Virus record (IMG/VR): IMGVR_UViG_2703718780_000024
Location: 1 to 22,914 of that record
Source of the DNA: a virus
Lineage: Duplodnaviria; Heunggongvirae; Uroviricota; Caudoviricetes
Direction: 5' to 3' (one strand)
Length of the DNA: 22,914 nt
Positions within the stretch are counted from its first letter, which is position 1. The number at the start of each line of letters is the position of its first letter. A program made the translations under genes and the position numbers. Below, piece by piece: positions 1 to 22,914 of the stretch. The notes under the pieces were generated by a model. The model had not been told where the DNA came from and did not search any database. It saw nothing but the letters and a program-made list of their open reading frames with translations.

Positions 1-1236
1 CTATGATAACCGCGCATTCAACATGGCTACCTGTTCGTCGTTCATGTCATCAATCCACATACCGTAAATTTCATACACCATCTGCGCAGTTTCATGCCCC
101 ATTTGGCTGGCTATAAATGCCGGGTTCGCTCCTGCCGTCAACAGCCAGCAGGCAAAAGTATGCCGCGTATGGTACGGATTACGGCGGCGAATACCAGCAC
201 GTTTTACTGCTGCATTCCACCTTGCCCCCAAACTGCTTACCGAGTAATAAGGTTTTTGTTTTCCGTTACACACCCTGGGCATGAAAACAAAATGCAGTTT
301 TTGCTTTTCGGTTCTGCCGTACTCCCGATGATAAAAGGTGATTTCGCTTTTGCGATGATGCCCGGTCAGTTTGTATTGCTCCTTCAGTGCTTCAAGAGCA
401 GGCTGCAGTAGTGTTACCGTCCGGATCCCCGCATTTGTTTTTGGGGGACCGAACATATCCAGTATCGTCAGGTTTCTTCTGACATTCACAACTCCCTTCT
501 CGAAATCCACATCCTCCCACGCCAGAGCAGCCAGTTCCCCGTGACGAAGCCCGGAGTATACGGCAAATTTCCACAAGTTCTGGCTCTGTCCTTTTTCACT
601 TTCCATTAATGCATTGAATTCTGTTTTAGATAACGGGTCAGGCTTTATTCTGTTTCTCTGTAATTTCTTTACTCCTTCAAATGGTTTGGTTGATATAAAT
701 CCCGACTGATACGCAAAACGTAACAACGAACAGAGCAGGGCGATATAGTTATCAACTGTGCGCACGGTTCTTCCTTTTTTGTTGGATCTTGGATTATCCA
801 GGTAAAGCGTTTCTCCATGCAGCAGTTCATTCCGGTAGTTTAAGATATCGCTATAACGAATATGCGATATCGGAGTACTCTCACAAATTATTATCCTGAG
901 TGTTTTTAATTGTGATTTCGTTTTCTTCATTGTGTTTGTTGTTAACTCTGTTTCTTTAATTTTTGTCCAGATATCACAAAGCTCCCCGAACGTTTTTATG
1001 ACCCTCGTTGTCACCATTTTTGCCCCAGTGCTGGACTGGGGAAAACGTCTTAAATACTCAAACTCACCGGAATTGATTTCATGAACTATCAACGCTCTTA
1101 AATTCCCGGCTTTTTTAATGTTACTGTTAGTAACCTCCCAGCCTTTCAATGTTTCCCGACATCGTTTTCCTCGAAACATGAACCAGATGCGAATGTATTT
1201 ACCTCGAATCTCGACACCTGTTGGTAATTTAGACAT
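1..1236 (-). CDS. intR: Phage integrase, tyrosine recombinase family (Rac IntR-like), 411 aa
   Basis: Full-length 411-aa ORF at the prophage edge, directly downstream of an excisionase-like gene. Product resembles phage integrases by recollection, and the length matches Rac IntR. Confidence 0.85.
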   Translation of the reverse strand: MSKLPTGVEIRGKYIRIWFMFRGKRCRETLKGWEVTNSNIKKAGNLRALIVHEINSGEFEYLRRFPQSSTGAKMVTTRVIKTFGELCDIWTKIKETELTTNTMKKTKSQLKTLRIIICESTPISHIRYSDILNYRNELLHGETLYLDNPRSNKKGRTVRTVDNYIALLCSLLRFAYQSGFISTKPFEGVKKLQRNRIKPDPLSKTEFNALMESEKGQSQNLWKFAVYSGLRHGELAALAWEDVDFEKGVVNVRRNLTILDMFGPPKTNAGIRTVTLLQPALEALKEQYKLTGHHRKSEITFYHREYGRTEKQKLHFVFMPRVCNGKQKPYYSVSSLGARWNAAVKRAGIRRRNPYHTRHTFACWLLTAGANPAFIASQMGHETAQMVYEIYGMWIDDMNDEQVAMLNARLS

Positions 1237-1237
1237 A

Positions 1238-1453
1238 TCATGAGTCTTTGATAAACTGATTTATCTTTGGATAGTTATACCAGATAATCCCTCGCTTACT
1301 GTCTGGCTTCCCTAAAGGAGATACTCGTTTGAAGTGGAAGCCTTCCACCCAACAGTTCTGGCGGTATGCTTCAATTTGTCTGGCCCCCAGACCAGTGCGA
1401 AGCATCAGGCCGTATTCAACCATCCACTCTTCATTAAAGATTACTTGTGCCAT
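1238..1453 (-). CDS. Excisionase-like small protein (Xis/YdaQ-like), 71 aa from the internal ATG
   Basis: Small basic ORF immediately upstream of int. Its stop TGA (1238-1240) sits one base from the int start. The six-frame ORF extends to 1477, but the first ATG gives 71 aa. Confidence 0.6.
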
Positions 1454-1552
1454 CGCATCACCTCTGGCAGGCGCCAATGTTAGACTTAAATTGACGCCCG
1501 ATGTTGATTATTAATAATCAGCTATGAAGTTTTAATTTGAATACAATGCAAT

Positions 1553-1741
1553 TCACGAGGACTGAAGTTTCTCGCAATTAAAATTTATCAGTTTTACTTT
1601 CTGCTCTCTGGAAACGCCTGCTTCTTTTTTACCTGAGAGCATTTTTTCGCATTCTGATTTCGTTAGTTTAGATTTTGAATATCTTGTCCAGTTAGTAGGA
1701 GTGCCACCTTCCTTTTCAATAGTGGCGGTAATTTTATACAT
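1553..1741 (-). CDS. Small prophage protein (YdaC-like), 62 aa
   Basis: ATG at 1741 is preceded by GGAGG at about 6 nt spacing. It lies in the leftward early operon between ralR and xis. Confidence 0.5.
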   Translation of the reverse strand: MYKITATIEKEGGTPTNWTRYSKSKLTKSECEKMLSGKKEAGVSREQKVKLINFNCEKLQSS

Positions 1742-1928
1742 GAACACCTCCATTATTATTTCCAGTGGTTCGTTTATTTCATCGTTCGAGTGCTTCTTTT
1801 TCACTTCCACCATAACCGGTTCGGGATTCGCATCCGTTACACTTCGCTCGGTAATATCCTGAAATGGCTTTCACCGTTACTGATGGACAACCACAAAATG
1901 GACATGGTTTAACATTGTCATATCTCAT
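1734..1928 (-). pseudogene. ralR: RalR/Lar-like restriction-alleviation gene with an in-frame TGA at 1779-1781; 49-aa product if translated from 1928
   Basis: Translation from ATG 1928 gives MRYDNVKPCPFCGCPSVTVKAISGYYRAKCNGCESRTGYGGSEKEALER, then TGA. The same frame continues NKRTTGNNNGGVHV to a TAA that overlaps the next gene start. The Cys-rich N-terminus matches RalR as I recall it. Confidence 0.55.
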
Positions 1929-1983
1929 AATTTTTCTCATAAAAATATTTCAAGTTGGCGGTGCATTACACCGCCAGGCTGAA

Positions 1984-2793
1984 TTATTCCTCTGAATTAT
2001 CGATTACACTGTATTCCCCGGTTAATACAGAGGAATCTGCAGGATCGATTGTCAGTGGTTCCTTTTCATCCATTGATACTGCACGCTGGATCTCAATTGA
2101 TACGGGCAGATATTTGAACAGGCGACGAATAGCCGTTTTCTTTGCCATTTCTTCCCAGTGAGTTACCCACGGCCCGTTATTACCAGCTTTACTCTGGCTG
2201 CGCACCAGCTCAATCTGTTTGCGCGTCATAACTTCAAACTGAGTACCTCCGTCTTTCAGTCTTGCGACAGCATAGACGTGGGTAACAGGGGCATCTTCGT
2301 TTTCTCCTGGGCGGTGTATTAACTTTTCATCAAGGCCAAATTCGAAATTAAACTCGTCACCTTCACGGACAACACGGGCTGACAAGCTGGCGATTTGACC
2401 TGAACGGCGAGCCAGATCAATCATGCCGCGATAGCCAATGATTAGCTGAACGTTTTTTTTACCGCTCTTTTCGTTTTTATTACCAAAAGGCAGTAAATAT
2501 GCATGACCGAGGGCGCTACCGGGCTCAAGTCCGAGCTGTGAACACTGTACGATTGCACTGACAAAACTCATAGTGTCACAGTTTCCTAACGCCGGAACTT
2601 TACGAATTTCTGTGGTGGCGATACGGATCATACGTTCAGCCGTCATATGGCGTGGAAGAGCTGCTGCCAGTTGCTCTTTCATTGATGGCTGGTTAATAAA
2701 ACTAATCACGTCGTTATTTTTAATTGCTGCTGGTGCACGGTTTCCCTGAGTTTTTTGCAGATCGGCTTTTGCGATTGGTGGTTGCTTAGTCAT
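1984..2793 (-). CDS. recT: RecT single-strand annealing recombinase, 269 aa
   Basis: Product from the internal ATG begins [29 protein letters not shown] and ends [10 protein letters not shown], near-identical to Rac RecT as recalled. It overlaps the recE stop. Confidence 0.92.
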
Positions 2794-5488
2794 TTGCATA
2801 TTCCTTAGCCCAGCGGGGCAGTGATAACGTCTTAATAGCTGGCCATTCATCGGTATTGAGGCAGTCAGCCAGGGTTCGCAGATTGCGGTGATATTCCAGC
2901 TGACCTGCCAGTTTTGCTTCTTCGCCCATCATGAAAATTTCAACCGGATAACGTCCGCATTCAATAGTTGTGCTGGCAACCAGAAAAACGAAAGTTGGCT
3001 GCACTCCAAACTGTGCTTCATAACCGTCACTGTAGAATGCATCCTGAACGTGATAGCGGTAGTCGTAATAAGCGGTTTTGAATCGTTGAATATCCGCCGT
3101 AGTTTTCACGTCCATGATCCAGTGAAATTCAGGGATAATTTTGTCCGGACGGCACCGACACAAAATTGCTGTTTCAGGATCTTCCCAGTAAATTGATGAT
3201 TCAGCGTGTCCGGCGCTTTCAACAAGCCATTGCCCCAGCGGCAAAGCCATAACGCTCTGATACATGAGTTCAATTTTCCGGCCTTCTTCGGCAGTGATAA
3301 CCGTTTTTCCTGTGCTTGCGCATTCCCTCAGAAACGCTTTCTCTTCTTCTTTTCCGGAGTTTGTCCGGCGGTTAAATTCAGGTGCTACGATAAAGCGGTT
3401 ACTGAATTCTTCCGGCTCAAGTACCCGGCAGTGGAAAGCGGTTCCTAAATCGAGCGTTTTTGTCTTTGTGGTGTCCACGGGGGCATTTTTACGCCACAAA
3501 TACAGTGCCGGAGTATCAGCAATGTCATCGAGCTGAGACTTACTGACACCGGGACCCGCGTGGTAATTCTCATTCGAAATTCCGTAATAAATACCTGGCT
3601 CTATGTCTTCTACGATTACGGGATCTGCGACTTCGCCAGTTTCATCACTGCAATCGCGATGCGGATCGCTGCCAGCATTCTCATTGTGCGGATGTTCAGC
3701 GCCTTCCATTTCCTCCGGATCATTTTCCTTAGCTTCAACCTGACTCTCTTCATCGAATGTTTCCTGGTATGTTGCGTCGCCCATCACCGCGCCACAATCA
3801 GGGCAGTTGCCGCCACCACTCTGACCGCAGGCGGTACAGACTTTTTCCTCTTCCTGTTGCGCTACTGGTTCGGATTGTTTCGTTTCTGGCTCGTCTTGTA
3901 ACGCATTTGGGCTGTTTTGTTCCGCTTTTTGGTCGTTCTGTTCCGTTTCTGACTGGTTCTGGTTCACAGAATCGCAGGTTTCAATCCCCTTCACCCATTT
4001 CGGATCATTCGGATCGCTAATCCCTTCAACAAATTCACCACGTGATGCAGCAAGCAATTTATCGGCGTCAGGCTGGCTGATATTGGCTGCCTGCATAATT
4101 TTGTTTACTTCGTCAGCGGTAACTTTTACCGGCTCCGGTTGTACGGAATCTTCAGCGGTATCCACATTTTGCGGTAAGTCCGTGTATGTTCCGTTTTTGC
4201 GGGCAAGATATTCTTCTTTCGTGATTTCAGCAGCCCCGGCAGCCAGCGCCTTGTCCAGACCAGAAAGTTTGTTTGCGCGACCGTATTTTTCGCCATCCTT
4301 GTCGGTGAAGAGGAAGTAGAACGGCCCCTCACGCTCTACAGATGGTTCGACTTCCACTTTGCATTCGGTTTTTTCGTTGTCCGGAATTGCCGTTTCCACT
4401 GCATCAGTTTCTGGTACTGGCGACGAGAGAGTATCAGTTGCGCTCTGATTTCTTCCTTCATCTTCAAACACGCCCTTTGTAGTCAGGTATTCAGTAATGT
4501 ATTTGTTCAGTGCCACAGGGTCTTTGTGAATGTCGATCGGACGTTCACGGACAAGGCCAAAAATAGTCTGGCGGCTGTAGCGAAGCGCATCAGGTTGTTT
4601 GCGCATTGATGCGGAGATGCGCTTCCAGTCTTCGCGATCTCTGGCGATAACTTCATTTTTAGCCCAGCGAAGGATGCTGCCGTCAATGTTTCCGGCATCC
4701 GCATCACCAGGCCAGAGATAGTAGGCCAGCTCCCTGTCCAGGGTTTTCCATGTCTGCTTGTATTCGCGATGAATGGCGGCAGTTACAGGAGGGATTTTTT
4801 CTGCTGGGTTTTCAGTGTGCTGTCGGTTGGCTTTGGCGCGGGCAAGATCAACAACAGACGTGTATTTTCCAGTCTCTTTGCGCTCTGCGTCCTGCCGTTT
4901 TTTCCAGTTACGTAATTCAGCCTGAATTTCGGGCCATTTGGTACCCGGCTTACATTTGTGTTTAACCCATCCGATAGCGAACAGTTTGCGTTCCGGATAC
5001 ATAGCGTTAATTTCAGGCGTTTTCATCAGTGCTTCAACGATATGCCCGTCAAAGGTAGCCACGTCTTCTTGCAGTAATTCCTGCGCGTCAATCGCCATAT
5101 CAACGGTGATGTTTTCACATGTACCGAACTTAACCAGGACCGCGTTCTGTACTTCAAGGGACAGCTTGTCAAAATTGACGTTAATAGGATCGGATTCTGG
5201 TTCGACCGGAATAAAGGAAGCGGATTCCTCATCCCAGCGGTTTTCCTGCATATATTCGGTATCCCAGGAGTCGATAGCAGGGCGGGGCATGCCGGGTTTA
5301 TCTTCGCAGACAAGAAATTTATAAGCGCAGTCCTGAGCAGCAGGATATTGCTCCAGGAATTGCCAGGTAAATTTGGCACGGGCGCGGCGTTCATCACCGG
5401 CTTCAATGGCAGTGGCTACAGCAACTGCGCCCTCTTCTTTTATTGCCTGTTCGTCCGGAATGGCGGCGCAAATAAAGACTTTACTCAT
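2786..5488 (-). CDS. recE: RecE exodeoxyribonuclease VIII, 900 aa
   Basis: Large ORF immediately upstream of and overlapping recT. The C-terminal region ([24 protein letters not shown] ... [10 protein letters not shown]) matches the RecE nuclease domain as recalled. Confidence 0.85.
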
Positions 5489-5581
5489 TTTGTTTTAACC
5501 TCATTACAGATTTAAGGGTGAACAAATCCCTGCCATTGCTGGCATATAAAAATGAAACCGGATATTAATTACGGTGCTGTT

Positions 5582-5773
5582 TTAAAGTCCTGCCGGTATT
5601 TCGTTATTATTAGTGTGAGTAGTTTTATCTACCGGATAACAGTTACCGGGAATTTTTTGTTCTGCTGCTGCAGCCATGCATTCTTTCATTGAACCGTATA
5701 AGCCAGTCACCAGCTCAAGAGATTCGCCGGAAACAAGATAAACTGTCAGAACGAGTGCAAATGTTGTATTCAT
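5582..5773 (-). CDS. Small protein with hydrophobic N-terminus (signal peptide or TM helix), 63 aa
   Basis: ATG overlaps the upstream gene stop (ATGA), with AAGGA about 9 nt upstream. The N-terminus MNTTFALVLTVYLVSG is hydrophobic. Confidence 0.45.
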   Translation of the reverse strand: MNTTFALVLTVYLVSGESLELVTGLYGSMKECMAAAAEQKIPGNCYPVDKTTHTNNNEIPAGL

Positions 5774-5958
5774 TGTTTATATCCTTTTTGCAGCAGGTCC
5801 AGACGAGCCAGCATTGAAGGAATGCATACTTCATTTAACAGGTCCTGCTCGAGTTTTCTCTGCTTAATGGCGTCTTCAATAAATGTTTTGTCTCCAGTGA
5901 TAACGCCAATTTCGAAACGAAGTTCAGACGTGCTGGCATTACATGATAACTTTTCCAT
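5770..5958 (-). CDS. Hypothetical early-left-operon protein, 62 aa from the internal ATG
   Basis: Internal ATG at 5958 is preceded by GAGGA at about 7 nt. The longer six-frame ORF to 6063 has no comparable RBS. Confidence 0.45.
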   Translation of the reverse strand: MEKLSCNASTSELRFEIGVITGDKTFIEDAIKQRKLEQDLLNEVCIPSMLARLDLLQKGYKQ

Positions 5959-6413
5959 TATCGCGTCCTCAACAATGAATTTTGTGATGCGGTGCCTAGT
6001 GCCTCCAGGTGACGTTAACCAGTTAACAATTAACGCCGGATACAGAGAATCCACCCATAACACTGTTTTTGGTTTTAACTGTTCCGCGTGCGCTGAGCCG
6101 CATTCACCGCATCACAAAATTCACTTTTAAAAAAGGGCGGCAGAGCAGTCACGGAGTAAAACTGATACCGCCAAATGTCACCAGAATATTGATAACAGAG
6201 GGCGTTGTAGCGGGGTTGTCACTTAAGCGTATGGTCAACCTGACAACCCGGTGTCCTCAACTGGGGAAGGAATAACCCCGCCATACTTACCGCCGCGCCA
6301 TTTCGCGGATTGCCACAACCGGAAGCGCACGTTCGAAGAAATCTAACGACAAGCCTTCTAAGGGAAAGAGCTTCGCCGTACGCTTTCGCGTTGTGTGCCT
6401 GCTTTTAACCACG

Positions 6414-6602
6414 TCAGGCGAGGTGGTTTCCGTCGTTCCCCAACGACAGGAAATCTGTATAATCTGGATATCCCCAACAACAGGAAGGTGTTTTATATGG
6501 TGGTTCAAAAGAATTGTTCAGGTACTGGTAAGCCTGCGGACAGGTCGGACATTCCGAATACCAGGAAACATATACCTGAGAAAAACATTCGACCAAAACC
6601 AT
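6414..6602 (-). CDS. Cys-rich small protein (possible zinc-binding, YdaE-like), 62 aa
   Basis: ATG at 6602 is preceded by AAGGAG at about 7 nt. The product has 8 Cys, including an ECPTCP motif and a CC pair. Confidence 0.5.
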   Translation of the reverse strand: MVLVECFSQVYVSWYSECPTCPQAYQYLNNSFEPPYKTPSCCWGYPDYTDFLSLGNDGNHLA

Positions 6603-6661
6603 CTCCAGCTCCTTCAGAGGAGAGGGGGAACAGCAACAATCAAACAAGCAGGTGATGATAT

Positions 6662-7108
6662 ATGGACCGGGATGATATTCTTGACAGGGTTTTATATGGT
6701 TATTTTCTTGAACAACTATTCTCTGTAGCGACTGGTCGTCTCGATAAACTTCTCTCAGTGGTGAGTATTATCCTCGGTTCATCTGTCATTGGTGGATTTA
6801 TTCCTGAAGTTTCTGGAGTTCTCATTGTTGTGATAGCAACCGTTCAAACGATTTACGGATTCGGACAAAAGTCAGGTAACGCAATGAGAAAATCCGCAGA
6901 ATATCTGCAGCTTTATGATGATGCAGAAAAATATTCCGATTCGGAATTGAAAATGCAGTTAAAGCTCCTGGAAAAAACAGATGATAATATTTGGTCGTCG
7001 CTTAAAGATATCGCAATCTTAAAAACCCAGATCAAAATAGGAATCTCCGTAGAACAACAAGAGAAACTGTCTGCAAAATCCAAATTGATGCGATTCCTTT
7101 GTGGTTAG
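6662..7108 (+). CDS. Membrane protein, possible superinfection-exclusion SieB-like, 148 aa
   Basis: It lies on the opposite strand inside the leftward early region, in the position sieB occupies in lambda and Rac. The N-terminal half is hydrophobic and the C-terminal half is charged. Confidence 0.4.
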   Translation: MDRDDILDRVLYGYFLEQLFSVATGRLDKLLSVVSIILGSSVIGGFIPEVSGVLIVVIATVQTIYGFGQKSGNAMRKSAEYLQLYDDAEKYSDSELKMQLKLLEKTDDNIWSSLKDIAILKTQIKIGISVEQQEKLSAKSKLMRFLCG

Positions 7109-7223
7109 GAATACCCAGATTGTTAAAGAGCATGCCGGATGCTTACCCGTGTCCGGCGAACGTATTCCACTTCGCCTGTGGAGAACTCTTTAATTACTAA
7201 CCTTCATCAGTCAGAGTTTCTTG

Positions 7224-7358
7224 CTAACCAGCGACGCGCGCCAGCTTCCGTTTTAAACGTTTTGCTTCTGGTAACGTCATCGCGGTGAACGTTCCATCCT
7301 GGTTGGGGAACACGCCGCACACCAGGGATTCGTTGTTGCCGAGGTCGATTTTTTGCAT
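7224..7358 (-). CDS. Small protein (YdaG-like), 44 aa
   Basis: ORF not in the supplied track (under 60 aa); translation MQKIDLGNNESLVCGVFPNQDGTFTAMTLPEAKRLKRKLARVAG. It sits directly downstream of the repressor-proximal small gene, and its length matches Rac YdaG. Confidence 0.45.
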   Translation of the reverse strand: MQKIDLGNNESLVCGVFPNQDGTFTAMTLPEAKRLKRKLARVAG

Positions 7359-7365
7359 TTTGCGA

Positions 7366-7503
7366 ATCTCACATCTTGTTGCTACGTATAGCGACTTCTG
7401 CCTGCCAGAGATCCCAGTCGTTGCTGCGTAAAGCCTGCACAGCCTGGTTGTAAGTGATACCGCAACAATCCATCAAATACTGAACTACTTCGTAATGCAC
7501 CAT
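7366..7503 (-). CDS. Small protein (YdaF-like), 45 aa
   Basis: ORF not in the supplied track; translation MVHYEVVQYLMDCCGITYNQAVQALRSNDWDLWQAEVAIRSNKM. AAGGGGA RBS about 9 nt upstream. Confidence 0.45.
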
Positions 7504-7671
7504 CTTATCTATCCCCTTAACGCCGGGTGGCGGAACTAACTGCTGCACTGCAAAATTTGAATCCCGCCGTCATGTTCATACGCCTCGGGCTGGCTACTTA
7601 ACCCCTGACCACTGCCTGGTAACTCGAAGTATTGCCCGGCGTTCTGTGGGGCGGGGTGGGTTGGTAGGTAT

Positions 7672-7715
7672 ATAATGTACTTTGTGTTCATCATTGTAAA
7701 GTACTTTAAGTACAT
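7672..7715 (-). promoter_or_regulatory. Candidate leftward early promoter (pL-like) with overlapping operator half-sites
   Basis: On the minus strand: -35 TTTACA (7695-7700), 17-nt spacer, -10 CATTAT (7672-7677). ATGTACT/AGTACAT half-sites and a 10-bp palindrome AAAGTACTTT (7698-7707) overlap it. Confidence 0.4.
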
Positions 7716-7790
7716 TTTATGTATAAAAAAATGAGACGGGATAAAGTGAAGCACAAACCCGGAGGGGGACGCTACCGGATTTATGCTGGT

Positions 7791-8210
7791 TTAAGAGGCT
7801 TTTTGTTTTTTCTTTCGTGCTAACTCTTCGTAAATTGCATTGTACTTCTGTTTTTTCTCCTCAAGAGTTTTTAAAAGTTCATCTGTCTCACTGTCAGGGA
7901 GCTCGTCCAGAAGGTCAATGATGATTTTTTGTCTTGGATTTAACTCCTGATAGAAACGTATCTGTCCACTTTCTTCTGTATCCTCTCCCAAAAGATAGGT
8001 TGGTGTTGTTCCAATGAGTGTTGCTAATTCCCTTAATTTCTCTCGGCGAGGAATTGTTTCACCATTAAACCATTTGCTAACCGCTTTTGGTGTTAATTTC
8101 ATTCGACGGGCAATTTCTGCCTGCCTTCCATGTTGTTCATAACCAGCGTTTTCACAGGCTAGCGCAAGCCTACTGGCGAACTCTTTACGCGCTTTATCTT
8201 CATGAACCAT
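7791..8210 (-). CDS. Prophage repressor, XRE-family HTH (RacR/CI-like), 139 aa
   Basis: HTH segment QAEIARRMKLTPKAVSKWFNGETIP. The gene is divergent from a Cro-like gene and flanked by operator-like repeats. Confidence 0.8.
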   Translation of the reverse strand: MVHEDKARKEFASRLALACENAGYEQHGRQAEIARRMKLTPKAVSKWFNGETIPRREKLRELATLIGTTPTYLLGEDTEESGQIRFYQELNPRQKIIIDLLDELPDSETDELLKTLEEKKQKYNAIYEELARKKKQKAS

Positions 8211-8230
8211 AAGTTCAATGATATTCGCTC

Positions 8231-8266
8231 TTGAATGTACTGTCAGTTCTGTTATAGCATGTACTC
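8231..8266. promoter_or_regulatory. Divergent promoter/operator region between the repressor and Cro-like genes
   Basis: ATGTACT occurs at 8235-8241 and 8259-8265 in the 79-bp intergenic region. TTGAAT (8231-8236) and TATAGC (8253-8258) are candidate -35/-10 elements for rightward transcription. Confidence 0.4.
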
Positions 8267-8289
8267 AAAGTTCACATTGTGAGGGTGAT

Positions 8290-8544
8290 ATGAACCAGAA
8301 AACACTTGAAGATGTAATCAAAACTGTTCGCGTTTCTGTTGTGGCCGACGTTTGTGGTGTCAGCCAAAGAGCAATCTACAAATGGATGGATAACGGTAAA
8401 TTGCCTCGCACAGAATATACCGGCGAAACAAATTACGCTGAAAAAATCGCTCATGCATCAAACGGATTATTTTCTGCCGATGCAATTTTAACTATTGGCA
8501 GAAATAAAACTACTACGAAAAAGCTGATGGGAGTTGATTCATGA
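8290..8544 (+). CDS. Cro/YdaS-like HTH regulator, 84 aa from the internal ATG
   Basis: HTH-like segment VADVCGVSQRAIYKWMDNGKLP. GAGGG precedes ATG 8290. The stop overlaps the next gene start (ATGA). Confidence 0.7.
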   Translation: MNQKTLEDVIKTVRVSVVADVCGVSQRAIYKWMDNGKLPRTEYTGETNYAEKIAHASNGLFSADAILTIGRNKTTTKKLMGVDS

Positions 8545-8963
8545 AAATCAAGCATGAGCACATCGAATCAGTGTTGTTAGCCCTGGCAGCCGAAAAAGGG
8601 CAGGCGTGGGTCGCTAACGCAATTACTGAAGAATATCTGCGCCAGGGGGGCGGCGAATTGCCCCTGGTACCAGGCAAGGACTGGAACAATCAGCAGAATA
8701 TCTATCATCGTTGGTTGAAAGGTGAAACGAATGCGCAAAGGGAAAAAATTCAGAAACTGATCCCTGCGGTTCTGGCAATTCTTCCTCGCGAGCTGCGTCA
8801 CCGACTCTGCATCTTCGATACCCTGGAACGCCGTGCATTACTGGCGGCACAGGATGCACTGAGTACGGCAATTGATGCGCATGATGATGCAGTCCAGGCC
8901 GTTTACCGTAAAGCACATTTCAGCGGCGGCGGTTCTCCTAGCGATTCTGTCGTAGTGCATTGA
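8541..8963 (+). CDS. ydaT: YdaT-like protein (CII-position regulator/toxin-like), 140 aa
   Basis: It is translationally coupled to the Cro-like gene. The 140-aa length and position match Rac YdaT. Confidence 0.6.
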   Translation: MKIKHEHIESVLLALAAEKGQAWVANAITEEYLRQGGGELPLVPGKDWNNQQNIYHRWLKGETNAQREKIQKLIPAVLAILPRELRHRLCIFDTLERRALLAAQDALSTAIDAHDDAVQAVYRKAHFSGGGSPSDSVVVH

Positions 8964-9007
8964 TTGAAATTAATCGTACCGAACTGTTTTGTTCGGTATC
9001 AGTTAAA

Positions 9008-9426
9008 TGTAACGCTGCGAGCGTTACAAGGTGAAAACAAATGGCTTCAAACTGGATAAAGCTCGAAGTTATTACGCCGGATAAGCCGGAAATATTCAGG
9101 CTTGCTGAGATTCTGAATATTGATCCAGATGCCGCATTAGGGAAAGTCATTCGCTTCTGGGCATGGGCGGATCAACAAATGATAGACGGTAACGCAGAGT
9201 GTAACGCTCGCGGCGTTACAAAAAGTGCAATAGATCGCATCACTTTTATGGCTGGTTTTGCTGATGCGTTAATTCAGGTTGGATGGCTGGTCGAAACTAA
9301 TGGTGTGTTGTCGCTTCCTAACTTTGAGCGCCATAACGGGAAAAGCTCTAAAAAACGGGCGGTTACAAACGAGAGAGTAACAAAAATACGAGAACTGAAA
9401 CGAAAAGGTAACGCTGCCAGCGTTAC
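9008..9426. repeat. Iteron-like palindromic repeats (GTAACGC ... GCGTTAC), candidate replication origin or operator sites
   Basis: Three inverted repeats at 9008-9028, 9200-9220 and 9408-9426, plus degenerate half-sites at 9189-9195 and 9360-9367. One lies just upstream of the O-like gene and two lie inside it. Confidence 0.5.
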
Positions 9427-17254: not shown

Positions 17255-17563
17255 GTTGCATTGCTGTGTTGTTTGGGATTTGTTGCACCATTCTGGCGTT
17301 GGTATATCTAGTTCGTTGTTCATTTTGTTAATTGTACAACAGGCAGACAACAGAGAGCTTTTAGCCTAGTTAGCTTACGAAATTAAACAACTAAGATTAT
17401 CGGCGGGGAGTGGTCACCGCTACTCTTTGGCTAGGAGACTTCAACGCAACCGCACACAACCAGCTTCGGCGGGTTTTGTTTTTTCCTGGCATTCTGGTTT
17501 ACAATTTGCGTGCTAGCTTGAACAACTGGCATCTGCTGCACTGCGCCATCGAGAGATTGAGAA

Positions 17564-18163
17564 ATGGCGCATATACAACTGGTCAAACAAACTTCTTCTG
17601 GTTTACTTCTCCCGGCGACGCCGGAGAGTTGCGATTTTCTGCATCAAATCAAAATAGGTGAGTGGATACACGCAGATTTTAAGCGTGTGCGTAACTACGC
17701 ATTCCACAAGCGTTTTTTCAAACTCCTGCAACTGGGATTCGATTACTGGACTCCGGTCGGTGGGGCGATCACGCCTCGCGAACGAGAACTGCTGTCTGGT
17801 TTCGTTGATTACCTGTGCGAATCAGTTGGTCGGGAACACACGCCAGCCCTGAGTGATGCCGCAGAGCAATACCTTAACACCGTTGCGACTCGTAGAACCC
17901 GGGATACGGCGTTGCTAAAGTCGTTTGAGGCTTTCCGCGAGTGGGTAACCATTCAGGCCGGATTTTACACCGAGCATATTTATCCGGACGGTAGCCGTGG
18001 GCGTCGGGCAAAATCCATCGCTTTTGCGAATATGGACGAAGTCGAGTTTCAGCAGGTTTATAAATCTGTACTGAATGTGCTGTGGAACTGGATTCTGTTC
18101 CGTAAATTCTCCTCTCAGGAGGAAGTTGAAAATGTGGCCGCACAACTACTGGAGTTTGCGTAA
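17564..18163 (+). CDS. nin-region phage protein (DUF1367/YdfU-like), 199 aa
   Basis: It lies immediately upstream of the YbcO-like gene with a 1-nt overlap (TAATG). The family assignment is by recollection. Confidence 0.5.
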   Translation: MAHIQLVKQTSSGLLLPATPESCDFLHQIKIGEWIHADFKRVRNYAFHKRFFKLLQLGFDYWTPVGGAITPRERELLSGFVDYLCESVGREHTPALSDAAEQYLNTVATRRTRDTALLKSFEAFREWVTIQAGFYTEHIYPDGSRGRRAKSIAFANMDEVEFQQVYKSVLNVLWNWILFRKFSSQEEVENVAAQLLEFA

Positions 18164-18453
18164 TGGTGAATTTACGTAAAGCGGCTAAAGGCCAGATATG
18201 CCAGATCAGAATCCCTGGCTACTGCAATCACAATCCCGAAACCTCTGTGCTGGCGCATTACAGGCTGGCGGGAACGTGCGGAACAGCGATAAAGCCACAC
18301 GATATGCAGGCAGCGATTGCCTGTAACTCATGCCACGATTTAATCGACGGGAGAGTAAAAACCAGCGATTACACCAAAGAAGAATTGCGCCTGATGCATG
18401 CAGAAGGTGTTTTTCGCACACAAGAGATCTGGAGAAAGGACGGTTATTTATGA
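18163..18453 (+). CDS. ybcO: YbcO-like putative nuclease (DUF1364), 96 aa
   Basis: 96 aa with a conserved Cys/His pattern (CQIRIPGYCNHNPETSVLAH ... CNSCHD), closely resembling DLP12 YbcO as recalled. Confidence 0.75.
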   Translation: MVNLRKAAKGQICQIRIPGYCNHNPETSVLAHYRLAGTCGTAIKPHDMQAAIACNSCHDLIDGRVKTSDYTKEELRLMHAEGVFRTQEIWRKDGYL

Positions 18454-19004
18454 TTTACCCAACGAACACAGGAAAAAGCGGAGAGCACCTTCGTCTCACC
18501 ACGCTGGAAAGTGTCTGGATTCAGGGGAAACTACGTATGTGGGGGCGCTGGTCGTATATTGGCGGCGGTAAGACGGGAAATATGTTCAACCAGTTGCTGA
18601 CCTCTAAAAAGCTGACAAAAACGGCAATTAACGAGGCGCTCCGGAGGATGAAAAAAGCAGGTCTGGACAAACCTAAACTTGAGGCTTTTTTGCGGGATAT
18701 GATCAACGGCAAGCAAAAAAGCTGGCTGGTGCATTGTACCGATTCAGAGGCGTTAATAATCGACAGGGTTATTGGTGAAGTACTGGCAGGTTATCCCGGG
18801 CTGCTCAATGTTCTGAGTCAGCGTTATGTGGGGCGGGGGATGACTAAGCGCAAAATGGCTGAACTGCTGAATGATGCACATCCGGAATGGAGTTTAAGAA
18901 CCTGTGAAAGACGCATTGAGCATTGGCTAAAGGTGGCAGAATTTATTTTGTACAAACCAATGGTTATGGCTTTTGGTATAGAGAAAAAAGTTATTGCTTT
19001 TTGA
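18450..19004 (+). CDS. Putative late-gene antiterminator Q (non-lambda Q family), 184 aa
   Basis: The call rests on position: it is the last gene before the tRNA cluster, coupled by ATGA overlap to the YbcO-like gene. No zinc-finger motif is visible, so the family is uncertain. Confidence 0.45.
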   Translation: MIYPTNTGKSGEHLRLTTLESVWIQGKLRMWGRWSYIGGGKTGNMFNQLLTSKKLTKTAINEALRRMKKAGLDKPKLEAFLRDMINGKQKSWLVHCTDSEALIIDRVIGEVLAGYPGLLNVLSQRYVGRGMTKRKMAELLNDAHPEWSLRTCERRIEHWLKVAEFILYKPMVMAFGIEKKVIAF

Positions 19005-19080
19005 CGTAAAAACTGCTTCAATTCCGGTAAGCTTCGCAAAGCTGTATCGCGAGGCGAACCAAACGCATGAACTTTACCAG

Positions 19081-19105
19081 AACCCGCCATTGAGCGGGTT
19101 TTTTA
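19081..19105 (+). terminator. Rho-independent terminator (possible tR'-like)
   Basis: Stem CCCGC / GCGGG with loop CATTGA, followed by TTTTTT. Confidence 0.55.
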
Positions 19106-19143
19106 TTGCGGAATTAATTACGGACCGTTATTATTCTGCTCCC

Positions 19144-19219
19144 GGCCCTTTAGCTCAGTGGTGAGAGCGAGCGACTCATAATCGCCAGGTCGCTGGTTCA
19201 AATCCAGCAAGGGCCACCA
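19144..19219 (+). tRNA. tRNA with CAU anticodon, most likely tRNA-Ile2 (ileX/ileZ-like); tRNA-Met not excluded
   Basis: 76-nt cloverleaf with acceptor GGCCCTT/AAGGGCC, T-loop TTCAAAT, anticodon loop CTCATAA and encoded CCA. It closely resembles E. coli ileX as recalled. Confidence 0.85.
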
Positions 19220-19319
19220 TCACAAACCGCCATTAGCTTATCAGGAAGAGCAGACGACACCATAACAGGGTTGTTGGTGCGGGGGCGGGTCCCCGATGGC
19301 GGTCCATTATCGGTATTCT

Positions 19320-19396
19320 GCGTTGTTAGCTCAGCCGGACAGAGCAATTGCCTTCTAAGCAATCGGTCAGTGGTTCGACTCCACTACAACGCGCCA
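19320..19396 (+). tRNA. tRNA-Arg (anticodon UCU)
   Basis: 77-nt cloverleaf with acceptor GCGTTGT/ACAACGC, anticodon loop CTTCTAA, T-loop TTCGACT and encoded CCA. Confidence 0.85.
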
Positions 19397-19409
19397 CACT
19401 TATTTTCCA

Positions 19410-19433
19410 GGCTCGCTTCGGCGGGCCTTTTTT
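19410..19433 (+). terminator. Rho-independent terminator after the tRNA cluster
   Basis: Stem GGCTCGC / GCGGGCC with loop TTCG, followed by TTTTTT. Confidence 0.6.
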
Positions 19434-19565
19434 GTATCTGCGCCACGCCCGGCGCATATCAACCACAGAGCCTTTCGGGGGTGAGCTTACGGAGTGGTCA
19501 GTGTGACTTTCTCTGTGGGCAGATCGCTCCCGGGCGTTGGCTCACCCACCCAAAGGAACGTCACG

Positions 19566-19997
19566 ATGTTTGGAATCTTCAAAAAGAAAACCCGCAGAGC
19601 GGCAGCGGAAATTAAAAAGTTTGAGAAACGCGATCTGGCACAGGCGGTGATTAACGCTGCATACCTGGTGGCCTATGCAGATGGTGAATGCGAGGCATCC
19701 GAGAAAGCGAAGATCGAACAGGTCTTACGTAATCAGCCTGCGTTGTCTGCGTTTACCTCGGAAATTAATGCGATTAGCGCAACTATTATCGGTCAGCTGG
19801 ATACCAATTTTAAAATTGGTCGTCGTGCCGCGTTACGCGAGATTGAGGATGTGAAACACGATACGCGTGAAGCGGAAGATGTGCTGGATGTGGCGGTGGC
19901 CATTGCGGAGGCAGACGGCGAAATTGAGCCGGAAGAGCGCAAGGTGCTGGAAGAGATTGCCGGTGTTCTGGGTCTTCGTCTGGAGAATCACCTGTGA
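19566..19997 (+). CDS. TerB-like domain protein, 143 aa from ATG 19566
   Basis: Two ADGE-containing segments (AYADGECEASEKAKIEQVL and AEADGEIEPEERKVLEEIAGVLGL) typical of the TerB fold. AAGGA RBS. Confidence 0.55.
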   Translation: MFGIFKKKTRRAAAEIKKFEKRDLAQAVINAAYLVAYADGECEASEKAKIEQVLRNQPALSAFTSEINAISATIIGQLDTNFKIGRRAALREIEDVKHDTREAEDVLDVAVAIAEADGEIEPEERKVLEEIAGVLGLRLENHL

Positions 19998-20161
19998 CGG
20001 TAAAACTGCGCCTGGCTGTGGCTGCACTCCTGCTGTTTCTGGTGGTGATGGTGGATTTCACCAGCAGAATCATGTCGGTGCTGGCGGATGGGGTGCTGGT
20101 CTGCGGCATTGTGGTATTGCTGTGGCCGGTGATAAAAAGAAACAGCCTGCATAATGCTTGA
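19994..20161 (+). CDS. Possible small membrane protein, 55 aa, GTG start overlapping the TerB-like stop
   Basis: Translation VTVKLRLAVAALLLFLVVMVDFTSRIMSVLADGVLVCGIVVLLWPVIKRNSLHNA, followed by a T-run. No ATG start. Confidence 0.3.
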   Translation: MTVKLRLAVAALLLFLVVMVDFTSRIMSVLADGVLVCGIVVLLWPVIKRNSLHNA

Positions 20162-20474
20162 TTTTTTTGTTTGCTGTTTATTAAAAACACTTCTGCATGG
20201 TGAATCCCCCTGTGCGGAGGGGCGATCAGCAACCAGGTATATGGGATAATCGCGGATTCAGGTGCTGATACTGAATTCACCGGGAGGCACCCGGCACCAT
20301 GCTTTGCCACAAAAGTGTTGTTTCTGTTTTTCTCAAACTATCATCGTTATCCCTTTATTTCCGGCTGCGCATGGCGTGGCCTTTTTTTACGACCAGCCAC
20401 TGGCAGATGGCCATCCTGTAATTTGATTCCGGTTCCGGCTTTTTAACTCTGTTCCTGTACACGGGAGAAATTCG

Positions 20475-22412
20475 ATGTCGATTAAACATTATGATGTTGT
20501 CAGGGCGGCGTCGCCGTCAGACCTTGCGGAAAAGCTGACACAAAAACTGAAGGAGGGGTGGCAGCCATTTGGCAGCCCGGTGGCCATCACGCCTTATACT
20601 CTGATGCAGGCCATTGCGGCGGAAGGTGATGTCACCACACCTGTGTTGGTGAAGCCGTCGGATGGAGAAGGCACAGTAATCAGCGCCACCAGAGACCCGG
20701 AGTATTACTTTGTTGTGGTTCTGGCGGGGCAGTCAAACAGCATGGCATATGGTGAAGGCCTTCCGCTGCCGGAGACATATGACCGTCCGGACCCGCGCAT
20801 TAAGCAGCTGGCGCGTCGCAGTACGGTGACACCGGGCGGTGTCGCCTGTAAATATAACGACATCATTCCGGCGGACCATTGTCTGCATGATGTGCAGGAC
20901 ATGAGCCGCCTTAACCATCCGAAAGCGGACCTGTCAAAGGGGCAGTACGGAACCGTGGGGCAAGGGCTGCATATCGCCAAAAAATTGCTGCCGTTTATAC
21001 CGGCGAATGCGGGCATTCTGCTGGTTCCGTGCTGTCGTGGTGGTTCAGCGTTCACCACCGGAGCCGATGGCACATACAGTGACGCGAGTGGTGCCTCGGA
21101 GAATTCAACCCGCTGGGGTGTGGACAAGCCGCTGTATAAGGACCTTATCGGTCGAACAAAAGCAGCACTGAAGAAGAATCCGAAAAATGTGCTGTTTGCC
21201 GTGGTGTGGATGCAGGGGGAATTTGATTTTGGCGGTACGCCGGCAAATCACGCAGCACAGTTTGGTGCGCTGGTTGATAAATTCCGTGCAGACCTGGCGG
21301 ATATGGCAGGTCAGTGCGTCGGTGGCTCTGCTGGCGGTGTTCCCTGGATATGTGGAGATACGACGTATTTCTGGAAGCAGAAGAACGAATCCACGTACCA
21401 GACGGTGTACGGCAGCTATAAAAACAAAACGGAAAAGAATATCCATTTCGTACCGTTCATGACCGATGAGAACGGGGTGAATGTGCCGACGAACAAACCG
21501 GAAGAAGACCCGGACATTCCGGGTATCGGATATTACGGTTCGAAATGGCGTGACAGCTCAGCCACCTGGACGTCACAGGACAGGGCGAGCCATTTCAGCG
21601 CCTGGGCACGCCGTGGGATTATTTCCGACCGTCTGGCAACGGCGATTTTGCGCCATGCGGGAAGAGTGGCGCTAAACGCGGGGGCATCATCGACAGTATC
21701 AGAGGTGCGCCCTTCATCGCCTTCCGGTGCAGAAGCCACAGGCGTCACAACACTGCTCTCTTACCTTGCCAGCGAGTCAGAGGGAAGCCTGAAAGTACAG
21801 GGATGGTCAGCCAGTGGCGGCAGGGCAGAAGTGGTCAGCGATGCGGAGGGAACCGGAGGTAAGGCAGTGAAGCTGACCAAGGAGGCCGGTAAAAGCAGCT
21901 GGGTGCTGGAGTACGCCGCGGGCAACGGTGCGGCTCTGTTACAGAAAGGGGGGCAGATTCGCTGCCGCTTTAAGGTTTCGGGAGCGCTGGCTGCGAACCA
22001 GTATGTTATGGCGTTTTACTGGCCGGTCTCTTCACTGCCACAGGGCGTTGCCCTGACCGGAGACGGGGGGAATAACCTGCTGGCAGCGTTCTACATCCAG
22101 ACAGATGCAAAAGACCTGAATGTGATGTACCACAATGCGAAAGTGGCGACAAACAACCTGAAACTGGGAACCTTTGGCGCATTTGATAACGAATGGCATA
22201 CGCTGGCTTTCCGCTTTGCCGGGAATAACAGCCTTCAGGTGACGCCGGTTATTGATGGTCAGGATGGCACACCGTTCACGCTGACGCAGTCACCGGTCAG
22301 TGCATTTGCGGCGGATAAACTGCATGTGACAGACATTACCAGGAATGCGACTTACCCGGTACTGATAGACAGCATTGCGGTGGAAGTGAACAGCACAGAC
22401 ACTGCGGCATGA
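20475..22412 (+). CDS. nanS-p: Prophage-encoded NanS-p-type sialate O-acetylesterase (N-terminal DUF1737, SGNH/SASA esterase core, C-terminal lectin-like domain), 645 aa
   Basis: 645 aa with N-terminus MSIKHYDVVRAAS and a GQSN esterase motif (VVVLAGQSNSMAYGEG). Architecture and length match the esterases found downstream of stx in EHEC prophages. Confidence 0.8.
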   Translation: MSIKHYDVVRAASPSDLAEKLTQKLKEGWQPFGSPVAITPYTLMQAIAAEGDVTTPVLVKPSDGEGTVISATRDPEYYFVVVLAGQSNSMAYGEGLPLPETYDRPDPRIKQLARRSTVTPGGVACKYNDIIPADHCLHDVQDMSRLNHPKADLSKGQYGTVGQGLHIAKKLLPFIPANAGILLVPCCRGGSAFTTGADGTYSDASGASENSTRWGVDKPLYKDLIGRTKAALKKNPKNVLFAVVWMQGEFDFGGTPANHAAQFGALVDKFRADLADMAGQCVGGSAGGVPWICGDTTYFWKQKNESTYQTVYGSYKNKTEKNIHFVPFMTDENGVNVPTNKPEEDPDIPGIGYYGSKWRDSSATWTSQDRASHFSAWARRGIISDRLATAILRHAGRVALNAGASSTVSEVRPSSPSGAEATGVTTLLSYLASESEGSLKVQGWSASGGRAEVVSDAEGTGGKAVKLTKEAGKSSWVLEYAAGNGAALLQKGGQIRCRFKVSGALAANQYVMAFYWPVSSLPQGVALTGDGGNNLLAAFYIQTDAKDLNVMYHNAKVATNNLKLGTFGAFDNEWHTLAFRFAGNNSLQVTPVIDGQDGTPFTLTQSPVSAFAADKLHVTDITRNATYPVLIDSIAVEVNSTDTAA

Positions 22413-22547
22413 TAAAAAAAACCGCCAGCGACAGGAATGGACGCTGGCGGTGGTGATACCTATGGAGAAAAAATAAAGGAACGATACTTTCGTACTCTGG
22501 TTTTTAATGAAAACAGTTCTTATTGTCAACAATAACGGAAAGAAATT

Positions 22548-22727
22548 ATGACATTTCTGAACCAGTTAATGCTGTACTTCTGTACGGTGGTCTGTGTGCT
22601 GTATCTCCTTTCGGGTGGGTACAGGGCAGTGCGCGATTGCTGGCGCAGGCAGATTGACAAAAGGGCCGCTGAGAAAATCAGCGCCGGTCAGTCAGCCGGA
22701 AGCAAACCCGAAGAGCCGCTCATTTAG
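22548..22727 (+). CDS. Small hydrophobic-N-terminus protein, 59 aa
   Basis: ORF not in the supplied track; translation MTFLNQLMLYFCTVVCVLYLLSGGYRAVRDC... GGAAAG precedes the ATG. Confidence 0.35.
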   Translation: MTFLNQLMLYFCTVVCVLYLLSGGYRAVRDCWRRQIDKRAAEKISAGQSAGSKPEEPLI

Positions 22728-22767
22728 CGGCAACTTTCTTAATCACACCTTTCGACGAGAAAATCCC

Positions 22768-22914
22768 ATGTCAGAAATTACATCCCTGGTCACTGCTGAA
22801 GCAGTGAAGGAAGTCCTGCGCTCTGAAGAAGTCCGGAGCGCACTGAAACAGAAACTTCGCCATAACCTGGAAGCGCGTCTTGATGCAGAAGTGGATGCCA
22901 TTCTGGATGAACTG
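22768..22914 (+). CDS. Partial CDS (5' end only; continues past the window)
   Basis: ATG at 22768 with an open frame to the window end; translation MSEITSLVTAEAVKEVLRSEEVRSALKQKL... Confidence 0.35.
   Translation, partial: MSEITSLVTAEAVKEVLRSEEVRSALKQKLRHNLEARLDAEVDAILDEL

Follow-up and report, generated by a model that had tools for sequence, protein, structure and literature searches.

The window, by which we mean the whole stretch of 22,914 nt analysed here, is very probably the left part of a lambdoid prophage residing in the 3′ end of ttcA, the attachment site used by Rac, and a recombinant variant of the "rac-like" EHEC prophage already described as CP-933R in EDL933 and Sp10 in Sakai. 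Its mosaic structure is real but ordinary, being that of a recombinant form of a known prophage. The window accounts for 46% of a 49.4 kb element, on its left side, and was found in full, colinear and at 100% identity, in 7 independently assembled complete EHEC genomes of different serotypes, O157:H7 and O103:H2 among them. In each carrier ttcA adjoins the prophage, and the boundaries, sought in the full genomes, are set by 26-bp direct repeats 49.4 kb apart, which form perfect attL and attR cores (TTGTTCAGGTTGTATTGTTCTTTCTT) identical to the core flanking K-12 Rac; the attL core lies about 75–100 bp left of base 1. To the right of the window lysis genes are followed by lambda-type head and tail genes, this DNA being 99.2–99.3% identical to Stx1a phages over 99% of 13 kb. 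Nucleotide sequences were compared segment by segment (blastn) with K-12 Rac, CP-933R, Rac-SA53, 666R9, 933W, 2851, Stx1_9793 and JLK-2012, and proteins were compared in a per-gene tblastn table. The joining of a Rac-like early and replication region to a late region of Stx-phage type, proposed in a preliminary description of this DNA, was borne out by these segmental alignments. The features registered are collected in Table 1.

Table 1. Position and characteristics of features found in the window
Feature	Position	Strand	Evidence or remark
intR	1-1236	-	99% to K-12 Rac IntR; Pfam Arm-DNA-bind_2 + Phage_integrase
xisR	1238-1453	-	100% to K-12 Rac XisR
DUF1187 gene (rcbA/ydaC homologue)	1553-1741	-	100% to K-12 Rac protein
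RalA antitoxin sRNA	1557-1735	+	Rfam 225 bits (gathering score 170)
ralR	1779-1928	-	nonsense W50*, 49 aa vs 64; translation vs K-12 RalR
recT	1984-2793	-	99% to K-12 Rac RecT over all 269 aa
recE, chimeric, 900 aa	2786-5488	-	8-nt overlap with recT
DUF1482 gene	5582-5773	-	Pfam 2.8e-19
dicB	5770-5958	-	Pfam DicB 7e-39
DicF sRNA	6135-6186	-	Rfam 77 bits
148-aa protein	6662-7108	+	~40-residue hydrophobic core (hydropathy); sieB position and orientation
DUF1391 gene	7224-7358		Rac-like
hyp59	7369-7548		Rac-like
Repressor	7791-8210	-	HTH_3 only (Pfam)
Cro-like HTH protein	8290-8544	+	
Replication module (ydaT, O-like initiator, ydaV, ydaW, lygF)	8541-11804	+	
O-like initiator	9041-9829	+	phrog_2509, replication initiation
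Small nin-region ORFs	11910-13133	+	two decayed
DUF4014 gene, frameshifted	12155-12372	+	PGAP flag
ead-like gene	12648-13133	+	split by in-frame stop Y54* at 12807-12809; translations vs phage 666R9
Cargo island, low GC (0.35)	13565-17064	both	
C5 DNA methyltransferase	13565-14716	+	Pfam; convergent with two-gene - strand operon
Methyltransf_35 protein	14684-15673	-	second gene of operon
GHKL/MORC-like ATPase	15673-17064	-	first gene of operon
DUF1367 (irsA), YbcO, Q antiterminator (DUF1133, 184 aa)	17564-19004	+	translationally overlapped
Hairpin + T-run	19081-19107	+	read by eye
ileZ (CAU anticodon)	19144-19219	+	ARAGORN; PGAP: tRNA-Ile
argN remnant, decayed	about 19229-19305	+	alignment with 933W and 2851: anticodon arm scrambled
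argO (UCU)	19320-19396	+	ARAGORN
tciA (TerB-family) + tciB (DUF3927, small membrane protein)	19566-20161	+	4-nt overlap; Pfam
Intergenic RNA region STnc100	20166-20338	+	Rfam, 105 bits
nanS-p, sialate O-acetylesterase	20475-22412	+	Stx-phage-type late gene
DUF1378 gene	22548-22727	+	
DUF826 gene	22768 onward	+	cut at window end

In the left arm nucleotide identity to K-12 Rac reaches 96.2% over 1–4064 (blastn), and the near-identity of RecT to its Rac counterpart, stated earlier, was confirmed (Table 1). The similarity breaks within recE at 4064–4069. Its 2786–4069 portion is of Rac type and the N-terminal ~470 aa (4070–5488) are PPompW/mEp460-like, identity to these phages being 88–93% from position 4070; the NCBIfam exoVIII model covers residues 246–900 with a score below its cut-off. 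This RecE N-terminus belongs to a swapped module (4070–7225) from a PPompW/mEp460-like lambdoid phage, which also brings DicF-DicB-DUF1482 and a two-TM protein. The segment 5582–6186, for which blastn gave no match in K-12 Rac, has the gene content of a Qin-type cell-division-inhibition module and occupies the place where Rac has kilR. The 148-aa protein probably contains two transmembrane helices; it matches phrog_6315, a family without assigned function, and had no match in a Pfam search.

Identity to K-12 Rac is again high at 7226–7666 (97%), and the immunity region 7224–8544 is identical to that of CP-933R and phage 666R9. The repressor/Cro-like pair shows no detectable similarity to the immunity pair of Rac, and neither ydaS nor racR was found by tblastn; judging by these sequences, the prophage should be heteroimmune to K-12 Rac. 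Four modules are swapped in the Rac-type arm (RecE N-terminus, kil, here represented by DicF/DicB, sieB and the immunity region), and the Rac-like early region carries neither the immunity nor the kil functions of K-12 Rac, both being replaced. Further rightward, segments 8535–8961 and 9456–11054 are 92.5% and 91.8% identical to K-12 Rac at the nucleotide level, and YdaT, YdaV and YdaW are 94%, 96% and 95% identical to its proteins (tblastn); ydaV is DnaC-like, ydaW is a full-length DUF1627 gene and lygF encodes DUF977. Palindromic repeats of 24 nt occur three times by or within the O-like gene, at 9009, 9201 and 9408. From int-xis-ralR-recT-recE to ydaT-(O-like)-ydaV-ydaW the genes follow one another as in K-12 Rac, and the Rac-like order int/xis/ralR/recET/ydaS-T-V reported initially holds except for the missing ydaS. 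At the nucleotide level, some 39% of the leftmost 11 kb finds no counterpart in K-12 Rac.

Decay is restricted to accessory genes. Two in-frame stops were previously given as the only lesions, and this count proved too low: besides W50* in ralR and Y54* in the ead-like gene, both halves of which match phrog_660, there are the frameshifted DUF4014 gene, a gene fragment and the decayed argN. Over the full length of the prophage PGAP marked no more than two genes as pseudogenes, and these lie inside the window. The low-GC island was delineated from composition, Pfam, PADLOC, a neighbourhood census and structure models; a low-GC cassette of Dcm, GHKL ATPase and a methyltransferase-fold protein is conserved across phyla.

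Based on these five marks one could assume that the element is, like K-12 Rac, a cryptic and functionally dead prophage kept only for its cargo of NleG effectors, tciAB, the methyltransferase island and tRNAs. We consider this a tenable reading, but the less probable one. It is favoured by the repressor, in which the Pfam search found no peptidase domain (S24), so that RecA-stimulated self-cleavage should not be able to inactivate it, and by the behaviour of Sp10, whose early region is near-identical to that of the window: this prophage is reported not to be inducible by mitomycin C, its transfer is of low efficiency and its K-12 lysogens gave no visible particles (PMC2669165). The same Sp10, however, excises spontaneously and is transferable to K-12 (PMC2669165). 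Against functional death also stand the perfect att cores, int, xis, replication, Q, lysis, terminase, portal, head, tail and fibre genes uninterrupted over 49.4 kb, a structural arm sharing 99.3% identity with its Stx1a-prophage counterpart and the deposition of Rac-family relatives (vB_EcoS-6xx series) as complete phage genomes. The portal gene of CP-933R is flagged as frameshifted in one EDL933 assembly, so complete-looking relatives can be defective. The large genes are uninterrupted, as was noticed at the outset, and the label "apparently intact" applies only in silico, to the essential modules, with the peptidase-less repressor and the non-inducible Sp10 speaking against it. Translational coupling of adjacent genes was also reproduced: among 27 same-strand neighbour pairs 7 overlap by 1–8 nt in the ATGA, TAATG or GTGA style and 2 more are spaced by 1 nt.

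According to the preliminary description, the prophage was a clean two-part fusion of a K-12-Rac-like early and replication arm with an Stx-phage arm starting at Q. The order Q-tRNA-(slot)-nanS-p-lysis does fit the Stx-phage layout, and the tRNAs and nanS-p are true homologues of Stx-phage genes, but Q itself has another affiliation. The DUF1367-YbcO-Q module is 87% identical in nucleotide sequence to that of the Rac-family phage vB_EcoS-666R9 and 83% to that of Rac-SA53; at the protein level Q and the two genes upstream are 81–95% identical to those of 666R9. Q matched (tblastn) 40 of 50,697 phage records, all of them Rac-family E. coli phages or phages of Klebsiella, Salmonella and the like, with 0 Stx phages among the 40; it had no match to the Q of 933W and only 23% identity to that of 2851. 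An Stx-phage-like origin of Q was rejected on these grounds, and the late-regulator module belongs to the Rac family. Q carries Pfam DUF1133 plus Phage_antitermQ and distantly resembles Q21 (PDB 6P18, E 3.7e-4). The switch from Rac type to Stx type takes place at about 19103, in the T-tract of the hairpin, where identity to 666R9 stops at 19102 and that to 933W begins at 19104. Both arms are homologous to the families initially named, and the right side is Stx-phage-like in the tRNA block and from nanS-p onward, but with Q on the Rac side and at least four junctions instead of one a two-part fusion is highly improbable.

We infer for the hairpin the role of tR′ at the late promoter. It is absent from the output of the terminator scan, the promoter scan downstream of Q gave nothing convincing, and pR′ and qut were identified by no test. 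In the tRNA block (19104–19444; 86–87% identity to Stx2 phages 933W and 2851) ARAGORN recognized two tRNAs only. The tciAB pair, 90% identical in nucleotide sequence to that of the stx-negative phage JLK-2012, is a moron in the stx slot; StxA/B gave no tblastn match over the whole prophage. According to a four-way alignment the window lacks the anti-sRNA gene of AgvB/AsxR type (Tree et al. 2014, PMC4104026) that CP-933R and 933W carry at this place, the gap corresponding to about 74 nt of CP-933R. From 20462–20482 up to 22914 the window is 98.0% identical to Stx1a phage Stx1_9793, 97% to 2851 and 93% to 933W, and Pfam matches within 20475–22914 are DUF1737, SASA and DUF6645.

Chimeric joining of different lambdoid prophages during assembly can practically be dismissed: near-identical lambdoid segments are many in EHEC genomes (per genome, the median number of places matching the window is 2 and the maximum 17), but colinear identity over 22.9 kb in separate assemblies of different serotypes speaks against it. 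The mosaic of this recombinant CP-933R/Sp10 variant may have arisen by homologous or illegitimate recombination among co-resident EHEC lambdoid prophages at conserved linkers between modules, which would leave modules internally co-adapted. Q would retain the 100 bp just 3′ of it, with place for its promoter and the terminator-like hairpin, and the junction would fall beyond the latter. In the lysogen the HTH-only repressor would silence the early operons; during lytic growth antitermination by Q at a putative pR′ would allow read-through of the tRNAs, tciAB, nanS-p, lysis and morphogenesis genes. The direction and order of exchanges are unreadable from a handful of comparators, and the modules called swapped here could be ancestral, with CP-933R derived.

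The closest relative is CP-933R/Sp10, described as rac-like prophages in ttcA (PMC4632033), which have the integration site in common with the window. Nucleotide identity to CP-933R is 98% over 1–4069 and 99.9% over 7226–20302, where it ends, so that 4070–7225 and everything rightward from 20303 are exchanged. Protein accessions are identical for IntR, XisR, RecT, the repressor, Cro-like protein, YdaT, O-like protein, YdaV and YdaW, and also for the island methyltransferase and GHKL ATPase, DUF1367-YbcO-Q, TerB and DUF3927. In place of the chimeric recE, DicF/DicB/DUF1482 and two-TM protein CP-933R has K-12-like recE, racC, ydaE, kilR and sieB; it carries AgvB, which the window lacks, a nanS-p of only 70% nucleotide identity and downstream an HK97-like head module, whereas our prophage has lambda-type heads and tails. 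K-12 Rac shares the att core, the ttcA site and RalA, but has lost the ydaW-to-Rz stretch retained here, its ralR is free of the nonsense codon, and its racR/ydaS immunity, kilR, sieB, RecE N-terminus and YdaU N-terminus are non-homologous to those of the window. Phage 666R9 has in common 1–4069 (98%), 7226–11902 (97%, including the immunity pair) and DUF1367-YbcO-Q (87%), and Rac-SA53 the irsA-ybcO-q order; 3′ of Q, however, these phages have other morons (LT-II, pertussis-like toxin, trkG), differ in their lysis and morphogenesis genes, and lack the tRNAs and nanS-p. Stx phages (933W, 2851, Stx1a) differ in all integration, recombination, immunity and replication genes, in the Q family, in the presence of stx and in an argN that is decayed in the window, but share ileZ-argN-argO (86–87%) and nanS-p, DUF1378 and DUF826 (93–98%), while the lysis and lambda-type morphogenesis genes of Stx1a phages are 99.3% identical to those of the window's prophage.

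A perfect 26-bp direct repeat, TTGTTCAGGTTGTATTGTTCTTTCTT, was found 75–100 bp to the left of the window and once more 49.4 kb further right, and the same 26-mer stands at both ends of Rac in K-12 MG1655. Since both ends share this core at a distance of 49.4 kb, the window represents the left 46% of a prophage occupying the Rac site at the 3′ end of ttcA. In the carrier genome NZ_CM147701.1, where the prophage spans 4304647–4354049, the first base of the window falls at the intR stop codon, directly beside ttcA, and the right side of the element continues with class II holin, lysozyme, Rz, lambda-type terminase, portal, head and tail genes, followed by tail fibres, three DUF1076 proteins and then uspF. 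The three DUF1076 genes are arranged in tandem just inside attR (positions 12309–14309 of L007, the right end of the same prophage); we read their products as NleG-family type III effectors, and such genes lie inside attR in Sp10 too.

Features of the window and their nearest counterparts
Position	Feature	Counterpart or basis
1–4064	Rac-matched segment	96.2% to K-12 Rac (blastn)
1557–1735	RalA antitoxin sRNA, fully conserved	225 bits (Rfam)
1779–1928	ralR, premature stop W50*	49 versus 64 aa
2786–5488	RecE, 900-aa chimera	breakpoint ~4069
4065–5973	RecE N-terminal ~470 aa, DUF1482, DicB	unmatched in K-12 Rac (blastn)
5582–6186	DicF-DicB-DUF1482, Qin-type division-inhibition module	replaces racC-ydaE-kilR
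5971–5994 / 6105–6128	24-nt inverted repeat between dicB and DicF	
5974–6140	Rac-matched segment	79% to K-12 Rac (blastn)
6135–6186	DicF sRNA	just beyond DUF1482-DicB stretch
6141–7225	148-aa protein with two probable TM helices, sieB position	unmatched in K-12 Rac (blastn)
6662–7108	gene of the 148-aa protein	phrog_6315
7226–7666	Rac-matched segment	97% to K-12 Rac (blastn)
7667–8534	HTH-only repressor and Cro-like protein	instead of RacR/YdaS; unmatched in K-12 Rac (blastn)
8535–8961	Rac-matched segment	92.5% to K-12 Rac (blastn)
8962–9455	initiator N-terminus	unmatched in K-12 Rac (blastn)
9009–9431	palindromic 24-nt element, copies at 9009, 9201 and 9408	~200 bp apart
9456–11054	Rac-matched segment	91.8% to K-12 Rac (blastn)
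12155–12385	DUF4014 gene, frameshifted	PGAP pseudogene
12161–12385	segment of the DUF4014 gene, inverted	91% to 933W left-arm segment 3313–3538
12648–13133	ead-like gene, two annotated ORFs from one in-frame stop (12807–12809)	phrog_660; Y54* relative to phage vB_EcoS-666R9
13401–17300	low-GC island	GC 0.35, versus 0.45–0.54 in other window segments
13565–17064	C5 DNA methyltransferase (+ strand), convergent with GHKL ATPase to Methyltransf_35 operon (opposite strand)	Pfam (PF20553 for Methyltransf_35)
17515–19102	DUF1367-YbcO-Q	87% nucleotide identity to Rac-family phage vB_EcoS-666R9
19081–19107	hairpin terminator	~80 bp past Q stop codon
19229–19305	argN remnant	acceptor and D arms recognisable, anticodon arm scrambled
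19445–20176	TerB-family and DUF3927 genes	933W stxAB slot
20166–20340	tciB-nanS-p spacer	STnc100 (Rfam)

Besides the integration site, likeness to Rac was registered in the IntR/XisR pair (99% and 100% identity to the K-12 proteins), DUF1187 (100%), the RecE/RecT module accompanied by RalR/RalA, and the YdaT-YdaU-YdaV-YdaW replication region (YdaT 94%, YdaV 96% and YdaW 95%). RecT, with 99% identity to the K-12 protein, is indeed as close to its Rac namesake as the preliminary description had stated. The rightmost nucleotide match ends where a known deletion truncates K-12 ydaW. This likeness is interrupted by four stretches, and the repressor, the Cro-like protein, DicB, DUF1482 and the 148-aa protein gave zero tblastn matches in K-12 Rac; neither the RacR/YdaS immunity nor KilR/SieB of K-12 Rac is found here, and the immunity pair is that of CP-933R and 666R9. 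The truncated ralR allele is likewise common to the window, CP-933R and 666R9. RecE combines a C-terminal part of ~428 aa of Rac type with an N-terminal part of PPompW/mEp460 type, and because of this chimerism PGAP labels it merely “PD-(D/E)XK nuclease-like”. The 148-aa protein, which also has the orientation of sieB, contains a hydrophobic core of ~40 residues with two probable transmembrane helices; it belongs to no Pfam family, its PHROG carries no assigned function, and possibly it is an exclusion or abortive-infection protein. The O-like protein is similar to YdaU in its C-terminal 47% only (79% identity). The three 24-nt palindromes, which in the two best copies read GTAACGC-N5-GCGTTACAAAAA, are located at the start of and within the gene of this O-like initiator and are candidate origin or initiator-binding sites.

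The preliminary description joined this Rac-like arm to a right arm of Stx-phage type and counted the Q antiterminator among the genes of the latter. This assignment of Q is refuted by tblastn searches against 933W, 2851 and the whole phage collection: Q of 933W gave no match, Q of 2851 showed 23% identity, so that no Stx-phage Q allele precedes the tRNAs, and of 50,697 phage records only 40 contained a relative of the window's Q, none of them an Stx phage. The closest belong to Rac-family E. coli phages (69–84%), followed by those of Klebsiella, Salmonella and others. DUF1367-YbcO-Q is also 83% identical to Rac-SA53, where the order irsA-ybcO-q is the same. Identity with 666R9 stops at position 19102 and identity with 933W begins at 19104, so the Q module belongs to the Rac family and Stx-type DNA starts only after it. 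The junction falls into the T-run of the hairpin terminator, which was read by eye, is absent from the terminator-scan list and is taken as a putative tR′. The promoter scan revealed no convincing sigma-70 match for pR′ downstream of Q, and no qut or other Q-binding element was identified. In Pfam Q belongs to DUF1133 (8.7e-106), with a weaker score for Phage_antitermQ (33.7 bits versus a cut-off of 26), and it aligns with the Q21 structures 6P18/6JNX over residues 13–181 (E 3.7e-4); judging from sequence it appears to be a distant relative of the structurally solved Q21. Placement of Q on the Rac-family side bears on any prediction of late-gene and moron expression.

For the DNA beyond this junction homology with Stx phages was confirmed, though it begins after Q and brings no toxin genes. 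It covers ileZ-argN-argO, nanS-p and the DUF1378/DUF826/holin late genes at 86–98% nucleotide identity. ileZ and argO are intact, and the argN position holds a remnant not called by ARAGORN. Compared with 933W and 2851, the T stem of argO shows a compensatory swap from C-G to G-C. No stxA/stxB stands between the tRNA block and nanS-p, and tblastn with StxA2/StxB2 of 933W as queries found no match in the whole prophage; the slot is occupied by the TerB/DUF3927 pair, which shares 90% identity with tciA-tciB of JLK-2012, an O55:H7 phage without stx. Further right, nanS-p, DUF1378 and DUF826 reach 98.0% identity with Stx1a phage Stx1_9793, 97% with Stx2c phage 2851 and 93% with 933W, and the 13 kb that follow the window on its right side match ten Stx1a-converting phages at 99.2–99.3% over 99% of this stretch. 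The right arm thus offers ~99% identity with Stx1a phages, a long homology through which recombination could carry stx or effector cargo from one prophage to another. An anti-sRNA, AgvB1, has been reported for Sp10 (PMC4104026). Its presence in the tciB-nanS-p spacer was suspected from an ACAACAC motif and rejected, since the four-way alignment showed that the window, like JLK-2012, lacks both the terminator hairpin and the CACAACA-bearing 5′ region of CP-933R. The anti-sRNA gene that CP-933R (AgvB1) and 933W (AsxR) have at this position is thus missing from the spacer, as it is in JLK-2012. The window thus represents a variant lacking the AgvB anti-sRNA of Sp10 and carrying tciAB, not a toxin, in the stx slot.

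The element had been described as apparently intact, not heavily decayed apart from two in-frame stops and with many adjacent genes translationally coupled. Overlaps of the coupled style were indeed found in seven gene pairs. The list of lesions turned out to be longer and comprises the stops in ralR and the ead-like gene, the frameshifted DUF4014 gene, a small fragment and the decayed argN. All five loci are accessory and the essential modules are uninterrupted; intactness is fair as a statement about sequence. The DUF4014 gene and the fragment are the only PGAP pseudogenes of the whole prophage. Judging from Sp10, the function of the element is likely to be limited. The repressor of Sp10 has no peptidase domain, mitomycin C does not induce this prophage, and no particles were observed from its K-12 lysogens, yet it excises spontaneously and can be transferred to K-12 with low efficiency, integrating at attR of Rac (Asadulghani et al., PMC2669165).

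The low-GC island carries the only element of the window that might repay experiments. It was found in 173 of 5,426 E. coli genomes, in each case as one chromosomal copy with at least 99% identity; a search for flanking direct repeats that could be insertion scars found none. The GHKL ATPase and Methyltransf_35 genes overlap by 1 nt. Of 80 sampled loci, which come from one archaeon and from bacteria of many phyla, 78 show the Methyltransf_35 gene directly after the GHKL gene, 68 have a C5 methylase no more than 5 kb away, mostly just upstream and on the same strand, and 35 include a Vsr homologue. PADLOC matched only Dcm, with generic type II, Druantia and DISARM methyltransferase models, and gave no matches for the GHKL/Methyltransf_35 pair, TerB, the 148-aa protein and others; by sequence the two partners have no PHROG function or solved relative either, except that a PDB profile search returned a weak MORC3 match for the GHKL protein. 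Its AlphaFold model adopts a GHKL-plus-transducer fold resembling Hsp90, SMCHD1 and MORC2 (Foldseek); its ATPase site comprises the invariant N38 and D75 and the G106–G111 region. A nuclease domain was sought in its C-terminal half and not found; the model matches ATPase-plus-transducer modules of the Hsp90/SMCHD1/MORC kind. The idea that the Methyltransf_35 protein is a misnamed restriction endonuclease fails as well: its AlphaFold model (pLDDT 88) folds as a class I methyltransferase and matches only class I SAM methyltransferases, with SAM-pocket-like residues at G41–G44, E66 and D109. Neither Pfam nor the structure models revealed a nuclease fold or domain in either partner. Iyer et al. 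predicted paraMORC restriction-modification neighbourhoods, in which the partners of a GHKL+S5 ATPase are a nuclease and a DNA methylase, the latter frequently accompanied by Vsr (PMC2292703). The cassette may be of this kind, since its fold and the linkage seen in the sampled loci would fit these neighbourhoods, although neither partner showed a nuclease domain; a parallel case is a different GHKL duplet that likewise occurs with C5 methylases (PMC8011034). A literature search found no experimental work on this cassette. Tentatively, it may be an uncharacterised widespread system of restriction or defence type, with an effector other than a recognisable nuclease, which here would be borne by an EHEC prophage and protect the lysogen; we regard this as possible rather than probable.

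Taken together, the observations of the preliminary description were confirmed largely or in part, and its interpretation was supported in part. The most economical reading seems to be that of mosaic origin. Lambdoid prophages, of which EHEC has many, would have recombined repeatedly at conserved linkers, leaving phage modules internally matched: the int/att module would suit the ttcA site, the repressor would be kept together with its own Cro, the O-like initiator at its three palindromic repeats, and Q beside its own downstream promoter-terminator region. Any of the compared forms may be ancestral. As a prophage finding this deserves little weight, mosaicism of EHEC lambdoid prophages and the rac-like Sp10/CP-933R being well documented, and the useful product is a corrected map. 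Seven RefSeq genomes already contain this exact sequence in annotated form; megablast against 5,426 complete E. coli genomes showed them to carry the window full length at 100% identity (O157:H7 MB41-1, O103:H2 PV16-126, 2013C-4991 and four recent human isolates), while in EDL933 and other common O157:H7 strains only ~75% of it is covered. The prophage type is thus known from the literature, and the element is one of its variants: Sp10 and CP-933R, both integrated into ttcA, were already termed “rac-like prophages” (PMC4632033). CP-933R of EDL933 is 98.0% identical to positions 1–4069 and 99.9% to 7226–20302, and for most genes its protein accessions are the same. The window departs from it at 4070–7225, where identity of 88–93% to mEp460- and PPompW-type phages was found, and everywhere rightward from 20303, the identical block ending at the very place of the missing AgvB/AsxR-type gene.

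Follow-up and report, generated by a model that had tools for sequence, protein, structure and literature searches.

Lar and Ral proteins act on type I restriction systems; for Lar, which is the same protein as RalR, this was reportedly described by King and Murray in 1995. The anti-restriction role of RalR has been disputed (Guo et al. 2014, PMC4041452), and the protein is better documented as the toxin in the RalR/RalA pair, a type I toxin–antitoxin system (PMC4041452), in which a 16-nt repeat is shared between RalA and ralR (PMC4041452). In an error-prone PCR screen, changes at RalR residues 14, 37, 39, 49, 51 and 52 lowered toxicity, alteration of codons 43–46 also abolished it, and a residue-52 mutant, once purified, showed no cleavage of DNA (Guo et al. 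2014, PMC4041452). The control mutant of that study is named inconsistently: Table 1 gives pCA24N-ralR-A154G as K52G, whereas the Methods and the Figure 2 legend have K52Q, and A154G in an AAA codon would give GAA (Glu), unlike either. The introduction of the same paper describes the chromosomal hok-like type I loci of K-12 as apparently inactive (PMC4041452). The main text of the EcoSal review makes no mention of Lar or RalR.

Here we describe the ralR locus in a stretch of 22,914 nucleotides, analysed as a whole and referred to as the window. It covers the left arm of a Rac-like lambdoid prophage together with its early region, with the genes in the order intR, xisR, DUF1187 gene (rcbA/ydaC homologue), ralR, recT, recE-like gene, dicB and onward. 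The window shares with the K-12 Rac RalR/RalA system both the locus and the order recE-recT-ralR-rcbA/DUF1187-xisR-intR at ttcA, which lies just outside intR in identical genomes and is the integration site of Rac, Sp10 and CP-933R (PMC4632033).

The ralR frame stops at codon 50

The ralR frame starts with the ATG at 1928–1926 on the minus strand and stays open for 49 codons, MRYDNVKPCPFCGCPSVTVKAISGYYRAKCNGCESRTGYGGSEKEALER, until it is closed by a TGA at 1781–1779. Past this stop, the same frame continues for 14 codons, NKRTTGNNNGGVHV, to a TAA at 1736–1734, which overlaps the ATG at 1741–1739 of the downstream DUF1187/rcbA gene. The K-12 annotation (locus L002; ralR 1624–1818, rcbA 1811–2020) has the same 8-nt overlap. 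For the ralR frame of the window, positions and codon counts agree to the base with the first-pass annotation of this DNA, which had read the locus as a ralR-like gene, had listed a TGG-to-TGA nonsense change among the possible causes of the stop and had taken the TAA as the place where a full-length gene would end. Alignment of full-length alleles bears out the nonsense change, and the gene does end in an overlap with the next ATG in K-12 and in seven other alleles.

The openness of the 14 codons is not significant in itself, since a random stretch of this length has no stop in about half of cases; it follows from the identity of the local DNA with the full-length K-12 allele. The segment also holds the GGAGG ribosome-binding site of the DUF1187 gene. 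Some phage-record annotations choose an in-frame ATG at 1940, giving a product of 53 residues, and RefSeq places the start at 1928 (Table 1).

Table 1. Positions of the features discussed, numbered along the window
Feature	Position	Strand	Basis
Truncated ralR CDS, 49 codons + TGA	1779..1928	-	Translation; RefSeq CDS WP_001443846.1, same coordinates in identical genomes
Premature stop TGA, codon 50 (ancestral TGG, Trp50)	1779..1781	-	Alignments to K-12 and other alleles
Former ralR C-terminus, now untranslated (codons 51-64, NKRTTGNNNGGVHV, + TAA)	1734..1778	-	DNA identical to K-12
Alternative in-frame upstream ATG (MRKIMRYD...)	1938..1940	-	53-aa ORF in mechanical ORF list
Window/K-12 difference 1: T-run, one T fewer in window	1946		
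Window/K-12 difference 2: ralR codon 49, AGA to CGA, synonymous	1784		
Window/K-12 difference 3: ralR codon 50, G to A, TGG to TGA	1779		
Window/K-12 difference 4: T vs A, at stop codon of DUF1187 gene	1555		
RalA antitoxin sRNA, full length	1557..1735	+	Rfam RF02694, 225.1 bits (gathering 170), model 1-179/179
RalA segment complementary to ralR mRNA	1619..1632	+	Direct-repeat family D1
RalA pairing site in ralR mRNA (codons ~42-47, SEKEAL; core AAAAAGAAGCA)	1791..1804	-	Direct-repeat family D1
DUF1187 family gene (K-12 rcbA/ydaC homologue, 62 aa)	1553..1741	-	Pfam PF06688, 132 bits; annotation
Methyltransferase block: C5-cytosine methyltransferase (PF00145; +), convergent PF20553 and GHKL ATPase (PF13589, HATPase_c_3; -)	13565-17064		

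Four positions in 501 bp set the window apart from K-12, and of these the base at 1779 alters codon 50 of ralR: the window has TGA instead of TGG there, and its product has 49 residues as against 64, lacking W50-N51-K52-R53 and the tail. Codon 50 is TGG in every full-length allele examined (K-12, Z0117, RM13322, O157 N8B7-2, 13E0780, VG48B2 and H9). Seven other alleles, diverged by at most about 7%, all have TGG, a ralR of 195 bp (64 codons) and a stop codon that overlaps the next ATG, and TGG is therefore the ancestral state. The window carries a genuine, heritable nonsense allele, W50* (TGG to TGA), of ralR in a Rac-like lambdoid prophage at ttcA.

The TGA allele is common

The exact 61-mer centred on the TGA is present in 310 of 5426 complete E. 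coli genomes, and a further 1250 contain it with one to three mismatches; all sampled members of the latter group have a full-length ralR. A 551-bp region around ralR was found in 1923 complete genomes, so that carriers of the TGA 61-mer make up about one in six (310/1923) of the E. coli genomes with this region. When 60 evenly spaced rows of the 551-bp matches were inspected, about 10 were 100% identical to the window. The whole 22.9-kb window is matched at 100% in seven complete genomes, including O157:H7 MB41-1 and O103:H2 PV16-126. Carriers of the allele include O157:H7, O26, O111:H8, O103 and O102:H6 strains from several countries. At the protein level, the exact 49-residue sequence occurs on at least 1000 contigs and bears the label MULTISPECIES; RefSeq lists it as WP_001443846.1, named as an intact RalR and without a pseudogene flag.

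A sequencing error, one of the explanations offered by the first-pass annotation, does not account for an exact 61-mer in 310 complete genomes and an exact protein on that many contigs. We thus reject a sequencing or assembly artefact, as the same base is found in 310 independently finished genomes.

Three prophage-derived phage records also carry the 49-residue allele. These records begin at the integrase and look like excised prophages, with no evidence of a viable virion. The TGA allele is identical over the 551 bp in approximately 300 genomes and shows no further decay, and relaxed constraint on ralR is therefore not demonstrable.

The TGA is also seen on other backgrounds. A 49-residue variant (MRYDD...) in draft assemblies has the same codon-50 TGA on RM13322-like flanks. 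In the draft assemblies GCA_029409855.1 (L010, 1501–1650) and GCA_023188855.1 (L011, 1501–1650), L011 reads CGA-TGA and L010 reads AGA-TGA, with mosaic switching near the stop; neither 61-mer is present in the 5426 complete E. coli genomes. Many STEC genomes have two Rac-like copies, and some carriers of the allele show a second 551-bp match to the ralR region. For L010 and L011, recurrent mutation is no likelier an explanation than chimeric assembly or recombination between Rac-like prophages in the same cell, and we draw no claim of selection from the TGA on these backgrounds.

The stop codon removes an invariant motif of the Lar domain

The 49-residue product corresponds to the zinc-ribbon part of RalR/Lar, with C9, C12, C30 and C33. 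Compared with the Lar_restr_allev family (PF14354; TIGR03655), it shares the PCPFCG...C..C core and scores above the curated cutoffs, but the C-terminal W-N-x-R, which the family keeps without variation, is missing from it. The match to PF14354 (Lar) has 39.0 bits over profile positions 2–52 of 58 (cutoff 28.6), compared with 53.5 bits over positions 2–58 for full-length RalR. With TIGR03655 (anti_R_Lar), the score drops from 55.3 bits for the full-length protein to 40.3 bits, which barely passes the cutoff of 39.6, and the NCBIfam model NF007260 (RalR equivalog) is passed with 126.9 bits (cutoff 113). The PCPFCG motif and the four-cysteine zinc ribbon (C9-x2-C12 ... C30-x2-C33) are thus retained, whereas the W-N-x-R motif that closes the Lar domain (profile positions 53–58) is absent: the stop replaces W50, with N-K-R still encoded in the DNA behind it.

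A profile search of 1.84 billion representatives returned 3968 members of the Lar family. Among the best 150 of these 3968 matches, we took the 76 representatives of single-domain size. W50, N51 and R53 are invariant in 76 of these 76 distant relatives, level with C9, P10, F11, C12, G13, C30 and C33, although the invariance of W-N-x-R is somewhat inflated by the choice of the best-scoring matches to a profile that contains the motif. The first-pass annotation had allowed for homologues that end naturally at this position. None of the 76 distant representatives ends before position 55, and no natural short homologue was found in the databases: short entries are the same allele, point variants or partial sequences at contig ends, and all those of 49 residues come from this E. 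coli allele or from near-identical ones.

An AlphaFold2 model of a full-length homologue with 92% identity (mean pLDDT 77.9) has a beta-hairpin zinc ribbon at residues 17–30, a single helix at residues 43–52 and a disordered tail beyond approximately residue 55. According to this model, the stop takes off the last helical turn together with the W-N-x-R motif. Among solved structures, the sequence search gave no significant relative, and the best Foldseek hit (E=0.14) belongs to generic zinc ribbons.

Residues 51 and 52, where substitutions lower toxicity, lie beyond the stop of the window, and the 49-residue form is therefore inferred to be non-toxic. Its toxin and DNase activities are predicted to be lost, on the grounds of the invariance of the missing residues and of the published point mutants at positions 51 and 52. 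The opposite view would be that the short form is a functional isoform, which binds DNA, alleviates restriction or acts in a dominant-negative manner to protect against a second full-length RalR. The allele is indeed common (310 complete genomes) and annotated as intact, its product keeps the four zinc ligands and an above-cutoff profile score, and some carrier genomes have the second 551-bp match. Nevertheless, no distant relative ends before position 55, W50, N51 and R53 are invariant, single changes at residues 51 and 52 already lower toxicity and the residue-52 mutant cuts no DNA, and hitch-hiking on a successful prophage would account for the frequency of the allele just as well. We thus regard a functional short isoform as quite improbable and retain loss of function.

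Read-through and recoding at the UGA

The stop codon is a UGA with A in the +4 position and is preceded by CGA. Since this context is comparatively leaky, a near-cognate tRNA-Trp might re-insert Trp50, and wild-type 64-residue RalR would then be made at a few percent of normal output, as a toxin attenuated in dose and perhaps responsive to stress. In E. coli, tRNA-Trp reportedly misreads UGA with particular ease when A follows (Engelberg-Kulka 1981, as cited in PMC5289835), mass spectrometry finds mostly Trp in TGA read-through products, and such read-through increases at low temperature and nutrient scarcity (PMC11126739). Moreover, the frame downstream of the TGA is still open and identical to wild type. 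This openness is, however, accounted for by how recent the mutation is and by the next gene's ribosome-binding site. High values of read-through were obtained in K-12, which has an RF2 allele described as inefficient (PMC11126739), whereas the allele studied here is found in non-K-12 strains. There is no stimulatory structure downstream of the stop: the 63 nt from codon 49 onward have a minimum free energy of -6.2 kcal/mol (z=+0.34; 118 of 200 shuffles fold as well), with no pairing in the predicted fold for the first ~30 nt behind the UGA. Finally, nothing shows selection for leakiness, and we judge unprogrammed read-through of this kind to be physically plausible but unlikely.

It appears very unlikely that UGA-A serves as a dimmer rather than an off-switch, with a low level of wild-type RalR that rises in cold or starvation. 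If it did, translational fidelity would form an additional layer of control on a type I toxin that is already under RalA and Hfq, and the same TGA on the L010 and L011 backgrounds would reflect selection for that state. We give little credence to any biologically meaningful role of UGA read-through in ralR.

Recoding, also put forward by the first-pass annotation, fares no better. Incorporation of selenocysteine is unsupported and was rejected, as the sequence 3' of the UGA forms no hairpin (see the fold above) and matches no SECIS family at E<=10. In favour of a prfB-like +1 frameshift, the +1 frame has no stop between 1813 and the DUF1187 gene, which it enters (86-residue ORF, 1553–1813), but the same open frame is equally present in K-12. 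A prfB-type CUU UGA C site with an upstream Shine–Dalgarno sequence is absent: the sequence reads GAA CGA UGA AAU, with no Shine–Dalgarno-like element upstream. We therefore also rejected a frameshift into the DUF1187 frame, for want of a slippery site and because of the K-12 sequence. Artefact and programmed recoding together, whether as a sequencing or assembly error, selenocysteine or a +1 shift, are extremely improbable.

RalA is intact and the downstream gene keeps its own ribosome-binding site

RalA is present at full length in the window and is 100% identical to that of K-12. It is antisense to the DUF1187/rcbA gene and is both adjacent to ralR and oppositely oriented. Its pairing with the ralR mRNA comprises 14 contiguous pairs, including one G-U; the site, like RalA itself, is intact and identical to K-12, and 9 nt separate its 3' end from the ralR stop codon downstream. 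Since RalA and its pairing site are untouched, the locus would consist of an orphan antitoxin beside a dead toxin.

The DUF1187 gene of the window ends at a TGA (1553–1555) after 62 codons, and so does every allele examined other than that of K-12. There the corresponding codon is AGA and the product has 69 residues, as opposed to 62 in the window and most strains; relative to other alleles, K-12 rcbA is an unusual extended form. As the DUF1187 gene keeps its own GGAGG, the loss of overlap-type coupling to ralR need not silence it.

Two database proteins, P0012 (67 residues) and P0015 (96 residues), are RalR–DUF1187 fusions and correspond to approximately 1553–1928 of the window. P0012 (...SEKEA/GVSREQKV...) is the exact product expected of a deletion between the 16-nt RalA/ralR repeats at 1619–1632 and 1791–1804. 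The repeat may thus double as a deletion hotspot that removes most of RalA.

On the other side of ralR, a GC-rich hairpin (GGCGGTG-TAATG-CACCGCC; 1955–1975, minus strand) follows the recT stop and precedes the T-run at 1946, which is one T shorter than in K-12. Hairpin and T-run are terminator-like and located immediately upstream of ralR, and the hairpin could influence ralR transcription or read-through from recT.

Prophage context and restriction

The first-pass annotation had linked the loss of restriction alleviation to a putative restriction–modification-like island in the same prophage. This island lies approximately 11.6 kb from ralR and consists of a C5-cytosine methyltransferase, a PF20553 protein (putative O-methyltransferase) and a GHKL ATPase. 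PADLOC assigns the C5-cytosine methyltransferase to MTase_II, and the other two genes match no known defence-system model; the block may represent an uncharacterised methyltransferase-associated module. None of the 37 annotated features of the window is a type I hsdR, hsdM or hsdS gene, and the proposed link between ralR and the island is not supported: their juxtaposition has no demonstrated meaning.

Elsewhere in the window, the DicF sRNA is found at 6135–6186 on the minus strand (77 bits, above gathering), with dicB at 5770–5958. A sub-threshold STnc100-like match (33.9 bits, gathering 47) is located at 5981–6121 on the minus strand, just upstream of dicB. tRNA-Ile and tRNA-Arg genes are present at 19144–19396. 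The RefSeq annotation of an identical genome lists a DUF4014 pseudogene with a frameshift and a hypothetical gene that is both partial and frameshifted (12155–12372 and 20356–20498 of the window), and there is therefore some decay elsewhere in the prophage.

Discussion

A loss-of-function toxin allele with an orphan RalA, in a Rac-like prophage, is very probably the best explanation overall. In the proposed sequence of events, the ribosome would stop after residue 49 and release the zinc ribbon with most of the single helix, and the Lar domain would lose its closing motif, the invariant W50-N51-x-R53. Due to this loss, the 49-residue protein most likely lacks toxicity and has neither DNase activity nor a Lar-type effect on restriction. 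The TGA allele most likely represents ordinary gene decay and involves no new mechanism; it is an already catalogued, common allele of a characterised prophage toxin gene. Our literature searches turned up no account of a truncated ralR in EHEC.

The situation resembles that of the hok-like loci of K-12 in that a simple mutation would have inactivated a toxin whose regulatory RNA is retained. In contrast to those loci, the lesion here is a single nonsense codon in an otherwise pristine locus of a widely distributed prophage.

The finding is chiefly practical and amounts to an annotation caveat, with major EHEC serotypes among the carriers. RefSeq names the product of the TGA allele an "endodeoxyribonuclease toxin", despite the absence of the family-invariant motif and of residues needed for toxicity, and surveys of toxin–antitoxin or anti-restriction genes that count the 49-residue entry as functional would overestimate their number. 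Likewise, results obtained with K-12 RalR/RalA, such as fosfomycin tolerance, are not transferable to carrier strains without testing. The locus opens no new question, but it offers a clean case of a type I pair in which the toxin is most likely dead and the antitoxin intact.

Follow-up and report, generated by a model that had tools for sequence, protein, structure and literature searches.

The repressor gene of this immunity region is flanked on both sides by non-coding DNA in which a heptamer, ATGTACT (AGTACAT on the complementary strand), recurs. The question raised is whether these copies belong to OL-like and OR-like operators bound by one repressor, as the original prediction proposed, and, if so, what the binding unit is and what type of switch the sites compose. 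The DNA analysed, here called the window, is the whole stretch of 22,914 nt from a Caudoviricetes virus (IMG/VR record IMGVR_UViG_2703718780_000024, positions 1 to 22,914). The right-hand non-coding stretch is framed by two divergent genes, as follows.

7791 to 8210, minus strand: repressor gene, 139 aa, with an HTH domain (residues ~1–75), then a disordered linker and, at the C terminus, a helical tail of DicA type (Pfam, AF2, and alignments)
8290 to 8544, plus strand: cro-like gene, 84 aa, recognized by homology to HK022 Cro; its product is expected to bind the same operators

The repressor/Cro-like intergenic region spans 79 bp (8211–8289), as first described. ATGTACT occurs exactly four times in the window, at 7675–7681 (+), 7709–7715 (−), 8235–8241 (+), and 8259–8265 (+). 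The recurrence on both sides of the repressor gene is borne out, and the four copies listed earlier are real, although the AGTACAT at 7709–7715 had been placed one base off, at 7708–7714. All four lie within the two non-coding stretches flanking the repressor gene, which make up ~1% of the window. A scan of the window found no copy in coding sequence; a similar density there, which the original prediction had named as speaking against operators, is thus not seen. Taken alone, the heptamer count is weak evidence: where 1.7 copies are expected, 4 are seen, and 6 of 100 shuffles yield at least as many.

The recurrence stands, but the heptamer is not the true unit. The unit is an imperfect palindrome of 15 bp (or 15–17 bp), T-G-W-A-C-N5-G-T-W-C-A, of which the window contains five copies and no more. 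The ATGTACT copies are the stronger half-sites, the second half of each site being weaker. The pattern GWAC-N5-GTWC has 5 matches, against 0.91 expected in 22.9 kb; all fall inside the two regulatory regions flanking the repressor gene, and none of 100 shuffles reaches 5. Similarly, not one shuffle in 100 attains the count for ATGTACT-N4-GTWC.

A second line of evidence comes from phage HK022, whose operators and pL/pR hexamers are annotated in record X16093. A matrix (PWM) made only from the five annotated HK022 operators was scored against all 15-mers of the window. The top five are exactly the five sites, with scores of 12.3–19.1, in the order OR3, OL2, OR1, OR2, and OL1; the next 15-mer scores 10.6. 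The window scan revealed no extra operators like HK022 OL3 or OFR scoring near the five, the next best candidates reaching 9.9–10.6 against at least 12.3. The spacings are 24 bp for OL1-OL2, 33 bp for OR3-OR2, and 24 bp for OR2-OR1. The left region consists of the following elements.

7676 to 7690, TGTACTTTGTGTTCA: OL1, promoter-proximal left operator, overlapping the PL −10 and spacer (pattern matches and HK022-only PWM)
7700 to 7714, AGTACTTTAAGTACA: OL2, second left operator, abutting the PL −35 (pattern matches and HK022-only PWM)
7700 to 7672, minus strand: PL-like promoter, −35 TTTACA (7700–7695), 17-nt spacer, −10 CATTAT (7677–7672) (promoter scan)

Three motif elements had been listed at OL; they are real but resolve into these two operators. 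The 10-bp palindrome at 7698–7707 (AAAGTACTTT) also exists and, because GTAC is self-complementary, equals the left half-site of OL2 plus flanking bases; this palindrome and the AGTACAT copy both belong to OL2. The proposed minus-strand promoter was found again by the promoter scan, and the annotated HK022 pL has the identical geometry. The HK022 oL site at 2201–2215 lies, with respect to the pL −10, just where OL1 lies with respect to the PL −10, and that at 2225–2239 (AGTACCAATAGTACA) is the counterpart of OL2. The OL1/OL2 pair is kept in four relatives (L084, L086, L087, and L089); the 24-bp spacing of OL pairs in relatives is constant, with the distance from the repressor gene ranging from 55 to 2335 bp. 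In an OL-anchored ungapped stack, the PL hexamers TTTACA and CAT.AT are kept in all relatives. The leftward operon under PL includes a ydfA-like DUF1391 gene, DicF (6135–6186, minus strand), kil, racC, recE, and recT. The idea that the conserved PL leader (7505–7666, minus strand) holds an antitermination RNA of the putL kind was considered and rejected, as the leader is unlike HK75 putL and its fold z-score, −1.6, is not significant.

The right region is laid out as follows.

8203 to 8217, TGAACCATAAGTTCA: OR3, lying across the start codon of the repressor gene, the A of which is at 8210; predicted autorepression site (pattern and HK022-only PWM)
8236 to 8250, TGTACTGTCAGTTCT: OR2, middle right operator, between the PR −35 and −10 (pattern and HK022-only PWM)
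8260 to 8274, TGTACTCAAAGTTCA: OR1, nearest cro, over the PR start region (pattern and HK022-only PWM)
8246 to 8218, minus strand: PRM-like promoter, for the repressor, −35 CTGACA (8246–8241), 17-nt spacer, −10 TATCAT (8223–8218) (promoter scan, 10/12 matches)
8231 to 8258, plus strand: PR-like promoter, for the cro-like gene, −35 TTGAAT (8231–8236), 16-nt spacer, TG-extended −10 TATAGC (8253–8258) (read from the sequence)

OR1 and OR2 had been seen earlier, but the third site, OR3 (8202–8218 at 17 bp), which lacks ATGTACT, had been missed. HK022 oR3 and oR1 are both identical to OR3 across all 15 bp. By position, HK022 oR1 corresponds to OR1, and oR2 (TGTACTATCAGTTCC) is the counterpart of OR2. 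The annotated HK022 pR −35 and −10 have the same geometry relative to oR2 and oR1 as does PR, which is absent from the output of the consensus promoter scan because the last base of its −10 is C. The predicted PRM −35 sits within the OR2 centre, centred at about −33 from the repressor ATG, and repressor bound at OR2 may accordingly either activate or repress PRM. The PRM −10 ends 7 nt before the ATG, so that a leaderless repressor mRNA is predicted; such mRNAs are documented for paaR2 and racR (PMC8630535, PMC9638921). Relatives carry the PRM −10 (TATCAT/TATAAT/TATAGT) at an unchanged offset. In 933W, PRM is repressed when OR3 is occupied (PMC5977221).

Natural variation bears on which bases matter. 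Binding by the 933W repressor is set by operator positions 2–5 (G, A/T, A, C) together with residues K42 and K46, with position 1 and the centre mattering little (PMC3317979). Among 80 natural isolates, the contact positions 2–5 are polymorphic at 2 of 32 positions and the centres at 9 of 20 (Fisher p = 0.001, approximate only because the isolates are related to each other); the figure for other intergenic positions is 45 of 169. In these isolates, OL1 is variable only at positions 6 and 9–10, and OR2 has zero polymorphism, its centre included. Changes in OR1 among the isolates and phage Tritos amount to one non-contact position (7) and one singleton, and all differences between Tritos and the window fall in site centres or linkers.

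An ungapped stack anchored on the repressor ATG extends the comparison to relatives at 89%, 65%, and 62% identity, S24-bearing relatives, HK022, HK75, and phi24B. Sites are kept at −64 to −50, −40 to −26, and −7 to +8, with the flanks diverged. The OR2 centre, CTGA.AG, is kept across relatives. The non-coding half of OR3, TTGAAC, is invariant in 8 diverged relatives, the conservation of OR3 as a whole being partly confounded because part of it codes for Met-Val-His. These patterns show that selection acts on exactly the bases that the 933W experiments identify as contacts.

Alignments indicate that the 139-aa repressor is a mosaic, with an HK022/933W-clade DNA-binding domain and a DicA/Gifsy-type helical tail replacing the S24 autocleavage/oligomerisation domain. 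The protein is 46% identical to HK022 CI over residues 4–102 (E 9e-32) and ~51% identical to the 933W/phi24B CI over residues 1–73. Its recognition helix, TPKAVSKW, is matched by TPKAISKW in HK022 CI, and K42 and K46 are retained. No Peptidase_S24 domain is found in the repressor, for which Pfam gives HTH_3 only; S24-bearing relatives with the same HTH domain exist (P0021 and P0034). K-12 DicA aligns end to end, including the tail, at 28% identity (E 8e-15), and the DicA-class link rests on this full-length alignment, since the C-terminal tail searched by itself gave no significant match to the Rac-SA53 'DicA'. The AF2 model has helices at 92–103 and 106–138, with only moderate confidence in the tail. 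A Foldseek comparison of this model with the PDB returned only generic XRE-type HTH-domain matches and none that informs on the tail, and a search of the PDB by sequence yielded nothing beyond weak similarity to the HTH domains of the P22 c2 and 434 repressors. In lysogens of LF82, the repressor gene of Tritos, 99.3% identical to that of the window, is transcribed at 24 times the prophage background (PMC9928086).

Downstream of the cro-like gene is a further regulatory site.

8534 to 8551, TTGATTCATGAAAATCAA: YdaT (CII-equivalent) site, at the cro-stop/ydaT-start junction, with 0 mismatches to the published TTGATT-N6-AATCAA repeat

The ORF at 8541–8963 matches YdaT_toxin in Pfam (PF06254, E 6e-11), and in CP-933P an OM site is found at the same place (PMC9986795). 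The site probably belongs to a PRE-like establishment promoter. On sequence grounds, the window prophage is a Rac-like E. coli prophage with a YdaT establishment module.

It is very probable, in our judgement, that the five 15-bp operators form the OL and OR of an HK022-type lambdoid switch in this Rac-like prophage, with a mosaic non-S24 repressor. The proposal of OR-like and OL-like operators for one repressor finds its support in the site-by-site match to HK022, the homologous proteins, and the pattern of variation. We infer both repressor binding and the order in which the sites would be occupied, as follows. A repressor dimer would read G-W-A-C in each half-site through its HTH (TPKAVSKW, K42, K46), leaving the centre unread. 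The two OL sites, covering the PL −10 and spacer and abutting the −35, would turn off the leftward operon (the ydfA-like gene, DicF, kil, and recET). OR1 and OR2, covering the PR start region and spacer, would keep cro, ydaT, and the replication genes off. At high repressor concentration, OR3, over the start codon and the predicted leaderless PRM start, would limit repressor synthesis. The Cro-like protein would use the same sites for the opposite outcome, and the helical tail may provide cooperativity or looping.

The sites might instead be real but serve chiefly or exclusively the Cro-like protein, or some other factor, the 139-aa protein acting elsewhere. The Cro-like protein is indeed closer to HK022 Cro (62% identity, E 1e-34) than the repressor N-terminal domain is to HK022 CI. 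Against this stand the near identity of the repressor and HK022 CI recognition helices and the retention of K42 and K46, which are essential in 933W (PMC3317979). In addition, all three OR sites persist in two relatives (L090 and L092) in which no cro gene adjoins the repressor gene. We regard this alternative as improbable. To our knowledge, in every studied lambdoid switch the operators are common to both proteins.

The PL and PR regions of lambdoid phages share sequence, and the OL/OR similarity could simply be inherited, the two promoter modules (PL and PR) having a single ancestor or having arisen by duplication, with no operator function. The sites do overlap promoter hexamers. OR3, however, carries the motif without a PL- or PR-type promoter; the sites show a dyad symmetry that promoters do not need; and variation spares the symmetric GWAC/GTWC blocks, not just the −35 and −10 hexamers. 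Moreover, the HK022 and phi24B records annotate the corresponding sites as repressor-binding sites, and the 933W operator sites were characterised by experiment (PMC3317979). An origin by shared ancestry or promoter duplication alone is very improbable. That a short AT-rich 7-mer recurs by chance in intergenic DNA that is itself AT-rich, which the plain heptamer count would allow, has a negligible probability and is already refuted by the confinement of all copies to the two stretches, the extended pattern that shuffles never reach, the recovery of the sites by the HK022-only PWM, and the kept positions in diverged relatives.

The replacement of the S24 domain of the repressor by a DicA/Gifsy-type tail points to induction through an antirepressor rather than RecA-stimulated self-cleavage. 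By analogy, this is probably the route here, as repressors of the DicA and Gifsy classes lose their activity to antirepressors (PMC10448788, PMC3121763). Such antirepressors are often under LexA control and have their genes outside the immunity region. In the 22.9-kb window, PHROGs and Pfam scans of the remaining ORFs recognized no antirepressor gene, and LexA boxes (CTGT-N8-ACAG, at most 1 mismatch) are at background, 9 found against 6.4 expected, with none near a candidate gene. The antirepressor route thus lacks local support in the scanned window, outside of which lie the remainder of this prophage and whatever prophages are co-resident.

The DicA-tailed repressor would recognize the same operators as the S24-type HK022 CI and the S24 repressors of Klebsiella/Raoultella phages, the recognition helix of the latter being identical. 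We tentatively raise the possibility, doubtful as it is, that immunity specificity and induction route are separately swappable. If so, a cell with the Rac-like prophage would be immune to phages of HK022 immunity in an SOS-insensitive way, and a co-resident S24-type prophage of the same specificity could stay repressed during DNA damage, one prophage dominantly locking another. The module would be a clean case, found in nature, of a single DNA-binding specificity combined with two distinct induction mechanisms. The prediction that follows is that a common prophage, cryptic or temperate, and phages of the HK022 type show cross-immunity.

The immunity module is present in 1047 of 5426 complete E. 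coli genomes (~19%), compared with 10 of 5426 for the HK022 module, and also in active phages, such as Tritos of the Crohn's-associated LF82. It governs DicF, kil, and recET, and its present annotation is just "helix-turn-helix protein"; concrete operators, promoters, and a mechanism can now be assigned to it. Because the module is tied to the experimentally dissected HK022 and 933W switches, predictions are transferable from these, namely the key bases, OR3 autorepression, and possible OL-OR looping. The switch itself is an ordinary lambdoid on/off switch that leaves the general picture of such switches unchanged, the twist being a repressor without a self-cleavage domain.

Of the known systems, HK022 has the same operator family, with three OR sites and OR3 across the repressor start codon. 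Its spacings (33 and 24 bp at OR, 24 bp at OL) and PL/PR hexamer positions all equal those of the window. HK022 CI reportedly binds OR and OL cooperatively and forms a loop between them (Carlson & Little 1993, as cited in PMC8053113). It has 235 aa with an S24 autocleavage/oligomerisation domain, whereas the 139 aa of the window repressor end in a helical tail of DicA type. Two further HK022 elements, OL3 and, downstream of OR, the distal operator OFR, have no scoring counterparts in the window. Finally, HK022 uses a lambda-type CII, Nun, and put RNAs, whereas the window phage uses YdaT and has a PL leader unlike putL.

The 15-bp operators of Stx phage 933W/phi24B (studied by the Koudelka and Friedman laboratories), xGWAC-N5-GTWCx, have the same form as the window sites. 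As in the window, OR has three sites, placed alike relative to the cI ATG, and OL has just two. At position 1, the 933W operators have C/G and the window operators T/A. The repressor of 933W, which binds non-cooperatively, carries an S24 domain, whereas the window repressor lacks S24, and in 933W, unlike the window, the stk cargo gene lies between cI and OL.

The Qin DicA/DicC/dicBp and Gifsy GfoR/GtgR systems resemble the window in their repressors, of ~135–139 aa with an HTH, a helical C-terminal tail, and no S24. The Qin PL operon carries a ydfA-like gene and DicF, as does the PL operon here. The DicA operator Oc, TTGTTAGTCATAACTAACAA (PMC3441716), is unlike the window operators, and the window DNA-binding domain is closer to HK022 CI than to DicA.

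CP-933P (PaaR2-YdaS-YdaT) and K-12 Rac (RacR-YdaS-YdaT) have in common with the window the Rac-type backbone. The PaaR2 half-site, GTTTAGTAA, and the RacR site, TTAGGC-n3-GCCTAA, are unrelated in sequence to the window operators; identity of the window sites with known RacR, PaaR2, or DicA Oc operators was rejected for such differences in sequence (PMC9638921, PMC8630535, PMC3441716). In layout, both CP-933P and Rac have, as does the window, a small repressor gene divergent from a cro-like gene and ydaT, OR and OL sets, and a YdaT site at the end of the cro-like gene, together with a leaderless repressor mRNA that is documented there and predicted here (PMC8630535, PMC9986795, PMC9638921). The window Cro is of the HK022 type, whereas that of CP-933P and Rac is of the YdaS type.

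ATGTACT occurs four times in the 22.9 kb window, at 7675 (+), 7709 (−), 8235 (+) and 8259 (+), and all four copies lie in the two non-coding stretches adjoining the repressor gene. The count of this 7-mer alone is unremarkable (4 vs. 1.7 expected; 4 is reached in 6 of 100 shuffles). Every copy is extended to ATGTACT-N4-GTWC, a level reached in 0 of 100 shuffles, and for the symmetric core GWAC-N5-GTWC five matches are present vs. 0.91 expected, all in the two repressor-flanking regions. The operator unit is a 15 bp imperfect palindrome with one stronger and one weaker half per site. The switch is laid out as follows.

7676–7690, OL1, left operator, TGTACTTTGTGTTCA
7700–7714, OL2, left operator, AGTACTTTAAGTACA
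7791–8210, minus strand, repressor gene, 139 aa
8203–8217, OR3, right operator over the repressor start codon, TGAACCATAAGTTCA
8246..8218, minus strand, PRM-like promoter, CTGACA-17-TATCAT, 10/12 matches
8231–8258, PR-like promoter, TTGAAT-16-(TG)n-TATAGC, spacer filled by OR2
8236–8250, OR2, right operator, TGTACTGTCAGTTCT
8260–8274, OR1, right operator, TGTACTCAAAGTTCA
8290–8544, cro-like gene, 84 aa
8541–8963, YdaT-family gene

Centre-to-centre spacings are 24 bp (OL1–OL2), 33 bp (OR3–OR2) and 24 bp (OR2–OR1). OL1 lies over the −10 and spacer of the leftward promoter PL, OL2 abuts its −35, and OR1 lies over the start region of the PR-like promoter. The PRM-like promoter, whose predicted −35 is within the OR2 centre, ends 7 nt short of the repressor ATG; thus, a leaderless repressor mRNA is predicted, with its start covered by OR3.

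The original prediction read ATGTACT half-sites on both sides of the repressor gene as OR-like and OL-like operators. That reading is supported and is refined to five 15 bp palindromes of the HK022-type family, the fifth of which (core 8204–8216) lacks ATGTACT and had been missed. The prediction was right about the 79 bp between the divergent genes and about TTTACA-17-CATTAT as a minus-strand promoter, and the half-site placed at 7708–7714 exists one base away, as the minus-strand copy at 7709. The palindrome AAAGTACTTT is an operator half-site with flanking bases, GTAC being self-complementary.

In protein-level searches, the repressor N-terminal domain is 46% identical to the CI of HK022 and HK75; identity to 933W/φ24B CI is ~51%, and that of the cro-like protein to HK022 Cro is 62%. 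The HK022 record X16093 annotates oL at 2201 and 2225 and oR at 3000, 3033 and 3057. The site at 3000 spans the cI start codon, and the spacings (24, 33 and 24 bp) are those of the window, as are the positions of the pL and pR hexamers. The counterparts are:

HK022 oL TGTACTTAAAGTTCA, window OL1
HK022 oL AGTACCAATAGTACA, window OL2
HK022 oR3 TGAACCATAAGTTCA, window OR3, identical
HK022 oR2 TGTACTATCAGTTCC, window OR2
HK022 oR1 TGAACCATAAGTTCA, window OR1

The φ24B operators have the same form, e.g., TGAACCAATAGTTCG and CGTACTGAAAGTACG. As an independent test, a weight matrix built from the five annotated HK022 sites only was scanned over the window; its top five were exactly the five sites, at 12.3–19.1 vs. 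10.6 for the next best.

Diverged homologues were fetched at 89% (locus L084) and, from Salmonella, at 65% and 62% (L086 and L087), along with loci of S24-bearing repressors sharing the HTH domain (L090, L092 and, from Raoultella, L089). With the sequences stacked without gaps from the repressor ATG, all have sites at −64..−50, −40..−26 and −7..+8, the same three positions as in HK022, HK75 and φ24B, and the sequence around the sites diverges. TTGAAC, the half of OR3 outside the coding sequence, does not vary, and the PRM −10 (TATCAT, TATAAT or TATAGT) keeps a constant offset. The OL pairs retain the 24 bp spacing and the TTTACA −35 even though their distance to the repressor stop ranges over 55–2335 bp. 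In the window, 77 bp without insert separate the repressor gene from OL/PL; in relatives, this gap is a cargo insertion slot:

Salmonella, L086 3053–3720 and L087 3088–3755, HigB/HigA-like toxin-antitoxin genes
Raoultella, L089 3308–4750, 480-aa AAA_15/21 ATPase
φ24B, L093 403–1449, stk

In the S24-type loci L090 and L092 (1946–2500), antiterminator Q, followed by lysis genes, is divergent from the repressor across three OR sites. That is, Q takes the position of cro, which would make the switch unusually compact.

Variation was examined in 80 IMG/VR loci with repressors 99–100% identical. Substitutions are numerous in the intergenic regions, with 15 OR variants and 38 OL variants. By position class, the polymorphic positions are:

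Contact positions 2–5 of each half-site, 2/32 polymorphic
Central positions 6–8, 9/20 polymorphic
Other intergenic positions, 45/169 polymorphic

By Fisher's test, contact differs from centre at p = 0.001 and from everything else at p = 0.007, values that are approximate given the relatedness among the isolates. OR2 is the sole operator with zero polymorphism in the 80 isolates, and its centre, CTGA.AG, is conserved in distant relatives too. This invariance fits a predicted PRM −35 (CTGACA) embedded in the uncontacted OR2 centre.

Relatives indicate how such a switch may work. The 933W repressor binds a 15 bp symmetric site; affinity is set by positions 2–5 (G, A/T, A, C), position 1 and the centre are of little weight, T is bound better than A at position 3, and specific binding needs K42 and K46 (PMC3317979). 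The window's repressor has both lysines at these residue numbers. A passage in PMC8053113, citing Carlson & Little 1993, describes HK022 CI as cooperative on adjacent operators, with OL–OR looping. In 933W, which lacks an OL3, PRM is repressed when OR3 is occupied (PMC5977221). By extension, the repressor would shut PL through OL1 and OL2 and PR through OR1 and OR2, and would limit its own synthesis through OR3; Cro would act on the same sites. If the 933W position-3 preference applies, OL2 (GTAC/GTAC) would be strongest and OR3 (GAAC/GAAC) weakest, in keeping with a role in autorepression. The repressor of phage Tritos, 99.3% identical to the window's, is transcribed 24-fold over prophage background in LF82 lysogens, and Tritos shows spontaneous induction and plaque formation (PMC9928086).

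The repressor has no S24 domain, and it aligns end-to-end with K-12 DicA (28% identity, E 8e-15), C-terminal helices included. Given also its HK022/933W-like N-terminal domain, it is a mosaic that joins a DNA-binding domain of the HK022/933W clade to a DicA/Gifsy-class body. In the AF2 model, the five-helix HTH domain is confident, residues 77–90 form a disordered linker, and the helical hairpin at 92–138 is of moderate confidence; a fold search with this model added nothing specific. DicA/Gifsy-class repressors are uncleaved and inactivated by antirepressors (PMC3121763, PMC10448788). By analogy, the window's repressor may be inactivated likewise; neither an antirepressor nor a LexA box was found in the window. 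Repressors of Klebsiella, Raoultella and Citrobacter phages share the recognition helix, TPKAVSKWFNGE, and the operators of this switch but have an S24 peptidase domain at the C-terminus (compared: related repressors P0021–P0038, loci L089 and L090–L092, and Klebsiella phages H33–H39). Thus, one DNA-binding specificity has been joined to two induction modules. Functional cross-immunity with HK022-type S24 repressors, one specificity serving two induction routes, is conceivable, if rather doubtful.

YdaT is the CII-equivalent of the switch. The segment 8534–8551, TTGATTCATGAAAATCAA, on the cro-stop/ydaT-start junction, perfectly matches the published YdaT recognition repeat TTGATT-N6-AATCAA; CP-933P has its OM site at the corresponding junction, next to a PRE-like promoter (PMC9986795). 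A weaker copy with 2 mismatches lies at the ydaT stop codon (8960–8977).

The window, a Rac-type lambdoid prophage of E. coli, has a 1.1 kb immunity region with 99.9% identity to phage vB_EcoS-666R9 and 96% to Tritos. Of 5426 complete E. coli genomes, 1047 carry at least 80% of this region; HK022's own module is in only 10 of the 5426. The remaining features are:

Leftward genes, in order: int, RalR/RalA, recT, recE, racC, ydaE, kil, DicF
Plus strand, after DicF, sieB-like gene
Between the sieB-like gene and the repressor, two small leftward genes, one ydfA-like (DUF1391)
Downstream of the YdaT-family gene, O- and DnaC-like replication genes
1557–1735 (+), RalA antitoxin sRNA
6135–6186 (−), DicF sRNA
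19144–19216 and 19320–19393 (+), two tRNA genes downstream of a Q-like gene
20166–20338 (+), STnc100 sRNA

The RNAs are Rfam gathering-score hits. DicF, being within the PL operon, is thereby placed under the operators studied here. PL is separated from the first small gene by a GC-rich leader of ~160 nt (7505–7666, minus strand), 86–90% identical in phages whose match to the 1.1 kb query is confined to this stretch; the 80–90% identity band, with 2003 E. coli genome records, probably consists of partial matches, likewise leader-confined. The leader is not similar to HK022 putL, and the fold predicted for it falls short of significance (z = −1.6). The replication and Nin regions are separated by a cargo cluster (13565–17064), in which a plus-strand type II C5 DNA methyltransferase is convergent with two minus-strand genes, for a PF20553 'Methyltransf_35' protein and a GHKL (HATPase_c_3) ATPase. 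Because PADLOC recognises the methyltransferase alone, the cluster may represent a module of restriction or defence type that is as yet uncharacterised.

The literature search found no paper describing this particular prophage module, and practical value lies in annotating a very common E. coli prophage switch. The operator family, its geometry and its logic are already known, as are small non-cleavable repressors. The switch combines HK022-type operators, N-terminal domain and Cro with a DicA-type tail and a Rac/CP-933P-type YdaT.

Follow-up and report, generated by a model that had tools for sequence, protein, structure and literature searches.

In bacteriophage lambda, the origin of replication is located within the linker-coding part of the gene for its own initiator protein, O, and comprises dyad-symmetric boxes of ~19 bp, a polypurine, AT-rich tract and an inverted repeat, in this order. 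In the sequence of gene O these appear as four dyad iterons arranged in tandem with a period of ~20-24 bp, then AAAAGAAAAAAGAAAAGA in an AT-rich stretch, and then a palindrome. The classical lambdoid O/ori arrangement is split into two modules: the N-terminal domain of the initiator forms, together with the boxes, an exchangeable specificity module, and the C-terminal domain partners the helicase loader, P, encoded directly downstream. The Rep proteins of iteron plasmids (pPS10 RepA, F RepE, R6K pi) bind to inverted-repeat operators as dimers and to direct iterons as monomers, and in the basal unwinding system of oriC the DnaA box abuts short-period repeats, the DnaA-trios. In the Rac prophage of E. 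coli K-12, the ydaU/ydaV module is presumably the locus credited with oriJ.

Here we analyse a replication locus in a 22.9-kb stretch of DNA (the whole stretch is called the window), which is a Rac-like E. coli prophage by gene order. Three palindromes of one consensus lie around and inside its initiator gene, and we propose, at odds that we would put at roughly three in four, that they form together with the sequence beyond the third of them (site 3) an initiator-bound replication origin located in the initiator gene. Like the origin of lambda, this putative origin falls within the linker-coding part of the gene, has dyad-symmetric boxes of ~19 bp, and follows the order of boxes, polypurine AT-rich tract and inverted repeat. 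It differs in that single boxes ~190-260 bp apart, supplemented with half-sites, replace the four tandem iterons, and in that one box is placed inside the region coding for the putative DNA-binding domain. No description of these elements was found in the literature searched on oriJ and Rac, on ydaU in connection with origins, on the boxes, on the tract and on the origin of ε15.

The initiator gene and its prophage context

Sequences with 100% identity to the window are present in complete E. coli chromosomes, including those of O157:H7 and O111:H8 strains, and the deposited phages vB_EcoS-666R9, -673R7 and -613R10 exhibit 97.8% nucleotide identity over the replication module (8200-10600). A repressor gene (7791-8210, minus strand) is followed by a Cro/YdaS-like gene (8218-8544), a YdaT/cII-like gene (8541-8963), the initiator gene itself (9041-9829, plus strand; 262 aa), a gene for a DnaC-like helicase loader of the ydaV type (9836-10582, plus strand), which is presumed to be the partner of the C-terminal domain of the initiator, and a DUF1627/YdaW gene (10554-11366).

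Pfam and NCBIfam searches assigned no domain to the initiator, and a profile search of PDB sequences with its N-terminal domain gave no match. PHROG 2509, whose name 'replication initiation protein' is an annotation, matches residues 1-262 with E = 3.2e-88; the relatives of the protein in the databases are almost all labelled 'hypothetical protein'. The initiator is encoded in 679 of the 5426 complete E. coli genomes (~1 in 8), counting those in which 80% or more of the 8950-9850 query is present, and members of its family have been found also in the named phages ε15, TL-2011b and CP2. Just two plasmid records carry this initiator, and both resemble episomal phage genomes. The original prediction called the gene O-like, a label that suits its presumed function and its position directly upstream of a loader gene (DnaC-like here, P in lambda) but not its protein sequence, as homology to lambda O is undetectable (no match to Pfam Phage_rep_O; hhalign probability 0.9%). 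A match to Rep_3, the family of plasmid Reps, or to another Pfam family is not seen either.

In the AlphaFold model, whose mean pLDDT is 66 and whose block means reach 73-88 in the folded parts of the N-domain, the N-terminal domain (approximately residues 10-95) is predicted to comprise helices 16-25, 29-48, 61-68 and 73-80 and a β-hairpin at 84-91. It is separated by a predicted disordered linker (121-160) from a C-terminal domain of three predicted helices (176-225), and the protein has a DnaT-like C-terminal tail. The tail, RQINTVSFPDSAIPPGFRG, resembles that of primosomal DnaT, RDVNTVSEPDSQIPPGFRG (...PDSxIPPGFRG), with a profile E-value of 0.13, and NCBIfam gave a weak hit. This tail and the DnaC-like gene next to it suggest a hand-off to DnaB-DnaC.

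Palindromes, half-sites and their conservation

The three palindromes, listed without a strand, share the core GTAACGC-N5-GCGTTAC. Site 1 (9008-9028; TGTAACGCT-GCG-AGCGTTACA; core 9009-9027) is a perfect palindrome in the non-coding 77-bp gap between the stop codon of the ydaT-like gene (8963) and the ATG of the initiator gene (9041), and its 3' end reaches the Shine-Dalgarno sequence AAGGTG. Site 2 (9200-9220; TGTAACGC-TCGCG-GCGTTACA; core 9201-9219) lies within the initiator ORF, where it encodes a loop modelled with low confidence between helices of the N-domain (residues 48-57), and site 3 (9407-9427; GGTAACGCTG-C-CAGCGTTACA; core 9408-9426) is located at the start of the segment that codes for the disordered linker. 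In a scan of the window with up to 2 mismatches allowed, all three matched the consensus with 0 mismatches and no fourth copy was found, whereas shuffled sequences gave 0.07 matches on average and none of 100 shuffles reached three. The 7-mer half-site occurs 12 times in the window against 2.3 expected, and 8 of these 12 copies fall within 9009-9449; since both the matches and the 7-mers cluster there, the GTAACGC consensus is confined to the initiator locus within the prophage segment. The original prediction, which had proposed such a search, is borne out in its account of three GTAACGC inverted repeats, one in the leader of the gene and two in its coding sequence. The spacing that it gave, roughly 190-210 bp and wider than that of the tandem iterons of lambda, agrees with the measured start-to-start distances of 192 and 207 bp, and only the limits of the third repeat need a minor correction, as 9408-9426 is its core and with the flanking bases it spans 9407-9427.

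Half-sites that stand alone had been predicted as well, in a degenerate form, and this claim holds for two copies that are in fact exact. One, GGTAACGCA (9188-9196, plus strand; exact GTAACGC at 9189-9195), precedes the left arm of site 2 by 12 bp and belongs to a 4-codon insertion of the '+161' subgroup of the family. The other, AGCGTTACC (9442-9450, minus strand; exact GCGTTAC at 9443-9449), lies 23 bp past the right arm of site 3, encodes the tripeptide A-L-P and abuts a polypurine tract. The half-site spacings of 12, 12, 12 and 23 bp correspond to one or two helical turns. Weak 5-mer matches at 9361-9367 and 9377-9381 were rejected as half-sites, being without conservation at the codon level in relatives.

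In genome, viral and metagenome collections, scanning turned up ~170 loci that share this N-terminal domain, among whose hosts are Pantoea, Pectobacterium, Coralloluteibacterium and, of the planctomycetes, Stieleria and Roseiconus. The loci with boxes of the window type, designated class A, come from Enterobacteria, Xanthomonadales, Planctomycetota and metagenomes, encode proteins with identities of ~50-72% and have a GC content of 40-62%. In this set of 129 non-identical N-terminal sequences, with palindromes counted at up to 1 mismatch, exactly two in-gene palindromes were found in 121, at ~+149 or +161 and at ~+338 to +413, with arms that are invariant and five central bases that vary freely. 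The upstream palindrome is an accessory element, present in 51 of the 129 loci at a fixed offset of -31 to -43 from the ATG.

Selection on the nucleotide sequence itself is indicated by the codon choice, which is almost fixed in the half-sites. In a codon alignment of 47 representatives with less than 85% nucleotide identity and with GC from 40 to 62%, the half-site codons are GGT (0.98), AAC (1.00), GTT (0.98 and 0.84) and TTA (1.00), the last of which encodes the Leu of 'ALP' in 100% of the representatives. The mean share of the top codon is 0.87 in the half-site columns and 0.52 in 43 other columns whose amino acids are equally conserved (Mann-Whitney p = 3.9e-6). Thus the point on which the original prediction had been made to depend, namely conservation of the repeats in homologous genes, was found to hold for the in-gene pair, down to its silent positions. 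The encoded peptides NAxxVT, ALPE, EKRREEK and PPLNPP are conserved too, so that a part of the constraint could operate at the protein level. It had also been predicted that the in-gene repeats encode a repeated peptide, and indeed sites 2 and 3 are read in the same frame of the ORF as N-A-R-G-V-T-K and N-A-A-S-V-T-K. That the palindromes are nothing but a by-product of this NAxxVTK repeat, or of chance, is nevertheless very hard to believe, as site 1 is non-coding, the silent positions are fixed at the significance given above, the peptides belong to parts of the protein, loop and linker, for which disorder is predicted, and the shuffles failed to reproduce three palindromes.

The boxes are not the same throughout the family. 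Class A (GTAACGC-N5-GCGTTAC at ~+149/161 and +338 to +413, terminal half-site GCGTTACC) comprises 121-129 non-identical loci including the window, namely 129 by the palindrome scan and 121 with a purine run. Class B comprises 78 ε15- and PSA-2T-like loci, with GTCCGC-N7-GCGGAC at ~+66 and +345 to +378, the terminal half-site GCGGACC, and an extra direct half-site, GTCCGCA, 11-12 nt ahead of the palindrome in the linker. Class C is represented by the Ralstonia phage Raharianne, with GTAGACG-N6-CGTCTAC at +154 and +369 and the terminal half-site GCGACTACC. The boxes of all three classes are 19-20 bp long and are followed by the same polypurine junction, and distant members with 29-35% identity exhibit the same architecture with other arm sequences at equivalent places. 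Co-variation is seen also within class A: of the 14 genomes with the terminal half-site CCGTTACC, 13 show this C-to-G change in the palindromes as well, and of the 93 with GCGTTACC, 89 have all-C palindromes, counts that ignore phylogeny. Such a concerted change at multiple sites, including the unpaired half-sites, is the pattern of sites that a co-evolving protein would bind.

Arms that change jointly between subfamilies with their complementarity kept might also be explained by hairpins in mRNA or in single-stranded DNA, which would act in translation control, RNA stability or as a priming signal. Each site does fold stably (-8.9 to -10.3 kcal/mol, z-scores -2.6 to -5.8), and site 1 would place its hairpin just 5' of the Shine-Dalgarno sequence. 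However, the arms are invariant in the 129 class-A genes, with no G-U or compensatory variants and with a free loop, some of the palindromes are asymmetric at arm position 7, and Rfam returned no match at E <=1 over 8800-9700 on either strand. Besides, conservation extends to the lone half-sites, which change in step with the arms although a role as hairpins alone would not require it, and we regard such a role as improbable.

If the boxes are read by a protein, the N-terminal domain of the initiator is the simplest candidate, because the initiator is the sole gene common to all 47 of the diverse loci; the next real gene, a repressor, is found in 9. The comparisons indicate that the DNA elements are under selection at the nucleotide level and that they travel and co-vary with this domain. 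DNA-binding regulators are encoded immediately upstream, so another binder, i.e. a host factor or a YdaT/cII-like or Cro-like regulator, had to be considered as well. It is nearly as improbable as a hairpin function, since any one neighbouring gene is common to at most 9 of the 47 loci, several phyla are represented among the hosts, and the box sequence tracks the subfamily of the initiator. YdaT was rejected as the box binder, as the operator TTGATT-N6-AATCAA recognised by YdaT of CP-933P is unrelated to the boxes (PMC9986795).

The tract beyond site 3 and the Rac prophage of E. coli K-12

The terminal half-site runs directly into an all-purine tract of 21 nt, AGAGGAAGAGAAAGAGGAAGA (9451-9471, plus strand), after which come an AT block, TATAAATACTTATCT (9472-9486, no strand assigned), and a C-run motif, CCCCCTAAATCCCCC (9487-9501, plus strand). 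Relatives aligned on site 3 exhibit the same order of a palindrome, a half-site ending in ACC, a polypurine tract, a TATAAA-like AT block and C-runs, and some of them have a second palindrome 23 bp beyond site 3. Their polypurine tract directly abuts the half-site and has the form (AGAGA)n in most relatives and (GAGGAA)n in the enterobacterial members; the uniformity of perfect (AGAGA)n repeats could be maintained by replication slippage. A run of 12 or more purines was detected in the linker of 203 of the 210 unique loci (median 23, range 12-41), an A/T run of at least 5 after the tract in 163 of these 203 loci, and the C-run motif, often C4-7 N3-5 C4-7 and sometimes then a G run, in 87 of them.

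Here again the codons are biased: AGA accounts for 331 of the 336 Arg codons of the tract but for 13% of those in the N-domain, and CCC for 194 of the 296 Pro codons of the C-runs but for 19% of those in the N-domain. As a single strand, the region from the polypurine tract to the C-runs does not fold significantly (z = 0.04). In the model, site 2 codes for a loop and site 3, together with the tract and the C-run motif, for the disordered linker, so that the DNA signals would be placed where the protein tolerates them.

The Rac prophage of E. coli K-12 has the same gene order as the window, i.e. ydaS, ydaT, initiator, ydaV and ydaW. Its YdaU protein shares with the window initiator the C-terminal 124 residues (139-262), with 79% identity, and BLASTP aligns only these. 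On the other hand, the N-terminal DUF1376 domain of YdaU is dissimilar (hhalign probability 0.2%), and no Pfam match to DUF1376 was found over residues 1-140 of the window initiator. The K-12 gene carries at the same linker position not GTAACGC palindromes but repeats of CAGATGTTCAAACA, five direct and one inverted, 12-33 bp apart, and then, like the window, a purine/A-rich tract and a CCCCC(CC)TAAATCCCCC motif. The A/purine-rich stretch and CCCCCCCTAAATCCCCCCCGGGGG, the latter at the position of the C-runs, are homologous to 9470-9501 of the window. Since K-12 YdaU shares the tract and the C-terminal domain, but neither the N-terminal domain nor the boxes, a recombination joint is located between the boxes and the tract. 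As far as can be judged from the sequences, there are two modules, one made of the DNA-binding domain and the boxes and the other of the tract and the C-terminal domain. The C-terminal domains vary widely among the loci, which makes them other mosaic partners.

The original prediction left open whether the repeats were autoregulatory operators or a dispersed origin. Of these the origin is better supported, as site 3 is joined to a lambda-like layout, and an operator is possible for site 1. Were the boxes operators only, the initiator would repress or roadblock its own operon and the origin would lie elsewhere. Plasmid Rep proteins use inverted repeats in this way, the upstream palindrome is kept at its fixed offset from the ribosome-binding site in the 51 loci that have it, and boxes within the ORF could serve as roadblocks. 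We nevertheless consider this unlikely. Universal conservation is seen for the boxes inside the gene, and the upstream one is dispensable; no sigma-70-like promoter was found to overlap site 1 (9008-9028); the polypurine/AT/C-run layout to which site 3 is fused is selected at the nucleotide level and is needless for an operator; and K-12 ydaU has the same tract after unrelated repeats. With its sites inside the gene instead of in a separate iteron array, and with no promoter over the upstream palindrome, the locus differs from those of the plasmid Reps, and a switch between dimers and monomers could be suggested for its initiator by pure analogy only.

A point against the origin comes from Rac itself, which has been described with an active oriJ (PMC3945230) and as replication-defective after excision (PMC11879457). 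Because Rac shares the tract, these conflicting descriptions count against the origin reading. So does, on comparison with lambda, the modest number of binding sites, as the tract in the window is adjoined by one full box and one half-site, fewer than in classical origins, and two boxes 22-25 bp apart (at up to 1 mismatch) were found in only 3 of the 129 class-A loci.

A putative origin within the initiator gene

If the palindromes and the tract form an origin, its core is probably located at 9442-9501, just beyond the interval covered by the original prediction, and the purine tract at 9451-9471 would be its unwinding or helicase-entry element. According to the mechanism that we propose, dimers of the N-terminal domain would occupy the 19-bp dyad boxes, i.e. 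sites 2 and 3, and also site 1 where it is present, and the lone half-sites, at distances of 12 or 23 bp (one or two helical turns), would be filled by further protomers on the same helical face. Looping or wrapping of the DNA would bridge the ~190-260 bp between the boxes. The last half-site (9442-9450) would then position the complex at the polypurine/AT tract (9451-9486), leading to its opening, and the C-terminal domain with the DnaT-like tail would recruit the host DnaB via the DnaC-like loader, as gene order and the tail motif suggest. Site 1 may be a third anchoring box, or it may be an autoregulatory operator or roadblock.

Like the oriC basal unwinding system, this layout has an initiator box, here a putative one, abutting short-period repeats, (AGAGA)n or (GAGGAA)n, although the protein, the repeat unit and the sequence all differ from those of DnaA and the DnaA-trios. 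By analogy, the repeats could be readable as single-stranded DNA. We entertain a bolder version of this idea only tentatively and think it more doubtful than not: the half-site, the purine tract, the AT block, the C-runs and the DnaT-like domain would constitute a portable origin core, which recurs across phyla and has been joined to four or more box specificities and to one or more unrelated DNA-binding domains (DUF1376 of K-12 YdaU), and the purine repeat would be recognised by its sequence in the single-stranded state during opening, as the phage equivalent of the DnaA-trio. If true, this would mean that the purine repeat is more than an easily melted stretch or one that codes for a charged linker.

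The principle of an origin inside the initiator gene, with boxes that co-evolve with the protein, is already known. By the literature searched, what appears to be new is the protein family, the box consensus and the dispersed layout of two boxes plus half-sites, as well as the (AGAGA)n junction that is constant across phyla and its reuse with an unrelated DNA-binding domain. For a widespread and essentially unannotated family of phage initiators, the analysis provides a likely function and a box consensus. It also offers a case of overlapping codes, in which a DNA signal fixes the silent positions of sequence coding for loops and linkers across a very wide range of hosts, and a natural experiment on origin specificity, in which the tract and the putative loader-recruiting domain were retained while box classes and DNA-binding domains were exchanged. 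Possible uses include the annotation of phage origins, the prediction of incompatibility or cross-activation between co-resident prophages, and the construction of orthogonal replicons.

Truncated and mosaic initiators

The phage initiator (the ORF at window 9041-9829) has homologues whose C-terminal domains vary. In Shigella flexneri SFBU1023 and E. coli ECMA0423 (related loci L002 and L003, 1501-2133) the homologous protein is shortened to 210 aa and ends in an altered C-terminus, …EQGDTGTGKIPSAGFYT*; all three palindromes are intact. These short initiators apparently arose by a frameshift. In E. coli QML220614 (NZ_CP132061.1, nucleotide match H35) the match to the query is confined to its initial 311 nt, at 99.4% identity. 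This stretch corresponds to window 8950-9260 and contains sites 1 and 2 as well as the opening ~73 codons of the initiator; it adjoins a gene of the DUF977 family, and the junction is a further mosaic joint, located inside the N-terminal domain of the initiator. Many homologues from E. coli and Salmonella (among P0011-P0058) are longer than the window protein (374-380 aa), their similarity being limited to the N-terminal 57-65% of the query, with 86-99% identity; here the putative DNA-binding domain, together with its boxes, is shared with the window initiator, but the C-terminal domain that follows is another and longer one. The C-terminal tail of the window initiator, …NTVSFPDSAIPPGFRG (window 9770-9826), is closely similar to that of the host primosomal protein DnaT (2ru8, 6aep, 9zbt), and because of this resemblance we suggest that it mimics a DnaT contact.

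The region upstream of site 1

Between the stop codon of the ydaT-like gene and site 1 lies a stem-loop with a perfect 8-bp stem, TACCGAAC-TGTTTT-GTTCGGTA (window 8977-8998), whose minus strand was flagged as terminator-like in a scan. In the Shigella and E. coli relatives L002 and L003 its left arm reads CCGGA, and there the pairing is kept, via G-U, in the plus-strand RNA only. The ydaT-like stop codon itself is overlapped by the sequence TTGATT-GAAATT-AATCGT (window 8960-8977), identical at 10 of 12 positions to the published operator of YdaT of CP-933P, TTGATT-N6-AATCAA (PMC9986795), and this could be a YdaT site placed just upstream of the replication gene.

Plasmid records and the ε15 neighbourhood

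In the plasmid database this initiator occurs in just two records, a 41-kb 'plasmid' of Pusillimonas sp. T7-7 (L261, NC_015459.1) and CP088505.1 (L260). Both look like circular phage genomes: they encode either CII, NinB, Rha and an ATPase of the DnaC-like type, or Mu-like transposase proteins. In phage ε15 a cytosine-5 DNA methyltransferase gene (L175:342-1511) overlaps the 5' end of the initiator gene by 11 nt, and several relatives show the same overlap. The class-B boxes of the ε15-like initiator genes are GC-rich.

Repeats at the proposed origin core

In ydaU of the E. coli K-12-type Rac prophage, five direct copies of a repeat of its own, CAGATGTTCAAACA, spaced 12-33 bp apart, and one inverted copy (L174:2250-2356) are situated immediately 5' of the purine/C-run segment that K-12 ydaU has in common with the window. 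For the origin of K-12 Rac, these repeats are candidate boxes. The purine tract ranges from 12 to 41 nt across many loci, and in many cases it consists of perfectly repeated pentamers or hexamers. Since it looks microsatellite-like, slippage in the tract may change both the length of the initiator linker and the geometry of the origin.

Follow-up and report, generated by a model that had tools for sequence, protein, structure and literature searches.

The late regulatory region of the Stx2 phages 933W and Stx2a_WGPS2 runs in the order Q - pR'/tR' - ileZ argN argO - terminator - stx2AB - nanS-p (L0105) - S R Rz. Escherichia phage JLK-2012 (JQ347801 / NC_049942) is annotated with a comparable series, Q - tRNAs - tciA - tciB - yjhS - S - R - Rz, and phage P1 carries tciA-tciB-tciC, named for "tellurite/colicin resistance/inhibition of cell division" from homology only. 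The TerB protein of the terZABCDE operon (Klebsiella TerB, PDB 2JXU) shares the Pfam domain PF05099 with TciA. For EPEC/EHEC prophages, the passages considered here of a preprint by Zhu, Shabalina and Storz (bioRxiv 10.64898/2026.05.13.724894) give the relation of PasD to STnc100 and an arrangement of PasD/STnc100 - esterase - PasA/PasC - holin, and list TerB among the conserved neighbors of PasA/PasC; TerB in the stx slot is not mentioned in those passages.

Organization of the late regulatory region

We analyzed a window of 22,914 nucleotides (IMG/VR record IMGVR_UViG_2703718780_000024), which is a lambdoid prophage inserted at the Rac (ttcA) site of an STEC-type E. coli. Between positions 18450 and 22412 it carries, in order, a Q-like (DUF1133) gene, a tR'-like terminator, tRNA-Ile2(CAU), an argN remnant, tRNA-Arg(UCU), a second terminator, tciA, tciB, an sRNA with its terminator, and nanS-p (Table 1). 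This stretch is probably the late-regulatory region of the prophage, modular in build as in Stx phages, with tciA-tciB filling the stxAB slot; that judgment applies jointly to the whole explanation, including Q-dependent lytic expression and a TciA tethered by TciB. A preliminary description of this DNA had recognized Q, a terminator, two tRNAs, a terminator, a cargo gene and NanS-p, and each of these lies where it had been placed or beside it. The layout is real but ordinary, as the architecture is already annotated in public records. The DUF1367-YbcO-DUF1133 order that leads into the region also occurs in phages 683R6, 666R9 and pPE4, and in an identical locus (L001) lysis genes come after nanS-p.

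Table 1. Features of the late regulatory region and its upstream module, in window coordinates.
Feature	Position	Strand	Evidence and remarks
DUF1367 gene (Gifsy-2 STM1020-like)	17564..18163	+	PF07105, 326.7 bits; opens the DUF1367-YbcO-DUF1133 module
YbcO/DUF1364 putative nuclease gene	18163..18453	+	PF07102, 145.5 bits; DUF1364 protein in the annotation of identical locus L001
Q-like late antiterminator candidate, DUF1133 family, 184 aa	18450..19004	+	PF06576, 351 bits
Q-proximal leader, conserved, ending in a tR'-like intrinsic terminator	19005..19108	+	presumed to contain pR'/qut
Candidate tRNA promoter TTGCGG-17-TATTAT	19112..19143	+	counterpart of 933W "pT"; sequence reading and 933W annotation only
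tRNA, CAU anticodon, ileZ-type tRNA-Ile2	19144..19219	+	ARAGORN; Rfam, 72.5 bits
Decayed argN-type tRNA remnant (pseudo-tRNA)	19226..19305	+	aligns with 933W argN and Evi tRNA-Lys
tRNA-Arg (UCU), argO-type	19320..19396	+	ARAGORN; Rfam, 67.3 bits
Intrinsic terminator, tRNAs/cargo boundary	19409..19436	+	scan: 8-bp stem, 6 GC pairs, T-run; fold agrees
Exchangeable cargo cassette: leader, tciA, tciB	19442..20180	+	counterpart of stx2AB
tciA, TerB family, 143 aa	19566..19997	+	PF05099, 60.2 bits (cutoff 24.4); PHROG 632
tciB, DUF3927 small membrane protein, 55 aa	19994..20161	+	PF13064, 62.3 bits; PHROG 1470
STnc100/PasD-family sRNA (20166-20338) and intrinsic terminator (20363-20390)	20166..20390	+	Rfam RF02076, 104.7 bits (gathering score 47); terminator scan, fold
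nanS-p, prophage sialate O-acetylesterase, 645 aa	20475..22412	+	DUF1737+SASA+DUF6645

Synteny with Stx2 phages

Aligned at the nucleotide level, the window, 933W and WGPS2 have in common a left flank made up of the tRNA block and its terminator, reaching to ~19441, and a right flank made up of the sRNA and nanS-p, from ~20185. Homology to the Stx phages starts at 19104, breaks at ~19442 and resumes at ~20185, with tciAB in the interval here and stx2AB there. Because the flanks are shared and only the middle differs, a ~740-bp tciAB cassette occupies the position of stx2AB. The synteny with Stx-phage late regions that had been proposed earlier thus holds in nucleotides on both flanks and against both phages, and the segment between the flanks is, as had been suggested, cargo in place of stxAB. 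The same exchange is seen in E. coli CUVET21-H2, where a WGPS2-type backbone (Q, DNA methylase, ileZ, argN, argO, esterase) has tciAB replacing stx2AB.

The gene order matches that of 933W and WGPS2, with an STnc100-like element and nanS-p following the cargo and lysis genes coming next (in L001). The differences are that Q here is of the DUF1133 type rather than Q933, that argN is decayed, and that the Q-proximal leader is unrelated, although its terminator hairpin is similar. The sRNA core is conserved 3' of stxB in both Stx2 phages. As in the arrangement described for EPEC/EHEC prophages, the sRNA stands directly 5' of the esterase gene and an sRNA-like element directly 3' of it. NanS-p has a GQSN motif at residue 85 and is 91% identical to 933W L0105. 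In JLK-2012, TciA is 97% identical and the downstream sRNA/esterase junction is alike, whereas the Q gene differs and the tRNAs are annotated as Asn, Thr and Gly, ARAGORN calling Asn and Gly only.

The tciAB cassette and its relatives

The cargo gene tciA had been read as TerB-like, and its PF05099 match above the curated cutoff agrees with that assignment. TciA aligns with the PDB TerB 2jxu over residues 14-137 (E=4.4e-8), and two short acidic D-G...E motifs are visible in alignment. What had been described as an overlapping small hydrophobic ORF is tciB, the product of which matches DUF3927 and has two hydrophobic segments. tciB begins at a GTG that shares 4 nt with the end of tciA, including its stop codon (GTGA), and the CTGTGA overlap is kept in lambdoid variants where TciA identity is only ~43%. 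Purifying selection acts on both genes, strongly on tciA (dN/dS 0.03-0.10 at dS 0.26-0.42) and with dN/dS of 0.24-0.43 on tciB. The cassette is very common: of 5426 complete E. coli genomes, 790 contain it at a coverage of at least 80%.

Beyond this prophage, at least five different Q-type genes are followed by tciAB and then by lysis genes (JLK-2012, Evi, Fostie, Klebsiella phage 5 LV-2017, pPE4 and locus L074), and TciA-TciB adjacency is retained in P1, in the N4-like phages Pollock and FSL SP-058/076, and in the jumbo Erwinia phage ChrisDB. In P1, where TciA is 42% identical and TciB 58% identical over residues 21-51, the two genes are likewise neighboring, start/stop-coupled and flanked by tRNAs, and since the pair lies within the C1-repressed ban operon it is also expressed upon derepression. 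P1 differs in having a third small gene, tciC, and in that its operon is the early C1-controlled ban operon rather than a Q-dependent late one; a CRISPRi screen showed that P1 does not need tciA/B/C to form plaques (PMC10695390). Identity of the lambdoid TciA is 71% to the jumbo Erwinia phage proteins yet only 42-43% to those of P1 and Fostie, which suggests recent gene transfer between phage types. In Pseudomonas and Vibrio phages a TerB homologue is found among replication and nucleotide-metabolism genes and no annotated TciB neighbor was seen, so that a specific link to lysis is not general.

Membership of TciA in the TerB family and its PHROG category, "moron, auxiliary metabolic gene and host takeover", are compatible with tciAB being a lysogenic-conversion cassette, one that has a promoter of its own, is active while the prophage is repressed and confers tellurite, colicin or phage resistance like the ter operon. 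STEC genomes hold several copies of the cassette (median 4 places per genome), and copies of the neighboring STnc100 sRNA are transcribed in EDL933 without induction (PMC5331693), so the region is not wholly silent in lysogens. We nevertheless regard this explanation as unlikely. Between the terminator and tciA there is no promoter-like site, a search of 19400-19570, including the 130-nt tciA leader, having returned no sigma-70-like promoter under lenient criteria as well. In contrast to terZABCDE, the TerB-family protein is paired here with a DUF3927 membrane protein of 55 aa, and none of terC, terD, terE and terZ was found beside tciAB. TerB of the ter operon is not known to confer resistance on its own, which also counts against a conversion cassette. 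Moreover, N4-like and jumbo phages that are strictly virulent have kept the pair, and in them lysogenic conversion is impossible.

tRNA genes adjoining the cassette

The CAU tRNA is identical in alignment to 933W ileZ and is labeled tRNA-Ile by PGAP in the identical locus, the UCU tRNA is near-identical to 933W argO, and the Rfam gathering score for tRNAs is 29. The argN remnant retains its acceptor ends, with diverged anticodon and T arms, and was called by neither ARAGORN nor Rfam. This decayed tRNA and the STnc100-family sRNA with its terminator are two elements absent from the preliminary description. The segment preceding the block aligns with the 933W region annotated as putative tRNA promoter pT, and the terminator that closes the block has a conserved counterpart in 933W, labeled there "terminator upstream of the stx genes". 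Among 60 related loci surveyed in IMG/VR, the two-tRNA form occurs in 24 and three tRNAs in 25.

Flanking tRNAs accompany tciAB in four unrelated settings, namely the lambdoid prophages (Ile2/Arg), JLK-2012, P1 (where Asn and Thr precede the pair and Ile2 follows it in the same operon) and ChrisDB (Trp and Cys upstream; Tyr, Gln, Ile and Met downstream). Together with the identity pattern of TciA and the recent transfer it suggests, this recurrence would fit a module in which tciAB works with the adjoining phage tRNAs, for example in guarding against, or reacting to, tRNA-targeting colicins or host anticodon nucleases. Such a module seems improbable to us, however, as a tRNA is absent from the flanks of 10 of 60 near-identical prophage loci, no tRNA is annotated where tciA(B) follows Q in Fostie, Klebsiella phage 5 LV-2017 and pPE4, and Pollock, Pseudomonas AF, PMBT3 and Cygsa01 lack an adjacent tRNA. 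tRNA clusters are general hotspots of small accessory genes, and the co-location may therefore be incidental.

A DUF1133-family candidate for Q

The DUF1133 protein matches PF06530 Phage_antitermQ at 33.7 bits (curated cutoff 26), belongs to PHROG 753, "anti-termination protein Q-like", and aligns over its full length with the Q21 chains of PDB 6jnx/6p18 (E=3.6e-4). Reciprocally, the bona fide PF06530 Q of locus L074 matches DUF1133. An AlphaFold model of the protein from single-sequence input was unusable (pLDDT 42.9). Weak sequence similarity and genomic position make Q function a candidate assignment for DUF1133 proteins.

Downstream of the gene, a hairpin at 19079-19102 is followed by a U-run to 19108 and folds as a 9-bp GC-rich stem ahead of UUUUUU. 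The leader segment accompanies the same Q in 683R6 and 666R9, with similarity ending at the U-run; a terminator-ended stretch of ~100 nt that co-inherits with the gene 3' of which it lies is as expected for a Q-qut-tR' unit. No consensus promoter that could serve as pR'/qut of a DUF1133-type Q was located 3' of the gene, the best pR' candidate (TTGACG at 19001-19006 and TAAGCT at 19028-19033) having an atypical 21-nt spacer. Least probable of the alternatives is that the gene is not a late antiterminator, that Q-type control is absent and that the hairpins are ordinary operon terminators with the cargo read from elsewhere, which would suit the missing consensus promoter, the weak Q21 similarity and a protein named by no curated NCBIfam model and labeled by PGAP only as DUF1133 protein, but which is opposed by the above-cutoff PF06530 match and its reciprocal, the full-length Q21 alignment, the assignment of a DUF1133-type protein as Q antiterminator by HHpred (PMC8136144), the co-inherited leader, and the place of the gene immediately 5' of cargo and lysis genes in four phages, L001 included.

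Proposed expression and role of tciAB

Under the preferred reading of a Q-controlled cargo slot, RNA polymerase setting out from the late promoter beside the Q-like gene would halt at tR' (19079-19108) if it had not been modified by Q, and transcripts from the tRNA promoter would halt at the terminator at 19409-19436. With both of these stops upstream, tciAB would be expressed chiefly once the prophage is induced, when Q-dependent read-through would also reach nanS-p and the lysis genes. The two terminators, and a tciA leader in which no sigma-70-like promoter was found, are compatible with such induction-coupled expression. Occurrence of the TciA-TciB pair in P1, N4-like and jumbo phages favors a role in the lytic cycle, since the virulent phages among them have no lysogen to convert. 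TciB may anchor TciA to the inner membrane, where TciA would act in lytic growth on the envelope or a membrane-linked process. Rather than being a tellurite-resistance determinant of the lysogen, TciA may contribute to membrane-stress tolerance or to the exclusion of colicins or superinfecting phage.

The late region and its exchangeable cargo slot

The preliminary description had proposed that a putative Q gene, a terminator, two tRNA genes, a second terminator, a cargo slot and a NanS-p esterase gene follow one another as in the late region of Stx-converting phages, with a TerB-like gene and a small overlapping ORF where stxAB would be expected. Nucleotide alignment with the Stx2 phages 933W and WGPS2 bears out this layout, showing homologous flanks on both sides of the slot. 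A megablast search with 18400-20600 matched 390 phage records, mostly Stx-converting phages, with one block of similarity over the tRNA genes and another over a small RNA gene and nanS-p. Boundaries were drawn from MAFFT alignments with 933W and WGPS2, and on the left side also with phage Evi. Homology in these alignments begins just 5' of ileZ (BLAST matches to Stx phages begin at 19104) and ends at approximately 19441, after argO and its terminator; homology with 933W and WGPS2 is regained at approximately 20185, just past the tciB stop codon, where the STnc100-like element begins. A segment of approximately 740 bp, comprising a leader, tciA and tciB, has therefore been exchanged, and 933W carries stx2AB in its place.

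Features of the late region and of the three-gene insert upstream of it
Feature	Position	Strand	Evidence and remarks
C5 cytosine DNA methyltransferase	in 13565-17064	+	member of three-gene insert
Methyltransf_35, "putative O-methyltransferase"	in 13565-17064	-	member of three-gene insert
GHKL-type ATPase (HATPase_c_3)	in 13565-17064	-	member of three-gene insert
Q-like gene (DUF1133 protein)	18450-19004		DUF1133, 351 bits; Phage_antitermQ PF06530, 33.7 bits (cutoff 26)
tR'-like intrinsic terminator	19079-19108		9-bp GC-rich hairpin and U-run
tRNA, anticodon CAU (ileZ-type tRNA-Ile2)	19144-19219		ARAGORN and Rfam
Decayed argN-type tRNA	19226-19305		aligns with 933W argN; between the two intact tRNAs
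tRNA, anticodon UCU (argO-type)	19320-19396		ARAGORN and Rfam
Second intrinsic terminator	19409-19436		conserved; 933W counterpart annotated "upstream of the stx genes"
tciA	19566-19997		TerB-family ORF
tciB	19994-20161		DUF3927 ORF
STnc100/PasD-family sRNA	20166-20338	+	RF02076, 104.7 bits (gathering score 47); full model 1-206
Terminator of STnc100-family sRNA	20363-20390	+	
nanS-p (645 aa)	from 20475		DUF1737, SASA and DUF6645; GQSN serine motif at residue 85
DUF1378 gene	22548-22727		3' of nanS-p

Domain searches and the alignments with 933W and WGPS2 found no stx homology in the slot, which holds tciA and tciB. Because the defining stxA-stxB operon is absent from it, the prophage is not an Stx phage and shares only the same chassis. 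A direct allelic counterpart is E. coli CUVET21-H2, which has tciAB instead of stx2AB in a WGPS2-type backbone of Q, DNA methyltransferase, ileZ, argN, argO, esterase, DUF1378 and DUF826 genes. Between tciB and the esterase gene, CUVET21-H2 carries two tandem STnc100-like copies (approximately 4290-4440 and 4760-4950 of its locus, L014), one of the type found with the tciAB cassette and one of the type found in the stx flank. The tandem copies look like the footprint of recombination-mediated cassette exchange at the STnc100-like element.

Homology of the Q-like gene and its leader (with phages 683R6 and 666R9) is separate from that of the tRNA block (with Stx phages). Four modules thus make up this mosaic region: Q with its leader and tR', the tRNAs with their terminator, the cargo, and the sRNA with nanS-p.

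Q-like gene, terminators and tRNA block

The assignment of the first gene to the Q-family antiterminators, advanced as putative from the sequence, is upheld by a PF06530 score above the curated cutoff, by membership in PHROG 753 ("anti-termination protein Q-like") and by a full-length alignment with the solved Q21 antiterminator (PDB 6jnx/6p18, E=3.6e-4); its position upstream of lysis genes is likewise conserved. DUF1133 proteins were taken as Q antiterminators, on the basis of HHpred, in a 2021 survey of Stx phages (PMC8136144). A single-sequence AlphaFold2 model had a mean pLDDT of 42.9, too low for a fold search. The terminator expected after the gene is present and of the tR' type, with the form AACCCGC...GCGGGTTTTTT, the same as that of the 933W terminator after Q. 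The gene and the next 100 nt, up to the U-run of this first hairpin, are common to phages 683R6 and 666R9, where homology stops; the leader of approximately 100 nt is thus conserved and co-inherited with the Q-like gene. Neither a promoter tool nor our own lenient scan found a sigma-70 consensus in 18900-19140, and the sole late-promoter candidate after the Q-like gene in promoter scans, TTGACG with TAAGCT at a 21-nt spacer, is unconvincing.

Both proposed tRNA genes and the terminator between them and the slot were recovered, the latter conserved with 933W, and the tRNAs are preceded by a candidate promoter (TTGCGG-17-TATTAT) corresponding to "pT" of 933W. The CAU tRNA is tRNA-Ile2 and not tRNA-Met, since it is identical to 933W ileZ and is named tRNA-Ile by PGAP. 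The ileZ-argN-argO block of 933W is accordingly present with ileZ and argO intact and argN decayed. The argN remnant, overlooked in the preliminary description and called by neither tRNA finder, retains its acceptor ends while its inner arms have diverged. Since 933W has tRNA-Arg(UCG) at this position and phage Evi has tRNA-Lys(UUU), the block varies in its middle tRNA. Among 60 near-identical IMG/VR loci, 24 share the two-tRNA form of this prophage, 25 have three and 10 have none; in one truncated locus argO alone is visible. The interval between argO and tciA holds extra DNA in some near-identical prophage copies: an IS66-family element in L038 (1497-3913), and an insert of approximately 600 bp lacking a Pfam match in L040 (3236-4000) and similar loci.

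Family and constraint of tciA and tciB

The proposed TerB-like identity of TciA is substantiated by PF05099 (60.2 bits, curated cutoff 24.4) and by a match to a solved TerB structure (PDB 2jxu, E=4.4e-8). TciA belongs to the TerB family by sequence but lacks the ter operon context of terZ, terA, terC, terD and terE: neither the window nor the identical annotated locus contains ter genes. The small overlapping ORF is tciB, a DUF3927 gene with two hydrophobic segments, whose GTG start overlaps the tciA stop codon (GTGA). A TerB-like gene followed by a start/stop-coupled DUF3927 gene is the signature of the phage TciA/TciB pair, and the two products fall in PHROG 632 (233.5 bits) and PHROG 1470 (104.4 bits), respectively. 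None of TciA, TciB and the Q-like protein matched a defence system in PADLOC, and NCBIfam gave no family above cutoff.

Homologues of the TerB-like ORF are present in 130 phage records. A TciB homologue lies directly 3' of TciA in P1, in the virulent N4-like phages Pollock, FSL SP-058 and FSL SP-076, and in the jumbo Erwinia phage ChrisDB. The jumbo-phage protein shares 71% identity with lambdoid TciA, against just 42-43% for the TciA of P1 or Fostie. In IMG/VR, a search with a diverse TciA alignment matched solely E. coli prophage copies that were 97-100% identical. The dN/dS of tciA is 0.03-0.10 at a dS of 0.26-0.42, which reflects strong purifying selection, and that of tciB is 0.24-0.43, which reflects moderate constraint; the CTGTGA start/stop overlap is retained in lambdoid variants with a TciA identity of just ~43%. 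With this constraint and the retained overlap, both genes are therefore functional, and their translation is probably coupled.

A long hairpin can form in the 130-nt tciA leader (19468-19543; whole leader -57.7 kcal/mol, z = -2.3); it is not a terminator because it has no U-run. Across four sequences, three of them nearly identical, four pairs of this hairpin were broken and a single change was compensatory, and the set is too uniform for a covariation test.

Elements downstream of the cargo

The STnc100-family sRNA gene directly 3' of tciB, also overlooked in the preliminary description, forms the right-hand border of the exchangeable cassette. TTGATT (20159-20164), a possible -35 element ahead of it, shares bases with the tciB stop codon. 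A 2026 preprint on Pas sRNAs (bioRxiv 10.64898/2026.05.13.724894) includes TerB among the conserved neighbours of PasA/PasC and describes a PasD/STnc100-esterase-PasA arrangement.

The predicted esterase following the cargo is likewise confirmed as NanS-p by its three Pfam domains, its serine motif and 91% identity to 933W L0105. In a 2026 cryo-EM preprint on phage phi24B, the DUF1737 N-domain of the NanS-p family is assigned a capsid-decorating role (bioRxiv 10.64898/2026.04.10.717836); it corresponds to NanS-p residues 1-55 (20475-20640), so that nanS-p may be a late gene with a structural function and not simply a moron. The lysis cassette follows nanS-p, with holin and lysozyme genes coming next in the identical annotated locus. 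Convergent with nanS-p at 22414-22540 on the minus strand is an sRNA-like gene with TTGACA-17-TAAAAA, then approximately 85 nt, and then a GC hairpin with a U-run. Its match to Esr41 is weak, with 29.5 bits against a gathering score of 102; judging from its position, it may be a PasA/PasC-type sRNA (bioRxiv 10.64898/2026.05.13.724894).

Expression of tciAB

Between the Q-like gene and tciA lie two intrinsic terminators, and neither the tool scan nor our lenient scan found a sigma-70-like promoter in the 130-nt tciA leader. Transcripts from the candidate pT-like promoter would end at the second terminator (19409-19436). Expression of stx2 depends on Q and induction (PMC10042803), and by the same logic expression of tciAB would be Q- and induction-dependent. 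In E. coli and Klebsiella lambdoid phages, at least five different Q-type genes precede tciAB, which is in turn followed by the lysis genes, and in P1 it lies within the C1-repressed ban operon; these positions suggest expression after induction in both.

Prophage context and distribution

E. coli chromosomes match the window at 100% identity (e.g. strain 2013C-4991 and O157:H7 MB41-1). In the annotated copy, the prophage adjoins ttcA (the Rac site), and intR, xisR, ralR, recT, dicB and replication genes precede the region in question, which is followed by holin, lysozyme and head/tail genes. Rfam places the RalA antitoxin sRNA (1553-1813, 225 bits) with the ralR locus and the DicF sRNA (6135-6186, 77 bits) upstream of dicB, both typical of Rac/Qin-type early regions. 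A three-gene insert (13565-17064) lies between the replication genes and a DUF1367-YbcO-Q module; PADLOC recognised the methyltransferase alone, and the insert may be a restriction-modification or defence-like moron.

Of 5426 complete E. coli genomes, 521 carry the 2.2-kb region and 790 the tciAB cassette taken by itself, each at ≥80% coverage; genomes with any match to the cassette have a median of four such places. The arrangement of Q, tRNAs, tciAB and esterase is common and already annotated: in JLK-2012 (O55:H7 strain) the annotated order is Q, tRNA-Asn, tRNA-Thr, tRNA-Gly, tciA, tciB, yjhS, S, R and Rz, and phage 434 has TciB and an esterase 3' of its Q82-like gene. PGAP names tciA "tellurite resistance TerB family protein" and tciB "DUF3927 family protein", and PHROGs categorizes both as morons. 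The names tciA and tciB originate from P1, where homology was the sole basis for naming tciA, tciB and tciC, and a literature search found no functional study of TciA/TciB in lambdoid phages.

Possible role of the TciA-TciB pair

Virulent phages keep the pair although they have no lysogen to convert, so its most likely benefit to the phage lies in lytic growth. In the ter system, TerB is linked to the membrane protein TerC. The best reading, by analogy with this link, is that TciA, a cytoplasmic protein of TerB fold, would be held at the inner membrane by the small TciB, and that in infection the two would affect some envelope-linked process.

The genomic surroundings of the pair vary. An obligatory link with tRNAs is not upheld, as 10 of the 60 loci lack tRNAs; a constant place beside lysis genes fails as well, since Pseudomonas and Vibrio phages and the N4-like Pollock have the pair elsewhere, mostly among replication and nucleotide-metabolism genes. 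The pair does lie in or beside tRNA clusters in P1 (L009, 1616-3276), ChrisDB (L016, 886-3277) and JLK-2012 (L003, 2792-3786), and away from them in the Pseudomonas, Vibrio and N4-like phages checked. This recurrent placement could hint at a link to translation or to tRNA-targeting toxins.

A broader proposal, which we regard as unlikely, is that TciA-TciB is a conserved module of a TerB fold and a tiny membrane anchor, performing one unrecognised lytic task at the inner membrane across lambdoid, P1-like, N4-like and jumbo phages, possibly linked to tRNAs or translation, and that in STEC prophages it was the default occupant of the Q-controlled slot later taken by stx. If so, the task might be, for example, to maintain the energy state and integrity of the infected cell up to lysis, or to stop colicins, superinfecting phage or a host defence.

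The pair is abundant, under purifying selection and common to temperate and virulent phages, and in E. coli it very often occupies the slot. The exact borders of this exchangeable slot, from the tRNA-block terminator to the STnc100-family sRNA, should be useful as background on the gain and loss of stx cassettes through recombination between the conserved sequences on either side, and when relatives of Stx phages that lack stx are annotated.

Follow-up and report, generated by a model that had tools for sequence, protein, structure and literature searches.

The two tRNA genes in the window, the whole 22,914-nt stretch of DNA analysed here (IMG/VR record IMGVR_UViG_2703718780_000024), are the conserved ileZ-(argN)-argO cassette of lambdoid (Stx-type) Escherichia prophages, which probably acts as a general rare-tRNA supplement for the whole prophage. 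The cassette itself is known, ordinary and already annotated, and it is found in lambda-like prophages of over half of the sequenced E. coli genomes. Calling the two genes is therefore a correct but routine annotation, and the window belongs to a lambdoid prophage of the kind typical of EHEC, with the standard rare-codon tRNA cassette in its late regulatory region. The "missing" third tRNA of this cassette is a widespread decayed relic that genome annotation leaves blank.

Identity of the two tRNA genes

In the 22.9-kb window, ARAGORN called two tRNA genes in all, with the anticodons CAT and TCT. The first gene (19144..19219, +) scored 72.5 bits (E 2e-14) and the second (19320..19396, +) 67.3 bits (E 6e-13) against Rfam RF00005. 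We took a cloverleaf scoring above the RF00005 gathering score of 29 as the mark of a tRNA; both genes lie well above this value, and their scores exclude chance for both calls. On identical DNA in RefSeq genomes, PGAP labels the two genes tRNA-Ile and tRNA-Arg. A first-pass annotation, made from the letters of the sequence, had placed an ileX-type CAU tRNA and a tRNA-Arg(UCU) here, and both the positions and the two assignments proved exact.

The CAU tRNA is identical over its whole length (76/76) to ileZ of the Stx2a phage AP012536 and closely resembles the K-12 genes ileY (70/76) and ileX (68/76). Identity to the tRNA-Met genes is 54/78 for the elongator metT/metU and 49/78 for the initiator metV. 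Both the alignment and the PGAP isotype place the body of this tRNA closer to tRNA-Ile2 than to elongator or initiator tRNA-Met. It carries U12-A23, C29-G41, A37, A38 and A73, which we take to be identity elements for IleRS. Its acceptor stem is GGCCCTT/AAGGGCC and includes C4-G69 and C5-G68, the pairs needed by E. coli TilS (PMC1635315, PMC11947777). Initiator tRNAs are distinguished by a C1xA72 mismatch, A11-U24 and three G-C pairs closing the anticodon stem (PMC1635315); these hallmarks are missing, and the CAU tRNA has G1-C72, C11-G24 and A31-U39 instead. It is of the tRNA-Ile2 type and, judging by its sequence, retains the determinants of E. coli TilS and IleRS. A CAU tRNA that is left unmodified is charged with Met and reads AUG (PMC1635315).

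The anticodon stem of the window ileZ is not host-like. Where ileX and ileY have G27.U43, the window gene has an A27xC43 mismatch, which cmscan flags as non-canonical and which is included in the 6 differences between ileZ and K-12 ileY. Changes in this stem can hamper the action of E. coli TilS (PMC11947777). The same mismatch is present in ileZ of the Stx2a phage and in every copy listed with the pattern of the ileZ 3' half, a pattern that itself spans both positions.

The UCU tRNA matches argO of the Stx2a phage at 74/77 positions and host argU at 53/77 (69%). Being so distant from argU, it was not recently copied from the host gene. Arginylation by ArgRS depends on A20, C35 and an A or G discriminator at position 73. 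In the UCU tRNA, the D loop AGCCGGACA supplies A20, C35 is in place, and the discriminator is G73, as in argU. All stem pairs of the window argO (21/21) are Watson-Crick, and pair 51-65 shows a compensatory double change from C-G to G-C relative to the commonest allele. The predicted codons of this tRNA are AGA and, less well, AGG. MFE folding gave no cloverleaves for the two tRNAs and was uninformative, and a covariance-model alignment was used instead.

The K-12 genes ileX and ileY (tRNA-Ile2, k2C-AU) and argU have the same anticodons as the window genes and identical anticodon loops. ileX and ileY have C4-G69, C5-G68, U12-A23, C29-G41 and A73 in common with the window ileZ, and argU has A20, C35 and G73 in common with argO. 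Unlike these K-12 genes, the window-type ileZ and argO are prophage-borne and multi-copy.

A decayed third tRNA gene in the spacer

Alignment with the Stx2a phage and with phage Evi identified the 100-nt spacer between the two genes (19220-19319) as the homologue of the cassette's middle tRNA, which is argN (UCG) in the Stx2a phage and tRNA-Lys(UUU) in phage Evi. The alignments delimit an unannotated, decayed tRNA of 81 nt in the argN slot (19226..19306, +), with an identity of 59/82 to Stx2a argN and 61/83 to the tRNA-Lys(UUU) of phage Evi. Its acceptor stem, D arm and T stem can still be recognised, while the anticodon arm has undergone rearrangement and the T loop has GGGCGGGTC in place of GGTTCGAGC. 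The relic was called neither by Rfam at E<=10 nor by ARAGORN, whether its thresholds were lowered to 60% (-ps60) or introns were allowed. With no 7-nt anticodon loop, no T-loop consensus and no call by any of these tools, we rejected it as a functional tRNA.

The relic folds in a cloverleaf-like manner (z -2.3), and its poly-G tract comprises 5, 6 or 12 G, differing between loci. Its diversity within its own class (0.062) lies between that of argO (0.025) and that of the spacers (0.12), and at this diversity a conserved function other than that of a tRNA was rejected as unsupported. At a coverage of at least 80%, the relic occurs in 1725 of the 5426 complete genomes of E. coli, where it lies under no annotated feature.

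The first-pass annotation had set the two tRNAs of this prophage against the three typical of Stx phages. This stands for the callable genes (CAT, TCG and TCT in the Stx2a phage), but it overlooked the decayed third gene: the window cassette does not comprise three intact tRNA genes, as its middle gene is a relic. The two-tRNA form with the relic is a common variant of the ileZ-argN-argO cassette family.

Cassette surroundings and transcription signals

The window covers the left arm of an EHEC lambdoid prophage that is integrated beside ttcA, which is the Rac site. It is 100% identical to the complete EHEC genomes of O157:H7 MB41-1, strain 25-07338, O103:H2 PV16-126 and 2013C-4991. Its genes run in the order intR-xisR-ralR-recT-recE-like-dicB, followed by immunity and replication genes, an AT-rich island, nin-type genes and a Q-like gene. 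Beyond the Q-like gene lie the tRNAs, TerB, DUF3927 and a nanS-p-like esterase, with lysis and structural genes past the window end. A tRNA-derived att site was considered and rejected, because both tRNA genes are full length and are located in the late region, ~18 kb from the integrase end.

The gene directly upstream of the cassette (18450..19004, +; a CDS in PGAP) is a Q-like late antiterminator of the DUF1133 family, with matches to PF06576 (351 bits) and PF06530 Phage_antitermQ (33.7 bits, cutoff 26). It is followed by a terminator-like hairpin with a U tract (19079..19104, +; -13.1 kcal/mol, z -2.9), in which a CCCGC/GCGGG stem precedes UUUUUU; from its position after Q, we infer that this hairpin acts as tR'. 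A candidate sigma-70 promoter of the cassette (19106..19134, +) consists of a -35 element TTGCGG (19106-19111), a 17-nt spacer and a -10 element TATTAT (19129-19134). Nine GC-rich nucleotides separate the -10 element from the first base of the tRNA, and the predicted start is near 19141. In a consensus promoter and terminator scan of the window, the candidate promoter fell below the threshold (-35 matches 3/6) and the hairpin at 19079-19104 was not listed. The promoter assignment is based on conservation, the TTG..17..TATTAT element upstream of ileZ being kept in at least five unrelated upstream contexts, and that of the hairpin on folding. For the homologous Stx2 phage tRNAs, a transcription start site (TSS)/promoter was reported by dRNA-seq in uninduced cultures of Sakai (PMC7547250).

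An intrinsic terminator closes the cassette (19409..19434, +). It was found both by the terminator scan and by folding, has an 8-bp stem with 6 GC pairs followed by TTTTTT (-14.6 kcal/mol, z -3.9), and is also present 3' of the cassette in the Stx2a phage and in phage Evi. Taken from the sequence, the cassette would have its own promoter, active in lysogens, and after induction it would be transcribed by the Q-modified polymerase. The cargo slot downstream (19566..20161, +) holds TerB-family and DUF3927 genes (Pfam PF05099, PF13064), and Stx phages place stxAB in the corresponding slot. The cassette is thus found after Q and a terminator and before the cargo slot, nanS-p and the lysis genes, with ileZ first, argO last and conserved flanks.

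The ileZ-argN-argO cassette of the Stx2-converting phage (Stx2a_1447, AP012536), which we take to be of the 933W/Sp5 type, has its genes in the same order, within the layout ileZ-argN-argO-stx2AB-nanS-p. The flanks of the two cassettes align from ~38 nt upstream, with the promoter-like element included, through the downstream terminator, and both cassettes lie at the same place, with Q on the upstream side and the cargo slot and nanS-p on the downstream side. They differ in the middle gene, which is argN (UCG) in Stx2a_1447 and the 81-nt relic in the window, and in the cargo slot, which contains stx2AB in Stx2a_1447 and TerB/DUF3927 in the window. They differ also in the gene directly before the cassette, a DNA methylase gene in Stx2a_1447 and the DUF1133-family Q in the window.

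Distribution and sequence constraint

Scanning IMG/VR with the exact ileZ 3' half returned at least 120 loci, 112 of them evaluable. Among the matches listed, CAU+UCG+UCU was the commonest array of the cassette family (55/112 evaluable loci). CAU+UCU was found in 28/112 of the evaluable loci among the matches listed, and 25 of these 28 have the window-type relic; CAU+Lys+Thr+Gly occurred in 13 loci, besides a few other arrays. Other relics at the IMG/VR loci listed derive independently from Lys-type and argN-type genes. In several prophages, ileZ is followed by Lys(UUU)+Thr(UGU)+Gly(UCC) or by Lys(UUU)+Arg(UCU) (loci L016, L050-L052, L067 and L096, among others, and phage Evi, L004 2032-2273). 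As different tRNAs stand behind ileZ in other lambdoid prophages, the slots after ileZ appear to be exchangeable.

In complete E. coli genomes, the ileZ type is present in 3057/5426, at most 12 times per genome, and the argO type in 2367/5426, at most 11 times; for both, the median copy number among carriers is 1. The EHEC genomes that match the window contain several paralogous cassettes, 7 to 12 places in each genome giving a match. The best ileZ match is at least 99% identical in 2776 of 3068 records. Among species-representative genomes, the exact ileZ 3' half occurred only in Escherichia and Shigella, plus two MAG contigs. These two, named 'Proteobacteria bacterium' (L135) and 'uncultured Collinsella sp.' (L140), are probably contaminating or misbinned Escherichia prophage contigs.

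Diversity was calculated from 86 aligned cassettes, at loci selected because they match the ileZ 3' half exactly. Per site it amounted to 0.005 in the unbiased 5' part of ileZ, 0.022 in argO, 0.205 in the middle slot, 0.18-0.23 in the spacers and 0.46-0.49 in the outer flanks. ileZ and argO are 10 to 40 times less variable than the flanking spacers and the relic, and the middle slot is as variable as the intergenic spacers. Among the matches listed, 21/21 stem pairs are kept in 88 of 93 argO copies, and all pairs in 42 of 63 UCG copies. Together, the low diversity and the kept stem pairs argue that ileZ and argO are under purifying selection and that the middle slot is not. Constraint therefore differs by slot, being strongest in ileZ, weaker in argO and absent from the middle.

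Codon usage of the prophage and its AT-rich island

The AT-rich island (13565..17064, GC 31-38%) encodes, according to Pfam, a C5 DNA methyltransferase (+), a Methyltransf_35 protein (-) and a GHKL ATPase (-). It is present in 173/5426 genomes, EDL933 included, in all cases as a single copy and with at least 99% identity. A PADLOC scan of the island proteins gave generic methyltransferase matches only, and none for the Methyltransf_35 protein and the GHKL ATPase. The island may be an uncharacterised modification or defence module.

Codons were counted using PGAP gene coordinates. A set of 83 K-12 core genes (27,935 codons) served as the host sample, and the late genes were counted in the same prophage of O157:H7 MB41-1 (L001 24469-42042). 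Per 1000 codons, ATA, AGA and AGG reach 33.2, 19.6 and 6.8 in the island, 8.7, 7.1 and 5.7 in the rest of the window, and 5.9, 7.0 and 4.8 in the lysis and structural (late) genes, compared with 2.5, 0.8 and 0.5 in the host core genes. These counts bear out two statements of the first-pass annotation, that ATA and AGA are rare in E. coli and that the island genes are rich in rare codons. ATA, AGA and AGG are all enriched in the island over the host core genes, ATA 13-fold (Fisher p 9e-27) and AGA 25-fold (p 1e-20), and with 48 to 64 ATA+AGA per 1000 codons the island genes have the highest density in the window. ATA makes up 38% of the Ile codons of the island, and AGA and AGG 40% and 14% of its Arg codons, against a genome-wide expectation of 7%, 4% and 2%, respectively (PMC2408971). 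Relative to the host, enrichment extends to the other prophage genes, intR and the late genes among them, at about 9-fold for AGA and 2.4 to 3.6-fold for ATA.

The share of ATA among the Ile codons of the island (0.38) equals the value predicted from third-position composition (0.39). Accordingly, the ratio of observed to expected ATA is 0.98 in the island, about 0.5 in the prophage backbone and 0.24 in the host. Since its use of ATA is what base composition leads one to expect, the island gives no sign of a tRNA-tuned design; AT-richer foreign DNA shows such codon enrichment without any tRNA-driven selection. The island looks like un-ameliorated foreign DNA, with a rare-codon load that is compositional and shows no tuning to tRNAs. 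The match between tRNAs and codons is also loose in the late genes. Their most over-used rare Arg codon is CGG (17.0 per 1000, host 4.4; p 8e-18). CGG, like CGA, could be read by a UCG tRNA, the very one that has decayed in the window prophage.

With 9 ATA, 9 AGA and 4 AGG in 411 codons, intR (1-1236, -) ranks next after the island in its richness in rare codons, and the synthesis of its product, Int, may be controlled by rare-tRNA supply.

Role of the cassette

How the cassette might work as a general supplement can be outlined from its signals and its codon match. In lysogens it would be transcribed from its own promoter, and after induction far more strongly from PR', by read-through of the Q-modified RNA polymerase. 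The tRNAs would then be freed by RNase P and by processing of their 3' ends. TilS would lysidinylate C34 of ileZ, leading to charging with Ile and reading of AUA, and ArgRS would charge the UCU tRNA for reading of AGA (and AGG). Both tRNAs would top up the scarcest tRNAs of the host, for which K-12 has ileX and ileY, and argU, as its only sources. The beneficiary would be the phage genome, in which ATA is 2.4 to 13 times and AGA 9 to 25 times as frequent as in the host core genes. The supplement would thus serve the integrase, the replication and nin genes, the late genes and any AT-rich cargo, with no particular tie to the island. Rare-tRNA supply is known to limit the expression of rare-codon genes in E. 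coli (PMC2408971). Counting against a role as a supplement, the cassette is redundant with host ileX, ileY and argU and with its paralogous cassettes. A full-text literature search returned nothing useful on ileZ/argN/argO or on Stx-phage tRNAs and rare codons, and a comparative paper on pR' makes no mention of tRNAs.

The same logic underlies helper plasmids of the pACYC-RIPL/CodonPlus type (argU, ileY, leuW, proL), which provide extra Ile(AUA) and Arg(AGA/AGG) tRNAs for foreign genes rich in rare codons, and the effects of a rare-codon helper plasmid in E. coli are documented (PMC2408971). In contrast to these plasmids, the window cassette is natural, phage-borne and part of a late operon, and has two working tRNAs only. 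Like the tRNA clusters of T4 and T5, the window tRNAs match codons that are used more by the phage than by its host, as in the codon-compensation model for phage tRNAs (Bailly-Bechet et al. 2007, as cited in PMC7946995). Unlike the virulent phages T4 and T5, the window phage is temperate, with 2 to 4 tRNAs in a fixed late-regulatory position, and a copy of the cassette is probably active in the lysogen as well.

The first-pass annotation had proposed that the tRNAs are carried specifically to express the AT-rich island of the prophage (methyltransferase, GHKL ATPase, O-methyltransferase). The island does have the highest density of ATA and AGA in the window, and it is linked to the cassette in one prophage lineage, as the island is found in 173 genomes and the Q-tRNA segment, at an identity of 99% or more, in 173 records. 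However, the cassette is present in 3057 genomes against the 173 with the island, a difference in distribution that already largely refutes the proposal. Stx2 phages without the island carry an identical ileZ, the rest of the prophage is enriched in the same codons, and the island uses ATA at the level expected from its composition. Furthermore, two of the three island genes are on the opposite strand, at a distance of 2 kb upstream and not within the late operon. A service to the island alone is therefore improbable. That the host is the main beneficiary is unlikely too, although such lysogenic conversion would be compatible with a general supplement: constitutive cassettes would raise tRNA-Ile2 and tRNA-Arg(UCU) and aid acquired AT-rich genes. 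In keeping with this, the promoter element of the cassette is conserved, with a TSS in uninduced Sakai cultures (PMC7547250), genomes may have as many as 12 ileZ and 11 argO copies, and extra copies of argU and ileY alter fimbrial expression, Hha toxicity and biofilm formation in E. coli (PMC2408971). Yet the typical carrier, by the median, has a single copy.

Phage tRNAs could also replace host tRNAs that anticodon nucleases or colicins have cut, or could serve as decoys for them, as has been shown for some T5 tRNAs. tRNA-Arg is cleaved by colicin D, and tRNA-Lys is a known nuclease target. The strong divergence of the argO body from host argU (53/77) would suit this role, as would the Lys(UUU), Thr and Gly tRNAs that related prophages carry in the same slot. 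On the other hand, the anticodon loops are the same as in host ileX/ileY (CUCAUAA) and argU (CUUCUAA), we know of no nuclease that targets tRNA-Ile2, and tRNAs for the rarest codons in a genome rich in these codons are more simply explained by supply, so that counter-defence seems very unlikely. Neutral passengers, hitch-hiking tRNA remnants without a current function that decay like the middle one, are the least likely reading of all. In its favour, the middle tRNA has been lost to decay both here and, in separate events, in other lineages, and the cassette is highly redundant within genomes; against it, the variation of ileZ and argO is 10 to 40 times lower than that of the relic and the neighbouring spacers, argO shows a compensatory stem change, and ileZ is nearly identical across most records. 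None of these four alternatives is favoured by the evidence.

Returning to the cassette as a rare-tRNA supplement, it is tempting to speculate, though we consider it doubtful, that it forms a self-contained constitutive unit, with a promoter and a terminator of its own around two constrained tRNAs, of which up to a dozen copies may raise the tRNA-Ile2 and tRNA-Arg(UCU) pools in EHEC. If this were true, prophage load would help to determine how well un-ameliorated AT-rich foreign genes are expressed, among them those of defence islands, integrases, effectors and adhesins. Prophage tRNA dosage would then matter for virulence-gene expression in EHEC.

Other features of the prophage

DUF3927 and the nanS-p-like esterase gene are separated by an sRNA of the STnc100 family (20166-20338, +; 104.7 bits), which is followed by an intrinsic terminator (20363-20381). 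PGAP left this sRNA unannotated and drew a frameshifted pseudo-CDS nearby. Towards the integrase end, the RalA antitoxin sRNA (225 bits) and the ralR toxin gene (1557-1735, +, and 1779-1928, -) form a type I toxin-antitoxin pair of the Rac type, and the DicF sRNA (77 bits) adjoins dicB (6135-6186, -, and 5770-5958, -) in a cell-division inhibition module. The recE-like nuclease gene is intact in the window (2786-5488) and is split by IS1203 in O157:H7 MB41-1 (L001 5722-6935). The window DNA accordingly stems from a genome that lacks this insertion, strain 25-07338 being an example. In the early-right region, PGAP annotates a frameshifted DUF4014 pseudogene (12155-12372).
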